Below are positions 1 to 64,000 of a DNA stretch of 64,000 nucleotides, piece after piece. Source of the DNA: Thermoproteota archaeon (GTDB lineage Archaea > Thermoproteota > Thermoprotei > Thermofilales > B9-G17). Below the pieces are notes generated by a model. That model was given only the letters and a program-made list of their open reading frames with translations. It was not told where the DNA came from and did not search any database. The translations under genes were made by a program, and so were the position numbers. The stretch is from contig JAPDJW010000009.1 of NCBI GenBank assembly GCA_029258885.1, positions 96,001 to 160,000 of the forward strand. Direction: 5' to 3'. Position 1 is the stretch's first letter, and each line of letters begins with the position of its first letter.

Positions 1-1
1 T

Positions 2-1171
2 TCACTATCTCCAGCATACATATCCCTCGCACTTCTATGGCCGATGGAGATATTGATTACTGCGGTTGTATGGTATGCGTTAATGTATATAGTTTTACCT
101 CCGATACAGGTATTTGCAGGCGTAACAACGATATTCGAGACTCAGTATGCGCATGAAAACTATTATAGAACTGGACACTGGTATGGAGCACTTATGGTGC
201 ATTTTGTAACCAGAGGCATGATAGTGGGATTAGCCATAGTTACGATAGCTTTCTCATGGAGATTATTTAAAGATGCATTTAAAGGAGGAAAAATCGAGAG
301 AACATCTTCTATTCTAATAATTGTTGGACTAGTCCTCGACATATTATTGTTGTTAGCCGCAGGCGTCGATGCATGGGCAGCGGTATTCCTTCCAGTATTC
401 GCAATTCTCCTATATATAACATTCGCTAGAGTTAGAGCTGAGGCTGGATGGGATACGTGCTACGGCACATATGGGCCATGGTATCACGAGATGGTTCAGC
501 TACCCTATATACCCTATCAGGCATCCTTAACGTACAATACACCGCAGGCCTGCAGGTCGGTTCTGCCCTTCATTCCACTAGTAACAGATAGGGCTCTAGT
601 GGCTATGCAACTTCCACCGGTTATGGAAGCGTATAAGATAGCCAGCGAAACTAAGGTCTCTCCGAAGGTTATATTCAAGATATCAATTATATCAATGGTT
701 ATATCGGTAGTTATTGGCTTCATCCTGACGGTATGGGGAGCATACACCTATGTGTGGGATATAGGATGGGTTGGCGCAGCGGATAAGGTAATGTGGAGCG
801 ACTGGGTGTCTGCAATGATCTATGAGGGACAAGTTATACATCAAGCCAACGACTGGAGGCTCTGGATGCCTCAGTTTATAAGCGGAATAGTTCTAGCGGG
901 ATTCATAGAGTATGCGAGAAGAATATTCATATGGTTCCCATTCAGCGTAGCCGGAATAATACTTGGAGACGCAGCATTAACTGGAAGCTTCATGTTCATA
1001 CCAAACCTACTAGCGTTTGTAATCAAGTTCGTAGCAATAAGGTTCGGCGGAGTCAAGGTCTATGAAAACTACATAAGGCCGTTCTGTACGGGCTTCTTCA
1101 CAGTATCCTGGATCATGGTGTGGCTAAACGTAATAGGGGTAAGGCATCCAATACTAGCTCCAACAGCATAA
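2..1171 (+). CDS. Polytopic membrane protein, OPT/DUF6785-like transporter subunit (5'-truncated by window edge)
   Basis: Frame of the 44..1171 ORF is open back to base 2 (SLSPAYISLALLWPME...), so the gene starts before the window. Many hydrophobic helices; C-terminal WFPFSVAGIIL / IKFVAIRFGGVKVYE pattern resembles archaeal OPT-like/DUF6784-6785 proteins. Stop is 10 bp before the next OPT-like gene. Confidence 0.65.
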   Translation, partial: SLSPAYISLALLWPMEILITAVVWYALMYIVLPPIQVFAGVTTIFETQYAHENYYRTGHWYGALMVHFVTRGMIVGLAIVTIAFSWRLFKDAFKGGKIERTSSILIIVGLVLDILLLLAAGVDAWAAVFLPVFAILLYITFARVRAEAGWDTCYGTYGPWYHEMVQLPYIPYQASLTYNTPQACRSVLPFIPLVTDRALVAMQLPPVMEAYKIASETKVSPKVIFKISIISMVISVVIGFILTVWGAYTYVWDIGWVGAADKVMWSDWVSAMIYEGQVIHQANDWRLWMPQFISGIVLAGFIEYARRIFIWFPFSVAGIILGDAALTGSFMFIPNLLAFVIKFVAIRFGGVKVYENYIRPFCTGFFTVSWIMVWLNVIGVRHPILAPTA

Positions 1172-1181
1172 CCTTTTCTTT

Positions 1182-3080
1182 TTGGTGAATCTAATGGAGG
1201 TTTTAAAGCCTAAAGTATCTTGGCGTGTATACGTTGGATTAATAATAACTGGATTCGTCTTCCTGCCCGTATCCATATGGCTCCAGTGGACGATAGGTCT
1301 AGATACATTCTCTATATTAACATCAATAGAATTCACCGTACTATTGCTTGTTGTGTTTTTCGCATCGCTTTCAGGACAATCTGTAAGTAAACAGGAGGCA
1401 TTCATATTATACGGTAACGCTGGAGCAGTGCTTACACAGACCGTAGCTACTGGGCTCATATTAAGGTGGTACATAAGGTCATCGGAGTGGGCGTATAGGT
1501 TTAAGCTGGCAGACTTGATTCCAAGCTGGTATGCACCGCCTCCAAGCATACCTCATACACTATTTGATGCCTCCTGGATTCCCGTGCTTATAGTCCTAAT
1601 ATTATCGCTCGGAATCGTAGTTAACGCGCTGGATTTGTCGGTAGGGTACATATGCTATTACCTCTGGGGTAGGTTGGAGAAACTACCATTCCCGACGGCC
1701 AGAGCATGGGCTGAAGCAAGCATAGTAATACCCGAGAGACGGAGATACAAGGAGCGATTCATTAGCTCAATAATGGCTGCGCTATTAAGCATGAGTATAA
1801 GCGGAGTAATATTCTTCATATATAGGGAGATATGGGTAGACATGACCTATCTAATGGAGCCGTTCATGCCCGGCTCAACCCTAGCCTTCGTACTAGATGT
1901 CATATCATTTTCTATGGGCTTTATAATACCGTTCAATGTAACTGTTTCAATGTTTATAGGTGCTTTAATATCAAATCTCATAGGACCTCACTTAGCCTAT
2001 AAAGCTGGCCTATTTACTACCTGGCAGCCTGGAATGAGCTTCGACCTAGTATACCAGTATTCACAAGTTGAGCTATGGATGTCGACGACGATCGGCTTTT
2101 CCCTCGCTCTAGCGGCTTATTCACTAGCTAAATACAGGAGGTATTTCATAACAGCCTTCTCCACACTAACAAGAAGAGGAATGATAGGAGAAGAGAAGAC
2201 GCTGAAGTTTGCAGTAACTATATTTATTACCGCTGGCTCTCTTATCGCGTTAATATCATATATACTAGTGGCGAGCGACGTTCCGCTCTGGATGCTCCTA
2301 CTATTCCTTATGCTGGCTATCCCATGGGTACTCGTATACAACCTAGTAGCATCGAGAATAACGGCTGAGACAGGAATGGGTATAGGAATACCATTCCTGA
2401 GAGAAGCTATACTCTTCGGCTCTGGATATAAAGGCGTAGATGCATGGTTCATACCCCTCTTCGATCCATCAGCAGCAACAGGAGCAGCGGCTGCCGGATG
2501 GGCTTCGGTATATATGGCTTGTGACTGGACGGAGACATCGAAGTCGGAGTACCTTAAAGCTTTCGTATTTGCAATGATTCTCGGCTACATCCTATCGTTC
2601 GTTTTCGTAGAGGCTTTCTGGAAGATAGCTCCAATACCCTCCAGAGCATATCCAGCAACGGCTGCAAGATGGCCGCTAATAGCCTACTGGTCCCTGATAT
2701 GGCCAGCCATAGGTAGCGGAAGGCTAGCGGGAACTACATTACCTCCACTAGTGAAGGCACTATTCAGGAACCTTACGATCCAAAATATTAGTGCGGCTTT
2801 TATAGTAGGTCTAGTGCTCCAGGTAGTAACTGTAAGATTTAACCTACCCTTCTCCGTAGCCGCATTTATAGGAGGATTTAGTGGAATGATACCGTATATA
2901 ATAACGATATTTGCAGGCGGTATAGTAAATAAGCTCATAGAGAGGTCTCTTGGAAAGGAGAAATGGGAGAAATATAGAGTAAGCGTAGCCATAGGGCTAC
3001 AGCTGGGAGAGGGTATAATAATTGCAATCTACGCCATGTACCTGATAATACAGAAATCCATGTGGATATGGCCAGTATAG
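1182..3080 (+). CDS. OPT-superfamily (oligopeptide transporter-like) membrane protein
   Basis: 632 aa with roughly 15 hydrophobic segments. Motifs LPFPTARAWAEAS, RITAETG, KIAPIPSRAYP and GLQLGEGII are typical of archaeal OPT-like proteins. Confidence 0.7.
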   Translation: MVNLMEVLKPKVSWRVYVGLIITGFVFLPVSIWLQWTIGLDTFSILTSIEFTVLLLVVFFASLSGQSVSKQEAFILYGNAGAVLTQTVATGLILRWYIRSSEWAYRFKLADLIPSWYAPPPSIPHTLFDASWIPVLIVLILSLGIVVNALDLSVGYICYYLWGRLEKLPFPTARAWAEASIVIPERRRYKERFISSIMAALLSMSISGVIFFIYREIWVDMTYLMEPFMPGSTLAFVLDVISFSMGFIIPFNVTVSMFIGALISNLIGPHLAYKAGLFTTWQPGMSFDLVYQYSQVELWMSTTIGFSLALAAYSLAKYRRYFITAFSTLTRRGMIGEEKTLKFAVTIFITAGSLIALISYILVASDVPLWMLLLFLMLAIPWVLVYNLVASRITAETGMGIGIPFLREAILFGSGYKGVDAWFIPLFDPSAATGAAAAGWASVYMACDWTETSKSEYLKAFVFAMILGYILSFVFVEAFWKIAPIPSRAYPATAARWPLIAYWSLIWPAIGSGRLAGTTLPPLVKALFRNLTIQNISAAFIVGLVLQVVTVRFNLPFSVAAFIGGFSGMIPYIITIFAGGIVNKLIERSLGKEKWEKYRVSVAIGLQLGEGIIIAIYAMYLIIQKSMWIWPV

Positions 3081-3156
3081 AGCTGTTTGCTTCAATACTT
3101 ATATATATCGTATCGGGTCGTATAAACCTAAAACCTACATCGTAGAGGTGATATGT

Positions 3157-6069
3157 ATGAAAATATCATTATTATTAATAATAGGTCTTCTCATCACAGT
3201 CCTATCCCCGGTTGCACTGTATGTGGTCGCTCAAGATCAGATAGTAGTTAGTGATAAAGGAAGTTTTGTTGTTGTTGACAACGGTGTTCTTAGAATAGAG
3301 TTTCTCAAACAGGGCGTTAGAGCTAGGTCATGGTTAATTAAATCCTCCGGCCTAGATCTTGCTGCGAATTCGGGAAGTAGGGGGGATATGGGTAGGAGCT
3401 ACCCGCTCTGGGATTGGCTTACAAATCAGCCTTGGCCCGGGGAACTGTGCTTAAACACGTACACTTTTAAACTTGTTGAGAAGAGCTCAAGTAAGGCTGT
3501 GCTTGAATTTTCAACAAATATTACTCAAGGCGATGTAGCTGGCCTTACTGTGAAGAAGACTATAGTGGTCTACTACGGTAAATATTACCTCGATATAGTG
3601 GTTACAATAGAGAATCCTACTTCTAAAAGTATAACTATTAGGGACACGTTCTACGATGGCAAGCTGGGCTATACGTTCGCCTGGGCTGGTGTTCTCGGAA
3701 ACTCCGGCCTAAACGATTTACAGGCATGGAAGTACAATGATATAACGATTACAGATAAGAAGGAGCACTTCGTAAGGGATGACGTAACAAACCTAAAGTG
3801 GATAGCCGTATACGATGCTGAGGAGGGATGTATAGCTGCAATAATCATACATAACAAGACTGCGGCTGTATGGAGGGAGGCTGATCCGAACTGGGGCACC
3901 GAGGTTAGGGTTGAGTTCCCCAGCACTACTGTGGGAGCTGGAAAGAAGATAAGCTACGTCTTTAACGTATACGGTGGACCAATAGATGCCAGGTATCTTT
4001 CGGAAATAGGGCTACAGGAAATGGCTAGAAGGTTTTCAATAATAGTTAGAGCTACAACTGATAAAGTGGTATATACGCTGGGAGAGAAGGCTGAGCTTAC
4101 CGTGAACGTAACTAATAATGGAGCTGAAGACCTGAGAGCGGATGTAAAGGTTGATGTATACCTCAAGGGAGTCCTTAAATACAGCACGTATATTGCTGAA
4201 GATGTTACGGTAGCTTCGGGACAAACATATCGAATATCGAAGTACGTTGATTTACCCGCAGGCGAGGGCATAGTTACGTTTATTGTAAAGGTTCTCGAGG
4301 ACGATACTGAGCTGTCGTCCATATTCATAAGAGCTGGAGTAGCTGATCCATCTAAGAGGAAGCCGCTTTACATAGCGTTTGTATGGCATCACCATCAGGC
4401 GCCTAACTTTTATCCAAACGGCGTGTACCACGGTTTATGGGCTTTTGTACATACATATGAAAACGAGTTTTCACCATACTATGAGGGTGGAGCGTACTTA
4501 GTGCATACTTATATACACGAGCAGGTTCCCGAGATAAAGGATAACGACCACCTATCCCCGTCGCTGTTATATCAGTGGCACCAGGCGATAACTGAGGGAT
4601 ATAAGACATCTCCCTATTCCAAGGTTAAGCCTGATGATCCACGTGTCCAGAGAGTTAAGGAGGCTCTCAACAACTATAAGCAACTCTATATGGAGGGTAG
4701 GATAGAGATTTTAACCAGCTTCTTCGCTCACCCCATAGCTGGGTATGAAATTAACTATTTCTCAAGCAAAGGATTCGGCGATACAATATACAGGATACTT
4801 AAGTGGGAGCTTTTATATGGGAAGAAAATTACTGAGGAGGTCACTGGAGCGAAGCCTGAGGGAGCATGGACTCCCGAGATGTTCTGGGATATGAAGCTCG
4901 TGAAGCTATACAATGAGTCTGGCGTAAGATATACGGTTCTATGTAGCCAACATTTCTATCAGTCGAGGGGTGATAAGGGCACTATATACGAACCCTACGT
5001 TGTGGAGGATAAGGATTCGGGAAGAACAATTATAGTATTCTTCCGGGATCAGGGATTAAGCGACTGGATAGGCTTCAATAATAATATGCCCGATGTTTCA
5101 TCGGCTGAGGAAAACGCTAGAAACTACGTGCTGGCTCTCTTTGAACTATACATGGATAACCCCGGAAAACTAGTAGTAATAGCTCTAGATGGAGAAAACT
5201 GGATGCTCATGGCTAGATTCCCATCGACGACGCCAGTATTCCTAAGGAAGATGTGGGAGTATATAGCATCAGCTGAGGTATTTAGAACCGTGACGTTAAA
5301 CGAGGCATTGAAGATAGTTCCGCCGAGAAGAGTATTAACTTACATTCCAACAGGATCCTGGATAGGTCTTACGGCGTCACAGTGGACTGGAGGGGTAAAA
5401 GATCAGCTGTGGAGTTACGTAGCCGATAAAATGAGCACCGTAGATGCATACCTAAGCTTGATACCGAATGAGTACTTTAACCAGCAGGCATTTAATACTT
5501 CCTCTAGGCTGTACGAGGTGTTGAGGGCTATATCGATAGCTTTAGACAGCGACTATTACTGGTACGGAGAATACGAGGGCAATCAGAAGGTAATTAAGAT
5601 GTGGGCCGATAAAGCTGAGGAACTGGCTCTAAGCGAGCTTAGCAAGGTGAAAATTATATCAGTGAATGTGGAGGGAGGTATAAAGGAGGGCGAAGAGGCG
5701 CTGTTTAAAGTAGCTGTCAAGAACGAGTTTCAGTATAACGTGGTAATTAGCCTTAAATTCTCCTCGGATGAGGGCGTAATTGAGACGAAGACATTCAGCG
5801 ATATTAGTGTACCTCCAGGGGAGAGTCAGTACGAGTATAAAGTAAAGTGCATTAAGGGCGGGTCCGGGAGGGTTAGGGTGGATCTAGTGCTTGGAACAAT
5901 TAGTGTATCAAGTATTGAAGTTGAAGTAAGCGCTGAGTCTGTGTTTACTATTCCATCCTACGTAATCGCTATTATAGGCATTATTGTATTCACAGCAATA
6001 ATAGTGGTAATTATAATAAAAGCGAGGAGCATAGCCGAGAAGGAGGGAGCAGGCATACTTAAGTACTAG
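3157..6069 (+). CDS. Secreted, membrane-anchored glycoside hydrolase family 57 (amylopullulanase-like)
   Basis: SD GAGGTGA precedes ATG 3157 (track uses GTG 3148). Signal peptide, GH57 regions IAFVWHHHQAP, EILTSFFAHPI, GAWTPEMFW (nucleophile Glu) and VIALDGENW (acid/base Asp), then a C-terminal TM helix with basic tail. Confidence 0.9.
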   Translation: MKISLLLIIGLLITVLSPVALYVVAQDQIVVSDKGSFVVVDNGVLRIEFLKQGVRARSWLIKSSGLDLAANSGSRGDMGRSYPLWDWLTNQPWPGELCLNTYTFKLVEKSSSKAVLEFSTNITQGDVAGLTVKKTIVVYYGKYYLDIVVTIENPTSKSITIRDTFYDGKLGYTFAWAGVLGNSGLNDLQAWKYNDITITDKKEHFVRDDVTNLKWIAVYDAEEGCIAAIIIHNKTAAVWREADPNWGTEVRVEFPSTTVGAGKKISYVFNVYGGPIDARYLSEIGLQEMARRFSIIVRATTDKVVYTLGEKAELTVNVTNNGAEDLRADVKVDVYLKGVLKYSTYIAEDVTVASGQTYRISKYVDLPAGEGIVTFIVKVLEDDTELSSIFIRAGVADPSKRKPLYIAFVWHHHQAPNFYPNGVYHGLWAFVHTYENEFSPYYEGGAYLVHTYIHEQVPEIKDNDHLSPSLLYQWHQAITEGYKTSPYSKVKPDDPRVQRVKEALNNYKQLYMEGRIEILTSFFAHPIAGYEINYFSSKGFGDTIYRILKWELLYGKKITEEVTGAKPEGAWTPEMFWDMKLVKLYNESGVRYTVLCSQHFYQSRGDKGTIYEPYVVEDKDSGRTIIVFFRDQGLSDWIGFNNNMPDVSSAEENARNYVLALFELYMDNPGKLVVIALDGENWMLMARFPSTTPVFLRKMWEYIASAEVFRTVTLNEALKIVPPRRVLTYIPTGSWIGLTASQWTGGVKDQLWSYVADKMSTVDAYLSLIPNEYFNQQAFNTSSRLYEVLRAISIALDSDYYWYGEYEGNQKVIKMWADKAEELALSELSKVKIISVNVEGGIKEGEEALFKVAVKNEFQYNVVISLKFSSDEGVIETKTFSDISVPPGESQYEYKVKCIKGGSGRVRVDLVLGTISVSSIEVEVSAESVFTIPSYVIAIIGIIVFTAIIVVIIIKARSIAEKEGAGILKY

Positions 6070-6080
6070 GGTGCACGGTT

Positions 6081-7991
6081 TTGATTGAAAAGATACTGTG
6101 GGAACATAGGCACGGCTATCAGCCAAGGAGAATAATAGATGGATTTAAACTTAAGGAAAGAGAGAGACATGCTGTTAGAAAGGTTAGGGACAGAATTATA
6201 CATGGATTAAACGAATGTCATGTAGTCTTAGCTCCCGGCTCAGTATATGACGAGATCATAAATACGGTCGATAATAGATCGATAAATATCGAGCCAATAA
6301 CTCTAAAAATGCTTAAAGAATACAATGAGGAGGCATACAATGAGCTACTGGATAAGGTGTTCTCCGGTAGAACGTGGATTGTAGCTACGGCTTACTCACA
6401 TCCAATACAGCCGTTGATGCGCAGCGATAATAGAGACAACTTTCTGATAAACCTTTACTGGAGCTGGAGCTTTTTCTTCGAACTATTCTATAAATATATA
6501 CTTGATAAAACGAGTCCTTCAATAGTAGGATGGTGGATGCCTGAATGCGCCTACACTAAGGAGGCTATGGAGGACACGTATAAGGTAGCTAATGAAGTGG
6601 CTAAGGAATATGGATTCAATGATATATACTTGATCTTGTTCCTTGATGATAGGCAGGTTAAACGGAAGGGAGTCTCGATAGGATTCATTAAGGATAGAGT
6701 GATTGTAGCCATAAGGGATTCAGCATTAAGTAATGCCATAGCATTTAACAGCCTCTTAGCGGATATCCTATGTATATTTAAGGATAAGCTATGCAATGTA
6801 GATTCTCCAATAGGCGAGATGAATGACGCGGAATGCTATGGAGGCAACTATGACCCCAATAAGCCTATAATCCTCGAATACCTTTATCGGATCTTAGAGG
6901 ATGGAGTTAGATGTAGTGACGGCAAGATTGTTAGAATTAAGATGAAGAAGATAATCGGTATAGTTCTTGAAAAACTAGATAGGCTCAACGTAGTCGATGT
7001 ATATGATAATACATCGTGGTCAGATTATGTTCCAACTTTAGATCCTAATCTTAAGGGATCTTGGGATACGGCTTTAATAAGCAAGGGCATATTCTTTCCT
7101 CGGTGGACCGGAATAGATTACATTGAGGATGGTGTTGTAAAGACATATTATTTAATATATAGGCAGAAGATAGGAGATAGGATACAATTAAGAATAGTAA
7201 ATAGCGCCTGGAAGGTCGCATTTAACGTAATTAGGAAGGAGCTCTCCAATAAAGTCTACGAGATAGTAGTGGATTACCTAGATAGGGTGAAGGGAGGCAG
7301 TAAACTGCTTAGGGAGTATTGGCGGGTTTTACTGATAGGTGAAGATGAGGAAAAGCTAATTAGAATTCATCTAGGTGATGTTGACTTAGACGTATATTCA
7401 GGACTTTTAAAGGCTTATTCAAGGGTATGTCAGGATTCGTACATAAGCTGTCCAACCTTCTGGTGGAGCATTGAGAACGAACTGGTTGAAACGTCACTAT
7501 CCCTGATAGCTGGGGGAACGGTACTCTTAATAAACACGCTATTTAAAGCTGGAGACAATAGGTGGAAGAACATCCTTAAAGCATATCGTGAAATACTCCT
7601 TAATTTCGATAAATCAAGCTTCTGGGCTAAGTTCAAGAAGTGCATAGATCTGCAGCTTAATTTACTCTGGGACTACATAGAGAGAAAGAGCAGGGTCAAC
7701 ACGAATTTTCTATCCCGCATAGATCCAACTGACGATTACGAGGTTAATTTAGTGGCGAGAATGCTGTATAATATGGCATTTAGGGACGCAGGTCATCCTG
7801 TATACGAGGGAGATATAAACGTTCATCTAGTCAAGCTTAAGATATTGGAGGCTAGGGGAGAAGGATGCAGCCACTTGGCTAAAAGGGCTATAGCCTTTGA
7901 ATGGAATAAATCAATAAATCCTATGTTCGGGGAGAAAAATATAGTAGTAAGAATAGCTGAAAAACACTATAGATATTTAGAGGTATCTTAA
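6081..7991 (+). CDS. Divergent cytoplasmic GH57-like protein
   Basis: TTG start 11 bp after the amylopullulanase stop. WEHRHGYQP, WIVATAYSHPIQPL, GWWMPECAY and MNDAECYGG echo the GH57 conserved regions. No signal peptide. Confidence 0.65.
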   Translation: MIEKILWEHRHGYQPRRIIDGFKLKERERHAVRKVRDRIIHGLNECHVVLAPGSVYDEIINTVDNRSINIEPITLKMLKEYNEEAYNELLDKVFSGRTWIVATAYSHPIQPLMRSDNRDNFLINLYWSWSFFFELFYKYILDKTSPSIVGWWMPECAYTKEAMEDTYKVANEVAKEYGFNDIYLILFLDDRQVKRKGVSIGFIKDRVIVAIRDSALSNAIAFNSLLADILCIFKDKLCNVDSPIGEMNDAECYGGNYDPNKPIILEYLYRILEDGVRCSDGKIVRIKMKKIIGIVLEKLDRLNVVDVYDNTSWSDYVPTLDPNLKGSWDTALISKGIFFPRWTGIDYIEDGVVKTYYLIYRQKIGDRIQLRIVNSAWKVAFNVIRKELSNKVYEIVVDYLDRVKGGSKLLREYWRVLLIGEDEEKLIRIHLGDVDLDVYSGLLKAYSRVCQDSYISCPTFWWSIENELVETSLSLIAGGTVLLINTLFKAGDNRWKNILKAYREILLNFDKSSFWAKFKKCIDLQLNLLWDYIERKSRVNTNFLSRIDPTDDYEVNLVARMLYNMAFRDAGHPVYEGDINVHLVKLKILEARGEGCSHLAKRAIAFEWNKSINPMFGEKNIVVRIAEKHYRYLEVS

Positions 7992-8869
7992 CCCCATCCT
8001 CCCTGGAATGTTGATAGCGGCTTAGCGTTTTTAGCCTCAGGAGGCAGTACTATCGATACTGGCTTGTTTATATCCTTAATCTTCCACTCGCTGTGTATTT
8101 CGCTTGTAACCGAGCCTACGTTGCTCTTTATCTCCATCTCCATGTCGGATACCGTCTTAAGTACAACATAAGTTTCCTTATCGATCCATACTGTAGATGA
8201 AAACGATTTAATGGTGATATTACCTTGAAGTCCTGTTGGTATGTTCGAGTATCCTGTCGAAATAGTCTCCATTATAATATCTGTAAGCTCCTTTTCACTT
8301 AAGCCGCCGGGAGTTATCTCCACCTTATAGGCATCTCTCCCATCGACTTTCTCTACTCCCTTAACCTCAGCCTTAAGCTTCTCCATTAGAGAGATTGATG
8401 CATTAATCATTTCCTGTCTTTCCCACAATCCCTTCTGGGTAGTCTTATACCACCGGCCGAGTATTTTTATATACATAGTGTCGCCGATTATGTATATCTC
8501 GTAATTCATACCCTGGAATGTATATGCCATCTTCATCTTTTTACTCTTATAGTCAACAGCACCGTGCCCATCCATGTTTATGGTAACAGTAGTACCCATA
8601 ACCTTTGTTTTTATAGACATCGAGAGATCAAACTTATAGGTATTAACGTTCCTCAATGCATCGTACGACTTGGATATAATTTCATCAGCTGAAGGCAAGC
8701 CGCCACCAAACAACCCTGGAAGCAGGAAATATGCAGCAACAGCGGCAACACCTAGGACGGCAATTACAATAATTATTAAAATTATAGTTTTACCTATACC
8801 CTCCTTTTTGGTAGGAGGCGGTGGAGGGGGCGGCGGAGGTAGTTCCCCGCTTAAAAATATTTTCTTCAT
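7988..8869 (-). CDS. Membrane-anchored LppX/LprAFG (LolA-like fold) family protein with N-terminal Pro9 tract
   Basis: N-terminal SGELPPPPPPPPPTKK then one TM helix. The ectodomain has GVEKVDGRDAYKV and VWIDKETYVVLK, typical of the LppX_LprAFG/DUF6612-like fold. Confidence 0.65.
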   Translation of the reverse strand: MKKIFLSGELPPPPPPPPPTKKEGIGKTIILIIIVIAVLGVAAVAAYFLLPGLFGGGLPSADEIISKSYDALRNVNTYKFDLSMSIKTKVMGTTVTINMDGHGAVDYKSKKMKMAYTFQGMNYEIYIIGDTMYIKILGRWYKTTQKGLWERQEMINASISLMEKLKAEVKGVEKVDGRDAYKVEITPGGLSEKELTDIIMETISTGYSNIPTGLQGNITIKSFSSTVWIDKETYVVLKTVSDMEMEIKSNVGSVTSEIHSEWKIKDINKPVSIVLPPEAKNAKPLSTFQGGWG

Positions 8870-8943
8870 CTATATCCCCTGTGAAATAGTTAGCAAGGGT
8901 TATTAAAAAAGTAATCGCTTATTCAGAGTAGTTATAAACTAGG

Positions 8944-9720
8944 CTATTTATGCTCACTTCCACATTTCCTAATTAAATATTTTAGGATGTATGCAATCTT
9001 GCTATTCTTAATAATCACTCCTGTATCATACTCTGATTCAAGGGATGTATCGTCCGGAACAGATTCGAATAGTAGGACGTTGTCCTCGCCAATTATAATG
9101 ATGTTAGCCGTTTTTTCAGGGGCTTCTATGAGGAGGGTTTCAAGCTCCGGATCCTTGGATTTCGAAACGATATATACGTTAATGTTAAGTCCTTTTTCCC
9201 TAGCGAATTCCATATCCTCATAGTTGATTATTTTAATTCTTTCATACGTATTTCTAGAAATTACGAAGAATGCCTCACCTTTCTCAACTTGTCTAAGAAA
9301 CATCGAAATAGCGCTATGAATCCCCATACGCCCCTCAACAGTTTTAATAGCTTCATATACTCTCTTACTAGCCTTCCTATAGATTTGCTCTAGATCCTTT
9401 AAAATTAAGTTCTCGAAGTCCTCAAGTTTCTTGATTCGTTTTTCAAAATCAAGCACAAGTTTATGGCGAAGATTCTTTAGCGCAAGCTTAGGGTGTATAA
9501 CGCTGAACTTCATGGGTCTACCGGGTATTCTCAGTATTAGTCCCTTCGACTCAAGATTATTTATGGCGTCATAGATTCTAGTATACGGAATACCGCTGAT
9601 GTCACTTAATTCGCTCGCAGTAGCAGATCCTCGTGCAAGAAGAGCGATATATACCTTAGCTTCGTATTGATCAAGCCCATAGTATTCTAGGTACTTAATG
9701 AGGTTTTCTTCATTGATCAT
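8944..9720 (-). CDS. trmB: TrmB family transcriptional regulator
   Basis: YGLDQYEAKVYIALL...TASELSDISGIPYTRIYDAINNLESKGLI...GRPMKF is the TrmB wHTH; followed by a PLD-like effector domain. Confidence 0.9.
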   Translation of the reverse strand: MINEENLIKYLEYYGLDQYEAKVYIALLARGSATASELSDISGIPYTRIYDAINNLESKGLILRIPGRPMKFSVIHPKLALKNLRHKLVLDFEKRIKKLEDFENLILKDLEQIYRKASKRVYEAIKTVEGRMGIHSAISMFLRQVEKGEAFFVISRNTYERIKIINYEDMEFAREKGLNINVYIVSKSKDPELETLLIEAPEKTANIIIIGEDNVLLFESVPDDTSLESEYDTGVIIKNSKIAYILKYLIRKCGSEHK

Positions 9721-9932
9721 CGGTAAACACCCTAGCAGAAATAATTACCTTGCAAATATATTAAACTTCAGTATCTTAAAGCCTTTTATTTAAGTAAAAT
9801 AATTTTTATATCAATGGAAAAATGAAATCTTAAGTATTCAGTAGCTGAATACAACTATCGAAATATTCTACATGTTCTAAATAGGCGGCTTTGAATAAAT
9901 ATTAATATTTTACTTTAAACCTTAAGAATTAA

Positions 9933-10849
9933 AAAATAAATATTGTCGGATATCCCGCAATCCACAATGCTACCATAAGTATGCCAGTGATTATCCAGTT
10001 AATAGTAGAGGTGCAAAGCAGTAATACGTCTTTCTCTGAGGGCACTACTGAAACATATACAGCAAGCGTTAAACTTAGGAACGTAGAACACGTAACTAAA
10101 TGATAAAGCAACTTACCCATAAGCAGCGAAGCATACTCTATCGTTAGTGCTATGAAGGAGCTATCAGTAAAACCTAGCACAAATATTGTTGCCAAAACTA
10201 CTATCTCCCCTAACGTAGACCTGCGGATCTAAAGTTCCTAATAAATATCAGTGTAAGCGCTACAGTTAATCCTATTCATCCTTCTCGAGGGGAGGAAGCA
10301 TAGGCTTCAGCTTTCTAGTATATGGATATAAACCTGGAAATGTTCTAGGAAAGATAATAATTTATTCTATGGATATAGAAAAGAGGGAGCTATACATTAA
10401 TACCTGGACAGTGTATTTGAAGTATGTAAAGTCTTTAAAGAAGGTAATTATTAATGAAGTTGAGGCTAATCTCCCGGCTATGATCTCTATCCTTGGGTTA
10501 TTGAGTGGATTGAGTTATATAATCCAAGCAAATATCCCATAAATGTGTATGGATGGATCCTAAAGCTATGCATGGCAGACCTGTAAGCTTTAGAATAGAT
10601 TCTCTTAACCCCAACGTCTGGCTTCCTCAAGGTACGGTTATTCCGGCTAAAGGGTACATACTTGTGGGATATAGGCTTCAATGGCTGGACAATAGGATGG
10701 AGGTGGTACAGCTATACGATAGGTATGGGAATTTAATGGATTTCTCAGCCATGAAAAGCGATTGGAGCAACAATGATTATACTTGGCAACGGATACCTGA
10801 CGAAGGGAATTACTGGAAGTTTAAGTATAAAAACGCCAGCAACCCGTAA
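9933..10849 (+). pseudogene. Degraded gene for a secreted protein with a lamin-tail domain (LTD)
   Basis: Joining frames gives KVIINEVEAN/PGYDLYPWVIEWIELYNPSKYPINVYGWILK/AMHGRP...IPAKGYILV...VQLYDRYGNLMD...DYTWQRIPD, a classic LTD. Frameshifts lie near 10470 and 10563. Upstream fragments (9933-10440) are broken by further stops and shifts and are less certain. Confidence 0.75.
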
Positions 10850-12622
10850 CTACCCTATTACCTGTATGCTGTAGAGCTTTGCATAAACTCCTTTTCTCTC
10901 AATAAGGTCTCTATGAGTTCCCTCCTCAACTATCCTGCCATTCTTAATTACGACTATCCTATTAGCTATTTTTATCGTTGAAAACCTATGAGCTATAATT
11001 ATACACGTCCTGCCTTTGACTATCCTAGAAATAGCTGTCTGAATCTTAAGCTCTGTATATGGATCTACGCTACTAACTGCCTCATCCAAAACCAGTATTC
11101 TCGGGTTAGCCAACAATGCTCTAGCTAATGCTATGAGTTGACGCTGACCCATCGAGAGGTTCTTCCCCTCTTCAAGAATCTTCGTGTTGTATCCATTAGG
11201 CAACCTCTTTATGAAGTCATTGATGCCGAGCTCTCTAGCTATTCTAATTACATCCTCCTCACTTGCCTTCGGATTTGCTATCCTAATATTATCCATGACT
11301 GTTCCGGAAAAGAGTATAGGCTCCTGAAGAACAAGCCCTATATTCCTCCTAAGGGACTCAAGCTTAATTTTTCTAATATCTATTCCGTCAAGAAGTATTC
11401 TGCCGCTCCAGGGCTCATAGAATCTCATAAGAAGGTTAATTAGTGTTGTCTTTCCAGCTCCAGTAGGGCCTACGATAGCTATTATTTCCCCTGGCTTCAC
11501 TCTAATGTTCACATTTTTTAGAACTGGAGTATCCTTTTCATAGCCGAAGGTAACATTCTCAAACACTACCTCACCTTTAACGTTCTCTAGCTCAATTCCC
11601 TCATTGAATGTTTCCACTTCTTCGTGAAGAAACTCATAGATTCTCTCGCCTGCAGCTAAAGCTGACTGTATAGTGCCATAAAACGTAGCTAACGTCGATA
11701 AGGGTCTAAAGAAGCCACTTATATAATTGAGAAACGCTATCAGAGTACCGATAGTTGTTCTTCCCCAGTAAACTAATAGACCACCGTACCAAATTATTAT
11801 GGAGTAAGCTATGGCGCTTATAATACCTAGGGTTGGAGCTATGAAGAACGCCGACTTAGCAGCTTCAATGTATGCTTCAAATGTTTCCCTAGCTATCCTC
11901 TTAAACTCCTCAAGGTTAAACTGTTTTCTCTGGGGAAATGCTTGAATGACCTTTGCTCCCTCAATATCTTGCGTAATCTTTCCAGTAATTTCAGCTATCT
12001 TCCTCCTAGTTTTGGAGTATGCTTTCCTGGCTCTGCGTGCGAATACGTAGGTTGATATTAGGATAAGGGGTATTAAGCTAAGTAGTACAATAGTTAAATC
12101 TGGGCTTAAACTATACATTAAGAATATAGCTCCCCCAAGTGATATTAGGTCAATTACTAAATCTATTATACCTGAAGCTATGCTACTTCCTATGGTATTT
12201 ACGTCGTTAATAATCCTAGAAACTATGCTCCCTGTTTCCTCCTTAGAGAAATAATCGAGTTTTAGCCTATAGAGATGCACGAACATCCTATACCTTAAAT
12301 CATAAAGGAACTTATTAGCTACATAAGCTATAGCATATATTCTACTGAACCCTGCAATGCACATAACTGAAATAACTCCCATAAACAGCGTGAGGAAGAA
12401 CATTAAGCTATCAACATTTCCATTTACTATTGAGTCAATGATATACTTTGTTAAATACGGGTATAAGAGGCTGGTTAAGAGCCTAATGAGCGAGAGAATT
12501 AGTATAAGAATTAAATATGGAATATAGGGCTTAATTAGCTTAAAGAACCACATAAGTAATTCTTTATCGGATAGCTTTCTCTTTCGCTGTTCCTCCAGCC
12601 CCATGTGAGCCTTTGTTCTCAT
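10850..12622 (-). CDS. ABC exporter, fused permease/ATPase (heterodimer subunit)
   Basis: 6-TM domain plus NBD with GPTGAGKT, LSMGQRQ, ILVLDEAVSSVD and IAHR. Confidence 0.95.
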   Translation of the reverse strand: MRTKAHMGLEEQRKRKLSDKELLMWFFKLIKPYIPYLILILILSLIRLLTSLLYPYLTKYIIDSIVNGNVDSLMFFLTLFMGVISVMCIAGFSRIYAIAYVANKFLYDLRYRMFVHLYRLKLDYFSKEETGSIVSRIINDVNTIGSSIASGIIDLVIDLISLGGAIFLMYSLSPDLTIVLLSLIPLILISTYVFARRARKAYSKTRRKIAEITGKITQDIEGAKVIQAFPQRKQFNLEEFKRIARETFEAYIEAAKSAFFIAPTLGIISAIAYSIIIWYGGLLVYWGRTTIGTLIAFLNYISGFFRPLSTLATFYGTIQSALAAGERIYEFLHEEVETFNEGIELENVKGEVVFENVTFGYEKDTPVLKNVNIRVKPGEIIAIVGPTGAGKTTLINLLMRFYEPWSGRILLDGIDIRKIKLESLRRNIGLVLQEPILFSGTVMDNIRIANPKASEEDVIRIARELGINDFIKRLPNGYNTKILEEGKNLSMGQRQLIALARALLANPRILVLDEAVSSVDPYTELKIQTAISRIVKGRTCIIIAHRFSTIKIANRIVVIKNGRIVEEGTHRDLIERKGVYAKLYSIQVIG

Positions 12623-14364
12623 ATTTCCTCCCTAACTGCCTTAAATAGTTTGGGGAAAAGCTTACCTTTCTCTATGAGGTCGCTGAACGAGCCCTCCTCT
12701 ACTATCTCGCCATCCGAAATAACGATAATCCTATCGACCAGCTTAAGCGTAGGTATTCTCTGAGTTATAACAATGACCGTTTTACCCCTAAAATGTTTAG
12801 TTAAAGCATCGTAAATGGCTGCTTCAGTTTTGGCATCAACCTGCGATGTAGAGTCATCGAGGATTATTATTTTAGGATTAATCATTAATGCTCTAGCTAT
12901 GGAGAGCCTTTGTCTCTGACCGCCTGATAACGTTACACCTCGCTCGCCAACATTAGTATCGTAACCTTTTGGAAGCGAAGAAATAAAGTCGTGGATGTGG
13001 GCAAGCTTTGCTACACGAACAACATCCTCAATAGAGGTATCCGGTGCTCCAAAGGCGATGTTATTCCTAATGGTATCGGGGAACAAAAATACGTCCTGGT
13101 GAACCATCCCTATCTGGCGTCTCAAGCTCTCCAGCTTAAACCTCTTAACATCCACTCCATCTATAAGTATCCTACCCTTCTGAGGATCATATAACCTCAT
13201 TATAAGCTGAGCAATCGTAGACTTACCGCTGCCCGTAGGTCCAGTTAAGGCAACAATTTCTCCAGGCTTTATCTCTAGATTTAACCCCTTCAAAACATAG
13301 TTTTTCCCATCATATGAGAACCATACGTTCTCAAATCTTATACTCCCCCTCTTAATCTCTATATCCTCCGCATCAGGGAGATCTCGGACTTCAGGCTCAG
13401 CCTCAAGAATATCGAATATCCTCTTAGTAGCCACTAGCGCCCGCTGATACCTAACTATGTTATAGCCGATCAACATAATCGGTCTATTCAAAAACAAAAT
13501 ATAAAGCGTAAATGCCACAACATCCCCTATAGTTATATCGCCAGAGATCGCTCTTAATCCGCCATACCAATATATAATGGCGATGGTTAAATACACAAAC
13601 CAGCCCATAGATGGCCATATAATAGCTCTAAGCTTACTTGTCTTCATATCCATGTTAAAATACTCCAGTAGCTTGCTCCTAAAATTGGAGGCAAAGTAGT
13701 CGCCTAAAACGTAGGATTTAATAACCTTAATGCCGGTTGCAGCCTCCTTAACTGCAGTAGTCATTTCTGAGTAGATATTTCTGCTCATAGCAACGTAGGC
13801 TCTATATTTAGGTATGGAATATCTTACAAATAGTACCATTAAAGGAAACATCGACAAAGTTACTAGCGTTAACTCAACATCTATAATGAGCATCATAGCG
13901 ATGGAAAATACGAACATAACTATGATATTAAGGATAGAGGGAATGCCAAAGCCTATAAACCTCCTAATATCCTCAACATCCGATGTAGCTCTAGCGATTA
14001 TCTGACCAGACTCAATTCTATCGAAAAAACCCAGCGAAAGCTCGTTTAAGTGTGCATATATTCTATTCCTCAATTCATAGACTATGCTCTGGCCAGTATA
14101 TTCACTGAAAACATTCTTACCATACGAAGCCAAACCCTGTATTATAGTAAGAACAACGACAAGAACAGCATAAAACCATATATCTTCGATTTTGCCAGCA
14201 TATAGCAGGTTTACCGCTTCTCGAGTCAGATACGGAAATATTGTGGATATGTATGAAACAATAGATGTAAGGATGAGTGTAACTGTTAGGAGCTTCCACC
14301 TAGATAAAACTAGCTTTAAAAGCTTTCTCCCGACATCTTTCGGGATATTATTTTGGGGGAGCAA
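12619..14364 (-). CDS. ABC exporter, fused permease/ATPase (heterodimer subunit with degenerate catalytic residues)
   Basis: GPTGSGKS and LSGGQRQ; Walker B is IIILDD (E->D) and H-loop is ITQR (H->Q), as in TM287/288-type heterodimers. Overlaps the partner gene by 4 bp. Confidence 0.95.
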   Translation of the reverse strand: MLPQNNIPKDVGRKLLKLVLSRWKLLTVTLILTSIVSYISTIFPYLTREAVNLLYAGKIEDIWFYAVLVVVLTIIQGLASYGKNVFSEYTGQSIVYELRNRIYAHLNELSLGFFDRIESGQIIARATSDVEDIRRFIGFGIPSILNIIVMFVFSIAMMLIIDVELTLVTLSMFPLMVLFVRYSIPKYRAYVAMSRNIYSEMTTAVKEAATGIKVIKSYVLGDYFASNFRSKLLEYFNMDMKTSKLRAIIWPSMGWFVYLTIAIIYWYGGLRAISGDITIGDVVAFTLYILFLNRPIMLIGYNIVRYQRALVATKRIFDILEAEPEVRDLPDAEDIEIKRGSIRFENVWFSYDGKNYVLKGLNLEIKPGEIVALTGPTGSGKSTIAQLIMRLYDPQKGRILIDGVDVKRFKLESLRRQIGMVHQDVFLFPDTIRNNIAFGAPDTSIEDVVRVAKLAHIHDFISSLPKGYDTNVGERGVTLSGGQRQRLSIARALMINPKIIILDDSTSQVDAKTEAAIYDALTKHFRGKTVIVITQRIPTLKLVDRIIVISDGEIVEEGSFSDLIEKGKLFPKLFKAVREEI

Positions 14365-14459
14365 CTAAAACCCCAAAATAATATGATACATATGCATCAT
14401 TTCAATAGTACACCTAAAACATTATAAACTTTTGCCCTTTATACAAAATAAAATTTTAT

Positions 14460-15149
14460 TTATTTCCCATATAAAGCTAGAATTATTAACGGCAAAGCTA
14501 TGGGGACGGTAATGTTATCAGTGCCTTTAGGGGAAATCGCTTCGATTATCATTCCGATAAGTGATGATATAATTGAAATAAGTAAAATCTCGCTGAAACC
14601 TCCTTCAAACATTCCAATATTGCTGTAGATTGCAAGCGAAATGAACGTAGCTAAAAATCCAAACACTAGAAACGCCAGCGACCCCTCAATGCTCTTCGTA
14701 GATCCTATAATCGTGTACTTATGCTTACCATACTTCCTGCCGAAGAGATCAGCGACGCCGTCTGCCCAAGCCATAACTATAGCTCCAACAGCACCAATCC
14801 AGGGCTTACCTAGATACCAGAATAATCCCGCTATAAGAGCCATTGAAAAGGCATAGTACACCGTTCCCAATCCGCCAGCTTTCTCCTTCCGCTCCATAGC
14901 CTTAATTAGCTCCTTCTTATACGAGATATAGTTTATGACGACGAAAGTCAATGGAGGTATCATTAGCGCGTACCAGTGGTCGTAAAGAGGCCACAGGAAT
15001 ATCCAGTGGCCAGTATTTATGTGAATCACCTTTCTGGTGAAGAACGGCTTTAAGCCAAGCTTCGATCGAAGAAGCTCCGCAACGACTAGGGTAGAGATTA
15101 CGAATAGGTATGTAGCACCCATTCCTATGAGGTCGTTGTAGGTAAACAT
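14460..15149 (-). CDS. CTP-dependent polyprenol/diacylglycerol kinase (phytol/dolichol kinase family)
   Basis: FTRKVIHI, AWADGVADLFGRKYG, KSIEGSLAF and GTDNITVP motifs in a polytopic membrane protein. Confidence 0.85.
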   Translation of the reverse strand: MFTYNDLIGMGATYLFVISTLVVAELLRSKLGLKPFFTRKVIHINTGHWIFLWPLYDHWYALMIPPLTFVVINYISYKKELIKAMERKEKAGGLGTVYYAFSMALIAGLFWYLGKPWIGAVGAIVMAWADGVADLFGRKYGKHKYTIIGSTKSIEGSLAFLVFGFLATFISLAIYSNIGMFEGGFSEILLISIISSLIGMIIEAISPKGTDNITVPIALPLIILALYGK

Positions 15150-15250
15150 GGTAAATCCATAGGATTTTAGACTAAAAAGCTTTAACGGGCAATAGTGAGG
15201 GGATTATTGAAGCGTAAGAATAATTTAAGAGTTTTAAATAAAATATTTCG

Positions 15251-15300
15251 GTGATGATCCTCGATTCCACCGAACGATGAGGACTAGGGTAGGTTGCTGA
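15251..15300 (+). ncRNA. C/D box methylation guide sRNA (both guides complementary to 16S rRNA-like sequence)
   Basis: Box C GTGATGA 15251, D' CCGA 15270, C' CGATGAG 15275, D CTGA 15297, with an AT-rich promoter upstream. The D guide is complementary to CAACCTACCCTAG and the D' guide pairs (with G-U) to UGGGAUCGAGGG; both are recalled archaeal 16S segments, not searched. Confidence 0.85.
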
Positions 15301-15346
15301 CTTATTTCACAATACTATTATATATTTATAATGATTATATTCTAGG

Positions 15347-16177
15347 ATGCCCATGTACACCATAAAGGTTCTAGTAGAGGACTACTGTCCAATACCAGGA
15401 TTGCTTGGCGAGCATGGTTTATCCATACTCCTCGAGCAGGGAGATACAAGAATTCTATTTGACGTCGGCCAGAGCTATAGAGTTCTTAAAAATAACTCGG
15501 AGAAAATGAAGGTTAATCTTCACGATGTAAGCCTAATAGTACTCTCCCACTGCCACTACGACCATACAGGTGGTTTGCTCGGCTTAATTAAGGATATAGG
15601 TGGCAGAACTATAGTAGCTCATCCATCAGTATTTAGAGAGAGCTTCGCTATAGATGGAACTTTGAGATACGTTGGCATACCGTTTAAAAGGAGGATCCTA
15701 GAGGATGCTGGGGCGAACCTGCTCCTATGTAAAAACTATGTTAAAATTGCTGAGAACCTATATGTGAGTGGCGAAGTGAAACGCTACTATCCCGATTACG
15801 AGAGAATCGAAAAAATGTATACGGTAGATAACGGCATGCTTACACGGGATCATATGTACGACGATATTTCGCTTATAATAAGGGATGGCGATGAGATATC
15901 AATAATCACTGGTTGCTCACACTCGGGGATAGTAAATATCGTTAAACACTGCCTAGAGGTAACGCAAACTAAGAGTGTCAAGGCTGTAATAGGTGGACTA
16001 CACCTATTAGGTTTAGATAGGATGCAGGTAAAGGAAATAGCTAATAAACTCCTGGAATTAGGCGTGGAGAAAATATACACTGGACACTGCACCGGCTTTG
16101 AAGCGTTATGTGTTCTTAGCGAAACTTTTAAAGAAAACTTTAAGAGGATATATTGTGGAGCAGTAATAAAGCTATAA
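15347..16177 (+). CDS. MBL-fold metallo-hydrolase (MJ0448-like / methanopterin-precursor synthase-like family)
   Basis: GEHGLS, LFDVG, LSHCHYDHTGG, ITGCSHSG, IGGLHL and GHCTG motifs. Confidence 0.85.
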   Translation: MPMYTIKVLVEDYCPIPGLLGEHGLSILLEQGDTRILFDVGQSYRVLKNNSEKMKVNLHDVSLIVLSHCHYDHTGGLLGLIKDIGGRTIVAHPSVFRESFAIDGTLRYVGIPFKRRILEDAGANLLLCKNYVKIAENLYVSGEVKRYYPDYERIEKMYTVDNGMLTRDHMYDDISLIIRDGDEISIITGCSHSGIVNIVKHCLEVTQTKSVKAVIGGLHLLGLDRMQVKEIANKLLELGVEKIYTGHCTGFEALCVLSETFKENFKRIYCGAVIKL

Positions 16178-16202
16178 ATTATCCCTAAAATAGTTCCTAG
16201 GA

Positions 16203-16251
16203 GTGATGAGCAACCCCGAGTGCGAATGGTGAGCGGTGCCGAGTTTGCTGA
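16203..16251 (+). ncRNA. C/D box sRNA candidate (targets not recognised)
   Basis: Box C GTGATGA 16203, D' GCGA 16222, C' ATGGTGA 16226, D CTGA 16248, with 12-15 nt GC-rich guides; intergenic. Confidence 0.72.
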
Positions 16252-16284
16252 ACGAACCAAAAGCTTTTAAATTTATCGGATAGT

Positions 16285-16911
16285 ATGTGGAATATGCTTC
16301 ACCTAATAGTTGAAATAGTACTCATTACATCGTCTGGCGCTCTATCTCCAGGGCCTCTAACGTTTTCTGCAATAATATTAGGGATGAGGAGAGGCTGGAA
16401 GGCCGGATTTATGGAGGCTATTGGACATACATTATTTGAGTTCCCGCTCGTAATAGTGATAGCTCTAGGTTTATCCGAGGTCCTGAAAAACAGGGAAGCA
16501 TTAAGGATCGTTGGAGCAGTGGGTGGCTTCGCATTGATTGTTTTTGCACTGCTAATGGCTCTCGACTTAATGAACGTCCTAAAGGGAGAGGATAAGAAGA
16601 TAGTAGAGGTGAAGAGCGGGCCAGTTCTAACGGGGCTATTATTTACGGCGTTAAATCCATACTTCCTTGTTTGGTGGGCGTCTGCGGGATTAAAGCTTAT
16701 AGCAGATATAATGCTATACGGTGGATTAATTCTAGTCATAGCTTTATATCCAGTACACGTCTGGATGGATTACGCCTGGCTTTCAGCAGTAGCCTACTTA
16801 TCAAGCAGGGGCAGGAGCCTCGGAAGAAACATTCAGGCATTAATAATGCTCATATTCATAATTATCCTATTATATTATGGCGTGAAGTTTCTATTCAATT
16901 CTCTCATATAG
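16285..16911 (+). CDS. LysE family translocator
   Basis: SGALSPGPL, GHTLFEFP and TALNPYFLVWW motifs with about 6 TM segments. Confidence 0.9.
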   Translation: MWNMLHLIVEIVLITSSGALSPGPLTFSAIILGMRRGWKAGFMEAIGHTLFEFPLVIVIALGLSEVLKNREALRIVGAVGGFALIVFALLMALDLMNVLKGEDKKIVEVKSGPVLTGLLFTALNPYFLVWWASAGLKLIADIMLYGGLILVIALYPVHVWMDYAWLSAVAYLSSRGRSLGRNIQALIMLIFIIILLYYGVKFLFNSLI

Positions 16912-16993
16912 AGTCGGTTGTGGAAAGAATCCGATGTTCATGTACGTATCTGGTAAGCTTAAATAATGTTCGGCATGTAAAGTTAAAGGGTGA

Positions 16994-17983
16994 GTGGAAA
17001 TGTACATCATCGGCGTGGATATTGGTGCAACCTACACTAGGGTTGCGTTGGCAGATAATGAGGGTAAGATTCTGGATAAGGTTGTTAGGCATACTGTTAG
17101 GGAAGGCGAAGGTATACTCTTAACAAGGCAGATAATTGATATGATTAGAGAGGTGTCAAGCAGAAATCATGTCGATTTCAAGATGGTTAAGGGTATAGGT
17201 ATAGGAACTATTGGACCGCTGGATCTAAAGAAGGGAGTTATTACCAAGCCAGCTAACCTGCCTTTAGGGGAAGTTCCGCTGAGGAATCCTCTCAGGGAGG
17301 AGTTCAAGGTTGACGTCTACATACTGAATGATGCGGTTGCAGGAGCTGTTGCAGAAAAGTTCTTCGGTAAGGGCAGGGAGTACAAGAACGTAGTTTATGT
17401 AACCATAAGCACGGGGATAGGGTGCGGTGTATTTGTAGACGGAAACCTTCTTCTGGGGAAGGATGGAAACGCTCATGAGATGGGACATATAGTTGTGGAT
17501 TTAGAGGGCAGGCTTAAATGCGGCTGCGGACAGTACGGCCACTGGGAGGCCTATGCTTCTGGAAGCGGTATTCCGAAGTTCGCTAGGCTATTAATCAGCG
17601 AGATGCCGGAGGATATGGTTAGGAAGAGCCTACTTTATCGGATGGTTAAAGGCGACTTCAGTAAGTTGAATGCCAAGCATGTATACGATGCTGCAAGGGA
17701 GGGTGATAAAGTAGCCTTAAAGATAGTTGATGAAGTGGGGAGAATAAATGCTATAGGAATAGCTAACGTAATTACTGCCTATGATCCATCTATCATAACT
17801 ATCGGGGGATCGGTGGCTTTAAACAACGTTGACTTAGTCCTAAATCCGATAAGGAAGCACGTAGGAAAATACACAGTAAACAGGGTGCCCAGGATAGAGA
17901 TCACCGAGCTGGGGGGAGACATAGTACTGATTGGAGCCGTAGCAACCGTAGTAAATGAATTAAATACTATACCCGAAGACTAG
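16994..17983 (+). CDS. ROK family sugar kinase (glucokinase-like)
   Basis: IGVDIGAT, LNDAVAGAVAE, TISTGIGCG and the HEMGH...CGCGQYGHWEAYASG Zn motif. Confidence 0.92.
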   Translation: MEMYIIGVDIGATYTRVALADNEGKILDKVVRHTVREGEGILLTRQIIDMIREVSSRNHVDFKMVKGIGIGTIGPLDLKKGVITKPANLPLGEVPLRNPLREEFKVDVYILNDAVAGAVAEKFFGKGREYKNVVYVTISTGIGCGVFVDGNLLLGKDGNAHEMGHIVVDLEGRLKCGCGQYGHWEAYASGSGIPKFARLLISEMPEDMVRKSLLYRMVKGDFSKLNAKHVYDAAREGDKVALKIVDEVGRINAIGIANVITAYDPSIITIGGSVALNNVDLVLNPIRKHVGKYTVNRVPRIEITELGGDIVLIGAVATVVNELNTIPED

Positions 17984-17997
17984 TAAATCTCCATATT

Positions 17998-19140
17998 TTA
18001 TATGACTCCTCTTAATAGCAGTATTATTACGAAAAGTTGAACTATTACAAGCATTGATCCTTCAATTAAGTCTAGCTTTCCGTCATCGACTATGCTTCTC
18101 TTAAGCGACCACATACAGAGGGCGGTTACTACTAGCTGAAAAAGGACATATTCATCGAGTGGTATGGGCATAACTGTGCCAATTAAACCTAGAACCAGGA
18201 GTACGATCTGGGATACGCTACCTATGAGATTACCTAAAGACACGTTTATCATTCCTCTGCCTGCAAGCATTATTGCTATGCCGTGCTCAGGAATTGCCGC
18301 TAAAGCCCCCATCAGTAATCCGCTTAAGATCACGGGGTTGCCGAGATGTTCAATTACGCTTTCACCTATAATGAGCTCTACACTCCTAACCAGTAGTTCG
18401 CTTCCCACGAATATGCCTATGATCCCTGCAATAAACATAGCTAGGTACCTAAGTTTTTCCTTCTCCCGATGTTCGTGGCTCTCCTCTCTACCGCCTTTGC
18501 CCATGAAAATAAGGTATACCATATATGATACGACAAGGAGAGCAGATGCTTCTCTCGGAATATAGAATAAGTCTATATTACTGGCCTTCTTAATCGAAAA
18601 CAAGACGTCGACGGTGCCTAAAGCAAATATCGAGAGCAATACGACGACGGTAAATCTAATTGCTTCAACCTCATGGTGAAGAGCCTCTCTAGGAACCTTT
18701 ATGAATCCCCTTATCCTCCTGCAACCGATTATAATGACTGCTCCTAGGAGCATTAGGTTAAAGCTTATGGATGAAAGCACTGTAAGTACTGCTACGTCGA
18801 TCATTTCAATGCTGCCTAGTGCATATCCTCTCCAGATAGTAAGGCTCAGCATAATGAGCTCGGGGAGATTTGATGCAAGACTAATTAGGACGCCTGCAAA
18901 GTAGTGGGAGAGCTTTAATGCTCGGGCTAAGCCGCTTATACCCTCGACGGTCCACTCGGAAGGTCTAAACACAAGCCATCCACCTATAGCTAAGCCTAAG
19001 ATTACTATCAGCGGAATACAGTTTATTATGTGAAAGTAAAGGTATGCTGCCGCAAACACTAAAATGGTTATGTATTCTAGAAAGCTTTTAATTCTTCCTC
19101 CTTGCATATGACTAAATGAATCAATGAAATATATAAGCAA
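17998..19140 (-). CDS. Sodium/calcium exchanger (CaCA family)
   Basis: Two alpha-repeats, ISLASNLPEL and LAAIPEHG...SLGNLIGS. True start may be slightly downstream. Confidence 0.85.
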   Translation of the reverse strand: MLIYFIDSFSHMQGGRIKSFLEYITILVFAAAYLYFHIINCIPLIVILGLAIGGWLVFRPSEWTVEGISGLARALKLSHYFAGVLISLASNLPELIMLSLTIWRGYALGSIEMIDVAVLTVLSSISFNLMLLGAVIIIGCRRIRGFIKVPREALHHEVEAIRFTVVVLLSIFALGTVDVLFSIKKASNIDLFYIPREASALLVVSYMVYLIFMGKGGREESHEHREKEKLRYLAMFIAGIIGIFVGSELLVRSVELIIGESVIEHLGNPVILSGLLMGALAAIPEHGIAIMLAGRGMINVSLGNLIGSVSQIVLLVLGLIGTVMPIPLDEYVLFQLVVTALCMWSLKRSIVDDGKLDLIEGSMLVIVQLFVIILLLRGVI

Positions 19141-19264
19141 TGCTATTTCCTAGATTCACTGTAATTCAGCATAGGCTTGTCCTCTCTATTAACAAAGAAT
19201 TTTCGAGTCACAACTATAATATTGTAAACTCGAATTTAAACCACCGAAACTCCTTTATAAGCTC

Positions 19265-20197
19265 TCATTTCCCGCTTAAGGAATACTCCTCCCAGTAAAA
19301 CGCTAGATAATACATTATTAAGCCAGCTACATCTCTATATTTAGATACGAAGTCTCTAACTTCCCCCTCCTCTACCCTCTTACCCAAAGCTCTAGATAAT
19401 CCCTTAACAACAGCTAGATCCCCTGCAGGCCCCACGGATAAATCTCCAGTAGCCATCACATAGGCCAGTTCAGCAGTCCACACGCCAACGCCCCTAATGT
19501 TATCGAGAACCTCAATTGCCTCTTCCGGCTTCAAATACTTAATTCCCTCAAGGTTAAAGCCTGAACAAACCATTTTGGCCAGTGAAATTACGTATTCGCA
19601 CTTCCTTCTGCTCAGCCCGCACTTTCTCAATTCATTAACGCTTACTTCAGCCAGCTTTTCAGGAGTAGGAAAATCATAGAACATTCTCCCGCCATATATC
19701 TCCCTATAGCCGTATTTCTCAACTAAGTTAGCGGTCATGGTTAACGCTAGCCGCAGGTTTATCTGCTGGTTAATAATCGACTTAACCAGAGCTTCAAAAA
19801 GCGTAGGAGATTTAGGAGGCCTTAAACCAAGATACTTGTTCACCAGCATATCCAAAAAATCATCGTTAAACCTTATGTTGCTCAAATCCAGATCAATGTT
19901 AAAAATGTGTCTGACTACTTCAACTGTTTTCTCTTTATTTTCCCATACTTTTACTTTGAGCATGGGCTCCATACCTTCACTGACTATTTCAACCTCAATA
20001 GGCACTACTTCTCCTCCAACCCTAACGAGACGCCTATAAGTATTTTTCTCGTAAAAGTATGGAACAGGCCTACCCTTAAGGGAAAAACGCCTAAAATGCA
20101 GACTTATGGAATACGGAGGCTTAGGTCTTATAATTACTTCAACTGGATCTACATTGCTAGCCATAAATCTAAAGTTATCGTAACCGTATATTAGCAT
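19265..20197 (-). CDS. alkA: DNA-3-methyladenine glycosylase II (AlkA/HhH-GPD family)
   Basis: FEALVKSIINQQI, FPTPEKLA, CGLSRRKCEY and the HhH LDNIRGVGVWTAEL...GDLAV. Confidence 0.9.
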   Translation of the reverse strand: MLIYGYDNFRFMASNVDPVEVIIRPKPPYSISLHFRRFSLKGRPVPYFYEKNTYRRLVRVGGEVVPIEVEIVSEGMEPMLKVKVWENKEKTVEVVRHIFNIDLDLSNIRFNDDFLDMLVNKYLGLRPPKSPTLFEALVKSIINQQINLRLALTMTANLVEKYGYREIYGGRMFYDFPTPEKLAEVSVNELRKCGLSRRKCEYVISLAKMVCSGFNLEGIKYLKPEEAIEVLDNIRGVGVWTAELAYVMATGDLSVGPAGDLAVVKGLSRALGKRVEEGEVRDFVSKYRDVAGLIMYYLAFYWEEYSLSGK

Positions 20198-20206
20198 ACC
20201 TTCGAC

Positions 20207-20222
20207 TTAACGGTACCGTTAA
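20207..20222. promoter_or_regulatory. Perfect 16-bp palindrome TTAACGGTACCGTTAA upstream of alkA (candidate operator)
   Basis: Exact inverted repeat starting 10 bp upstream of the annotated alkA start. Confidence 0.5.
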
Positions 20223-20256
20223 CTGAAATAGGTTTTAACCCTTGTTCAGGCGGAAT

Positions 20257-21480
20257 TTAGCTAATTGTTATAAGCATGAGGTAGAGGGATAGGGAAGCTA
20301 TAATATCGGCAAGAGTGCTTTCAATGGGATTAACGAAGTTATCGGGGTTTAACCCTTTCTCATAAGCGACTATAGCTATCAAGTGAGCTAACATTATAAT
20401 CGCTGAAATGGATAGGATATTTGTAGCTAAGAGGACGGTAACCATAGAATATATCTTATCCAGGCTTAGGGTTAATGCCCCTGAGGTAAGGGCGTAAAGC
20501 ATAAACATGAGAATTGATGACAGCCACGACCCTACTATCTCAGGCATATTATCTCTTAAGGCTTTAAGCGATGGATCTATGGTACCTAGTGCCAGCTTTG
20601 TAGTGGTTTTTGAGCCTACTATGGAGCCAACGTCCCCCACAGTATCTATGATAGCAGGATATATAATGTATACCTCAGCTCTCCTTCCAATGTATTCGGA
20701 TATCTTGATGAGTATGTATCCAGTTAAGTTAACTATAGCTGAAACTAAAGTTAATGTTATAATGGATTCCTTTATGGTCTCAATATATTCATCTTCATCG
20801 TAGTAGTTGTAGAATAGATATAATGTTATAGCTATAAGCGTAACTCCTAAAGATAGTAGCACGTTGAAAAACGCGTTTTCTCGGAGTATGTAGAGTACAG
20901 CTACGTAACATAGTGAGGCGATGATATCCGCAACTGTAGACATGACCGGATATACTATATAGTCTGGGTCTAAGCCTAGTTTCATCGAGAGAATTGAGGC
21001 AGAAACCGTTAGAAGCGAAACGATAGCGAATGATAAGCACATCGTAATAACGGATGTCGTAAGAACCTTCAAGGCTATTTCAAAAACTCTACATTCTACA
21101 TTCGATACAACAACTATGGAGGACATTATAAGGCTACTCACGATGGTCAAGGTATAGATGGAATACATGAGGATTTTAAATTCATAGGTATTTCTCCTTA
21201 GGCTTGCTTTAATTATTCCAAGGTGAAGCCCCGTGGTGAGCCGGCCAGCGAATATTCCGTTAATTACTCCCCTAACCGATAGTATTCCAGGATATAGGGA
21301 GATAGTCCACTTGTACATTGAGATTAAGCTGAAGTACCTGGCGATAATAAGCCCAGCGATAAGGCCGCCTAAATCAGCTAGAAGAGAAATCATCGAAAGC
21401 CTAAATGAGTAAACATAGTCCTCAGCCTCCTCCCACAAGTCGCTTAACGTCGATGAAAGCCTTATCATCGCTGAAAGCAC
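20257..21480 (-). CDS. MgtE/SLC41-type magnesium transporter (two integral-membrane repeats)
   Basis: Duplicated motifs GLDPDYIVYPVMSTVADI and GLNPDNFVNPIESTLADI; also RGVINGIFAGRLTTGLHLG. Confidence 0.88.
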   Translation of the reverse strand: MLSAMIRLSSTLSDLWEEAEDYVYSFRLSMISLLADLGGLIAGLIIARYFSLISMYKWTISLYPGILSVRGVINGIFAGRLTTGLHLGIIKASLRRNTYEFKILMYSIYTLTIVSSLIMSSIVVVSNVECRVFEIALKVLTTSVITMCLSFAIVSLLTVSASILSMKLGLDPDYIVYPVMSTVADIIASLCYVAVLYILRENAFFNVLLSLGVTLIAITLYLFYNYYDEDEYIETIKESIITLTLVSAIVNLTGYILIKISEYIGRRAEVYIIYPAIIDTVGDVGSIVGSKTTTKLALGTIDPSLKALRDNMPEIVGSWLSSILMFMLYALTSGALTLSLDKIYSMVTVLLATNILSISAIIMLAHLIAIVAYEKGLNPDNFVNPIESTLADIIASLSLYLMLITIS

Positions 21481-21544
21481 CCTAACGGCAAACGTTTATA
21501 AAGCCTTTATATAAACTGGAACTTAAATAATTTTATCTAGATAC

Positions 21545-22351
21545 TTAAGTTCTTACTATTTCAATTATAGTTACCTCGGGTCTACAGAGAAACCTCACAG
21601 GTATAAGTGTAGTACCCAAACCTCTATTAACGTACATTACCGTTCCGTTCACATGAAACATGCCGGACGCATACTTCCTATACTTCGACGGCAAAGGCAC
21701 ATATAGTGGACCTATAAGAGGCAAAACTACCTGACCTCCATGGGTATGCCCTGAGAGTATTAGATCAACCTTACCCGCGGCTTCACCTATAATCTCAGGC
21801 GAATGCGCAAGCAAAACAATAAACCTATCCCCACAGTTTTCCGGTAACGCCTTCGGGAGGTCATGGAAGTGAGTATGTGGATCGTCGACACCAGCTATAA
21901 TTATTCCATTACCTAAATCGACGTATTCATTCATTAATACTGTAACATTATCTATCCCCTCAAGCAGTATCTTAAAATTCGTCATGCTTATTCCAGACCA
22001 ATGGTCCCAATTACCAAAAACCACATATACGGGGGCTATTCTGGCGAGCCGCTCAATGTATTCTAGGGCATACCTTAAATTATTCTTATCGCTGATGAGA
22101 TCACCAGTAACAACTATAATATCAGGCTTATTTTTCTCTATAATCGAGATGCTGTTTTCCTCGCGGCTACCGATACCTTGAATGTGGAGATCGGAAACTT
22201 GAGCTATCACGAAGCTATCTACAGCTAAATTCTTGTTAGTCTCAACTTTAATATGAACTTCCTCAACAAGGTTAACTTCAATGAAGAAGGGATATATAGC
22301 AAAGAAAAGTATCACGGCTACGAGAGCTATCCTAGGTATACGGCCAAGCAT
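21545..22351 (-). CDS. Membrane-anchored metallophosphoesterase (YkuE-like)
   Basis: QVSDLH, VTGDL, FGNWDH, LAHSPE, SGHTHGGQV and YVNRGLG motifs with an N-terminal TM helix. Confidence 0.92.
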   Translation of the reverse strand: MLGRIPRIALVAVILFFAIYPFFIEVNLVEEVHIKVETNKNLAVDSFVIAQVSDLHIQGIGSREENSISIIEKNKPDIIVVTGDLISDKNNLRYALEYIERLARIAPVYVVFGNWDHWSGISMTNFKILLEGIDNVTVLMNEYVDLGNGIIIAGVDDPHTHFHDLPKALPENCGDRFIVLLAHSPEIIGEAAGKVDLILSGHTHGGQVVLPLIGPLYVPLPSKYRKYASGMFHVNGTVMYVNRGLGTTLIPVRFLCRPEVTIIEIVRT

Positions 22352-22527
22352 TTCATCACCATACCTAATTTATTTCAATTACTACTGCGCTGTCTAACAT
22401 TATTTAAGCCAACTATATATTGCTTAATACAGTATAAAAATATAATATGTATTAAAAGAGATATGTAGCAAAATAAGTTTAAACTTAAAGGTCTAGATAG
22501 GAAAATAGGGCAGAAGCTCCTATAGGT

Positions 22528-24507
22528 TCAGGATGAAGACGGAGGAGGTGGAGGAGGCGGGGGTTGCTTTTTCTTTCTAGCTTTAAGGGCTTTTTCAAAC
22601 GTTTTCTGGAAGTCTCCATATATTTTCCTGAATCCTATCGTAAGAACAAGCGACATCACTCCACTTAAGGAGGTATTCTGTAGAGTGCCTAATAGCGGCT
22701 TCAATAGCGTCGAGTTTATAATCCACTGGTATACTAGAAAGATTACTGCTACAATGGTTGTTGAAAGGAATGAGCTTGCACCGGAACCATATATTTTCAC
22801 CGCAATGTAGCCGATGACGTAGCCTATGAACAGCCCTAGGAGACTGATGTAAAGCGACTGCTTAAATGTCATCGATACAACAGAGCTAACTATCGCTGGA
22901 ACCACAAACAGCATTACTAAAGTATATGGCAGCTCCCTCACGAAAATAAGGTCCTTAAACTCAGCCAACTTTTCTTCATCTGTTAGTCCATATTCAACAG
23001 CGCGTTTAAGCATGAATATCGCTGATAAGACTGAAAACACAAGGAATCCATTGATATGTATTAGTTTAAACCAGTCCTCCGGAAACGTATGTCCACCCCA
23101 AAGATACTCGTAAGTTATTAACGTTACTCCCGGTAGTGCTTGAGCTGCCAATACTACAGCCATTATCTTATAGATGTAGTTTCCATACAGCTTATTATAG
23201 AATATGTCCTCATAGCCTTCAGGGGGAAGGCCCAGCTCAATAACTTCTGAGTATATAAACTCCTCTTCGAAGCGTTTCCTAAATAGAAGCCACAGTAGGG
23301 GCACGCCAATCCAATCCTGCGATAGAACCGTAGCATATACCATAACAGCTACTGTCATAGATATAGTGGGATTAAGCCCAGTTATTGATAGGTTATTGTA
23401 GAGGAAATATGCTATGTAGAGGGATATTAAGCCGTAGGCGAGCCCTAGCATAATCATAAGCCTACACATGTTCGTACGTAAATTGTCCTCTAGCTCATTC
23501 CAGTATAATGCGAAAAACAGTAAGCAGACAGAGAACAGTATAGCTGGCGCTATATATGTCGGGTTGTACGTTCTGTAATACAAAGGATTAATGAGAGCTA
23601 AAGCCGTATTAACTGCGAGAAACGCTAACACTAACCATCTCGGAACACTTTTTACGATTCTATTCGAAAATGCTACAAGAGCTGAGGATAGCAGAATTAT
23701 AGCCACAGCTATGCCTATATATGTATATGTTAAGTTTAGAACGAGGCTATAATCTGCAGTTCTCATATTCAGTCCAGAACACCAGCAGAACACGTTCAAT
23801 AGGAACTGGGCATTATCCTCCGAGTAAATATAGAAGTCGGAGAACATCGTTTCCGAGCCGAAGACTATAACTCTACCCTTACCATATACAGCTCCAGCAA
23901 TAGGCGTAAAGTTGCCGTATACGATTTCATCTTTCTCGAAATCATATGCCGCAGTCTCATCATTAGGTAAAACTATGGGGTATGAAGGGCTATTAGCAAC
24001 TAAAGCTATAGCATATGGGACAACGACCCTGCTAACATTAAAGCTGAACTCTTCCCTTATTCTGCTATATACAGGTATATTAATATCATCCCAAAACTTG
24101 AATACATTCACTGGATCGATGAGGCCATACGGCGTAACGGTAATATTTAGCGTATTTGTTAGCATAGATGGGTTAAACAGGTTATGGATTACAACCATAC
24201 CGCCACCGTTCTCCAGATACTTCAGGAAATTGTCATATGTCTCCTCAGATATAATGTCGGAGATGAAATAGTCGTAGGTTAAAACCATCCTGTACTCCCT
24301 AAGGCGGCTATAGGATATGTACCAGTCCCTATAGAATTCTATAGAGAAGCCATTGTCTTCTAGAAATCTAAATATTCTCTCATCTCCAGCAAACATCTCA
24401 CCTGGATCAAATACTAGAATAGTAACCTTAGGAGAAGCACTTACTCTAAATATCGATACAAGCAACAGAATAAGTGTCAATATTAATGCTTTTCTCATTC
24501 TATTCAC
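22528..24507 (-). CDS. Signal peptide + GATase-like (DUF4350/GldG-like) ectodomain + multi-TM protein with C-terminal Pro8
   Basis: FLKYLENGGGMVVI and GKGRVIVFGSETMFSD...DNAQFLLNVFCW, then about 10 TM segments, ending KKKQPPPPPPPPSSS. Confidence 0.6.
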   Translation of the reverse strand: MNRMRKALILTLILLLVSIFRVSASPKVTILVFDPGEMFAGDERIFRFLEDNGFSIEFYRDWYISYSRLREYRMVLTYDYFISDIISEETYDNFLKYLENGGGMVVIHNLFNPSMLTNTLNITVTPYGLIDPVNVFKFWDDINIPVYSRIREEFSFNVSRVVVPYAIALVANSPSYPIVLPNDETAAYDFEKDEIVYGNFTPIAGAVYGKGRVIVFGSETMFSDFYIYSEDNAQFLLNVFCWCSGLNMRTADYSLVLNLTYTYIGIAVAIILLSSALVAFSNRIVKSVPRWLVLAFLAVNTALALINPLYYRTYNPTYIAPAILFSVCLLFFALYWNELEDNLRTNMCRLMIMLGLAYGLISLYIAYFLYNNLSITGLNPTISMTVAVMVYATVLSQDWIGVPLLWLLFRKRFEEEFIYSEVIELGLPPEGYEDIFYNKLYGNYIYKIMAVVLAAQALPGVTLITYEYLWGGHTFPEDWFKLIHINGFLVFSVLSAIFMLKRAVEYGLTDEEKLAEFKDLIFVRELPYTLVMLFVVPAIVSSVVSMTFKQSLYISLLGLFIGYVIGYIAVKIYGSGASSFLSTTIVAVIFLVYQWIINSTLLKPLLGTLQNTSLSGVMSLVLTIGFRKIYGDFQKTFEKALKARKKKQPPPPPPPPSSS

Positions 24508-24687
24508 CCTGCCTTATTGTAGTATTATAATCGCTAGGATTATATTAAATTTAAGGAAAAATGGGTTAAAAGATCTAGTGAACGTCATCATGTAATAATT
24601 GATTCAAAACACTATGAGAAATTGACATTTAAAAAAATAGCCTTATATATTATCCGAGGCCTATGAAAATAAATACCTAGATTGTAT

Positions 24688-27600
24688 TTACCACGGAGGT
24701 GGAGGAGGCGGAGGCGGGCGAACTTCCGCCTTCTTCCTACTTCTTCCTAGTGTTACTACAATGATGAAGCCAATAGCTACTATAGCGATAACTACTATGG
24801 CTATATTTAATATGTTTAACTCTACTCTCCAGTTTGCCACTAAGTGTTTAGGCGAATCCATTGTTATATAGAGCTCACGCTGACTCGAAGTTACATCGCC
24901 GCTCCATCCGGTAAATACCGCCACCTGGAATAGATTTATGTTAACTTTATCCTCTATCGAGACATGTGCAGTACTGCCTGCATCGTACCATCCGGCTCCG
25001 GACGGGCTACCGTATTGCGACTCTATGGTCAGCTTATACTGCCTAGCATAGTTTGCAACTAATGTCATTGGGCGATCCAGGAATACCGTTATAGTCGTAT
25101 CCTGCACGCCCGTACTCCATCCCCTGAAAACTATTCTCTCATAGGGAGAAACCTGTATAGAATCAGCAACTGTAATCGTGTATTCACCATATCCAGTTAT
25201 TTCCGCAATACCCTGTGCATCGGTCTTATACGTGACACCGTTTACGACAACATTCATATCGGGTATACCCGTCTCTATCCTGAGAACAGCTCCAACAGCT
25301 TCAATAATAGCTGAAGCTTCACCAAAGTATGTTTGAGCTACAACCTCAAACCTGCCCGATTCATTAAATATAATGCTAAAAACGGCTCTTCCATGTTCAT
25401 CAGTGTAGCCATAGTCAATGATGGAACCATTAACCAATAATCCAACGGCAACTCCACTGAGTCTTTCTCCACCGGTAGTTTCAACAGTTACTTCAATGTA
25501 TACTTCTTCTCCAATTGAAGCTTCCTCGGGAGCATCAATACTTACGGAGGCAGCGACCTCCCTTACTATAGGCTCGATCCTCCAAGAGGACGACCACCAG
25601 GCTCCAGCGAAGAGGTATTTTCCATCAGGAGTTAAAGCTATATGTCTAATCAGCCTGGTAGAGAGGCCTTTATTAAACCTATAGATTCTCACGGTGTTGT
25701 CTGACGACCTAACGTCCTCGAGGAAGGCATAATACATGCCTTCGCCCTCAACGGATGAAATATACACTATTCCTCTGTTCCAGTCAACTCTGAGTGCCGT
25801 ATACTGTTCCGCAGAGCTACAGAGGAAGGGCTGAAGAACCAATGTCTTAAAGCTGAGTGTAGTGCTTGAAATATCCGGACAATAAATTATCTTACCCGTA
25901 GACTCCAGCGCCAGCATTTCACCGCTACCGCTGATAACTATTGATACTATTCCTCCCTCAGTTCTACCGCTGCTCGGATAGACCTGCCTCCAAATAGTAT
26001 TCTCCTTACTGGTTAGCAAGTTTTCAGCTATAAAGAGCCTGCTAGGACCATCCCAGAAGTAATGGTCGTTTCCCTCGGTCTTAAAGGTAGGTTCCCCCTC
26101 ATAAGTCGCTAAAACCCATACATCTCTACCGCCAGCACGATATACCGCTATCCTGCACACCCCTCCATCCTGAGGTAAACCTTTATTGGATATGAACCCA
26201 CTGCGGCTGGCTAGGTCATATACTTCAACGCCATCCTCCTGAAGAGCTAAAACTACGTAGTGATCCACGAGAATCCCATACACTGCTGGATTGCTCGTTA
26301 GGTTAACAGCTCCCTTTACAAGTAATTTACCTGTTTTCCTTGCCTCACATATATATTCGATGGATACCGCTATCAAGCCGTACCTCTTTGGAGCCTTACC
26401 CGATACTCCAGGAACGGGACCTGGATATCCAGTTATTATCAAAAGATCCAGTGGATAATCCTTTCCATCAACAGTAACCTTATAGCCATACTCCTGTGGC
26501 AGAGGCAGTGCACACCAGGGGAACCCAGCCCTAATAGCTGTTGGAGGCAGGTCAAAACAGTCAAGCCAAGTATTTCCATAGTCATAGGATATCTCGATGC
26601 CTGCCTGGCACACAACCATGAAAGTATGTGAAAACGGTTCTCTATTGAGGAACCATATCTGATTCATGCACTCCCCGTAGAGTCCCGAGTAAGATGGATT
26701 CCAAGTTCTTCCTCCATCCACCGTCTTAAGCAGACACCTGAAGGAGTAGGAGCAGGTATATGCTATCTTGGCTCCAACGACACCATCTATAGTAATTGTA
26801 TAGTCGTCCGGATTGTCTCCCTCTCCATGCTTATCTATTGCTATAAATGCACCCCATCCATTAGTTATAAACGAATGGAGAAATTCCTCTTTCACGGGAT
26901 CCCATGCAAACACTCCAAATACGCACTCCTGAGGCTCGGGATAGGGATAGGCTCTCACCAGCTTTCCTGGAGTACCCCACCATACCCTATTCGGATTATA
27001 TGGATCAACTTCAACTTCACTTATAACAGGAATTATTGGCAGGGATATAGGCTTTAAGGCACCCTCTGTTGGATCTATCCTCCTCCACTTCCAGCTATTG
27101 TGCTTATATTCTCCCCTATAAATCCAGTCATTATACGTCCCCAAGTATACGATATCATAGTCCACAGCCACATCTACGTCGGTTGTAGCCTTATCCATAA
27201 GCTTAATCCACTTCCACTCGCCTGTGAGATTAGTAGCCATGTATAACCCGCTGGGATACTTAGATACGAAGAGCGTAGGACCTAAACCAGCAAAGTCGGG
27301 GTCGTATGCAAGCCTATAGACGATCATCTTAACATTCTTCGGGACGACATCTGGGGGCAAAGCATGTCTTATGGCAGTCCATTCGCCACTACTTTCGTTG
27401 TATATCAGCTCATATATCCAGTTAATCTGTTTAGCCTGAGGATTAAGGCTCTTAATTCCAACATACAAGTGTTTACTGCTCAAAGCAACTATAGATGCAA
27501 TTTCACAGAACTCCTTCTTCTCCAAATCCTCGTCTCCAGTATTAATTCTCCTCCACGAGAATCCATCGTCAAAGCTAATATACATTCCTCCCTTGCCAGC

Positions 27601-29310
27601 TCCAGCAAATAACACACCTTCACTTTCAGCCATCGATACAAAGCCAACATCCACAAGGTTCTCCTCAGTAATCCTACTCCAGCTTCTAGCCCCATCAGTA
27701 CTTCTAAAAGCGGAGTTACCAGTTGCAGATATGACAGTATGTTTCGACGTAACGTAAACGAAGTATTGATCCCCGCCGTCTGGACCTATATTCACCCACT
27801 CGCCGTCAAGAACCTTAACTCCTCTAGGCTGAGGTATCAGCGCAAGTACGCCCGGCAAATCGGGATCCCAGTTGTTAAAGTAAACTCTATCGGCCATTTC
27901 AGCTACTGATGCAATTTCAATCAGCTTCCTAACGTTAGTTACGTGGAGAAATTCTCTATCTGAAATCAGGTGATTCCTAACATTATCAAAGGTTATGTCG
28001 ATATTAGCGGCGTTCTCAACCCCCTCCACGCTTCGTCCAGCCACGTACTCCAGATAGCTCATGTCAGGATTAAGCCTAATCCATATACCCCTCTTCTTGA
28101 AAGCATTATAGTTAACAACAATATTCGGGAAGTCGGGCGCTGGACACATATGCTCCTTCAGGAATCCTAGCTGCATAACCTTAAGCCAGGGAGCATTAGC
28201 AACAATTTCATCGTAGTGAAACCCCATATCCCTATTATACCAGAAGTTGTATGTTTCATCTAAATCCATAATAACGCTGGGAAGCCCCGCTAAAAGACCC
28301 TTTTCACTTGCAGCCTTAATCACCAGGTAGGAATACACCTTCCTAACACGACCCTCAAGCACAACTATCCAAGGCCTAAATATGTAATCCTCATAGGGAT
28401 CTATCCTACCATTACCGTTTAGATCGGTGTTGTAGAACACTCCTCCCCCGGTATAGTCCGGCTTACCATTGCCATTATTATCGAGGTAAAAGCCTACAGT
28501 GTTATCATAGCTAAGAGTGGTAAAGTTAATGAAACACCACGTCTCGTTGCATGTACCCGGAACGTAGTTCGGATTCCTCATATCGTTCCACGGCAATCCA
28601 TCTCCATCAGCATCATAGTTCGGCTGCTTATCATCCCCATTCCTACCTAAATCGGTAGTAGTAAGGAAGTTTGTAGCAGGGCTCTCATAGAAGACTATGT
28701 ATTTAACGTTCTCAAGGCCACTACTATATCTGGCGAAAACCATAGCAGCCATAACTCCGCCGTAGGATGAGCCATACATGCCGACATTATCCGTTAAAAC
28801 CTGATAGTCGACGTAATCACCTATAGTCTTACCGGAACCACTTGCAAGTTTTCCCTGAGCAAAACGAAGCACTGAATAGAGTGCCTCATAGCATGCATCA
28901 CCCCTATAGTCGTAGATCCCACCGCTTTCAAGGTAAAGCTTTTCACCGGAAGGCGTCTTAAACGTAGTATTACCTCCTGGGAAAATAAAGTATATCCATA
29001 TTATGCCATGAGGATCCCAATCATAGTCTAGAAATGGAAAGAAGCCAGCGTATGGGCCGCCATGCACGTATACGACAACGGGAGCGGCTGAACCATATCT
29101 AGGCTCCTTAGGATAAAGCATTAAGGTAGCAACACCCTTAGATCCAGCGGAGGAACACGGTATCCAGAATATAACAGCATAAAACTTCTCAAACTCGTAT
29201 GGACCGTATTCCTCCGGAGAGGCAATTGGCTGAGCTTGAAGGAACATTAGCTGAGGTCCGGTAATTAGTAGTAATATGTATAACGATATTAAAATTCTAC
29301 GTATGTGCAT
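24688..29310 (-). CDS. Giant surface-anchored protein: alpha/beta hydrolase + Asp-box beta-propellers + Ig-like repeats + TM + Pro8 tail
   Basis: Likely start is ATG 29310 after SD AGGTGA (track extends to 29397). Signal peptide; VYVHGG and GMYGSSYGG nucleophile elbow; DADGDG/DNNGNG/DLNGNG Ca-loops; Asp boxes STDGARSW, SFDDGFSW, TVDGGRTW, SYDYGNTW; YGSPSGAGWY repeat; TM; RPPPPPPPPW-stop. Confidence 0.75.
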   Translation of the reverse strand: MHIRRILISLYILLLITGPQLMFLQAQPIASPEEYGPYEFEKFYAVIFWIPCSSAGSKGVATLMLYPKEPRYGSAAPVVVYVHGGPYAGFFPFLDYDWDPHGIIWIYFIFPGGNTTFKTPSGEKLYLESGGIYDYRGDACYEALYSVLRFAQGKLASGSGKTIGDYVDYQVLTDNVGMYGSSYGGVMAAMVFARYSSGLENVKYIVFYESPATNFLTTTDLGRNGDDKQPNYDADGDGLPWNDMRNPNYVPGTCNETWCFINFTTLSYDNTVGFYLDNNGNGKPDYTGGGVFYNTDLNGNGRIDPYEDYIFRPWIVVLEGRVRKVYSYLVIKAASEKGLLAGLPSVIMDLDETYNFWYNRDMGFHYDEIVANAPWLKVMQLGFLKEHMCPAPDFPNIVVNYNAFKKRGIWIRLNPDMSYLEYVAGRSVEGVENAANIDITFDNVRNHLISDREFLHVTNVRKLIEIASVAEMADRVYFNNWDPDLPGVLALIPQPRGVKVLDGEWVNIGPDGGDQYFVYVTSKHTVISATGNSAFRSTDGARSWSRITEENLVDVGFVSMAESEGVLFAGAGKGGMYISFDDGFSWRRINTGDEDLEKKEFCEIASIVALSSKHLYVGIKSLNPQAKQINWIYELIYNESSGEWTAIRHALPPDVVPKNVKMIVYRLAYDPDFAGLGPTLFVSKYPSGLYMATNLTGEWKWIKLMDKATTDVDVAVDYDIVYLGTYNDWIYRGEYKHNSWKWRRIDPTEGALKPISLPIIPVISEVEVDPYNPNRVWWGTPGKLVRAYPYPEPQECVFGVFAWDPVKEEFLHSFITNGWGAFIAIDKHGEGDNPDDYTITIDGVVGAKIAYTCSYSFRCLLKTVDGGRTWNPSYSGLYGECMNQIWFLNREPFSHTFMVVCQAGIEISYDYGNTWLDCFDLPPTAIRAGFPWCALPLPQEYGYKVTVDGKDYPLDLLIITGYPGPVPGVSGKAPKRYGLIAVSIEYICEARKTGKLLVKGAVNLTSNPAVYGILVDHYVVLALQEDGVEVYDLASRSGFISNKGLPQDGGVCRIAVYRAGGRDVWVLATYEGEPTFKTEGNDHYFWDGPSRLFIAENLLTSKENTIWRQVYPSSGRTEGGIVSIVISGSGEMLALESTGKIIYCPDISSTTLSFKTLVLQPFLCSSAEQYTALRVDWNRGIVYISSVEGEGMYYAFLEDVRSSDNTVRIYRFNKGLSTRLIRHIALTPDGKYLFAGAWWSSSWRIEPIVREVAASVSIDAPEEASIGEEVYIEVTVETTGGERLSGVAVGLLVNGSIIDYGYTDEHGRAVFSIIFNESGRFEVVAQTYFGEASAIIEAVGAVLRIETGIPDMNVVVNGVTYKTDAQGIAEITGYGEYTITVADSIQVSPYERIVFRGWSTGVQDTTITVFLDRPMTLVANYARQYKLTIESQYGSPSGAGWYDAGSTAHVSIEDKVNINLFQVAVFTGWSGDVTSSQRELYITMDSPKHLVANWRVELNILNIAIVVIAIVAIGFIIVVTLGRSRKKAEVRPPPPPPPPW

Positions 29311-29509
29311 GACATCACCTAAACTAAGGTATACCTTAACTAAATCAGCGAATAAATAAACAGTAATGTTTTTAATATCGCTTACGATTAACTTCAAAAA
29401 GCTATAATATTACATACCGGAAATATAGTCAGGCATGCATCATAAGATAAATAATTTAGATAAATTAAAAATTATCTAAATAATTACGTTAAAACGGATG
29501 ATTATCTAA

Positions 29510-30343
29510 TTAGCTTCTACCGGATAAATCGAATCCCTGTTCATCGAGAAAGCCCTTAATTAATGTTAAAATATCTCTATTTCTAGCGGATATTATATTC
29601 ACCCTTTCAGATAGATTCAGCCTTATATTCTTCTCATCCTTTGATGTATATATTCTAGCTCCAGCCTCTTTTAGTATTAGGTAGGCGGCGGCTATATCAA
29701 CAACCCTCAATGTATTCCAGAAGCATACGAAGGCATCAACAGTATTGCTTGCAACATGGCAAGCCTCAATACTTGCGCATCCAAGTATCCTAACCCAAAA
29801 TCCATTTTCAATCAAATACCTAATTACCCCTATGGGTTTAAGCCCAGCTTTTCGTGGAAAAGATACGTTAGCTACGGGCTTGAAAACCGCTGGTGTAACC
29901 TCTATTTTCCTACTGTTAAGGTATGCGCCGCTACCTCTGTATCCATAGTAGACGTCGTCGGTAACCACGCTTCTAACGACGCCAGCAATTATATCAGCGA
30001 AGCTATCCCCCTTAGAGACGGCTATAGATATAGAGTATATCCCTATGCCCTTCTCAGCGTTGAGACTTCCATCGATGGGATCTATTATGAAATACAACTC
30101 AGGGCTTCTACCCTTAGTTAAGACCCCCTTCTCCTCGGAGACAATAACGTATTCGTCAAACGATGAATCTACACTCTTAACTATTGCATCCTCAACCTCT
30201 CTATCAATTCCAAGGGTAATATCGCCGGATGCGCCTACGCCCAGCCTCCTTCCAGCCTCACCACTAGCAGCTACCCTACGAGCGACTTCACGCGCCTCCT
30301 CTGAAACCTCGAGAATAAACTCTAGAATATCCCTGAAACTCAT
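29510..30343 (-). CDS. Inositol monophosphatase / FBPase (archaeal bifunctional family)
   Basis: GASGDIT, IVSEEKG, IIDPIDGSLN and DIAAAYLILKEAGA motifs. Confidence 0.9.
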   Translation of the reverse strand: MSFRDILEFILEVSEEAREVARRVAASGEAGRRLGVGASGDITLGIDREVEDAIVKSVDSSFDEYVIVSEEKGVLTKGRSPELYFIIDPIDGSLNAEKGIGIYSISIAVSKGDSFADIIAGVVRSVVTDDVYYGYRGSGAYLNSRKIEVTPAVFKPVANVSFPRKAGLKPIGVIRYLIENGFWVRILGCASIEACHVASNTVDAFVCFWNTLRVVDIAAAYLILKEAGARIYTSKDEKNIRLNLSERVNIISARNRDILTLIKGFLDEQGFDLSGRS

Positions 30344-30446
30344 GGTTATAGAGATACATTAATAGACTATATATTGCTTAACATGCATCCTTCAAATAGC
30401 GGCTAGCTAAATGCTTAGGCAAAGCTTATTAATTCTATAGCATTCT

Positions 30447-30472
30447 GTTAACATGTTTATAAACATGTTAAC
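30447..30472. promoter_or_regulatory. Perfect 26-bp palindrome GTTAACATGTTTATAAACATGTTAAC upstream of cytX-thiDN-thiW (candidate ThiR operator)
   Basis: Exact inverted repeat ending 10 bp before the cytX ATG, just downstream of the TATA-like CTTATTAA. Confidence 0.7.
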
Positions 30473-30481
30473 GGTGGAACT

Positions 30482-31756
30482 ATGAGTTTCATACGTGCTC
30501 CACCCGAATGGGGTATTGAACCCGTACCAGAGGAGCTGAGGAAGCTTAGGCACTTCGACATAGCCGTACTATGGTCAAGCCTAGGCGTAGGTCTACTAGT
30601 AATGCAGGCAGGGGCACTGCTGGTTCAGTGGCTTAACTTATCAGTCATTGAGGCTATCATAATATCAATAGTTGGATCCATTATAGGTTCGCTTATTCTA
30701 GCGGTAGCTGGAATAATAGGCGGAAAGTATGGCGTACCCACTATGGTCAGTTTAAGGCCTATAATGGGTTTAAAGGGTAGCTATCTGCTAACTTTTCTCA
30801 ACGTTATTCAGCTTGTAGGCTGGACTACATTCGAATTCATAGTAATGGGAGATGCTGCTACAGCTATAACCGGCGAGTTTCTGGGCTCCTATACAAAGTA
30901 CTTCTGGATAACCATTGTAGCTATCTGGTGCTATCTCATGGCTACGTTAGGTCCTCTAGCTGTTGTAAGGGAGTGGCTAGAGAAGTTTGCGATATGGATA
31001 GTTTATTTATCATCGATATGGATAACTTTAAACATAACCTCAGTAATATCATTCAGCCCACAACAGTTTTCCGGTAGCATATCAGCGTTGCTTCTAGGTC
31101 TAGACCTAGTGGTTGCAATGCCTATTTCATGGATGCCTCTAATCGCCGACTACAATAGGTTTAATAGGAGTAGTCGTGAGGGAGTAATAGGTACCTTTAT
31201 TGGATATACTATTGCAAATACCTGGTTCTATTCGATGGGTGCATGCTTAGCCTACGTTTATCCTGGTGAAAGCATAGTTTACTCTATAGCGTTAATATAC
31301 CTAGGAGTCCTAGCTATACTCGGAATACTCGTGGATGAAACCGATAACGCATTTGCAGACATATATTCCTCCGCTGTTTCACTGCAAAACATCTTTCAGA
31401 AGACTAGACAATGGAAGCTAGCTCTATTCGTCACTGTTATAAGCCTCATTCTAGCATATACTATACCCATAGCTGAGTATGAGAGCTTCCTTCTCCTAAT
31501 AGGTGCCTCATTTATACCTATATTCGGGATAATGATGGGTGATGCTTTAATAATACGTAAGTTAAACTACGATGTTACCGAGTTCTATGGAAAGGCCCCC
31601 TCAATTAAATGGAGTGCAGTATTTTCGTGGATAATAGGCTTCACAGTATACTATCTCCTAAGCTACGTATTCGTTGATCTCAGCATTGGAGCAAGCATAC
31701 CCACTCTAATTATATCATTATTAATATACGTATTAATTGAGAAGGCTAGGAGGTGA
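30482..31756 (+). CDS. cytX: Hydroxymethylpyrimidine transporter CytX-like (NCS1 family)
   Basis: [46 protein letters not shown] and [12 protein letters not shown] motifs; adjacent to thiDN. Confidence 0.85.
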
Positions 31757-31760
31757 ACAT

Positions 31761-33134
31761 ATGGACTTAAGATACGGAACCCACGGTAGAATACCCGTTG
31801 CAATGACTATAGCTGGAAGCGATTCAGGAGGAGGAGCCGGAATTGAGGCTGACCTTAAAACCTTCGCAGCCCTAGGAGTACACGGTACCGTTACATTAAC
31901 GGCAATAACTGCACAAAACACCTATTCCGTCACCGGAGTTCAAGATGTTGAGCTTGAAATTATTGCTAAGCAAATAGATGCCGTTGCCGAAGACCTAGGT
32001 ATAGATGCAGCTAAGACCGGTATGCTCCATACAAGTGAGATAATAAGGCTAGTTGCTGAGAAGGTGAAGGAATACGGATTCCCCCTCGTAGTCGATCCGG
32101 TAATGATAGCCAAAAGCGGAGCTCCACTACTTAAAAAGGAAGCCGTTAAGACCCTTATTGAAGTACTTATACCTATAGCAACAGTCATTACACCGAATAT
32201 ACCTGAAGCCGAGGTAATAACCGGATTAAAGATAGAAGATAAAGGGGACATGCTGAAAGCCGCTAAAAGGATAGTTGAACTCGGCCCCAAAGCAGTAGTG
32301 GTGAAGGGAGGACATGCTAAGGGTATGTTTTCAATAGACATACTCTACCATGAGGGCGAAGTTGTAGAGTTTAAGTCGCCGAGGTACGAGGTAAAGACAA
32401 CCCACGGCACTGGATGCAGTTTTTCTGCAGCAATTGCCGCAGAGCTAGCTAAGGGTAAGGATGTTGTATCAGCCGTAAAAATGGCTAAGAAGCTCATATC
32501 TCTAGGGATAAGATACGGCATACCTGTAGGGAAGGGGCACGGTCCAGTTAACCCCATGGCCATACTGTACAAGGAGGCGGCAAAATACTCTGTCCTCAGA
32601 AGGGTGTTCAATGCTCTAATGAAGCTTGAGGAAATACCCAATATCTCAAGACTTGTCCCGGAGGTAGGAATGAACCTAGCTGAGGCAATACCCTACGCCG
32701 AGGATATGGGCGACGTTGTAGCTGTGCCAGGTAGAGTTAGATCCTCAAGAAACGGAAGAATATTCTGGAGCTGCCCAGATTTTAATGCCTCATCACACCT
32801 AGCTAGGTATATAATGAAGGCTATGGAGTACGATCCATCCATTAGGGCGGCAATCAACGTTAGATTTAACAGGAATTTCATTGAGGCCGCTGAAAAGCTA
32901 GGATTTAAGGTATCCTACTATGATAGGCGCGAGGAGCCACCTGAGGTTAAGGCTGTTGAGGGCATGACCGTGCAGTGGGGGCTTGAACAGGCTATAAAGA
33001 GGATCGGTTGCTTACCAGACGTGGTTTATCATGAGGGCGATTGGGGTAAAGAGCCAATGATAGTGGTTTTTGGCTGTGACGCGGTGGATGTAGTTAATAA
33101 GGTAGCTAAGATATGGAGCAGTATAGAGGAGTAA
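31761..33134 (+). CDS. thiD: Bifunctional HMP/HMP-P kinase - thiamine phosphate synthase ThiDN
   Basis: SD GGAGGTGA then ATG 31761. ThiD motifs [34 protein letters not shown] and THGTGCSFS; C-terminal ThiN domain PEVGMNL...SSHLAR...WGKEPMI. Confidence 0.95.
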
Positions 33135-33138
33135 TACT

Positions 33139-33699
33139 ATGCGTAAGCGGTTAATAGAGATCTCCCTTTCAGCCTTCCTAACGAGCATAGCTGTGATAAT
33201 ATCGCCTGTACTGTGGTTTCCAGCCTTCACGACAAAGGCTTATCCGGGACAGCACATGATTAACGTTATCTCAGGAGTACTACTGGGGCCGTGGTGGGCG
33301 GCATTAATAGCGCTATTCACAGGGATCATTAGAATGATGCTTGGCGTAGGCACAATATACTCCATACCAGGTGGAATACCCGGGGCTTTCCTTGTAGGCA
33401 TAGGATATGAGATATTGAGGAGGACTAGGTTTAAGGAGAAGGCCGAGTTAGCCGCTTTTCTGGAGCCCATAGGTACCGTGCTTATAGGTGGAACGCTTGC
33501 TCTCTATATTTTCGCTCCTTCGATAGGAGATGTTAGAATGCTTCAGAGGCTTGAAGAAGGTCCAATGTTTGCATTAATTGGACTATGGAGTCTCTGGGCT
33601 TTAAGTTCAGTTCCCGGATGTATAATCGGCTATATAATACTGCTTGTACTAAAGAAGGCTGGATACACGAGGGAAACGATACTTGAAGATAAACATTAG
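33139..33699 (+). CDS. thiW: ECF transporter S-component ThiW (thiazole precursor uptake)
   Basis: KAYPGQHMINVISGVLLGPWW, IPGGIPGAFLVG and EPIGTVLIG match the ThiW family; 4 bp after thiDN. Confidence 0.88.
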   Translation: MRKRLIEISLSAFLTSIAVIISPVLWFPAFTTKAYPGQHMINVISGVLLGPWWAALIALFTGIIRMMLGVGTIYSIPGGIPGAFLVGIGYEILRRTRFKEKAELAAFLEPIGTVLIGGTLALYIFAPSIGDVRMLQRLEEGPMFALIGLWSLWALSSVPGCIIGYIILLVLKKAGYTRETILEDKH

Positions 33700-34234
33700 C
33701 GAAATACTAGGCAAGAGGACGTTAATAGTGGGAGATGTTGGTAAAGGTAAAACTAGGGTTACCGCTGAAATAGTTACCCAGCTTATATCCATGGGCTATG
33801 AGAGAGAGATAACGATTATAGATATGGCTCCCAAGAGAATAGGTAGTATAGGAGGGAGAATAGCCGACTATGTAAAGCTACTTAATACTATCAAATACCT
33901 ATACAGCGATAAAATAATACCTCCCCGAACAATGGGTAAAAATAAAAATGAAGTTTTAAGATATGCTCAAAACAATAGAATGGTTATACATGATATGCTC
34001 CAAAGCTACCTTAATGAGCCAACACGGATACTTGTAATCAACGATATAACGCTCTATTTTCACGCGGGGAGCCTAGAGGATATACTCCTTTGCGTACGTA
34101 AAGCTGAAACATTTCTAGCAAACGGCTACTATGGAACTTATTTTAGTGATGATAAATCATCGGGTATAAGCACGAGGGAGAAGAGGCTTATGGAGGAGCT
34201 GATGGAAAAAATGGATAAAATATATTATTTATAG
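33683..34234 (+). CDS. Uncharacterised small P-loop NTPase
   Basis: Walker A LIVGDVGKGKT and Walker B-like ILVINDITLY; overlaps the end of thiW by 17 bp. Confidence 0.7.
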   Translation: MKINISEILGKRTLIVGDVGKGKTRVTAEIVTQLISMGYEREITIIDMAPKRIGSIGGRIADYVKLLNTIKYLYSDKIIPPRTMGKNKNEVLRYAQNNRMVIHDMLQSYLNEPTRILVINDITLYFHAGSLEDILLCVRKAETFLANGYYGTYFSDDKSSGISTREKRLMEELMEKMDKIYYL

Positions 34235-34759
34235 CTAGTAGGGAGGAGGCGGTGGAGGCGGAGGAACAGCTACAGGTCTTTTAACCTCCTCAGGCTTATG
34301 TAAGAAATACGCTATAAACATAAATACTCCGCCAGCCATTACGACTAATGGTCCTAATCCAAAACCTATGCTCGCGCCTAGTAAACTCCCATATTTAGAC
34401 AAAATCCTCGATTTTATCATTTCAATCATTGCTATCCAGCATATTCCAGCTACTATAAGTAAGATTCCAGAGGCAATTTTTGCTTTCTTCGATACGAGGG
34501 CTACTATTCCAATCAATACTCCCAGACCATAGGATATAAGCGATGCTGTACCTAGAAACTCCTCGGTTGTCTCGGGAGCTCTAATGTTAACTCTGAAGCT
34601 CTCAGGCACGTTTTTCGCAACTGATATCATATCGTATAGGCTCATTTCAAGTGATAGAAACGCTACCTTTACTGTAAACCACGGCAGGAAGAGGGCAACT
34701 ATAGCTGCTACAAGCCCTATTAAAGCCACAATTAAGGATACAATGTGGATTTTCATCAA
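34235..34759 (-). CDS. Small 4-TM membrane protein with C-terminal Pro8-Tyr
   Basis: ALFLPWFTV after TM1, GFGLG before the last TM, ending KRPVAVPPPPPPPPY. Confidence 0.75.
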   Translation of the reverse strand: MMKIHIVSLIVALIGLVAAIVALFLPWFTVKVAFLSLEMSLYDMISVAKNVPESFRVNIRAPETTEEFLGTASLISYGLGVLIGIVALVSKKAKIASGILLIVAGICWIAMIEMIKSRILSKYGSLLGASIGFGLGPLVVMAGGVFMFIAYFLHKPEEVKRPVAVPPPPPPPPY

Positions 34760-34829
34760 TATATAATGGTCAGAATATAAATATAAATTATATTATTAAA
34801 AACAACGCAAGAGAAAAAGTAGAAGAGAA

Positions 34830-37800
34830 TTAAGGATCCCTAATGATTCTTGATAGCTCTTTAATTATTCTGCTTTTTGTGAGCATATTTATCCGAGATT
34901 CATAGTCTACAGCGGCTTTTGTCACCCTAACTCTGTTTTCAATCTCTTTTCTCACCCTACTCCATATCTCGCTGAAGTCATCGTATAGGACGTCGTTCTC
35001 AGTAAGTATAGGTTTCTCTATCTCTGTGATCTCGATCTCCTCTGCCGCGAGCCTCCAAATCATGTCTGAAAGCCTATCTAAAGCAGATGCAAATATCTCC
35101 ATTACCTTAGCGTATGCACTCAAGATTGGGGCATACCTGGATCCCGGCATTAAATTTAAAGCACTTGAAAGCTTCCTAAGGACATCTCCCGGCGTCCTCG
35201 GCTTCTCCAGGAGCCTAAGCACTGATGTAATCTTTTCAGTTACCTCCTTAACTCCATCCAGTCCTATACCCTCACTCTCGATTCTCACAGTATTTTCGCC
35301 AAGATACTGTCCGGTAGATACAGCTTTCTGGCAGCTCTCCATAACTTCAATAGCATTCTCAAGAGCCTCTCGTATAGCCCTTATGAAATCTTCCTCCTCC
35401 TCAATAGCCTTAAGTTCCTCGCTGGACAGGAAGTCCCAAAGCCTTTCTCTAGCCATAGCCTTCTTAAAGTTCTTCTTTATATTCTCAAACCTTCTCCTAA
35501 ATTCCGTTAGTTTATCAGAGAACTCCTTCACTTCTCCTTCAAGGTCTGATGGATCGGGAAGCGACCTGTAGCTTCCGGACGCACTATAATATTTAGTTAA
35601 AACCTTATTCTTATCCTTCAGGTAGCTTCTCCATATCTCCCAGCACTCCTCACGCGTCTTAACGGCTTGAAGCTTAGCCCTGTAAACATCTACTCTACTC
35701 CTCAGGCTAACAATATCATCTACAGCTTCATCAAGCCTTGCATATGTCTGCTCGCCCCTATCAATGTATTCTTTAACACGTTCATTAAACGAGTTGAGGT
35801 CCTCAAGCACACCTTCAATTTCAGAAATAATATCATCCAATGGGAGGAGTGCGCCCTTAACCCTATCTATCAGATCAGGTCTACACGGCGGATTGCTCTT
35901 ATATTCTTTAATATTCTCCTTAAGCCCGCGGAAATGCTTATCTAGGTCGTTCAGCGACCCGAGTATGTTGCGGTACTCCTCAATCTTCCTTCTACACTCG
36001 CCTCTCTCAGAGGCAGCTTCCCTAATTAACTTAGTAAGCTCATCTATCTCATTACGAAGCAGCCGGTCAACCTTATCCCTACACCTCCTCAGCTCCAGCT
36101 CGCAGCTCCTATACTTCTCCTCTAAGGCATCAGCAAACTTATCCACCTTATCCCGCATAGCCTTAAGAGATCCAATATTCCTCCTAAGCTCGGATGCCAT
36201 TTCGTCAAGAGCCCTTATATCGGCCTCAAGATCCCTAATTCTACTCTCCTCCTCAGTAAGCCTCTTAACGCCCCTCCAGTAATCCCTAATAACCTTACGT
36301 AGCTCCCTCCTGAACGAGTTAAACCTTCTAAAGAACTCATCAACTCTATCGGTTAAGTTTATCCTAACTCCGCAGAGCTCTATATAGTCCCTCCCCTCCC
36401 CGTCGGAGACCATGTCATGAAATATGTTTCTAACGTAATCGCCCGCCTCATCAATCCCACGCTTAATCCTCAAAATGTTACGTTTAGCCTCAGCAAGCTC
36501 ATCCCGCTTCAGGGAGAGGTTCTTTTCAACTCCATTCAGCTTGCTCTCGTACTCGCTTATCGCCTTATCTATAATGCCGTCCCTTATATCCATGACCTCC
36601 TTATACAGCCTATATATCTCATCACACGTAAAGCACGCAGGATTCAAGGCCAGAATTCTGTTGAGTAGATCCAGAGCCCTACCAACCCTAATAGCTAGGT
36701 CGTCGAGGAGAAGCTTACGCCTACTCTTCGACTCAGATAACTGGACATCCAGCTTAGCTATCTCATCCTCAGCCTCCTTAAGCCTGCTCCTAAGCCTCGA
36801 TAGGATCCTATCATACATGTTGATGGCAGCCTTTAAACCCCTATTCGCCATATAGCTACGGGTATAGTCTCCAGCAGCCTCAGCGCGCCTTGCAATATCC
36901 TCATAGAACTTAATACACTCATCCCTACTAGCCTCAGCCCTAGCGATCTTATCGTTTAGAAAATCCCGCATAGCCTTAGCCCTATAGTACCTCGACAACA
37001 TATCTCCCAACTTTAAGGTTTCATCGAGAAGATTCTTAGCTGCACTAGATATTCCCGACAGCTCATCCACTATCTGCTTTCCAAACATGTTAAACGCAAC
37101 CTTCTCCCTAGCACAAGGCTTCCTCCTACTGTAGTACAAGACGCCGCCGCCTAAACCGAAGGCTGCAAGAAGAATAGCTATAATAGTTGCTGAAAATGGA
37201 ACGATAACAGTTATCTCCTTATCCTCCGTCAGCTCAACCGTAATAAACCTATCATAGAATAGACAGCTTACCCTAACATTATACGTCCCAACCGGAAGCT
37301 TACCTAATAGAACGGATCCATCTCCATGTACTGTTAGAGTTTCACCGTCAGGTAGAACGGTGGATGCTGTGATGCCTGATACAGCTATTCCCAGCGGATC
37401 GACCACGTTGATTTTCAGGTCGTAGACTCTACAGTCGATCGTGAAGGACTTGGATCCATCAACCTTAAAAACTACAGCCTCCAGGGGCTTTACGTCAGCA
37501 CCCCTATACTGTACCAGCGTTAGAGTATATATGCCCTCCTTAAGCCACACATTAACGTACTCCGTTAATATTAGCTTAACTCCATCACAGGCTATCTCGA
37601 TTGCATTGGGAGTTATTTCCTCGCCCTTAGATTTAATAAACCTAAAGCTTACGAGGAAGTATCGATCCCAGTTAGCTATTAGGACATAGGGCTTATCCAC
37701 CCTAAGGGTGAATGAGCTACGGTTGATGGTTAAATCCCCAATCCATTCTCTAAACTCAACCTTCGTCCCGTTATCGAACTCTAGGATGGGCGTAATACTT

Positions 37801-38963
37801 ATCGTCACGTTGCTACCTGCAGGATGCCATCCATCCCCCTTGGGATAGTCGTATCTCGAAATGAGGGTTACTAAGTGGTATATCCTCCACTTCGCCGTGA
37901 TGTTTATAGGATCTGCGAGGGAGCCTACAACTAGCTGAGGTTTACTTGGATCAAGCGTATTCCTACCCCAGTCGCCTTCCCACGAGACAAATACCGCCTT
38001 ACTTCCATTGCCCACCATAACCTCACTCTGTTTCACTCCAAGCTGAACCGTGCTGCCCTCCTTATACCATCCGCTTCCATAGGCTTCCCCATAGGGCGAG
38101 CTAACGATAACCCTATACTCGGCGTCGTATTCGCATGTGCCGTTGAACCCATCCTCATCTATATAGACTTTCCTAGGATTATCCGTAACGCCGTCGCTCC
38201 ATTCGACGAAGACATACCTTATATCATCTGATACGTTTATAACTGGGGGAACGTATATCTCGTGCCATCCAACAGGTATGTAGGCTGTAATCTCACCATC
38301 CTCAGCTACATACTCGACTCCATCTATAACCACGTAGGTTACGTTAACTGGGACGTATATCTCAACAGGCGTCTCAAGGGCATACCTTATTAGGGTTGAA
38401 TATTCCTCATCAGGCGTAAAGTCCCCGCACACGTACTCGTACTCGGTGACAACCCTCCAATTAAGCTCCTTAGGCTCCTCGTTAAGCCCTAGCTCGCTTT
38501 TAGGTATAAGGAGAGCTAGTGCAGTAGAGTTTTCAAGATATGCTTGAGCGGAGGTTGATACGTCATCCCAACCCCAGCTCCTATATACGCTGGCAGAAAC
38601 TCCTAATCCCTCATAGAGTGTTATTGAATACATTGTATCGCAGTAGTTAAATGGAGCATCCTGACAGTTATTCCCGGGATCTCCGTCCCTATCGAAGAGC
38701 ACGTAATAGTAAGTCTTTTTCTCAGTAACCTCAGGTATTTCACCATAGACGTTTATTACAACCCTGAGGAAATTCTCCTCCTCAAATACGGCAATGCACT
38801 TAACGTCCACGAAACCTACGTAGCCTGAAGCCGCTCCGCCAGTCCATATGTCAAGCAGATCATTGTCGGGATCCTCTATAAAATCCATGTAGATATAGGC
38901 TGAGGCATAGCTATTGAGAAAAAGCGCAATAATAAGTAAACTAATTATATACCTTCTTTTCAT
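34830..38963 (-). CDS. Large single-pass protein: extracellular beta-domain array + TM + ~750-aa coiled-coil region
   Basis: Signal peptide; DPDNDL...VDVK...YYVLFDRDGDP (glucodextranase-C/DOMON-like); repeats SPYGEAYGSGWY and SRYDYPKGDGWH; TM ending GGVLYYSRRKP; long heptad-rich E/K/R region. Confidence 0.7.
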   Translation of the reverse strand: MKRRYIISLLIIALFLNSYASAYIYMDFIEDPDNDLLDIWTGGAASGYVGFVDVKCIAVFEEENFLRVVINVYGEIPEVTEKKTYYYVLFDRDGDPGNNCQDAPFNYCDTMYSITLYEGLGVSASVYRSWGWDDVSTSAQAYLENSTALALLIPKSELGLNEEPKELNWRVVTEYEYVCGDFTPDEEYSTLIRYALETPVEIYVPVNVTYVVIDGVEYVAEDGEITAYIPVGWHEIYVPPVINVSDDIRYVFVEWSDGVTDNPRKVYIDEDGFNGTCEYDAEYRVIVSSPYGEAYGSGWYKEGSTVQLGVKQSEVMVGNGSKAVFVSWEGDWGRNTLDPSKPQLVVGSLADPINITAKWRIYHLVTLISRYDYPKGDGWHPAGSNVTISITPILEFDNGTKVEFREWIGDLTINRSSFTLRVDKPYVLIANWDRYFLVSFRFIKSKGEEITPNAIEIACDGVKLILTEYVNVWLKEGIYTLTLVQYRGADVKPLEAVVFKVDGSKSFTIDCRVYDLKINVVDPLGIAVSGITASTVLPDGETLTVHGDGSVLLGKLPVGTYNVRVSCLFYDRFITVELTEDKEITVIVPFSATIIAILLAAFGLGGGVLYYSRRKPCAREKVAFNMFGKQIVDELSGISSAAKNLLDETLKLGDMLSRYYRAKAMRDFLNDKIARAEASRDECIKFYEDIARRAEAAGDYTRSYMANRGLKAAINMYDRILSRLRSRLKEAEDEIAKLDVQLSESKSRRKLLLDDLAIRVGRALDLLNRILALNPACFTCDEIYRLYKEVMDIRDGIIDKAISEYESKLNGVEKNLSLKRDELAEAKRNILRIKRGIDEAGDYVRNIFHDMVSDGEGRDYIELCGVRINLTDRVDEFFRRFNSFRRELRKVIRDYWRGVKRLTEEESRIRDLEADIRALDEMASELRRNIGSLKAMRDKVDKFADALEEKYRSCELELRRCRDKVDRLLRNEIDELTKLIREAASERGECRRKIEEYRNILGSLNDLDKHFRGLKENIKEYKSNPPCRPDLIDRVKGALLPLDDIISEIEGVLEDLNSFNERVKEYIDRGEQTYARLDEAVDDIVSLRSRVDVYRAKLQAVKTREECWEIWRSYLKDKNKVLTKYYSASGSYRSLPDPSDLEGEVKEFSDKLTEFRRRFENIKKNFKKAMARERLWDFLSSEELKAIEEEEDFIRAIREALENAIEVMESCQKAVSTGQYLGENTVRIESEGIGLDGVKEVTEKITSVLRLLEKPRTPGDVLRKLSSALNLMPGSRYAPILSAYAKVMEIFASALDRLSDMIWRLAAEEIEITEIEKPILTENDVLYDDFSEIWSRVRKEIENRVRVTKAAVDYESRINMLTKSRIIKELSRIIRDP

Positions 38964-39090
38964 GTATCTCTAACCATACCTATTTCTCCCTAATAATATT
39001 ATGTTCAAATATCTTTAAAACTATTTCATACTTAAGCTTTAAAACCTAGAGGTAAGACTATATTTACAGGGCTGAAGTCAAGGTGTAGCC

Positions 39091-40026
39091 TTGAGGCCTC
39101 CATGCGAACTAGTGGTTAGAATAATACTCCCATATATTAGGGCTAGGATAGCTAAACAGTTAATAGAGGAGCATGGATACACATTAACGCAGGTTTCAAG
39201 GATACTGAAAATCTCCAAGACGTCCGTGTTAAAATATCGGAAAATACTAAGGGAATCTCCTGCTAGAGGCGTAGATGTACTAAATAGGATAGCTGATGAA
39301 GCGGTGGAGCATATAGTTAGGGGTGAGGCTGAAGATTATCATCTAATTAAAATTATGTGTAGAGCATGTATGCTAGAAAAAATGGGCGGAACAATATGTT
39401 CACTACATAGAAGCGTCTATGGATTCCCGGAGGAGTGCGACATATGTAGAGACGTAGTGCTAGGTATTGGGGAGTTAGCGCTAGAGAGGGCTAACATATT
39501 AGGTGATCTAATGGAGGCATATCGAATATTATCCACTATAGATGGGTTTAACAAGATTATACCTGAGGTAAGAACAAATATCGTAATGTGCACTAAGGAT
39601 GCTGGCAAAGTAGAGGATGTAGCGGGTTTTCCAGGGAGAATAACTGTCATAAAGGGTAAAGCTTCCATAGTTTCGCCCCCTAAATTTGGGGCTTCAAAAC
39701 ATTTAGCTACAATACTTTTAAAAGCTCATAAGATAAATCCCGAAATTAATAGCTGTACATGTATAAGATATAGTGGAAAAATAGATGCATGTTTAAAAGC
39801 TTCTGGCTACAGGCTACTATACATGGATAGGAGGAAGTTTAAGGATATCATTAACTTTATGAATTCGCTTAAAAGCCTGAATATGAACGATGTTATAGTG
39901 GATTTAGGTGGCAGAGGTATCGAGCCAGTAGCTTACCTCTTTGCACAATCCGCTACGGAGATAGCTAGAAGAGTAAAACAGATAGCTGAAAAGATAAATA
40001 GAGAGTTTTCTAAGTTAGCGGTGTAG
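39091..40026 (+). CDS. thiR: ThiR-type transcriptional regulator (HTH + ThiN-like domain)
   Basis: N-terminal PPCELVVRIILPYIRARIAKQL...TLTQVSRILKIS HTH with a Cys/His cluster (CRAC...CSLH...CDIC); C-terminal IIPEVRTNIV...DVAGFPGRIT...ASKHLA ThiN-like domain. Near the thiamine operon. Confidence 0.8.
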   Translation: MRPPCELVVRIILPYIRARIAKQLIEEHGYTLTQVSRILKISKTSVLKYRKILRESPARGVDVLNRIADEAVEHIVRGEAEDYHLIKIMCRACMLEKMGGTICSLHRSVYGFPEECDICRDVVLGIGELALERANILGDLMEAYRILSTIDGFNKIIPEVRTNIVMCTKDAGKVEDVAGFPGRITVIKGKASIVSPPKFGASKHLATILLKAHKINPEINSCTCIRYSGKIDACLKASGYRLLYMDRRKFKDIINFMNSLKSLNMNDVIVDLGGRGIEPVAYLFAQSATEIARRVKQIAEKINREFSKLAV

Positions 40027-40172
40027 ATGGAAGAGGAAACAGGTTGCGATAATTGGCTATTAGTCAGGAAGCTATATCATGTTCCTATGTAACAATATAT
40101 CACATCATGGTATGATAAATGTAGTTTCAAAAGAGGGTTACCTATATATACGGTTAATACTGAAGATAACTA

Positions 40173-40225
40173 GGGATGAATGGCCGATGGCAGGCTGATG
40201 CATGATGACTGGGTAAGCTGTATGA
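40173..40225 (+). ncRNA. C/D box sRNA candidate
   Basis: TATATATA at 40143, C-like GGGATGA 40173, D' CTGA 40195, C' ATGATGA 40202, D-variant ATGA 40222. The D guide is complementary to ACAGCTTACCC, resembling the recalled 23S GTPase-centre sequence GUAACAGCU(U/C)ACC. Confidence 0.6.
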
Positions 40226-40226
40226 C

Positions 40227-40907
40227 CTACTTTTTCTTGACTGCGATCTTCTCCTCCAGTATTTTCTCCCAATCTATCCTAAATACTATGAATATTATAG
40301 CTATAAGTACGGCTAGCGTTATGAGCGAGACCGTGAGGTCATCCAGCTCCTCAGATGCGCTACTTACCTGAATGCCGAAGAACGATACGACGTACAGCAT
40401 TGTTATCTTACCAGCGGTGCACGGTATGAGGGCTTTAAGTAGGGGATAGTTAACTAAGCCGAGTCCTATAAACAGTATATCGTCGGGAAGCGGAGTAAAG
40501 GCAAAGAGAAAGATAACTATGGGCACAAACCACTCGCCCTTCATCCTAATAATTCTCAGTAGAGCATCAGCCCTTCTTCTGGTGGAAGTGGAGACGGCAC
40601 CCGTAACAAGTCTGCCTAAAACCCAGCCAACAACCTCGCCCAGCGCTGATCCTAAACCACTAAATACAGCGACTTCAAGAGGATTAATATTTGGTATTCT
40701 TGAAGCCAGCAGGAATATTATAACCGTATACGGTATCGGGAAGATAACGCTGGTTGCTCCTATAAAACTGATCATAAAGAAGACCAGCCACCTATACGTG
40801 TACGGCAGGTTAAGAAATACGTCCTTAATATATCCGAAGAACAGATAGAGTATGAAGCTAGCAATGAGTATAGCTAATATAGAGAAGTAGTTTCCAAGCT
40901 TTCCCAA
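40227..40907 (-). CDS. DedA/VTT (SNARE-associated) membrane protein
   Basis: SVIFPIPY, GSALGEVVGWVLGR and FAFTPLPDDILFIGLG motifs. Confidence 0.88.
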   Translation of the reverse strand: MGKLGNYFSILAILIASFILYLFFGYIKDVFLNLPYTYRWLVFFMISFIGATSVIFPIPYTVIIFLLASRIPNINPLEVAVFSGLGSALGEVVGWVLGRLVTGAVSTSTRRRADALLRIIRMKGEWFVPIVIFLFAFTPLPDDILFIGLGLVNYPLLKALIPCTAGKITMLYVVSFFGIQVSSASEELDDLTVSLITLAVLIAIIFIVFRIDWEKILEEKIAVKKK

Positions 40908-40979
40908 TTCATTATTCCCTCCAGCAATGAATACGTTAATCTATTATAGGCTGGAACGTACTATTATCCTTTACGTAGA

Positions 40980-42394
40980 TTATTCATAGGCAAGTAGTGT
41001 TAGATCGCTTAAGGCAGGCCTAATAAAGTAGACTATAACAACAACTACTGCTAATAGTATAAGCATGGATATTACAAAGTCTCTCCACCTCTTCTCCCTA
41101 TAGTCCCTATAGGCCACGTATAATAGGGCTATTAGAGGTAACAGGGTAATGCTGGATGGGGCAAGTAGTGTAAGTTTAACGATAAAGGGCTTAAGGACAT
41201 ATTCAATAAAGTTTTCAAGGACAAAAGTCCCCTTAAACTCCTCTAAACACATGGCGAATGCACTATTCATTCCCTGCGAGTTTAGCGTGCGCCCAGCAAT
41301 ATGTATTCTATCACCTACAATATCCACATCCTCTACTAGCGAGAAACTGGGAACGGTAAGGTTAGGTATCCAAAGCCAAATTAAATTACCATTTAAATCC
41401 GTCTTAATTAATAGAGGCTTACGCCAATCCTTAACATAGCTAAATCCAGCAATATAAACTGCATCGTTAGCTGTGGCTACGCTGCCGCCATGATCCCTTC
41501 CACTGAAGGAGTATTCCATAAGATTATAATCGCCCGAACGGAGATCATATATAGCCAGCAGGATGTGATATTCGCTGACTATATTAATTCTCATAAGTAT
41601 GTAAGCCCTGCCTCTGTATATGCATAGGTCATAAACACTTACACGAGCCTTCCCATGGCCTATGCTTAGCATCCATTCACTCAAACTAATGTTAGCCACT
41701 AGATTAACCTTGCCCCTATGGTCTACTGCTTCAAGAATTAATCTATCCGCTACCTTACGTACAAGATAAACTACGCCTGAATGAAAATAGGCGGAGCCGG
41801 TCAGGTTTATACTCCATAAAATATCTCCGCTAAAACTCATCCTTAAAATCCTACGTGAAGTTAATACGTATAGCGAATTATTCCATGCATATACTTCAAG
41901 GCCTCGTTCAATAAATTCATCGGCTCGGGGAAGGCTTATTGTATAGATGAAATCTCCCCGACGATTATACACGTATATAACCGCCTTCCCACCGATTGTT
42001 CCTACAGCATATACTTTATCATTATATACTTCTAACCCATTGAACTCCGAGGAGACATTGGGATTAATAACCACATGGCGCCAGAGAAGTTTTCCATCTA
42101 CATCATATGCTGCAATCAGAGCCTCGGATAGACGACTGTAGGTGACGGCTTATAGCCTACAGAACCCGCTACTAAAACTACACTCCCGTCTACATACACG
42201 TCCTTAATAAAATCGCTGAAGTCCACTTCAACATAGGTTTCATTGCTTGGGAAAACATCAAGCCATATAGTTTTCAAATGACTTACCGCATAAAGCTTAG
42301 CATCATAAAATCCCTTCACGTATACAGCAAATATCATTAAGTACAATATAGTTAGGGTTGCTATCCAATATGCTAGGATACGATACTTCCTCAT
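40980..42394 (-). pseudogene. Frameshift-split gene for a membrane-anchored beta-propeller-like protein
   Basis: ORF 42116..42478 (N-terminal TM, DVYVDGSVVLVAG) continues in another frame as SEALIAAYDVDGKLLWRHVVINP into ORF 40980..42074. The shift must lie between 42119 and 42149. Confidence 0.7.
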
Positions 42395-42704
42395 ACAAAT
42401 ATTATGTAGTCGGAGATTAGTCGGAGATGCATATATTATTTTCGAGGAAAAGAAAGCTATTCCCAGGAAGAATAACATAAATACTGCCTAAGAAGCTTAA
42501 TGCCCGTGCTATTTCATATAAGCTTCATATGAAAATCTGTAAAGGAATATATTATTTAATTAGCCTAGCCCGCTAGCATAATTCGTGTTCCCGCTAAAAT
42601 ATAACCTATTCTACTGTGTCTTAATTTGATAGGCCTCTAGAGCATGTATGGCGTACTCGATAGTATAGGAAGGCTAATAAGTTTAAGCGAAGATTTTCGA
42701 ATGG

Positions 42705-43436
42705 TTGGTAATTATGCGGCTGTGTGACATTAATGTTGGCTTCGGATACGACGCCAGAAACGAGCTAAGAATAGAGAGGGAAGAATTTATCAAGTTTATA
42801 TCAGAGGACGTATTTGAGAGAGTTGCAGTTCATCCAATATATTTAACTAATATCTTCGACGCCAATAGCAGAATTGCAGGGCTAATGAGGCATTCGAGTA
42901 AGGTTGTCGGAATAGCCCTAATTAACCCGCTTAGAGAGGATATGGCGGTAAGTGAGCTAGATAGAATTACGACGTTTATGAGGATGTCTGGAGCTATGCT
43001 TAGACCATACATACACGGCTACAGCTTCGCTTTACAGATTGTATCCGACATTATCGAGGCTATATACAAGTTTGACCTCCCCATTATAGTATACTGTGAA
43101 CACAGCTTTTCCCCCACCATGGTTAAGGTTCAGGCACTACAGTACAGCATGGTGGATTTCATAGTGATTAACGGAGTACAGAAGTATGGCTACGGCGAAG
43201 TTTCATCCCTCATGAGGGGATGCGATAACGTGTTTATCAGCACCTCCCTCCTCCCAAATTACAGGGATTTAAGGAAAATAATTGAGGAGTTCGGTCCCGA
43301 GAGGGTGCTGTTTGGCTCAAACTATCCCTACTACGACTTCAACTACGAACTATCTAAAGCTAAAAGCGCTGTAAAGGAGGACTATGAGGAGGAGCTTATA
43401 TTCAGAAAGAATTTCATCGACTTAATCCTCGAGTAA
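42705..43436 (+). CDS. Amidohydrolase-2-like TIM barrel with degenerate metal ligands
   Basis: Fold motifs INP, GPERVLFGSNYPY and IFRKNF are present, but DxHxH reads DINVG, KLHP reads MLRP and the catalytic Asp reads Asn. Confidence 0.7.
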   Translation: MVIMRLCDINVGFGYDARNELRIEREEFIKFISEDVFERVAVHPIYLTNIFDANSRIAGLMRHSSKVVGIALINPLREDMAVSELDRITTFMRMSGAMLRPYIHGYSFALQIVSDIIEAIYKFDLPIIVYCEHSFSPTMVKVQALQYSMVDFIVINGVQKYGYGEVSSLMRGCDNVFISTSLLPNYRDLRKIIEEFGPERVLFGSNYPYYDFNYELSKAKSAVKEDYEEELIFRKNFIDLILE

Positions 43437-43507
43437 TTGCTTACTTTCACAAATATCTACTGTAAAGTACATTAACCACCCTCAACCATATAATCCTTGA
43501 TGAGAGG

Positions 43508-44794
43508 ATGAAGGCAGGCTATGGCAGACTATCAATAACGCCGCCTATTGGAGAACGCATGGCGGGCTACCCCCTACGGAGGGATTTCGCTGCCGATATT
43601 CTCGATGAACTCTACGCTAGAGCTCTATCCCTAAAGGATGGAGACGAGGTATACGTAATTGTATCAGTTGACCTATTCTCCGTAGACATAGATATGTCCA
43701 ATCTAGCTAAATGTATTATAAGCGAGAGAACTGGAGTACCCATGGATAGAATATCGATAGTAGCTACCCACACCCACTCCGGACCCGATGTCTCTGGAAT
43801 ATTCTATGGAGTATCGAAGCACGTTAGAGGTACTATAATTAGTAAGATAGCTAGTGCAGCAATACTGTCACTGAAGCATATGTACGATGTAGGTATAAAG
43901 CAGTCGGTAGGTCTCGTCGAAGGCATAGCCGTGAATAGGAGGGCACCACGTAAAGGGGCTATTGATAGCAGGGTGCATGCCATAGGATTTGTGGATAGGA
44001 GTAGCTTAGACTACAGGTTTATTATAGCATCCTTCTCATGTCATCCGGTCATACTTGGTCCAAGCAATCTATGCTATAGCGCGGATTATCCTGGAGCATT
44101 TAACAGCTTTATAGAAAGAATAACTGAAGCAAGGTCGATATTTCTCAACGGTGCCTGCGGCGACGTAAATCCATTAACTCCATCGACTAGGCTGAATAGC
44201 GTCTACGATAGAAGCTCGGGAACCTACGATGAGGTTAAGTGGATGGGTAGGATACTTGCATGCGAGGCTGTAAAGTCTCTGGATATTGTTAGGGAGGAAA
44301 GCAATCTCATGCTTAAAGTAATCGGTGACGAGCTGAAGGTAAATATACGTAAGCCTATGGATTTAAAGGAGGCGAAGGAGAGATATAGGAGAATTAAGGA
44401 CGAAGCTAAAAGATCTAAGACATGGAATGAGGAGGTAGCATATAGGCTATGGAGGGCAAAGCGGGCCTACAATATTCTACTAAAGTTTAAGGATAGGGAT
44501 CGGCTTAACATAAGGATAAGCGCCTTAGGATTATCCAATAATCTAGCTATAGTGTTCCTGCCGAGCGAGGTGTTCGTTGAAATAGGATTGAAGATTAAGA
44601 AGGATTCGCCGTTTAGAAACACCGTTATAGTATCCTATGCCAACGAATACTTTGGCTATATACCCACAGCTAAAGCCTTTAATGAAGGAGGATATGAGGC
44701 AGATTTCCCCGTATCAATAGTGCCTGAGAATACTGAGGAGGAAATAGTTTCAAAAACGCTTGAGGTATTATATAGGCTGGAGAGATACTATTAG
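43508..44794 (+). CDS. Neutral/alkaline ceramidase-like protein
   Basis: KAGYGRLSITPP, DELYARALSL, VATHTHSGP, FSCHPV, SADYPG, FLNGACGDVNP and YANEYFGYIP motifs. Confidence 0.8.
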   Translation: MKAGYGRLSITPPIGERMAGYPLRRDFAADILDELYARALSLKDGDEVYVIVSVDLFSVDIDMSNLAKCIISERTGVPMDRISIVATHTHSGPDVSGIFYGVSKHVRGTIISKIASAAILSLKHMYDVGIKQSVGLVEGIAVNRRAPRKGAIDSRVHAIGFVDRSSLDYRFIIASFSCHPVILGPSNLCYSADYPGAFNSFIERITEARSIFLNGACGDVNPLTPSTRLNSVYDRSSGTYDEVKWMGRILACEAVKSLDIVREESNLMLKVIGDELKVNIRKPMDLKEAKERYRRIKDEAKRSKTWNEEVAYRLWRAKRAYNILLKFKDRDRLNIRISALGLSNNLAIVFLPSEVFVEIGLKIKKDSPFRNTVIVSYANEYFGYIPTAKAFNEGGYEADFPVSIVPENTEEEIVSKTLEVLYRLERYY

Positions 44795-45792
44795 TACTTC
44801 AACGGAAGCTTTACAGGCTCGTCCCTTTCTATCGACTTATACGCGGCTAAGGCTATCTCTAGAGCCTGCCTTCCATCCCATCCACTAGCCCTCGGAACCC
44901 TATCCTCAACTATTACTCTAATGAAGTCCTTAATCATCTCTAGGTCACAGTCCGTACCAAAATAGATCCACTTAAGCGGCTGTTTATCAGTAACCAAATT
45001 TATACATGACCTAAATGCGTCAACAACTATATACCCTTCAGTACCGAAAATACCCATGTATACGTCGCCCCATATAGGCCAAGTATCGGGTCTAGACCAG
45101 CTACAGTCTATGCTCCCTAACACTCCATTCTTAAACCTAATCAGCATCGATGCTGCATCCTCAGCTCTAAGTTGAGGCCTAATGTTCTTAGCTTTCATCG
45201 CGTATACCGTATCGGCCTCGCTCTTAGTATACCATCTCATGAGGTCAGCCGTATGTACGGTGTGATCCATTATAGCTCCACCGCCAGCCAGCTCCGGTTC
45301 GCCGAACCAACCGCCCGGATACTTGCCGTGGTTGGTGGTGGTTATAACCCTAATATCCCCTATCTCCCCATTCTCCAGTAGCTCCTTAACCTTAACGGTT
45401 ACCCCATGATACCTCATTACAAACGCTGTCTGGAACTTCACGTTATACCTGTTGGCGTAGGCCAGCATATCGTCGGCATCTCTCAGAGTAGTAGCTATAG
45501 GCTTTTCACAGAGGATATGTACTCCATGTTCCGCGGCCGCTACAGCCATATCCTTATGCTTAGCGTTCTCCGAGGTAATTATTACCGCATCAAGCTCTTC
45601 CTTCTCAAGTAGTTTACGGAAATCAGTATAGGTCTTCTCAACCCCATACTGTTCAGATGCACGCTTAAGCCTAGCTTCATCGTCGTCAAATATCGCTACA
45701 AACTCGACGTTTTCAAGCTCCCTAAGAACCCTAGCATAGCTCCAGGAGTGTACGTGGGCAAACGATAAAATCGCAAACCTTAATTTCCCCAA
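44791..45792 (-). CDS. Gfo/Idh/MocA family oxidoreductase
   Basis: Probable TTG start at 45792 after SD GAGGGTGA (track extends to 45864). HILCEKPIA and GGGAIMDHTVH motifs. Confidence 0.9.
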   Translation of the reverse strand: MGKLRFAILSFAHVHSWSYARVLRELENVEFVAIFDDDEARLKRASEQYGVEKTYTDFRKLLEKEELDAVIITSENAKHKDMAVAAAEHGVHILCEKPIATTLRDADDMLAYANRYNVKFQTAFVMRYHGVTVKVKELLENGEIGDIRVITTTNHGKYPGGWFGEPELAGGGAIMDHTVHTADLMRWYTKSEADTVYAMKAKNIRPQLRAEDAASMLIRFKNGVLGSIDCSWSRPDTWPIWGDVYMGIFGTEGYIVVDAFRSCINLVTDKQPLKWIYFGTDCDLEMIKDFIRVIVEDRVPRASGWDGRQALEIALAAYKSIERDEPVKLPLKY

Positions 45793-45946
45793 TCCATCAC
45801 CCTCAAATATACTATCCCCAAAACTTATATAACCATTATTTCTAAGCATGAGCGGAACAAGCACAGCTGACTGAAATCGTAATCGAGCGGCAGATTAATG
45901 CAACAAGTATATTAATGAAGAGCAGATAAGGGATAAGGGTGGTTAA

Positions 45947-46597
45947 TTGAGGCTAATATTTATTGGTCCGCCCGGTATAGGTAAGGGGACTTACGCTACA
46001 GCTGTATCGGAGCGATATGGAATACCCCATATATCCACGGGCGATATATTTAGGGAGGAGGTTAAGAGGGGAAGCGAGCTGGGCAGGAAGGTTAAGAAAT
46101 ATCTTGAGGCAGGCGAGCTGGTCCCCGACGAGATAGTTATAGAGGTTGTAAGGGAGAGGCTGAAGAAGGAGGACTGCAGGAAGGGTTTCATTCTAGACGG
46201 ATATCCGAGGACCTTAAGGCAGGCGGAGGAGCTTGATAAAATGACCAGCATAGACTTGGTTCTAAACTTTCATGCGCCAGATGAAGTTATAATTGAGAGG
46301 CTGAGCGGCAGGAGGATATGCGTTAAATGTGGAGCAATATACCACGTAAAGTTCATGCCCCCCAAGAAGCCTGGAATATGCGATAAGTGCGGCGGGAAGA
46401 TAATACAGAGGAAGGACGATACTCCCGAGGTAATAAAACATAGGCTTGAAGTCTACAGGAGAGTGTTCACGCCAATAATAAACTACTATAAGGAGAAAGG
46501 CATTCTCCTAGACGTTTACGCAGGGGAGCCAGCCAATATAGTTATACCCAGGATACTGAAGCTCCTAGAGGAGCACGGATTTAAGCCTGAGAAATAG
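45947..46597 (+). CDS. adk: Adenylate kinase (bacterial-type, Zn-LID)
   Basis: IGPPGIGKGT, HISTGDIFR, GELVPDE, GFILDGYPRT, CVKC...CDKC LID and QRKDD. Confidence 0.95.
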   Translation: MRLIFIGPPGIGKGTYATAVSERYGIPHISTGDIFREEVKRGSELGRKVKKYLEAGELVPDEIVIEVVRERLKKEDCRKGFILDGYPRTLRQAEELDKMTSIDLVLNFHAPDEVIIERLSGRRICVKCGAIYHVKFMPPKKPGICDKCGGKIIQRKDDTPEVIKHRLEVYRRVFTPIINYYKEKGILLDVYAGEPANIVIPRILKLLEEHGFKPEK

Positions 46598-46643
46598 TAT
46601 GCAATCATGCTGCAAATAACTTATATATTTCTTTGCAATAAAA

Positions 46644-47909
46644 TTGCACATGGAAGAATACAATCCATGGTGGATAGGCGAGATAGATCCTATCTACGAG
46701 GAATGGCTTAGCTCAGAGGTAAAGTGGAGGCCACATGTAATAGAGGAGTTCAACTTTACCCCTTTCTCGCTACACTTCTTCATTGGCCCTCGGCAGGTAG
46801 GTAAGACCACAACTATCAAGATCCTTATACATGATTTAATTAGATATAGGGATCCTAGATCCATATTCTACTACTCCTGCGATGAGATTGCAGACTATAG
46901 GGAGCTTGGTGAGGTAATAGATAACTACCTATCGGCGAGGAGGGAGTGGGGGATTAGAAGCTCGATAATCTTTCTAGATGAGGTAACCTTCGTGGATGAA
47001 TGGTATAGGGCGATAAAGTCGAGGATAGATAGAGGAGTCCTAAGAAACGATGTACTCGTAGTTACTGGGTCAGCCAGCCTAGAGTTAGTCGCCGGTAAGG
47101 AAATGTTCCCCGGCAGAAGGGGGCATGGGAGGGACATATATATGCTACCATTATCCTTCAGTGAATACCTGCTCCACTTCAGCGGGATTAAGCTCATTGA
47201 AGCCGAGCTTACGGACATCGACTACTACATGAGGAAAATTGAGGGAAATAAACTCTATGCAGCAACAATATCGGATATGTTCATGAAATATCTTGAGACG
47301 GGAGGCTACCCGACGCCGATAAAGGAGTATTTCACCAAGGGCAGGGTAACGTATCTCTCAATGAGGGTATTAATCGACTGGCTTAAAACAGACTGGATAA
47401 AGGCGGGGAGAAGCGAAGGATACATGAAGGAGGTAATATCCTACATACTGGAGGCCGAACTCACTCCAGTAGGCTGGCATACAATCTCCAAAAACACGTC
47501 GATATCCTCGCCCCATACAGCTAGAGAATACGTTGAAACACTGGAACGCCTAATGGTGGCAAAAATCATATACTGGATATCGCCCAGCAGAAAAATAGAC
47601 TACAGGAAAGCCAAAAAGATAATCTTCACAGACCCATTCATATACAAAACCCTACAAGCATATACAAGGACGAGCGTAAGCATATCCACGATAGTCGAGG
47701 CAACAGTAGCATCCCACATAGCAAGATACAAGCCAACATACTACTGGAGAAACAAATCAGAAGTAGACGTAGTAACATTAATCAACGGAAAACCCATAGG
47801 AATAGAAGTTAAATGGACCAGAAAACCGAAACAGAGGCGAAGACCATTCAAAACATACACCCTAGATAAAAATACCATACCACTATTCCTAGCATCACTA
47901 ACAGGATAA
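46644..47909 (+). CDS. AAA_14 ATPase with DUF4143 domain
   Basis: NPWW, GPRQVGKTT, IFLDEV, VVTGSAS, YLETGGYP, KIIFTDP and YYWRNKSEVDVV...IGIEVKW nuclease-like tail. Confidence 0.9.
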   Translation: MHMEEYNPWWIGEIDPIYEEWLSSEVKWRPHVIEEFNFTPFSLHFFIGPRQVGKTTTIKILIHDLIRYRDPRSIFYYSCDEIADYRELGEVIDNYLSARREWGIRSSIIFLDEVTFVDEWYRAIKSRIDRGVLRNDVLVVTGSASLELVAGKEMFPGRRGHGRDIYMLPLSFSEYLLHFSGIKLIEAELTDIDYYMRKIEGNKLYAATISDMFMKYLETGGYPTPIKEYFTKGRVTYLSMRVLIDWLKTDWIKAGRSEGYMKEVISYILEAELTPVGWHTISKNTSISSPHTAREYVETLERLMVAKIIYWISPSRKIDYRKAKKIIFTDPFIYKTLQAYTRTSVSISTIVEATVASHIARYKPTYYWRNKSEVDVVTLINGKPIGIEVKWTRKPKQRRRPFKTYTLDKNTIPLFLASLTG

Positions 47910-47911
47910 TA

Positions 47912-47956
47912 CCCCTCCACTCTAGCGACAAAGTGAGGCAGTACCGGAGGAAAACA
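47912..47956 (+). ncRNA. Possible H/ACA-like hairpin RNA (K-loop, terminal ACA)
   Basis: CCTCC(47914)/GGAGG(47946) basal stem, apical GCGA-CAAA-GTGA K-loop-like motif and ACA at 47954. Confidence 0.35.
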
Positions 47957-47999
47957 TACCAGAATAACTTATATTGAAGACAAACTATAGCTGTAACAG

Positions 48000-48048
48000 A
48001 TGATGAATAAACAGTCGGCAGATACATGAAGATCCCGAAGTATACTGA
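48000..48048 (+). ncRNA. C/D box methylation guide sRNA (23S rRNA-like targets)
   Basis: Box C ATGATGA 48000, D' CAGA 48019, C' ATGAAGA 48026, D CTGA 48045. The D' guide is complementary to CCGACTGTTTA and the D guide to ACTTCGGGA, both recalled conserved 23S segments. Confidence 0.85.
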
Positions 48049-48382
48049 TTTATAGATTTAATACAGCGGTCTGACTAGCCATGACACATAAATCTAAAAG
48101 TAGAAGAGGTATGCATAAACGCCGTATCTGATGTCGAATGCAGATTTAGCAATAAGTATGTTATAGAGGATTATTTTATATACCGTCTATTTAAGGATAC
48201 ATTTAAGCTAATGTTCAAGAATATATATAAGGATAATTTTTCTCGAGCTAAGGAGCTTATTTTCCACGAGTCAGGCGATATTTAATATCTTTAGACATCG
48301 AGTTTTGTTGATATATACTTCATTTTAAGAGAAATAATGTTATTTAGTAAAGTATATATGAATGTGATGCATTCTTGTATTC

Positions 48383-48754
48383 ATGGAATCTGGTAAGTTT
48401 AATGTTGAAGTTCTTCGTAGCTACTTCGATAGTCTTTTAAGGAGTGCTAGCTTGTTGGCTGGCTTTTCAACTATAGGTTTAATAATGTGCATTATTTTGA
48501 CTAAAAATAGACCTTTATATTACTTGATAGTGATATTCCTATTCATATCTGCTGTATTGTTTGTTTACTCTTTGAGGAGCATTTATGACGTTCTATGGGA
48601 TATTTCACGCGTCAAGATTGAGGGTAGAGAGCCGAATGAGGAGGAGTGCAGGAGAATTAATGATGTTAGAGAAAGGGTAACTGGGCTAATTAAATACGGC
48701 CTTGAGTCATTGCTTGTAAGTATAGCTCTACTGTTAATCGTCGCGTTACTCTAG
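48383..48754 (+). CDS. Hypothetical 3-TM membrane protein
   Basis: 123-aa ORF with three hydrophobic segments, AT-rich, overlapping the convergent VIT1 gene by 4 bp. Confidence 0.55.
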   Translation: MESGKFNVEVLRSYFDSLLRSASLLAGFSTIGLIMCIILTKNRPLYYLIVIFLFISAVLFVYSLRSIYDVLWDISRVKIEGREPNEEECRRINDVRERVTGLIKYGLESLLVSIALLLIVALL

Positions 48755-49863
48755 GATACCTCGACTCCAAGAATTATTGAGGCTAGACGACCTATAGCAA
48801 AGGTAGTTCCGGCTGAGCCTAGCCCAGCTAGTATCATTTCAGCTATCTTCCTCCTTATCGGTAGGTTGGCTGATATGGCTATTATGAACCCAGTTACTGC
48901 TAGTGCTAGTCCCGCGAGGACTAGTGAAAGGGCTATGGAGATGCCTATTGGAAGGTTGATGATATAGGGGATTAATGGTACTAAAGCTCCTACGGCATAG
49001 GATACTCCGGTATATATTCCAGCTTTAGCTGGCTCCTCCAGCTTTTCTTCACGTATACCGTATTCTTCCTCGGCAATAATCCTAGCTAATAGATGCGTTT
49101 TTCTGCCTGATTCCTCAGCTATTTCCTCGGCTATCTTCCTCCTGTACCCCTTTCTAACCATGTATTCAGCTACCCTCCTCGTTAGGATGTGTGCCACGTA
49201 TTTTGCAGCCATCTTTACTCGATTTAATGTGCCCTCATGGACTTGTCTTTGGGCTTTTACGCTGGCGTATGCTCCTATACCCATTGATAGCGCTCCGCCT
49301 GTTCCCACTATTAAGCCGCCTAATGCTACGTGGAATGGGTCCCCATATACTCCAGCTAATCCCGAGGCCACGGATAATACTTCAACAAGTCCATCGTTCA
49401 TCCCTAGAACAATATCTCTAACGTGATTTAGAAAATCCTCAAACCTAGACTCTTCATCGATGAACTCCTGCTCGTGTACTAGCTCGTCCTCGAGTATCTT
49501 TTTAAGTTTCTCCCTTTCATCACTGCTGAGGCTGGGATCTTCAAGCATTTTAGAATATAGTTCTACGGCATCTCGTTCGCCCATCTCAAGGAGGCGTAGG
49601 GTCAGTCCCAGACCTAGGATCCTGAATAATGCCGCGTATATGGATACCTTAATTCTATTTACTTCCGCTAGCCGCCTTACTCCTCTCTTCTTAAGGAAGT
49701 TTAGCCAGAAGTTAGCGTGCTCCTCCTCCATTTCAGCTATATTTATGAGCTTAGACCTAATTTTTCCTCTATGGAAGTCGGCTAGCTTCCTGTATATTAC
49801 GGATGAGAATAGTTCATCCTCTAATGCAAGCCTAGCATACTCTATCAGGCGGCTAGTGGACAA
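48751..49863 (-). CDS. Rubrerythrin/ferritin-like domain fused to VIT1/CCC1 transporter (MbfA-like iron exporter)
   Basis: EDELFS...EMEEEHANFW...EDELVHE diiron motifs; RDIVLGMNDGLVEVL, GALSMGIGAYASVK and GALVPLIPY VIT1 motifs. Confidence 0.9.
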   Translation of the reverse strand: MSTSRLIEYARLALEDELFSSVIYRKLADFHRGKIRSKLINIAEMEEEHANFWLNFLKKRGVRRLAEVNRIKVSIYAALFRILGLGLTLRLLEMGERDAVELYSKMLEDPSLSSDEREKLKKILEDELVHEQEFIDEESRFEDFLNHVRDIVLGMNDGLVEVLSVASGLAGVYGDPFHVALGGLIVGTGGALSMGIGAYASVKAQRQVHEGTLNRVKMAAKYVAHILTRRVAEYMVRKGYRRKIAEEIAEESGRKTHLLARIIAEEEYGIREEKLEEPAKAGIYTGVSYAVGALVPLIPYIINLPIGISIALSLVLAGLALAVTGFIIAISANLPIRRKIAEMILAGLGSAGTTFAIGRLASIILGVEVS

Positions 49864-49867
49864 TCTT

Positions 49868-51082
49868 TCACCGAGCTATCTGATCGATAAGGCTATCCAC
49901 TCCACTCCTGACCTTAGCTAAATCATCTCCATCAGGCATACCCTGAAACTCGACGACATCAACTACCTTAAATCCAGCACCGGTTAGAATCTTTAATATT
50001 TTTGAGCCAGCTATACGTCCCCAGCCATACGACGATACTACGAGTACGGGCTTACCTGCCTTAATCTTCTCAACCAGTACGTCGAGGAGATGCCTTATAA
50101 GGGGAAATACGTTATTTTCGTATGTTGCTGCACCGATAATCAACGCTTGGCAGTCCATTACGTCTGAAATGAAGTCGCTTAGGTTAATACGTTCAGTATC
50201 GGTAAATCTGTACACGACCGGGCTAAACCCCTTTTCTTTAAGCTTATCGATTACTGCTGATATAGCTTTCCCAACGGAGCCATACATTGAGCTATAAACG
50301 ACGACTATCTTACCCTTCTCTGCTATACCCGATGCAAGCTTAACGTAGTAATCAACTATGGCTTCAGGCTTATTCCTAAATATCAATCCATGGGCTGGAG
50401 CAATAATCTTAGGCTTAATACCAAGCTTATCGAGCTTCTCAACAGCCTTACCAATATAATTGATGTAGTGTCCTATAACCGTTGCAACGTATTTACGTAC
50501 ATGCGGCAGATACTCTGCTATCACGTTATCGCTTTCATCATATAGCGTCTTCGGTATAGAGTATCCGCCGAAGGCGTCGCATGAAAGCAGTACGTCGTCG
50601 CCGGGTATAAAGGTCATCATAGTCTCAGGCCAGTGGAGCCATGGAGTATAAATGAACTTAAGCACTTTACCTCCAACCTTCAGCTCCTCCCCATCCTTTA
50701 CAGCATGGATCTTAGGTTTAATTCCCAGAAACCTACTGAACATCCTCGTAGCTAACATGTGGCATAAAACCTCAGCTTTAAACCCGTTCTCCTCGAGAAC
50801 CCTAGGAAGAGAGCCTGTATGATCCTGCTCCATATGGTGGACGATAATATAAGCTATATCCCTTAGATCAACTACTGTCTTTAAAGCTTCAATAAATTCA
50901 TCCGTATAAACATGCTTCTAGGAGTCGAATAATATGGCTCCTTCGCTGGTATGAAGAAGATAAGCGTTATACGTTATTCCCTCCGGAATCTCCCATAATG
51001 CCTCAAAAAACTTAACCTTAATATCGTCAACCCTTAAAACATGCAGGGATTCAGTAACCTTATCTACAAAAATTCCAACCAT
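49868..51082 (-). pseudogene. fprA: FprA flavodiiron protein interrupted by an in-frame TAG at codon 55
   Basis: ATG 51082 opens MVGIFVDKVTESLHVLRVDD...FEALWEIPEGITYNAYL...LFDS*KHVYTDEF...HHMEQDHTGS, in frame with 49868..50833. TAG lies at 50918-50920. Motifs PWLHWPETM, CDAFGGY, APAHG and YSSMYG follow. Confidence 0.85.
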
Positions 51083-51176
51083 GTAGCCACCAATCTAAAA
51101 TATAGTTATGCCTTAATTATCTTATCCGTTGAAATAATGGATAAACATAGATAAGTAGAGAGCTACATAGCTATAG

Positions 51177-52334
51177 TTGAGGGTTATGCGGGAAGCTATT
51201 CTCGTTAGATATGGTGAAATAACTATCAAGTCAAAGCCCGTGAGAAGACGTATGGAGAACACACTTCTAGATAACATTAAGTTTATGCTGGAACGCTATG
51301 GAGTTGAAGCGGAGCTTAAGCTAGCCTCAGGGAGGATATTCATATATACAAGCAATAGAAAGGAGGCGCTTAAAGCTTTATCCTTCGTGTTCGGTATAGT
51401 CTCCTTCAGTCCAGCTATCGAGGTAGGTAATGAATATAGTGAGCTTGTAAGAACAGCTGTAGACTACGCTAAAAAGTTCCTAGAGCCTGGGGATAGGTTT
51501 GCGGTTAGAGCTAGGAGGGTTAAAACACTACCCTATACAAGCAAGGATATTGAAAAGGATGTTGGAAGGTCAATATTGGAGGAGGTTGATGGAGTATCTG
51601 TCGACTTAGAGGAACCGGATAAGGTAATATATGTTGAGGCTAGGACAAACAAGGCATACATATTTACTGAAGTGTATGTTGGCCCTGGAGGCCTACCCTA
51701 TGGCGTCGAGGGCAAGGTGGTAGCGCTTATCTCAGGAGGAGTGGACAGCGCTCTAGCATCCTACCTAATGATGAGGAGAGGATGCGAGGTTGTACCCATA
51801 CATTTCGACATGACGCCTTTCTATAGCATTGAGGCAAGGGAGAGGTTTAACCGTGTAATAGAGTGGCTTAGAAGATATGTGCCACGTAGGGAGTGGAGAG
51901 TATACATAGTGCCTTTAGGAGAGATTCATATGAAGGCCGATGATATAGAGCCCAGCCTAAGGTGCATCTTCTGCAAAACGATGATGTTGAAGATAGCTGA
52001 GAGAATAGCGTTAAACGAGTCGGCCGAAGCAATAGTAACTGGTGATAGTCTGGGGCAGGTAGCTACCCAGACGCTATCAAACATGGTTTTTCTAACTAAG
52101 AGAGTTAAAGTTCCCATATTGAGGCCGCTAGTAGGCTTAGGTAAGGATGATATAGTGAAGATGGCTAGGAGGATAGGTCTAGCCGAGGTAGCAGATGTAA
52201 AAGTACCCCCATGTAAGTTGATACCACAACATCCAAAGACGAGGGCTAGGGAGGAATATGAGGATATATTCTCCAAATACTACAGTCTAGTGGACTATGC
52301 CTTATCAAATAGCAAGGTGAAAGTAATCAGCTGA
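51177..52334 (+). CDS. thiI: tRNA 4-thiouridine synthase ThiI (THUMP + PP-loop, no rhodanese domain)
   Basis: LVRYGEITIKS, FAVRARR, LISGGVDS, CIFCK, VTGDSLGQVATQTL and LRPLVG motifs. Confidence 0.93.
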   Translation: MRVMREAILVRYGEITIKSKPVRRRMENTLLDNIKFMLERYGVEAELKLASGRIFIYTSNRKEALKALSFVFGIVSFSPAIEVGNEYSELVRTAVDYAKKFLEPGDRFAVRARRVKTLPYTSKDIEKDVGRSILEEVDGVSVDLEEPDKVIYVEARTNKAYIFTEVYVGPGGLPYGVEGKVVALISGGVDSALASYLMMRRGCEVVPIHFDMTPFYSIEARERFNRVIEWLRRYVPRREWRVYIVPLGEIHMKADDIEPSLRCIFCKTMMLKIAERIALNESAEAIVTGDSLGQVATQTLSNMVFLTKRVKVPILRPLVGLGKDDIVKMARRIGLAEVADVKVPPCKLIPQHPKTRAREEYEDIFSKYYSLVDYALSNSKVKVIS

Positions 52335-52341
52335 AGATAGC

Positions 52342-52394
52342 GTAAACCGTCTGTAAACTACTCAAGTTTACGATATCGTAAACCTACCGTAAAC
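52342..52394. repeat. Phased GTAAAC hexamer array around a perfect 18-bp palindrome
   Basis: GTAAAC at 52342, 52353, 52378 and 52389 (11-bp spacing within pairs) and inverted at 52366. GTTTACGATATCGTAAAC (52366-52383) is a perfect palindrome. Confidence 0.8.
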
Positions 52395-52547
52395 TTTTAG
52401 TACGCAGGGTTTCCGGTTCTCTTTCTGCACGTTTCACCAATCCCCATCTAGTATTTCATTAAGTTTTTAACTACAACTCATCTCAACATATCGATTTCAC
52501 AGGCGATAAGCGAAACAGGAATATAATCATAGTCAAGGTATATAGAT

Positions 52548-53108
52548 ATGGTGTTTCAAATGATTGAGGTAGATGTTGAGGAAGCATACCTGCTACTACA
52601 TCCAAGGCCGGTAGTACTAGTGGTATCACTTAGGGAGGATGGCTCACCGAACGTTATGGCATGTAGCTGGATAACACCAGTAAGCGAGGAGCCACCGTAT
52701 ATAGCGTTAGCCATGTGGAGGGAGAACTACAGCTATCAGCTAATAATGAGGAACAAGGAGTTCACAGTAAATATTCCTGGATACGAACACGTCAATCAAG
52801 TATGGATGGCTGGAACAAGGAGCGGCAGAAAAGTAGATAAGGCGAAAATATTAGGCTTCAAGTTCATTAAATCATCCAAATTAAAGACGCCCTACATAGA
52901 TGGATGCCTAGCATACCTAGGATGCAGGCTAGACAAGACGGTAGACATAGGGGAGATATCCCTAATGATAGCGGAAATAGTGGAGGCAAAGGCAAGAAAA
53001 GACCTACTAGTAAGGGGGAAATGGAACCTAAAGAAAGCTAAAGTACTCCAGCACCTGGGAGGGAAAGTATTCACCTATAGCGAAAAAACTTTATGGCCAA
53101 GCAAATAG
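52548..53108 (+). CDS. Flavin reductase-like family protein
   Basis: LLHPRPVVLVVS, NVMACSWITPVS, KEFTVNIP and AGTRSGRKVDK motifs. Confidence 0.88.
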   Translation: MVFQMIEVDVEEAYLLLHPRPVVLVVSLREDGSPNVMACSWITPVSEEPPYIALAMWRENYSYQLIMRNKEFTVNIPGYEHVNQVWMAGTRSGRKVDKAKILGFKFIKSSKLKTPYIDGCLAYLGCRLDKTVDIGEISLMIAEIVEAKARKDLLVRGKWNLKKAKVLQHLGGKVFTYSEKTLWPSK

Positions 53109-53143
53109 CTGATTTTCTGAAATGAATTTAAAAGTCCAATCGC

Positions 53144-54985
53144 TTAGCTGAGGATTCTATTAGCCTTGAAGAGTCTAGTATAAGCTTTAATTTTTCTCAG
53201 TAGTATGCCTGCTATAGGACATACTTTAATACATTTTTCGCATTTAGAGCATTTATCTAGGTTTATTTGAAGATTTCTTCCCCTAAGGCTAATGCTTTTA
53301 TTAGTACACACTTCTAGGCAGGCTCTGCATTGGATGCAGTAGTTGGCCATCCCATAGGCCTGTACTATTTTAGCTAAGAGTATTGGTAGGTATTTGGAGG
53401 ATCCCATTATCTCTATTTTATTGCCCACCAACATTCCCTTGCATTTTCTATATGAAAGCTTATCTCCTCTAATCTCAACTTTAAGTATATTGAGTATATC
53501 TCTAAATGATTCGGAGGGAGCACTTCTAAAGATTATAATTATTTCTCCCTTAGAGATTTTCAGGGAGAATATTTCTTCAATGCTTCTTTCAACTACCTTA
53601 GCCAGGTTTAAGCCTGTCCTTCTAGCGGTTTGCCATGCGTGAGGAGGATGCTTACACAGCCATCTCCATAAACCGTAGTCGATCCATCTTGAATCGATAT
53701 TCCTCTCTCTACAGTGTTTTCTCAGTTTTTCAAGCCACCATCTATACTGTTGCCCATAAAACTCCTCTATCCTTCTGAAATCTACCATATGCAGTGTGGG
53801 ACACATAAAGCACCCGATACGCGGTAGCCCCTTCGAGTAGAGTGGATTAACCTCGATCTTATTTAAGTAGAGATATGCGTATACGTCAAGCGTGGTCCAG
53901 TCGAGTATAGGCGACATAATGTACTTAGCTTTACCGGGAATATTCGATTTAGCGAAGTATCCTGCACGAGCTCTCTTAGGCGACTCGTACTTCCTCTGAC
54001 CAGTAATAGACACTACATCCTCTAGCGGATATCTCTTTTTAAGGAAGCTATTTAATGGGAGTATCTTAAGAACTAGAGTACACCACCTGTTATCTCTAGC
54101 GGGAGGACCATGTCTTCTAAATATTTCCTCGAAAAACCTCCAGTTTGCATATACTTCATGTAGCTCAGCTCCTATCCTCGCCCCTATACGTCTAGAGTAT
54201 TCAAGGGACATAGTAAACTCCAGTCCAGTATTACTTAAGACAGCCTCACATATCCCTGCCTCATACGCGATGGATAAAACCGTAGTACTATCTTTCCCGC
54301 CCGAAAAATTTACGATAGGTTTTATCCCTCCTTTAGAACAGTATTTCTCGATTAGTTTAAGGGATTTCTCCTTAAGAAACTCAACCCTACTCGAGAGATG
54401 TTTAAAAATCTCCGTAATGCTTCTCCCTACAGGCCGCTCTATCCGCTCCTTAGGCCACACTTCCTCTACAACTATATTTCTTCCAGATAAATGGAGAATA
54501 CCGAAGGTTTTCCTAGCGGTAAAGGGCACGTATGCCTCTCCTTCAGGCAGATTCCCTTCTACGATGTCCACCCTACTTAGATATCTCCCTCTAGGATAAT
54601 CGTCCTTAAGTTCAACGTAATACCCAAGCTTTTCCTCAGCTATGAGCCCCGCTACTCTACCCCAAGGCTTAACGATAAAATCCCTTCTAACACAATCATA
54701 TTCAACTACTAAACCCTTCTCTCCCGTAATAACGACCTCATCAACGGAGTCCAAGTGATAGACTCTATTAAGTAGGATGGGGTCTACGAGAACTTTACTA
54801 TAATCACTAATTCCAAGCTTTTCCCTTAAGAGCCTCCTTAACAGCTCTACATCACATGGAAAAGCTGGCCTCGGATCATAGGGTGGACTAACATTAACTG
54901 GTAAAGTTTTCTCACCACATAAAGGACAATAACTGGAGAAAACAGGCAAATTACAGCTTCGACACCACTTCAACTCCAGTTCCAC
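53144..54985 (-). CDS. PAPS-reductase-family PP-loop protein with N-terminal Zn ribbon and C-terminal 2x[4Fe-4S]
   Basis: CRSC...CPLCG, NFSGGKDS, RWCTLVLK, TGQRKYES, RIGCFMCP and CIQCRACLEVC...CSKCEKCIKVCP. Confidence 0.85.
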   Translation of the reverse strand: MELELKWCRSCNLPVFSSYCPLCGEKTLPVNVSPPYDPRPAFPCDVELLRRLLREKLGISDYSKVLVDPILLNRVYHLDSVDEVVITGEKGLVVEYDCVRRDFIVKPWGRVAGLIAEEKLGYYVELKDDYPRGRYLSRVDIVEGNLPEGEAYVPFTARKTFGILHLSGRNIVVEEVWPKERIERPVGRSITEIFKHLSSRVEFLKEKSLKLIEKYCSKGGIKPIVNFSGGKDSTTVLSIAYEAGICEAVLSNTGLEFTMSLEYSRRIGARIGAELHEVYANWRFFEEIFRRHGPPARDNRWCTLVLKILPLNSFLKKRYPLEDVVSITGQRKYESPKRARAGYFAKSNIPGKAKYIMSPILDWTTLDVYAYLYLNKIEVNPLYSKGLPRIGCFMCPTLHMVDFRRIEEFYGQQYRWWLEKLRKHCRERNIDSRWIDYGLWRWLCKHPPHAWQTARRTGLNLAKVVERSIEEIFSLKISKGEIIIIFRSAPSESFRDILNILKVEIRGDKLSYRKCKGMLVGNKIEIMGSSKYLPILLAKIVQAYGMANYCIQCRACLEVCTNKSISLRGRNLQINLDKCSKCEKCIKVCPIAGILLRKIKAYTRLFKANRILS

Positions 54986-55211
54986 AAAAACCCCTCTTAA
55001 GCCTGAGAGTAGAATATATCCTATGTATCGATGACCTCCGTATCTTTTGTAATATTTCCTAAATAAGCTAGATTAGTTTTACTCTAGGAAGAACAGTATT
55101 TTCATAGAATTTCCATTCCCATACATTTTAGGTAGACTTTACCTAGATAGTTGTCACAAAATTACCTATGAAATTTGCCTAGAAGGTTATGCGACAGCTG
55201 TTGGATGAAAC

Positions 55212-56477
55212 TTAAATCCATCCTCTGAGCTTCATTGCCTCAACAACCCTGGATACAGCTATAGCGTATGCAGCTGTTCTCATAGGTTCATCACTGTACT
55301 TGCTTGTCCACTCACTATAGACGGTGTCGAAGTTCATACTCATTTTCTCGTCGAGGCGCTTAAGTGCGTCCTCATCCTTAAGCCAGCAGCCCATTTTATT
55401 GTGACACCACTCAATCCAGCTCATAATTACTCCGCCAGCGTTAGCCAGTATATCCGGTATATCCACAACTCCCTTTTCCTTAAGGATGATGTCTGCTTCA
55501 GGTGTAACCGGCCCATTAGCTCCCTCCGAGATTATCTTAGCCTTAATTCTGTCGGCGTTTTCCTCGGTAATTACGTTCTCTATTGCTGCTGGAATGAGAA
55601 TATCGACATCCAGCTCCAGCAGCTCCCTATTTGAAATTTTCCTCCCTTCAGGATAATTTATAACGCTCCTAGTTTTCTCCTTAACCTCAACAAGTCTGTT
55701 AAAGTTCAGCCCATCAGGGTTGTATATCCCTCCCTTACTGTCGCTCACTGCAATGACCTTGGCGCCCCACTCAATAGCGTAATACATAGCCCATCTTCCC
55801 ACGTTACCGAATCCCTGAATAGCTACAGTTTTGCCCTCAAATCCGCCTAAAACCTTCTTAGCGGCCTCTCTAGCAACCAATGCAACCCCGTATCCAGTGC
55901 TAGTAATCCTAGTCTTCAAACCCCCCAGCAGATATGGCTTAGCGGTAACAACCCCCCAGTCGTCGTATCCTACAATCTTACTATACTCATCGAGGAACCA
56001 CGCCATAACCTGAGGATCCGTATAGACGTCAGGAGCAGGTATATCGATATCGCTTCCAACGAACCTAGCTATAGCCCTAAAATATCCTCTAGACAGCTCC
56101 TCCAGCTCCCTCCTCGATAACGCCTTAGGATTAACCCTAACTCCACCCTTACCTCCGCCATAGGGTAATCCAGCTAAAGCGTTCTTCCAAGTCATCCACA
56201 TTGATAAAGCCACAACCTCTCCCACTGTAACTTCGGGATGGTACCTCACGCCGCCCTTATAGGGTCCAAGGGCACTATTATGCTGACTCCTCCATCCAAG
56301 GAAAACCCTTATAGAGCCATCATCCATTTTAACTGGAATCTTAACTTGAATAAGCCGCTCGGGATGCATAAGCGCCTCGACAACCTCATCCTCAAGCCCC
56401 AGAATTCTGGCAACATTCCTAAGCTGTCTAACAGCCATACGGTAAACTTTCTCATCCATATATGGGGCATAACCCAT
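55212..56477 (-). CDS. gdhA: Glutamate dehydrogenase (Glu/Leu/Phe/Val family)
   Basis: GPYKGGVRYHP, MTWKN, YGGGKGG, DIPAPDV, IQGFGNVG, EGANGP and PDILANAGGV motifs. Confidence 0.95.
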   Translation of the reverse strand: MGYAPYMDEKVYRMAVRQLRNVARILGLEDEVVEALMHPERLIQVKIPVKMDDGSIRVFLGWRSQHNSALGPYKGGVRYHPEVTVGEVVALSMWMTWKNALAGLPYGGGKGGVRVNPKALSRRELEELSRGYFRAIARFVGSDIDIPAPDVYTDPQVMAWFLDEYSKIVGYDDWGVVTAKPYLLGGLKTRITSTGYGVALVAREAAKKVLGGFEGKTVAIQGFGNVGRWAMYYAIEWGAKVIAVSDSKGGIYNPDGLNFNRLVEVKEKTRSVINYPEGRKISNRELLELDVDILIPAAIENVITEENADRIKAKIISEGANGPVTPEADIILKEKGVVDIPDILANAGGVIMSWIEWCHNKMGCWLKDEDALKRLDEKMSMNFDTVYSEWTSKYSDEPMRTAAYAIAVSRVVEAMKLRGWI

Positions 56478-56512
56478 ATGGACACCTGAGAATGTAAAAA
56501 CCTTAAGGATAT

Positions 56513-56680
56513 TTATCTTCTGCCATATATCATGTAGTTATAGAGTTGCCTCAGGTAGTTCCTTAAGCCTTGAATCTCCTTCTCTAAATTTGCTACCCTC
56601 TGCTCGAGGAGGACGATCCTCTCTCTAAGCTCAATGTAGTTCCTCCTAAGCTCCCTAATTTCCTCACTTGACATGCTCAT
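56513..56680 (-). CDS. Small 55-aa coiled-coil protein (not in ORF track)
   Basis: MSMSSEEIRELRRNYIELRERIVLLEQRVANLEKEIQGLRNYLRQLYNYMIYGRR: heptad Leu pattern, AGG/GAG codon usage like neighbours, and it fills the gap upstream of gdhA. Confidence 0.75.
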   Translation of the reverse strand: MSMSSEEIRELRRNYIELRERIVLLEQRVANLEKEIQGLRNYLRQLYNYMIYGRR

Positions 56681-56725
56681 CGCCAAGTTTTAAATAAGTA
56701 TTTTATCGATAAAAATTTTAGTATT

Positions 56726-57199
56726 TTAAGTAGGCGGTGGAGGAGGTTGCATCCTATATATCAATCCAGTTATCTGAGTCTGCCACCACTCCGGATTACT
56801 AACACACTTCAAAACGATCTCATACACGTTTCTGCCACCCGTATCTATAAGCACGTCGCCATAGTTGAATATGCTCCCAGCAAGCCCTTTAACAACTTTA
56901 ACGCCAGTAACCTGGCTGAGAATAACGTCATCAATAGTCTTCCTAATGGATCCGCGGATAAGCCTAACCCTAAAATTTGTCAAAACGTAGGTAGTCCTAG
57001 TACGTGAGGCTTCAGCATAAATAACCGGAATTATTGAAGCAAGAGCTAGGGAAAGTGCAAGAAGCTCCTTTTCAGAGAAGAGGTATATTAGAATGGCTGA
57101 GGCAAGTAGGAGCACGGTCAGGATATAGTATGGAATGTACTTAGCCCTGGACGGGTGAGCCTTAGCTATAATCCGCTCGCCCTGATACAGATCCCTCAA
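56726..57199 (-). CDS. Membrane protein with bacterial PH domain (bPH_2) and C-terminal Pro5
   Basis: Two TM helices then YVLTNFRV...GSIFNYGDVLIDTGG, ending MQPPPPPT. Confidence 0.82.
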   Translation of the reverse strand: MRDLYQGERIIAKAHPSRAKYIPYYILTVLLLASAILIYLFSEKELLALSLALASIIPVIYAEASRTRTTYVLTNFRVRLIRGSIRKTIDDVILSQVTGVKVVKGLAGSIFNYGDVLIDTGGRNVYEIVLKCVSNPEWWQTQITGLIYRMQPPPPPT

Positions 57200-57424
57200 C
57201 TAATTCACCGTTATTTGAATTATTATTAATCCTAAATATTTTTAGGCATATAAAGGTAAGGCAAGGAGTAATACATTTGCTTAAACTAACGAAATATTTT
57301 AAGTATATAATTATATGATATGGCTTTACTATCTTTACATTTTGCTTAGGTAAACGGCAGATGGTTTAAAAGATATTTAAAGCTTATAACTATAGATACT
57401 TATATCGTTAGGCGAGTGATCTAA

Positions 57425-59149
57425 ATGGATATTTCAATAATTATTGGTGGTGAGGCTGGAGCTGGAGTAATGAGGAGCGGATATATTCTAGCTAGAGCCT
57501 TAGTTAGAGGAGGATTAAATGTATTCGGAATGAATGACTATCCTTCTCTAATAAGGGGTGGACACAATGCATACATGATCCATGCAAGCGATAAGAGGAT
57601 CCACGCCCATAGGGAGAACTTCGATATAGTGGTGGCGCTCAATGCCGAGACAATAACTAGATACGTTGATCAGCTAACAGAGAACGCAGCCATAATATAC
57701 GATCCAAAGGATAGAAGCTACGCTGAAAAACTATCCGATAAGGCATTGCTCGTAGAAATACCGATGATGGATATAGTTAAGGAGGAAAAGGCTAAGCCAG
57801 TTATGATGAATTCAGTGGCCATAGGGGCTGCAGCCGGACTAACGGAATACGACTACGAAATCCTGAAAAGCTCAATCCTAGACAGTTTCCCAAAGCCGGA
57901 GGTAGGAGAGATAAACGCTAGACTAGCGAAGAGAGGATACGATATAGCACTCGAGGAATATTCCTCAAAGTTCAAGATTAAAGTGGCTCCACTGGAGAAA
58001 GATGGGAAGCAGATATACTTGACGGGCAATGAAGCCGTGGCTCTTGGAGCCATGCAGGCCGGTATGAAATTCTACGCGGCATATCCCATGACTCCTGCTT
58101 CACCTATACTCCACTTCCTAGCACTACATGGCCCAAAATATGGTATAGTCGTGGTACAGCCTGAGAGTGAGATAGCTGCAATAAACATGGTTATAGGGGC
58201 AGCCTACGCCGGAGTAAGGGCAATGACTGCAACGTCGGGCGGCGGCTTCTCCCTAATGACTGAGGCGCTTGGACTAGCTGCTATGAGTGAAACGCCCATA
58301 GTTGTAGCAATAGCTCAGAGGGTTGGGCCAAGTACTGGCATGCCCACATATACGGCTCAGACAGATCTAATGTTTGTTTTAAACGCCTCACAGGGAGAGT
58401 TCCCGAGATTCGTTATAGCTCCTGGAGACGTCAAAGAGTGTTTCTATAGAACTATCGAGGCGTTTAACTTAGCTGAAAAGTTCCAGGTTCCAGCAATAAT
58501 ACTAATCGATAAATACCTAGCTGAAAGCCATATGTCAACAGAAATATTCGATACATCGAACATTAAGATAGATAGAGGCGAGCTGATAACTGGCGAATAT
58601 AAGGGCAAGGAATACAGGAGATACGAGGTAACAGAGACCGGTGTTTCTCCCAGAGCTATACCATCGACGAGAAACGCTATTGTTAAGGCGAATAGCTCCG
58701 AACACACCGAGTATGGGTATGCTTCAAGCAACGCTTTAAATGCAGTTAAGATGCAGGAGAAGAGGTTCAGGAAGCTGAAGTATATGATCATGGAGATGGA
58801 TAAGCTCAATCCCGCCATATACTATGGAGATCCCCAGGCCGAGCTGGTATTAATTGGATGGGGTTCAATCAAATGTCCGGTACTAGATGCACTGGAGATT
58901 TTGAAGAGCATGGATATTAGTGTAGGATTTCTACATTTCATATATTTATCTCCATTCCCCGCAAAATACGCGTTAAAGTACCTCAAGGATAGGAAGATAA
59001 TGCTCGTCGAAAACACGTATACCGGACAGCTTGCAAATCTACTTAAGATGCATACGGGGCTGACCGTTGACTATAAGGTGTTGAGATACGATGGCAGGCC
59101 AATTAATCCATCCCAGATAGTAGAGAAGGTTTTCGAGGTGATCAGGTGA
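57425..59149 (+). CDS. korA: 2-oxoacid:ferredoxin oxidoreductase alpha subunit (gamma-alpha fusion)
   Basis: IGGEAGAGV, YPSLIRGGHN, TGNEAVALGA, AAYPMTPAS, ESEIAA, TATSGGGFSLM and QRVGPSTGMPT. Substrate specificity not determinable. Confidence 0.9.
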   Translation: MDISIIIGGEAGAGVMRSGYILARALVRGGLNVFGMNDYPSLIRGGHNAYMIHASDKRIHAHRENFDIVVALNAETITRYVDQLTENAAIIYDPKDRSYAEKLSDKALLVEIPMMDIVKEEKAKPVMMNSVAIGAAAGLTEYDYEILKSSILDSFPKPEVGEINARLAKRGYDIALEEYSSKFKIKVAPLEKDGKQIYLTGNEAVALGAMQAGMKFYAAYPMTPASPILHFLALHGPKYGIVVVQPESEIAAINMVIGAAYAGVRAMTATSGGGFSLMTEALGLAAMSETPIVVAIAQRVGPSTGMPTYTAQTDLMFVLNASQGEFPRFVIAPGDVKECFYRTIEAFNLAEKFQVPAIILIDKYLAESHMSTEIFDTSNIKIDRGELITGEYKGKEYRRYEVTETGVSPRAIPSTRNAIVKANSSEHTEYGYASSNALNAVKMQEKRFRKLKYMIMEMDKLNPAIYYGDPQAELVLIGWGSIKCPVLDALEILKSMDISVGFLHFIYLSPFPAKYALKYLKDRKIMLVENTYTGQLANLLKMHTGLTVDYKVLRYDGRPINPSQIVEKVFEVIR

Positions 59150-59997
59150 TGGTAACCATGAATCAGTTGAATACGAAGGCTAGAAACACGTGGTGTCCAG
59201 GCTGCGGAAACTTCGCCATATTAACAGCTCTCAAGAAGGCAATTGTCGAGCTGGATCTTAAGCCTGAAAACGTCGTCGTAGTTACGGGAATAGGATGCCA
59301 TGGAAAACTTGGAGACTACATAAACGTAAACAGCTTCCACGTAATCCATGGAAGAGTATTGCCAGTAGCATCAGCCATAAAGCTGGCTAACTACGAGCTA
59401 ACAGTTATCGGACACGCTGGCGATGGAGATGCATATGCTATTGGTCTAGGCCATCTACCCCATGCAGCTAGGAGGAACGTAGATATAGTATATATAGTCC
59501 ACAACAACATGACCTTCGGATTAACTACTGGACAAGTTACCCCGACGACGCCCCGTGGATTAAAAACGAGATCTACTCCCTACGGAGTATTTGAGGACCC
59601 GATAAATCCAATAGCATTAGCCCTAGCCTGCGATGCAACGTTTGTTGCGCGTGGGTTCGCTGGAGATCTAAACCACTTAACATACCTAATTAAGGAGGCA
59701 ATTAAACATAGGGGATTTGCTTTCATAGATGTGCTACAGCCATGTGTAACCTTCTACAACACCTACCAGTTCTTCAGGGAGAGGACGTACAGGCTTGAAG
59801 ATGAGGGATGGGATCCAACGAATAAGGTTGAGGCATTTAAGAAGGCCTACGAGTGGGGGGATAGAATACCCATAGGAATATTCTATCGTGTTGAAAAGCC
59901 GACGTTTAGGGATTCGATACCAGGCTATCCTAAGCAGCCATTAGTTAAGGAAGATCTTAAGATAGACCTAACAGATTTACTTAATCTATTAACTTAA
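59146..59997 (+). CDS. korB: 2-oxoacid:ferredoxin oxidoreductase beta subunit
   Basis: WCPGCGNF, GIGCHG, HGRVLP, GDGDAYAIG, TFGLTTGQVTPT and LQPCVTF motifs. Confidence 0.92.
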   Translation: MMVTMNQLNTKARNTWCPGCGNFAILTALKKAIVELDLKPENVVVVTGIGCHGKLGDYINVNSFHVIHGRVLPVASAIKLANYELTVIGHAGDGDAYAIGLGHLPHAARRNVDIVYIVHNNMTFGLTTGQVTPTTPRGLKTRSTPYGVFEDPINPIALALACDATFVARGFAGDLNHLTYLIKEAIKHRGFAFIDVLQPCVTFYNTYQFFRERTYRLEDEGWDPTNKVEAFKKAYEWGDRIPIGIFYRVEKPTFRDSIPGYPKQPLVKEDLKIDLTDLLNLLT

Positions 59998-60050
59998 ACA
60001 AGTTATTTTCAAAGTTTAGACTTAAATATTAATAGGTTTTTAAATATTAT

Positions 60051-60587
60051 ATGTCGGACAGGCATAGAATACCGCTTTTCATAGGTTTCCTGATAACTAC
60101 GATAAATCAGGTATTTCTAGCTTCAATGTTCCTAGCTATGGTCTCGGTATACATTTACCCGTTAGGATGTATAGTTAGAGCTATCGGCTGGCTTATCCTA
60201 GGTGCCAAGGATAGGGCTTCAGCTATAGCATCAGGTCTAGCTATTCTATTCCTATTCCCTCTTGTCTATCTCTGTTTCCTTAAGCCCGAGTTAATATGGA
60301 GGACGCTTAGTATCGATAAAAGTAAGGTTGTGGGCTTTGCCCTCATCCTCTGGAGCATATATTCAACTATAGAACTAGTTAACTATATCCTCCTAGCCAG
60401 CTACACTAGGCTTTTTTATGTTTCAACGGTTAGCGCTATAAGTATAGTCTACGTAATAGCTAAGGTTCTCACCACAACAATTAAGCTAGAGAACTTGGGT
60501 GAATTATATCCAGCAGTATTTCCTCTCCTCATTTCAGCATTAGCTTCATGTATAGGCTCCCTAAAAATACACAATAGGAATGATTGA
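60051..60587 (+). CDS. Hypothetical membrane protein
   Basis: 178-aa ORF with about 5 hydrophobic segments; overlaps the next gene by 8 bp. Confidence 0.6.
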   Translation: MSDRHRIPLFIGFLITTINQVFLASMFLAMVSVYIYPLGCIVRAIGWLILGAKDRASAIASGLAILFLFPLVYLCFLKPELIWRTLSIDKSKVVGFALILWSIYSTIELVNYILLASYTRLFYVSTVSAISIVYVIAKVLTTTIKLENLGELYPAVFPLLISALASCIGSLKIHNRND

Positions 60588-61620
60588 AGTAAGGCCTGTA
60601 TGGTTTGATTCGCTGGGAGCTAAGTCCTCCTGTACGCTAGTTAAGACACCGGATGTTAATATACTCATAGATCCCGGAGTAGCAATAATGCATTCATCCT
60701 TCCCAGCGTCGCCGGAGGATAAGGTGAGGTGGGTTAGGGAGGGCAGGGAGGAAATTAGAAGGGCTGCTGAAGAGGCTGATGTAGTAGTTATTTCACACTA
60801 CCACTACGACCACTTCACCGATTTCGATAAGGCACTATATGAGGGCAAGATAATCTTCGCCAAGAATCCAAATCAGTACATAAATGACTCCCAGAGGAAG
60901 AGGGCATTAAGGTTCTATAGCAACCTATTCGAGGCGTTTGGCCTAAACCTGGAGGAGATGGTGCTTGAGCCCATCGACGGTGGATGGAGAGACATAATTG
61001 ATGATTTAAGGCATGCATTATCGCTCGACTATGGCGACTATTGGAGTAGAAAGGTGGAATTACTTGAAAAGGGTAGGAAGTGGTTTGAAAACAGGAGGGA
61101 TAAATGGAGAACATACCATAGAATACCTGAAATAAATACAGAGAATTTCTCACTATACTTCACTGAGGGAAAGAGCTTTAAATTTGGGGAGACATGTATT
61201 TCATTTAAAGGCCCCCTATTTCATGGAATAGAATACTCCAGAGTTGGATGGGTATTCTCCACGGTTATAGAATATGGTGGATATAAGATCGTACATACAA
61301 GCGACCTAAACGGACCTATAATAGAGGACTACGCCGACTGGATAATAGAGGAACAGCCTAACATAATTATACTGGATGGCCCAATGACCTACATGCTGGG
61401 CTACATGCTAAACCGGATAAATCTGAGGAGAGCGATTGAAAACGCCAGGCGTATAGTGGAGGAGGTGGACTTCGACTTAATGATATACGACCACCACTTA
61501 CCTAGGGAACCGAGATTTAGAGAGAGGACAAGCATTATCTGGAGGACTGCAGAGGATCTTAATAAGAAGGTTCTAACAGCCGCAGAATACCTGGGGAGAA
61601 AACCAGTAGTATTAATGTAA
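60580..61620 (+). CDS. UPF0282-like MBL-fold metallo-hydrolase
   Basis: WFDSLGAKSSC, LIDPGV, ISHYHYDH, FHG, VHTSDL, ILDGP and YDHHLPRE motifs. Confidence 0.85.
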   Translation: MIEVRPVWFDSLGAKSSCTLVKTPDVNILIDPGVAIMHSSFPASPEDKVRWVREGREEIRRAAEEADVVVISHYHYDHFTDFDKALYEGKIIFAKNPNQYINDSQRKRALRFYSNLFEAFGLNLEEMVLEPIDGGWRDIIDDLRHALSLDYGDYWSRKVELLEKGRKWFENRRDKWRTYHRIPEINTENFSLYFTEGKSFKFGETCISFKGPLFHGIEYSRVGWVFSTVIEYGGYKIVHTSDLNGPIIEDYADWIIEEQPNIIILDGPMTYMLGYMLNRINLRRAIENARRIVEEVDFDLMIYDHHLPREPRFRERTSIIWRTAEDLNKKVLTAAEYLGRKPVVLM

Positions 61621-61628
61621 GTTGCCAA

Positions 61629-62060
61629 CTATGGTAAATTTCCTTTTAAGTACTCCTCCGGAGTTATTGTTTCAAATGAACCTCTACCTTGGAAATGCCT
61701 CTTATTCCATGTAATTAATGTATCAACATCATTTTCTTCCAATATCCATGCTATTTGTGCATCACTAAAACTCATTTGTCTAAGAATATAATCCAGCAGC
61801 TTTGATATATATGCTAGCTGAGAGTACCATTTTTTCCAAAAAAGAATTTCGAAGTCTCTCCTTCTATGCAATAGTAAGAATAATTGTCGTGCCTTCGTAG
61901 CATTTTGCGCTATAGCCATTAAACCCGTAAGTTCAAGTACGTTTACAATGGTGGTTGCTTTACTAATATCTGACTCGATAATTGTCTTAGAGTATCTATA
62001 ACGCTTATCCCACTTAAAGATAAAATATATTGCTAGTACATCGGTATCTAATGCTATCAC
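61629..62060 (-). CDS. vapC: PIN-domain toxin (VapC-like)
   Basis: IALDTDVL, NVLEL, SFSDAQIA and LITWNKRHF PIN acidic motifs; coupled to an RHH gene by a 4-bp overlap. Confidence 0.85.
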   Translation of the reverse strand: MIALDTDVLAIYFIFKWDKRYRYSKTIIESDISKATTIVNVLELTGLMAIAQNATKARQLFLLLHRRRDFEILFWKKWYSQLAYISKLLDYILRQMSFSDAQIAWILEENDVDTLITWNKRHFQGRGSFETITPEEYLKGNLP

Positions 62061-62383
62061 AGTTTCCTACCTCTAATTCTACCAATAATCTCATCTAATT
62101 CTATAGTATTAAAAAACTTCCTTAGATTTTCCTTGGCTTTTTCAATATCTATTTCAATAGTATCGCTAGGTCCTAGATCTCTGTTTAATTTACCGGAACG
62201 ATACGCTGCTATTACGAGATCTTCTCTGCTTAAGAGTAGGGAATAGTCTAGTAGCAGTCTCCTCAGGGATTCAGCTACAGCCTCACTTCTAGACCTAAAT
62301 ATACCTAGCTCAATAAGCTTATCTAATTCCTCAATTATATTCTCCGAAACTCTAACCTGAAGCAGTACATTTTTCTTTTTCAT
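62057..62383 (-). CDS. Ribbon-helix-helix antitoxin (CopG-like)
   Basis: VLLQVRVSENIIEELDKLIELGIFRSRSEAVAESLR is an RHH signature; upstream of the PIN gene. Confidence 0.85.
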   Translation of the reverse strand: MKKKNVLLQVRVSENIIEELDKLIELGIFRSRSEAVAESLRRLLLDYSLLLSREDLVIAAYRSGKLNRDLGPSDTIEIDIEKAKENLRKFFNTIELDEIIGRIRGRKL

Positions 62384-62410
62384 ACATGTATGTTAAATAA
62401 ATACATGTAT
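62381..62410. promoter_or_regulatory. Twin ATACATGTAT palindromes at the TA promoter (autoregulatory operator candidate)
   Basis: CATACATGTATG at 62381-62392 and ATACATGTAT at 62401-62410, overlapping the antitoxin start. Confidence 0.65.
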
Positions 62411-62443
62411 AAATCTTTATGCTTGTGATTTTGATCAAATATT

Positions 62444-63157
62444 TTATCTTGCTCTTTCCTGAACTAGTGGCTCAAGCAGTGTCCACAGCCATCCAACGAA
62501 TTCGCTTAGATTCTTAGTTTGCAGGTAGACCTCGCCGGGTCCCTCTATCTCCACTACCAGCCCCTCTCCGCTGAGGAATAGCTCCTTTAATCCACCTATC
62601 CTCCTAACCCAGTATTTACAGGTATCGGAGAAGGCCACTAGATGGAAGTTGTCGACGATAAGTCTCTCTCCGGGGAGCAGGTCGTGTCTATCAATAGCTC
62701 CAAACGTATTAATAAATAGTTCACCGCTACCAGTAGCTCTAATCATGAACAGGCCCTGGCCAAAGATTCCACGAGTAAATCCCTGCCACTTAATATCCAA
62801 GTTAACTCCAGGAGTTGAAGCTATGTAGGCGGATTTCTGAATAATGAAACCTCTTCCAGGCTCAATCTTCAAGCTAGTTATATCACCCAATGGAGCAGCG
62901 ACAAGCCCTATCTCACCGGGGCCGCCCCTAGCTACATAGTCGTTTACAAAGAAGCTCTGCCCACCTAGAATCGCCAGCTTAAGAGCATCAAATATGCTCT
63001 GCCTAACCTTAGTCCTAACCTCAATGTTAGGAGTCATGTACGTCATAGCGCCAGCTTCAGCCGTAATATACTCCTCTGGATCGAGGTAGACGACGAGCAT
63101 CGAATATGAAGGCCTATACTTGATTTCATATCTCATAAAGACACCATTATTTATCAA
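62444..63157 (-). CDS. TIGR00266/AIM24 family protein
   Basis: YRPSYSML, AEAGAMTYM, GGQSFFVN, GLFMIRATGSGELF, VDNFHLVAF and SGEGLV...GPGEVYLQT motifs. Confidence 0.9.
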   Translation of the reverse strand: MINNGVFMRYEIKYRPSYSMLVVYLDPEEYITAEAGAMTYMTPNIEVRTKVRQSIFDALKLAILGGQSFFVNDYVARGGPGEIGLVAAPLGDITSLKIEPGRGFIIQKSAYIASTPGVNLDIKWQGFTRGIFGQGLFMIRATGSGELFINTFGAIDRHDLLPGERLIVDNFHLVAFSDTCKYWVRRIGGLKELFLSGEGLVVEIEGPGEVYLQTKNLSEFVGWLWTLLEPLVQERAR

Positions 63158-63181
63158 TAACCCGACAATTATTAAGATAAC

Positions 63182-63199
63182 TCCACTAAGCTTAGTGGA
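63182..63199. promoter_or_regulatory. Perfect 18-bp palindrome TCCACTAAGCTTAGTGGA between proS and the AIM24 gene
   Basis: Exact inverted repeat 25 bp upstream of the annotated AIM24 start. Confidence 0.45.
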
Positions 63200-63293
63200 T
63201 GCATTTCCCCGAAATAGGGCACGAAGGCCTTAAACTATAGTTATGAAATAAACGTGAAAGTATATCAAAGAATGTTCGTTGGGTTAAGTGGTT

Positions 63294-64000
63294 TTAGTAT
63301 GCCTTAGCTACGTAGACCAGTTCTTTAGCTTTTTCCCCACACCATGCGCATACGCCATCTATCTTTCCATCCCAGTTCAATGGCGTACCTCTTACTTTAG
63401 CTCCATTAGTAGCTTCTCTCATGTTCTCAGCACACTCCTCCCTGCCACAGAACCTCATCCTAACTATCTTCCTCCTCTCAATAGCCTCTATAAGCTCCTC
63501 CCTACTATCTACGTCAACAATATTGCTTTCAAAGAACTCCTTAGCCCTAGCTTTAAGGTTCTCAAGAATCTCCCTCGACAGCTCCATGATTCTATTGTAG
63601 AGCTTATCCTCGGGAACCTTCTCCCTTCTCCTCGTATCCCTTCTAAATAGCGTCAGCATTCCTGATTCAATCTCCTTTCTACCGATCTCTATCCTTATTG
63701 GAACGCCCTTAAGCTCCCAGTCGTTAAACTTCCATCCCGGAGTCTTCTCCTCCCTATCGTCAATATGTACTCTCAATCCCTTACTTCTAAGAATCCCTTC
63801 TATCTCCCTGCATTTGCCTAAAACAGCATTCTTCTCCTCGGGCTTATAGTATATTGGTATAATGACTACCTGTATGGGGGCAACCTCGAAGGGCAATACC
63901 AGCCCCTTATCGTCGCCGTGTATTGATATTAGGGCTGCAACTATCCTCCAGATGCCGGGTCCATAGCACGTCTGCCACACATACTTCCTCTCACCGTCCT
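63294..64000 (-). CDS. proS: Proline--tRNA ligase, archaeal type (3' part; runs off the window)
   Basis: Frame is open to the window end (DGERKYVWQTCYG). HGDDKGLVLP...APIQVVIIPI, TPGWKFNDWELKGVPIRIEIG and the C-terminal CAWCG...VAKAY. Confidence 0.95.
   Translation of the reverse strand, partial: DGERKYVWQTCYGPGIWRIVAALISIHGDDKGLVLPFEVAPIQVVIIPIYYKPEEKNAVLGKCREIEGILRSKGLRVHIDDREEKTPGWKFNDWELKGVPIRIEIGRKEIESGMLTLFRRDTRRREKVPEDKLYNRIMELSREILENLKARAKEFFESNIVDVDSREELIEAIERRKIVRMRFCGREECAENMREATNGAKVRGTPLNWDGKIDGVCAWCGEKAKELVYVAKAY

Follow-up and report, generated by a model that had tools for sequence, protein, structure and literature searches.

Terminal polyproline tracts of defined length on unrelated membrane, surface and adaptor proteins of a Thermoproteota archaeon: a possible docking handle

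The window analyzed here is a 64,000-nucleotide stretch of contig JAPDJW010000009.1 from a heat-loving Thermoproteota archaeon, for which terminal polyproline tracts had been predicted on five unrelated membrane proteins. Translation of the window open reading frames (ORFs) recovered all five tracts in frame at the predicted positions (Table 1), codon inspection confirmed that their proline codons are mixed, as had been claimed, and all-versus-all BLASTP detected no similarity among the five proteins. The 293-amino-acid (aa) DUF6612 protein comprises a short basic N-terminal tail containing nine consecutive prolines (P9), a single transmembrane (TM) helix (residues 28-46), and an external domain, with the P9 run placed directly before TKKEGIGK and the TM helix. 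The 659-aa protein is composed of a signal peptide, a DUF4350/GIFT-like external domain, about 10 TM helices, and a basic tail with P8. The C-terminal repeats of the 1569-aa surface protein are common to five paralogues encoded elsewhere in the genome, in which they are InlB B-repeat-like and all of which end in P7-P10. The 174-aa protein was assigned to no family in a Pfam search; a gene encoding a 1377-aa coiled-coil membrane protein is located 70 bp upstream of its gene.

Table 1. Genes and polyproline tracts of the window, and the genes for aIF5A and deoxyhypusine synthase (positions on C3 and C2).
Feature	Coordinates	Strand	Basis
P9 tract, residues 11-19, N-terminal tail of DUF6612 (LolA/LppX-like) type II membrane protein	8813..8839	-	translation, Pfam
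Gene, 293-aa DUF6612 protein	7988..8869	-	Pfam DUF6612, E=1.2e-18
P8 + SSS + stop, preceded by KALKARKKKQ	22540..22563	-	translation
Gene, 659-aa protein, C-terminal P8	22528..24507	-	translation, Pfam, TM prediction
P8 + W + stop, 10 residues (GRSRKKAEVR) past C-terminal TM anchor	24694..24717	-	translation
Gene, 1569-aa type-I-like surface protein	24688..29397	-	translation
P8 + Y + stop, 12 residues (HKPEEVKRPVAV) past TM4	34241..34264	-	translation
Gene, 174-aa 4-TM orphan protein	34235..34759	-	translation
P5 + T + stop, end of cytoplasmic bPH_2 domain	56732..56746	-	translation, Pfam
Gene, 157-aa protein with two TM helices and bacterial PH domain (bPH_2)	56726..57199	-	translation, Pfam
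aIF5A	C3:44936-45124		PF01287
Deoxyhypusine synthase	C2:317735-318610		PF01916

A count over the whole genome (2.1 Mb, 99.9% complete), which the original prediction had proposed as a check, revealed a non-random terminal enrichment; these figures rest on a crude purpose-made ORF caller and a Kyte-Doolittle TM predictor. Runs of at least five prolines occur 23 times, in 22 proteins; 16 of them lie within four residues of the C-terminus, compared with 0.5 expected, and three begin among the first 12 residues of the protein. The length distribution is bimodal: runs inside proteins follow a geometric decay (1026, 84, 11, 1, 1, 1, 0, and 1 for lengths 2-9), whereas terminal runs peak at P8 within a range of 7-12 and are almost absent at lengths 4-6 (C-terminal counts of 17, 4, 0, 1, 0, 3, 7, 1, 2, 1, and 1 for lengths 2-12). 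With proline accounting for 4.0% of residues, a P8 run is expected by chance about 4e-6 times in the proteome, as opposed to the 15 runs of P8 or longer observed. Homopolymers of E, K, L, and A are not terminal in this genome. For the proline-run pattern search, a reversed-pattern control is uninformative, the reversed pattern being identical to the pattern. The tracts form a distinct class of terminal element, an uninterrupted run of 7-12 prolines, mostly eight, located 0-4 residues from a free end.

All 19 tracts of at least seven CCN codons found inside genes are read in the proline frame, no such tract occurring in either of the other frames or antisense to a gene, and no intergenic tract of this length was found except two duplicates at contig ends. 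An element acting at the level of DNA or RNA (an anti-Shine-Dalgarno-like C-rich tract, an opposite-strand G-quadruplex, or a slippage microsatellite) was rejected on the grounds of this frame restriction, the near absence of intergenic tracts, and the mixed codons. Within this genome the tract is carried, at either terminus, by 14 or more families that are unrelated to one another. A single paralogous family as the source of all tracts was likewise rejected: although six surface proteins do form one family, no relationship links the remaining carriers.

TM proteins are over-represented among the carriers, in line with the original prediction (17 of 22 carriers, compared with 623 of 2095 proteins, or a 30% background; p=5e-6), also when independent families are counted (12/17, p=6e-4). 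The usual layout runs from a TM helix through 3-5 Lys/Arg residues to P8, then 0-4 residues and the stop, with 2-5 Lys/Arg in the linker between helix and tract. In 10 of 13 cases the tract starts 5-15 aa past the end of the last TM helix and in the remaining three, all C-terminal, it starts 51-87 aa past it; the tract would end about 32-47 residues from the start of the helix. Many tails have a hydrophobic residue (L/F/I/V) directly before P8, and the residues following the tract are variable (none, A, G, S, Y, W, VY, SSS, or DEWY). Two broader parts of the prediction did not hold. The tract is not a common tag of membrane proteins, being present in only 10 of the 310 proteins with a C-terminal TM helix, while a basic tail alone closes most type-I-like surface proteins; nor is it restricted to membrane proteins, since no TM helix is predicted for five of the 22 carriers, zinc-ribbon and coiled-coil proteins among them. 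The proposed cytoplasmic location survived in part. Judged from a hydropathy scan and the positive-inside rule, the tails would usually be cytoplasmic, as the basic cluster usually adjoins the tract. However, in the DUF4870 family the tract is N-terminal in most genomes and C-terminal in one; with three predicted TM helices, these termini lie on opposite sides of the membrane, and a cytoplasmic position therefore cannot hold for all tails. A word-index search with the DUF4870 protein gave only four proteins.

Conservation in orthologues, on which the prediction also depended, is real but incomplete: the tract is kept in many orthologues and is under selection at the protein level, while in others the tail is absent or another short module takes its place. 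DUF6612 orthologues in five genomes (G001, G015, G002, G009, and G019) retain P9-P11 before KKK and the TM helix, whereas the orthologue in G014 has lost the tract. The orthologue of the 659-aa protein in G001 ends in KKRPPPPAQ, and those in G029, G003, and G002 have a helical EGRISEETY..LKxKYE tail in its place. A SHOCT identity of these replacement tails was not confirmed, Pfam giving only sub-threshold GvpG and DUF1707 (SHOCT-like) matches; an exact-peptide scan of the genome contigs for relatives of this 10-TM protein gave no match. Within the order the 174-aa protein has a single homologue, in G003 (31% identity), whose C-terminus is likewise P8, followed by VPL. The bPH_2 protein orthologue in G001 has P4 plus a zinc ribbon at the tract position, and the other homologues of this protein have no proline run.

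Codons compared at 378 positions in 44 orthologue pairs were identical in 34% of cases, compared with 30% expected by chance, and all of them encode proline. Third codon positions are thus randomized yet every codon remains a proline codon, which shows that selection acts on the protein. CCC makes up 10% of tract codons compared with 20% genome-wide, a depletion that results in fewer C-homopolymers. In other genomes of the order, probably Thermofilales, across which the tail module recurs, 25 of 65 sites with at least eight prolines are C-terminal, 20 of these 25 following a TM helix and a basic cluster; closed single-contig genomes of the same order also carry tracts. In other Thermoproteota families, about 27 of 40 sites are C-terminal, and in DUF996 and a multipass family of about 230 aa the tail is kept across orders. 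The element is therefore terminal and of preferred length, is preserved by selection on the protein, has been acquired independently by at least 14 families, and recurs across Thermoproteota.

The original prediction named several candidate readers of the tract. A six-frame HMM search of the genome with profiles PF00235, PF00018, PF00397, PF02213, PF14237, and PF00568 returned no match at E<=0.1-1 to profilin, SH3_1, WW, GYF, or GYF_2, although divergent readers could escape HMMs; WH1 (EVH1) also gave no match, a result that is uninformative since the WH1 control matched no genome. Recruitment of ESCRT components, proposed as well, fared no better: neither MIT (PF04212) nor Snf7 (PF03357) was matched in the genome, with MIT found above and Snf7 only below the cut-off in the Sulfolobus control. 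In Sulfolobales, Vps4 MIT domains are bound by proline-rich MIM2 motifs, and the tail could be an ESCRT/Cdv or vesicle-loading signal that recruits ESCRT-type machinery in this manner; here, however, the genome contains a crenactin-type actin gene instead of these components and the tracts are pure proline, devoid of the hydrophobic positions of MIM2, making such a signal highly improbable. No profilin-like reader was found among the genes neighboring crenactin. Among the genomes sampled, about 70% of those from actin-bearing families and about 35% of those from actin-less families contain P8 tracts; this association is only suggestive, since the sampled genomes lack phylogenetic independence and GC content is a possible confounder. 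The genes encoding aIF5A, named in the original prediction as needed for polyproline translation, and deoxyhypusine synthase are both present.

Several known systems resemble the tracts in part. The eukaryotic ligands of profilin, EVH1, SH3, WW, and GYF domains (formin FH1, the FPPPP motif) share with them contiguous runs of 6-12 prolines that would form a polyproline-II (PPII) rod, a hydrophobic residue often preceding the run, and portability across unrelated proteins; the approximately six or more residues typical of a PPII ligand are reached by P8-P9 in four window proteins and by P7-P12 genome-wide. In contrast to these ligands, the tract here is a pure homopolymer that occupies the outermost end of the protein, in most cases immediately beneath the membrane, and no reader domain was detected. 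PDZ ligands are likewise short and occupy the free cytoplasmic C-termini of membrane proteins that are unrelated to each other, but their recognition relies on the carboxylate and the final 3-4 residues, whereas the residues following our tracts vary and N-terminal tracts also occur. The PGF-CTERM/archaeosortase and LPXTG/sortase signals also combine a C-terminal TM helix with a basic cluster on surface proteins, but here the polyproline lies past the basic cluster on the cytoplasmic side, so that it would be removed together with the anchor instead of serving as a recognition site, and it occurs on multipass and soluble proteins as well. No signature motif (PGF, PEF, or LPXTG) was seen before the C-terminal TM helix on reading the 1569-aa protein, other tailed surface proteins having been read from about 6-32 residues before the tail.

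A proline run of P8 size forms a stiff PPII rod about 25 Å long. We tentatively favor, at a probability of about 0.37, the explanation that the tracts serve as a rigid PPII docking handle for a putative partner. The tract would be a portable short linear motif on the inner membrane face and, in a few cases, on soluble proteins with a coiled coil or zinc ribbon, where it would adopt the PPII conformation and be bound by a putative soluble partner unlike the known eukaryotic proline readers. In favor of docking we count the terminal position, length preference, selection on the protein, portability, replication in other genomes, and basic linkers; against it count the failure to find a reader, the unconserved residues past the tract, the DUF4870 topology, and the loss or replacement of tails in orthologues. 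A more specific version, which we regard as quite doubtful, holds that a Thermoproteota polyproline reader unrelated in sequence to profilin, SH3, or WW links P8-tailed membrane and surface proteins, along with a small number of coiled-coil adaptors, to a scaffold in the cytoplasm, perhaps a crenactin cytoskeleton replacing ESCRT. The sole hint for its crenactin part is the weak association of P8 tracts with actin-bearing families.

A translational role is somewhat unlikely, although much of the layout is compatible with it. A run of P8 or longer would slow the ribosome and require hypusinated aIF5A, the factor that, together with deoxyhypusine synthase, is encoded in this genome; any run of at least three prolines would suffice for such stalling, and all tracts exceed this length. 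By lengthening the tail, the tract would allow the last (stop-transfer) TM helix to begin leaving the exit tunnel and meet the translocon before release, while at N-termini it would throttle early elongation. The dominant arrangement of TM helix, basic linker of 5-15 aa, P8, and stop suits this role, as does the enrichment on TM proteins, and the tract would span approximately residues 25-47 from the start of the helix, an estimate that coincides with the window of helix emergence. The consecutive prolines of the EF-P-dependent stalling motifs of E. coli are likewise enriched both close to start sites and past TM helices; however, they are mostly PP/PPP, occur about 45 codons away from the TM helix, and face net negative selection (PMC5811046), whereas the runs described here are P7-P12, start 5-15 aa past the helix, form the extreme end of the protein, and are positively maintained. 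A pause at 45 codons finds the helix out of the tunnel, but in our proteins it would mostly still be inside when the tract begins. Moreover, five carriers have no TM helix, three C-terminal tracts lie 51-87 aa from the last predicted one, and 300 of the 310 C-terminally anchored proteins do without a tract. Since three prolines already stall the ribosome, the scarcity of terminal P4-P6 is left unaccounted for, and N- and C-terminal tracts would require two separate rationales.

Most exopeptidases cannot readily cut X-Pro and Pro-Pro bonds, and a tract could thus act as a passive cap or rigid spacer that has no specific partner and resists aminopeptidases, carboxypeptidases, tail-initiated AAA+ proteolysis, or heat fraying. 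This would explain the confinement of tracts to free termini, their presence at either terminus, on either membrane side (DUF4870), and on soluble carriers, the variable residues past the tract, and the exchange in orthologues for other small structured ends such as a zinc ribbon or helical tail. Protection, however, does not demand strict purity of the run, and most exposed tails in the genome are uncapped. Two prolines would be sufficient against exopeptidases, yet terminal runs measure 7-12 with almost none of 4-6; this floor of about seven residues is more readily explained by a length-dependent ligand than by a cap, which we consider unlikely. Far less probable still, and already largely refuted, are neutral, mutation-driven low-complexity expansions tolerated at protein ends. 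Tract length does differ among orthologues (P8/P4, P9/P10/P11), tails are gained and lost, and their abundance varies between related genomes, even inside one genus; nevertheless, synonymous sites are saturated while all codons still encode proline, the mixed codons and CCC depletion argue against recent slippage, and neutrality is further opposed by the bimodal lengths, the non-terminal E, K, L, and A homopolymers, and the retention of tails across orders in DUF996 and other families.

A full-text literature search found no description of terminal polyproline tails, which seem to be undescribed. They represent a polyproline end-tag of defined length that is under selection and has been added independently to more than 12 unrelated membrane, surface, and adaptor proteins across an archaeal phylum. 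The closed, single-contig genomes with tracts in the same order look like those of cultured strains, which makes the question of their function directly testable. If the tag acted through translation instead, the tails would be the first widespread, positively selected aIF5A-dependent terminal pause in archaea. If a reader for the favored docking handle exists, the tag would point to a new archaeal system for protein interaction or protein handling, in lineages that possess an actin homologue and lack ESCRT. Docking through proline motifs counts as a hallmark of how eukaryotic cells are wired, and were both the reader and the scaffold to prove true, these archaea would possess its prokaryotic counterpart.

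Proline makes up only 4.0% of residues encoded by the host genome (2.10 Mb, 26 contigs, 99.9% complete; 2095 genes and 88% coding with a simple purpose-made ORF caller), and it heads the genome-wide ranking of long homopolymers, with 23 runs of at least five residues in 22 of the 2095 proteins (leucine, 12; glutamic acid, 7). A terminal bias is unique to proline: 19 of the 23 runs lie near an end, including 16 within four residues of the C-terminus (0.5 expected under uniform placement) and three starting within 12 residues of the N-terminus. Internal runs of 2-9 prolines fall off geometrically (1026, 84, 11, 1, 1, 1, 0, 1), whereas C-terminal runs of 2-12 prolines number 17, 4, 0, 1, 0, 3, 7, 1, 2, 1, and 1; because the distributions differ, terminal runs of 7-12 prolines (P7-P12; mode 8, almost nothing at 4-6) form a separate length population. 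Each of the 19 intragenic (CCN)≥7 tracts is read in the proline frame, and a genome-wide check of the other frames, the antisense strand, and truly intergenic DNA found none, so the signal resides in the protein rather than in the nucleic acid. The two additional copies duplicate other tracts and sit at contig ends, where surface-protein paralogues probably broke the assembly.

The tract observation is thereby confirmed and considerably extended, and its interpretation as a shared cytoplasmic sorting or docking signal on membrane proteins is partly supported. The window spans C5:96001-160000 of the host genome; its ThiDN protein shows 65-69% identity to ThiDN from MAGs of uncultured Thermoproteales, Thermofilaceae, and Thermoprotei, which makes the host a member of Thermoproteota, probably in the order Thermofilales. 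The five tracts of the window lie in the translations exactly where the original prediction placed them, in proteins that are indeed unrelated, with no similarity detectable by mutual comparison. P9 occupies residues 11-19 of a 293-aa protein (DUF6612 by Pfam), followed by TKKEGIGK and a transmembrane (TM) helix. At the C-terminus, P8-SSS closes a 659-aa protein of about 10 TM helices, P8-W a surface protein of 1569 aa anchored by a C-terminal TM helix, P8-Y a 174-aa four-TM orphan, and P5-T a 157-aa protein combining two TM helices with a bPH_2 domain (Pfam). The adjoining surface-protein and 10-TM genes may constitute one operon or complex; in G001, the orthologous 10-TM gene lacks an equivalent surface-protein neighbor upstream. 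Given a spacing of 70 bp, the four-TM gene may be co-transcribed with the coiled-coil gene upstream.

Coordinates and loci of genes and tracts (G, genome, G000 being the host; C, contig; L, locus)
Feature	Location	Details
GH57 family protein beside maltose-forming alpha-amylase-like protein	window 3148-7991 (+)	973 and 636 aa; adjoined by an OPT-family transporter
Surface-protein gene, then 10-TM DUF4350-like gene	window 22528-29397 (-)	180 bp apart; same orientation; both polyproline-tailed
Protein with ATG17-like/AAA_13 coiled-coil match	window 34830-38963 (-)	1377 aa; upstream of the P8-tailed four-TM gene
Nearest 10-TM orthologue	L125:3303-3410 (G001:C17)	ORF stops at IIIYR; conserved tail (GFKKIYNDFEKSLKVKKRPPPPAQ) resumes in a different frame
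Duplicated proline tracts	G000:C1:79-105 and C13:78-107	identical to C1:4131-4156 and C12:22-50; about 80 bp from contig ends
Crenactin-type actin gene	G000:C2:404199-408881 (L111)	423 aa; aromatic-rich C-terminus; followed by genes for 234, 65, and 839 aa in an arcadin-like arrangement
DUF4870 homologue	L108 (G020)	P8 at the C-terminus
Secreted proteins, family f16	L190, L194, L197, L199, L200, L209, L213, L215	P9-P15 interdomain linkers; two paralogous groups, ...SAA|Pn|..KKPVSIQLNVPSEA and ...VVEVYV|Pn|KESTSM...
Extreme tracts in relatives	L186 (G025:C41)	390-aa ORF with P29 end
	L109 (G023:C1)	internal P20
	L103 (G025:C29)	P14-CPW end

As originally noted, the tracts use a mixture of proline codons, with CCC underused (10% vs 20% genome-wide) and CCG overused, a bias that restricts C-homopolymers. 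Among 44 orthologue pairs, the same codon occurs at 34% of 378 aligned tract positions (30% by chance), and all 378 still encode proline; such near-random codons, every one of them for proline, are direct evidence that purifying selection has long acted on the amino-acid sequence of the run. Neutral expansion, which we consider very improbable, is largely excluded by this comparison and by the bimodal run lengths. Conservation in orthologues, proposed originally as a check, holds for many tails, but some were lost or replaced. Five other genomes of the order retain the DUF6612 tract at P9-P11 and one has lost it; the sole homologue of the four-TM orphan within the order (31% identity) also finishes in P8, and the tails of PLDc_N, DUF996, and zinc-ribbon/GIFT proteins are retained in other genomes. 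For DUF4870, the N-terminal tract persists in a metagenomic protein (68% identical) and in at least six genomes spanning four families, and is absent from Desulfurococcaceae homologues (36-41% identical). The nearest relative of the 10-TM protein keeps only KKRPPPPAQ, and its ORF is interrupted, whether by a frameshift or an assembly error or because the gene is broken; three other relatives carry instead a helical EGRISEETY..LKxKYE tail, with only sub-threshold SHOCT-like and GvpG matches. The bPH_2 orthologue has P4 and a zinc ribbon.

Within the order, 31 of 41 genomes contain P8-coding tracts; among 65 sites read, 25 lie within five residues of the stop (20 of these after a TM helix and basic cluster), about 10 lie at the N-terminus, and 13 fall in doubtful ORFs. 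In the Thermoproteota sample, 73 of 151 genomes have a P8 tract, with the highest count in the host. In six other families, 40 sites were read: about 27 are C-terminal and repeat that layout, with a TM helix followed by RRRK/RRRR, then 3-6 residues, then P8-P12, and eight link the domains of secreted proteins; the linkers of family f16 represent a second, non-terminal use of long polyproline. In the order and the other families alike, a hydrophobic residue often precedes the run. A full-text literature search found no description of archaeal terminal polyproline tails; a 2026 preprint describes a conserved basic cytoplasmic tail in Thermoproteales S-layer proteins, with proline unmentioned.

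Terminal carriers in the host belong to at least 14 unrelated families (Pfam and sequence comparison). Those of the membrane or surface are DUF6612, a DUF4350/GIFT-like protein with 10 TM helices, beta-propeller surface proteins with InlB-B-repeats, a PQQ-propeller surface protein, DUF996, DUF4870, PLDc_N, bPH_2, two orphan multipass proteins, and a type II coiled-coil protein. The expected enrichment on membrane proteins was borne out, with a TM helix predicted (Kyte-Doolittle scan) in 17 of 22 carriers vs 623 of 2095 proteins (p=5e-6), or in 12 of 17 (p=6e-4) with a paralogous family of six surface proteins collapsed to one. Restriction to membrane proteins was not: three families without a TM helix carry terminal tracts, namely a zinc-ribbon/GIFT-like protein (E6-Q-P10-E), a coiled-coil/glycine-zipper protein (P8-A), and a 102-aa coiled-coil protein (P11-G). 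Nor is the tail a general membrane-protein tag, being present in only 10 of the 310 proteins whose final TM helix is 40 residues or fewer from the end; of 53 type-I-like surface proteins, most finish in a basic tail alone.

For 10 of the 13 C-terminal tails that follow a TM helix, helix and tail are linked by 5-15 residues with 2-5 Lys/Arg, and the positive-inside rule predicts these linkers to be cytoplasmic. The proposed cytoplasmic location is thus predicted for most tails, but DUF4870 probably places one position outside. DUF4870 proteins have three predicted TM helices and a mostly N-terminal tract, and their N-terminus is predicted to be external because its flank is acidic and Lys/Arg are concentrated in the first loop and C-tail; if the three-helix prediction is right, either the N- or the C-terminal tract position is extracellular. 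Charge counts leave PLDc_N and DUF996 topology ambiguous.

Our best, tentative reading (probability about 0.37) is that the run would adopt a polyproline-II conformation and act as a length-dependent docking handle for a candidate partner. It accounts for the length floor, run purity, portability, use of both termini, and soluble coiled-coil carriers; it is strained by DUF4870, and the reader searches identified no partner. Of the readers originally suggested, profilin, SH3_1, WW, GYF, and GYF_2 gave no match in six-frame HMM searches of the host genome, nor did WH1, searched without a positive control. MIT and Snf7 were likewise unmatched, and the single actin homologue, of crenactin type, fits lineages without a Cdv system, so an ESCRT role was rejected and is the least probable explanation of all. 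No profilin-like protein was seen among the genes adjoining actin, and the ESM Atlas relatives of the neighboring 234-aa protein are unnamed archaeal proteins only. P8 tracts occur in about 70% of genomes of actin-bearing families vs about 35% of actin-less ones, a lead only, as this family-level comparison involves non-independent genomes, several deviating families, and GC as a possible confounder.

Ranked next, and unlikely, is a translational role, which is plausible where the prevailing arrangement (TM helix, basic cluster, P8) applies; aIF5A, invoked originally for polyproline translation, is indeed encoded together with deoxyhypusine synthase. Such a role is hard to reconcile with carriers lacking a TM helix, tails lying 51-87 residues past the last TM helix, the E. 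coli polyproline pause position of roughly 45 codons (PMC5811046), and the 300 of 310 anchored proteins that lack a tract. A protective cap or spacer, placed just after it and also doubtful, would explain the use of either free end and either membrane side and the variable last residues, but leaves the near-absence of runs below seven prolines unexplained. Explanations beyond these are less probable again, followed by neutral expansion and finally ESCRT. In sum, the element is neither a general sorting tag nor linked to ESCRT; it is a genuine feature under selection, with a cytoplasmic orientation predicted in most cases.
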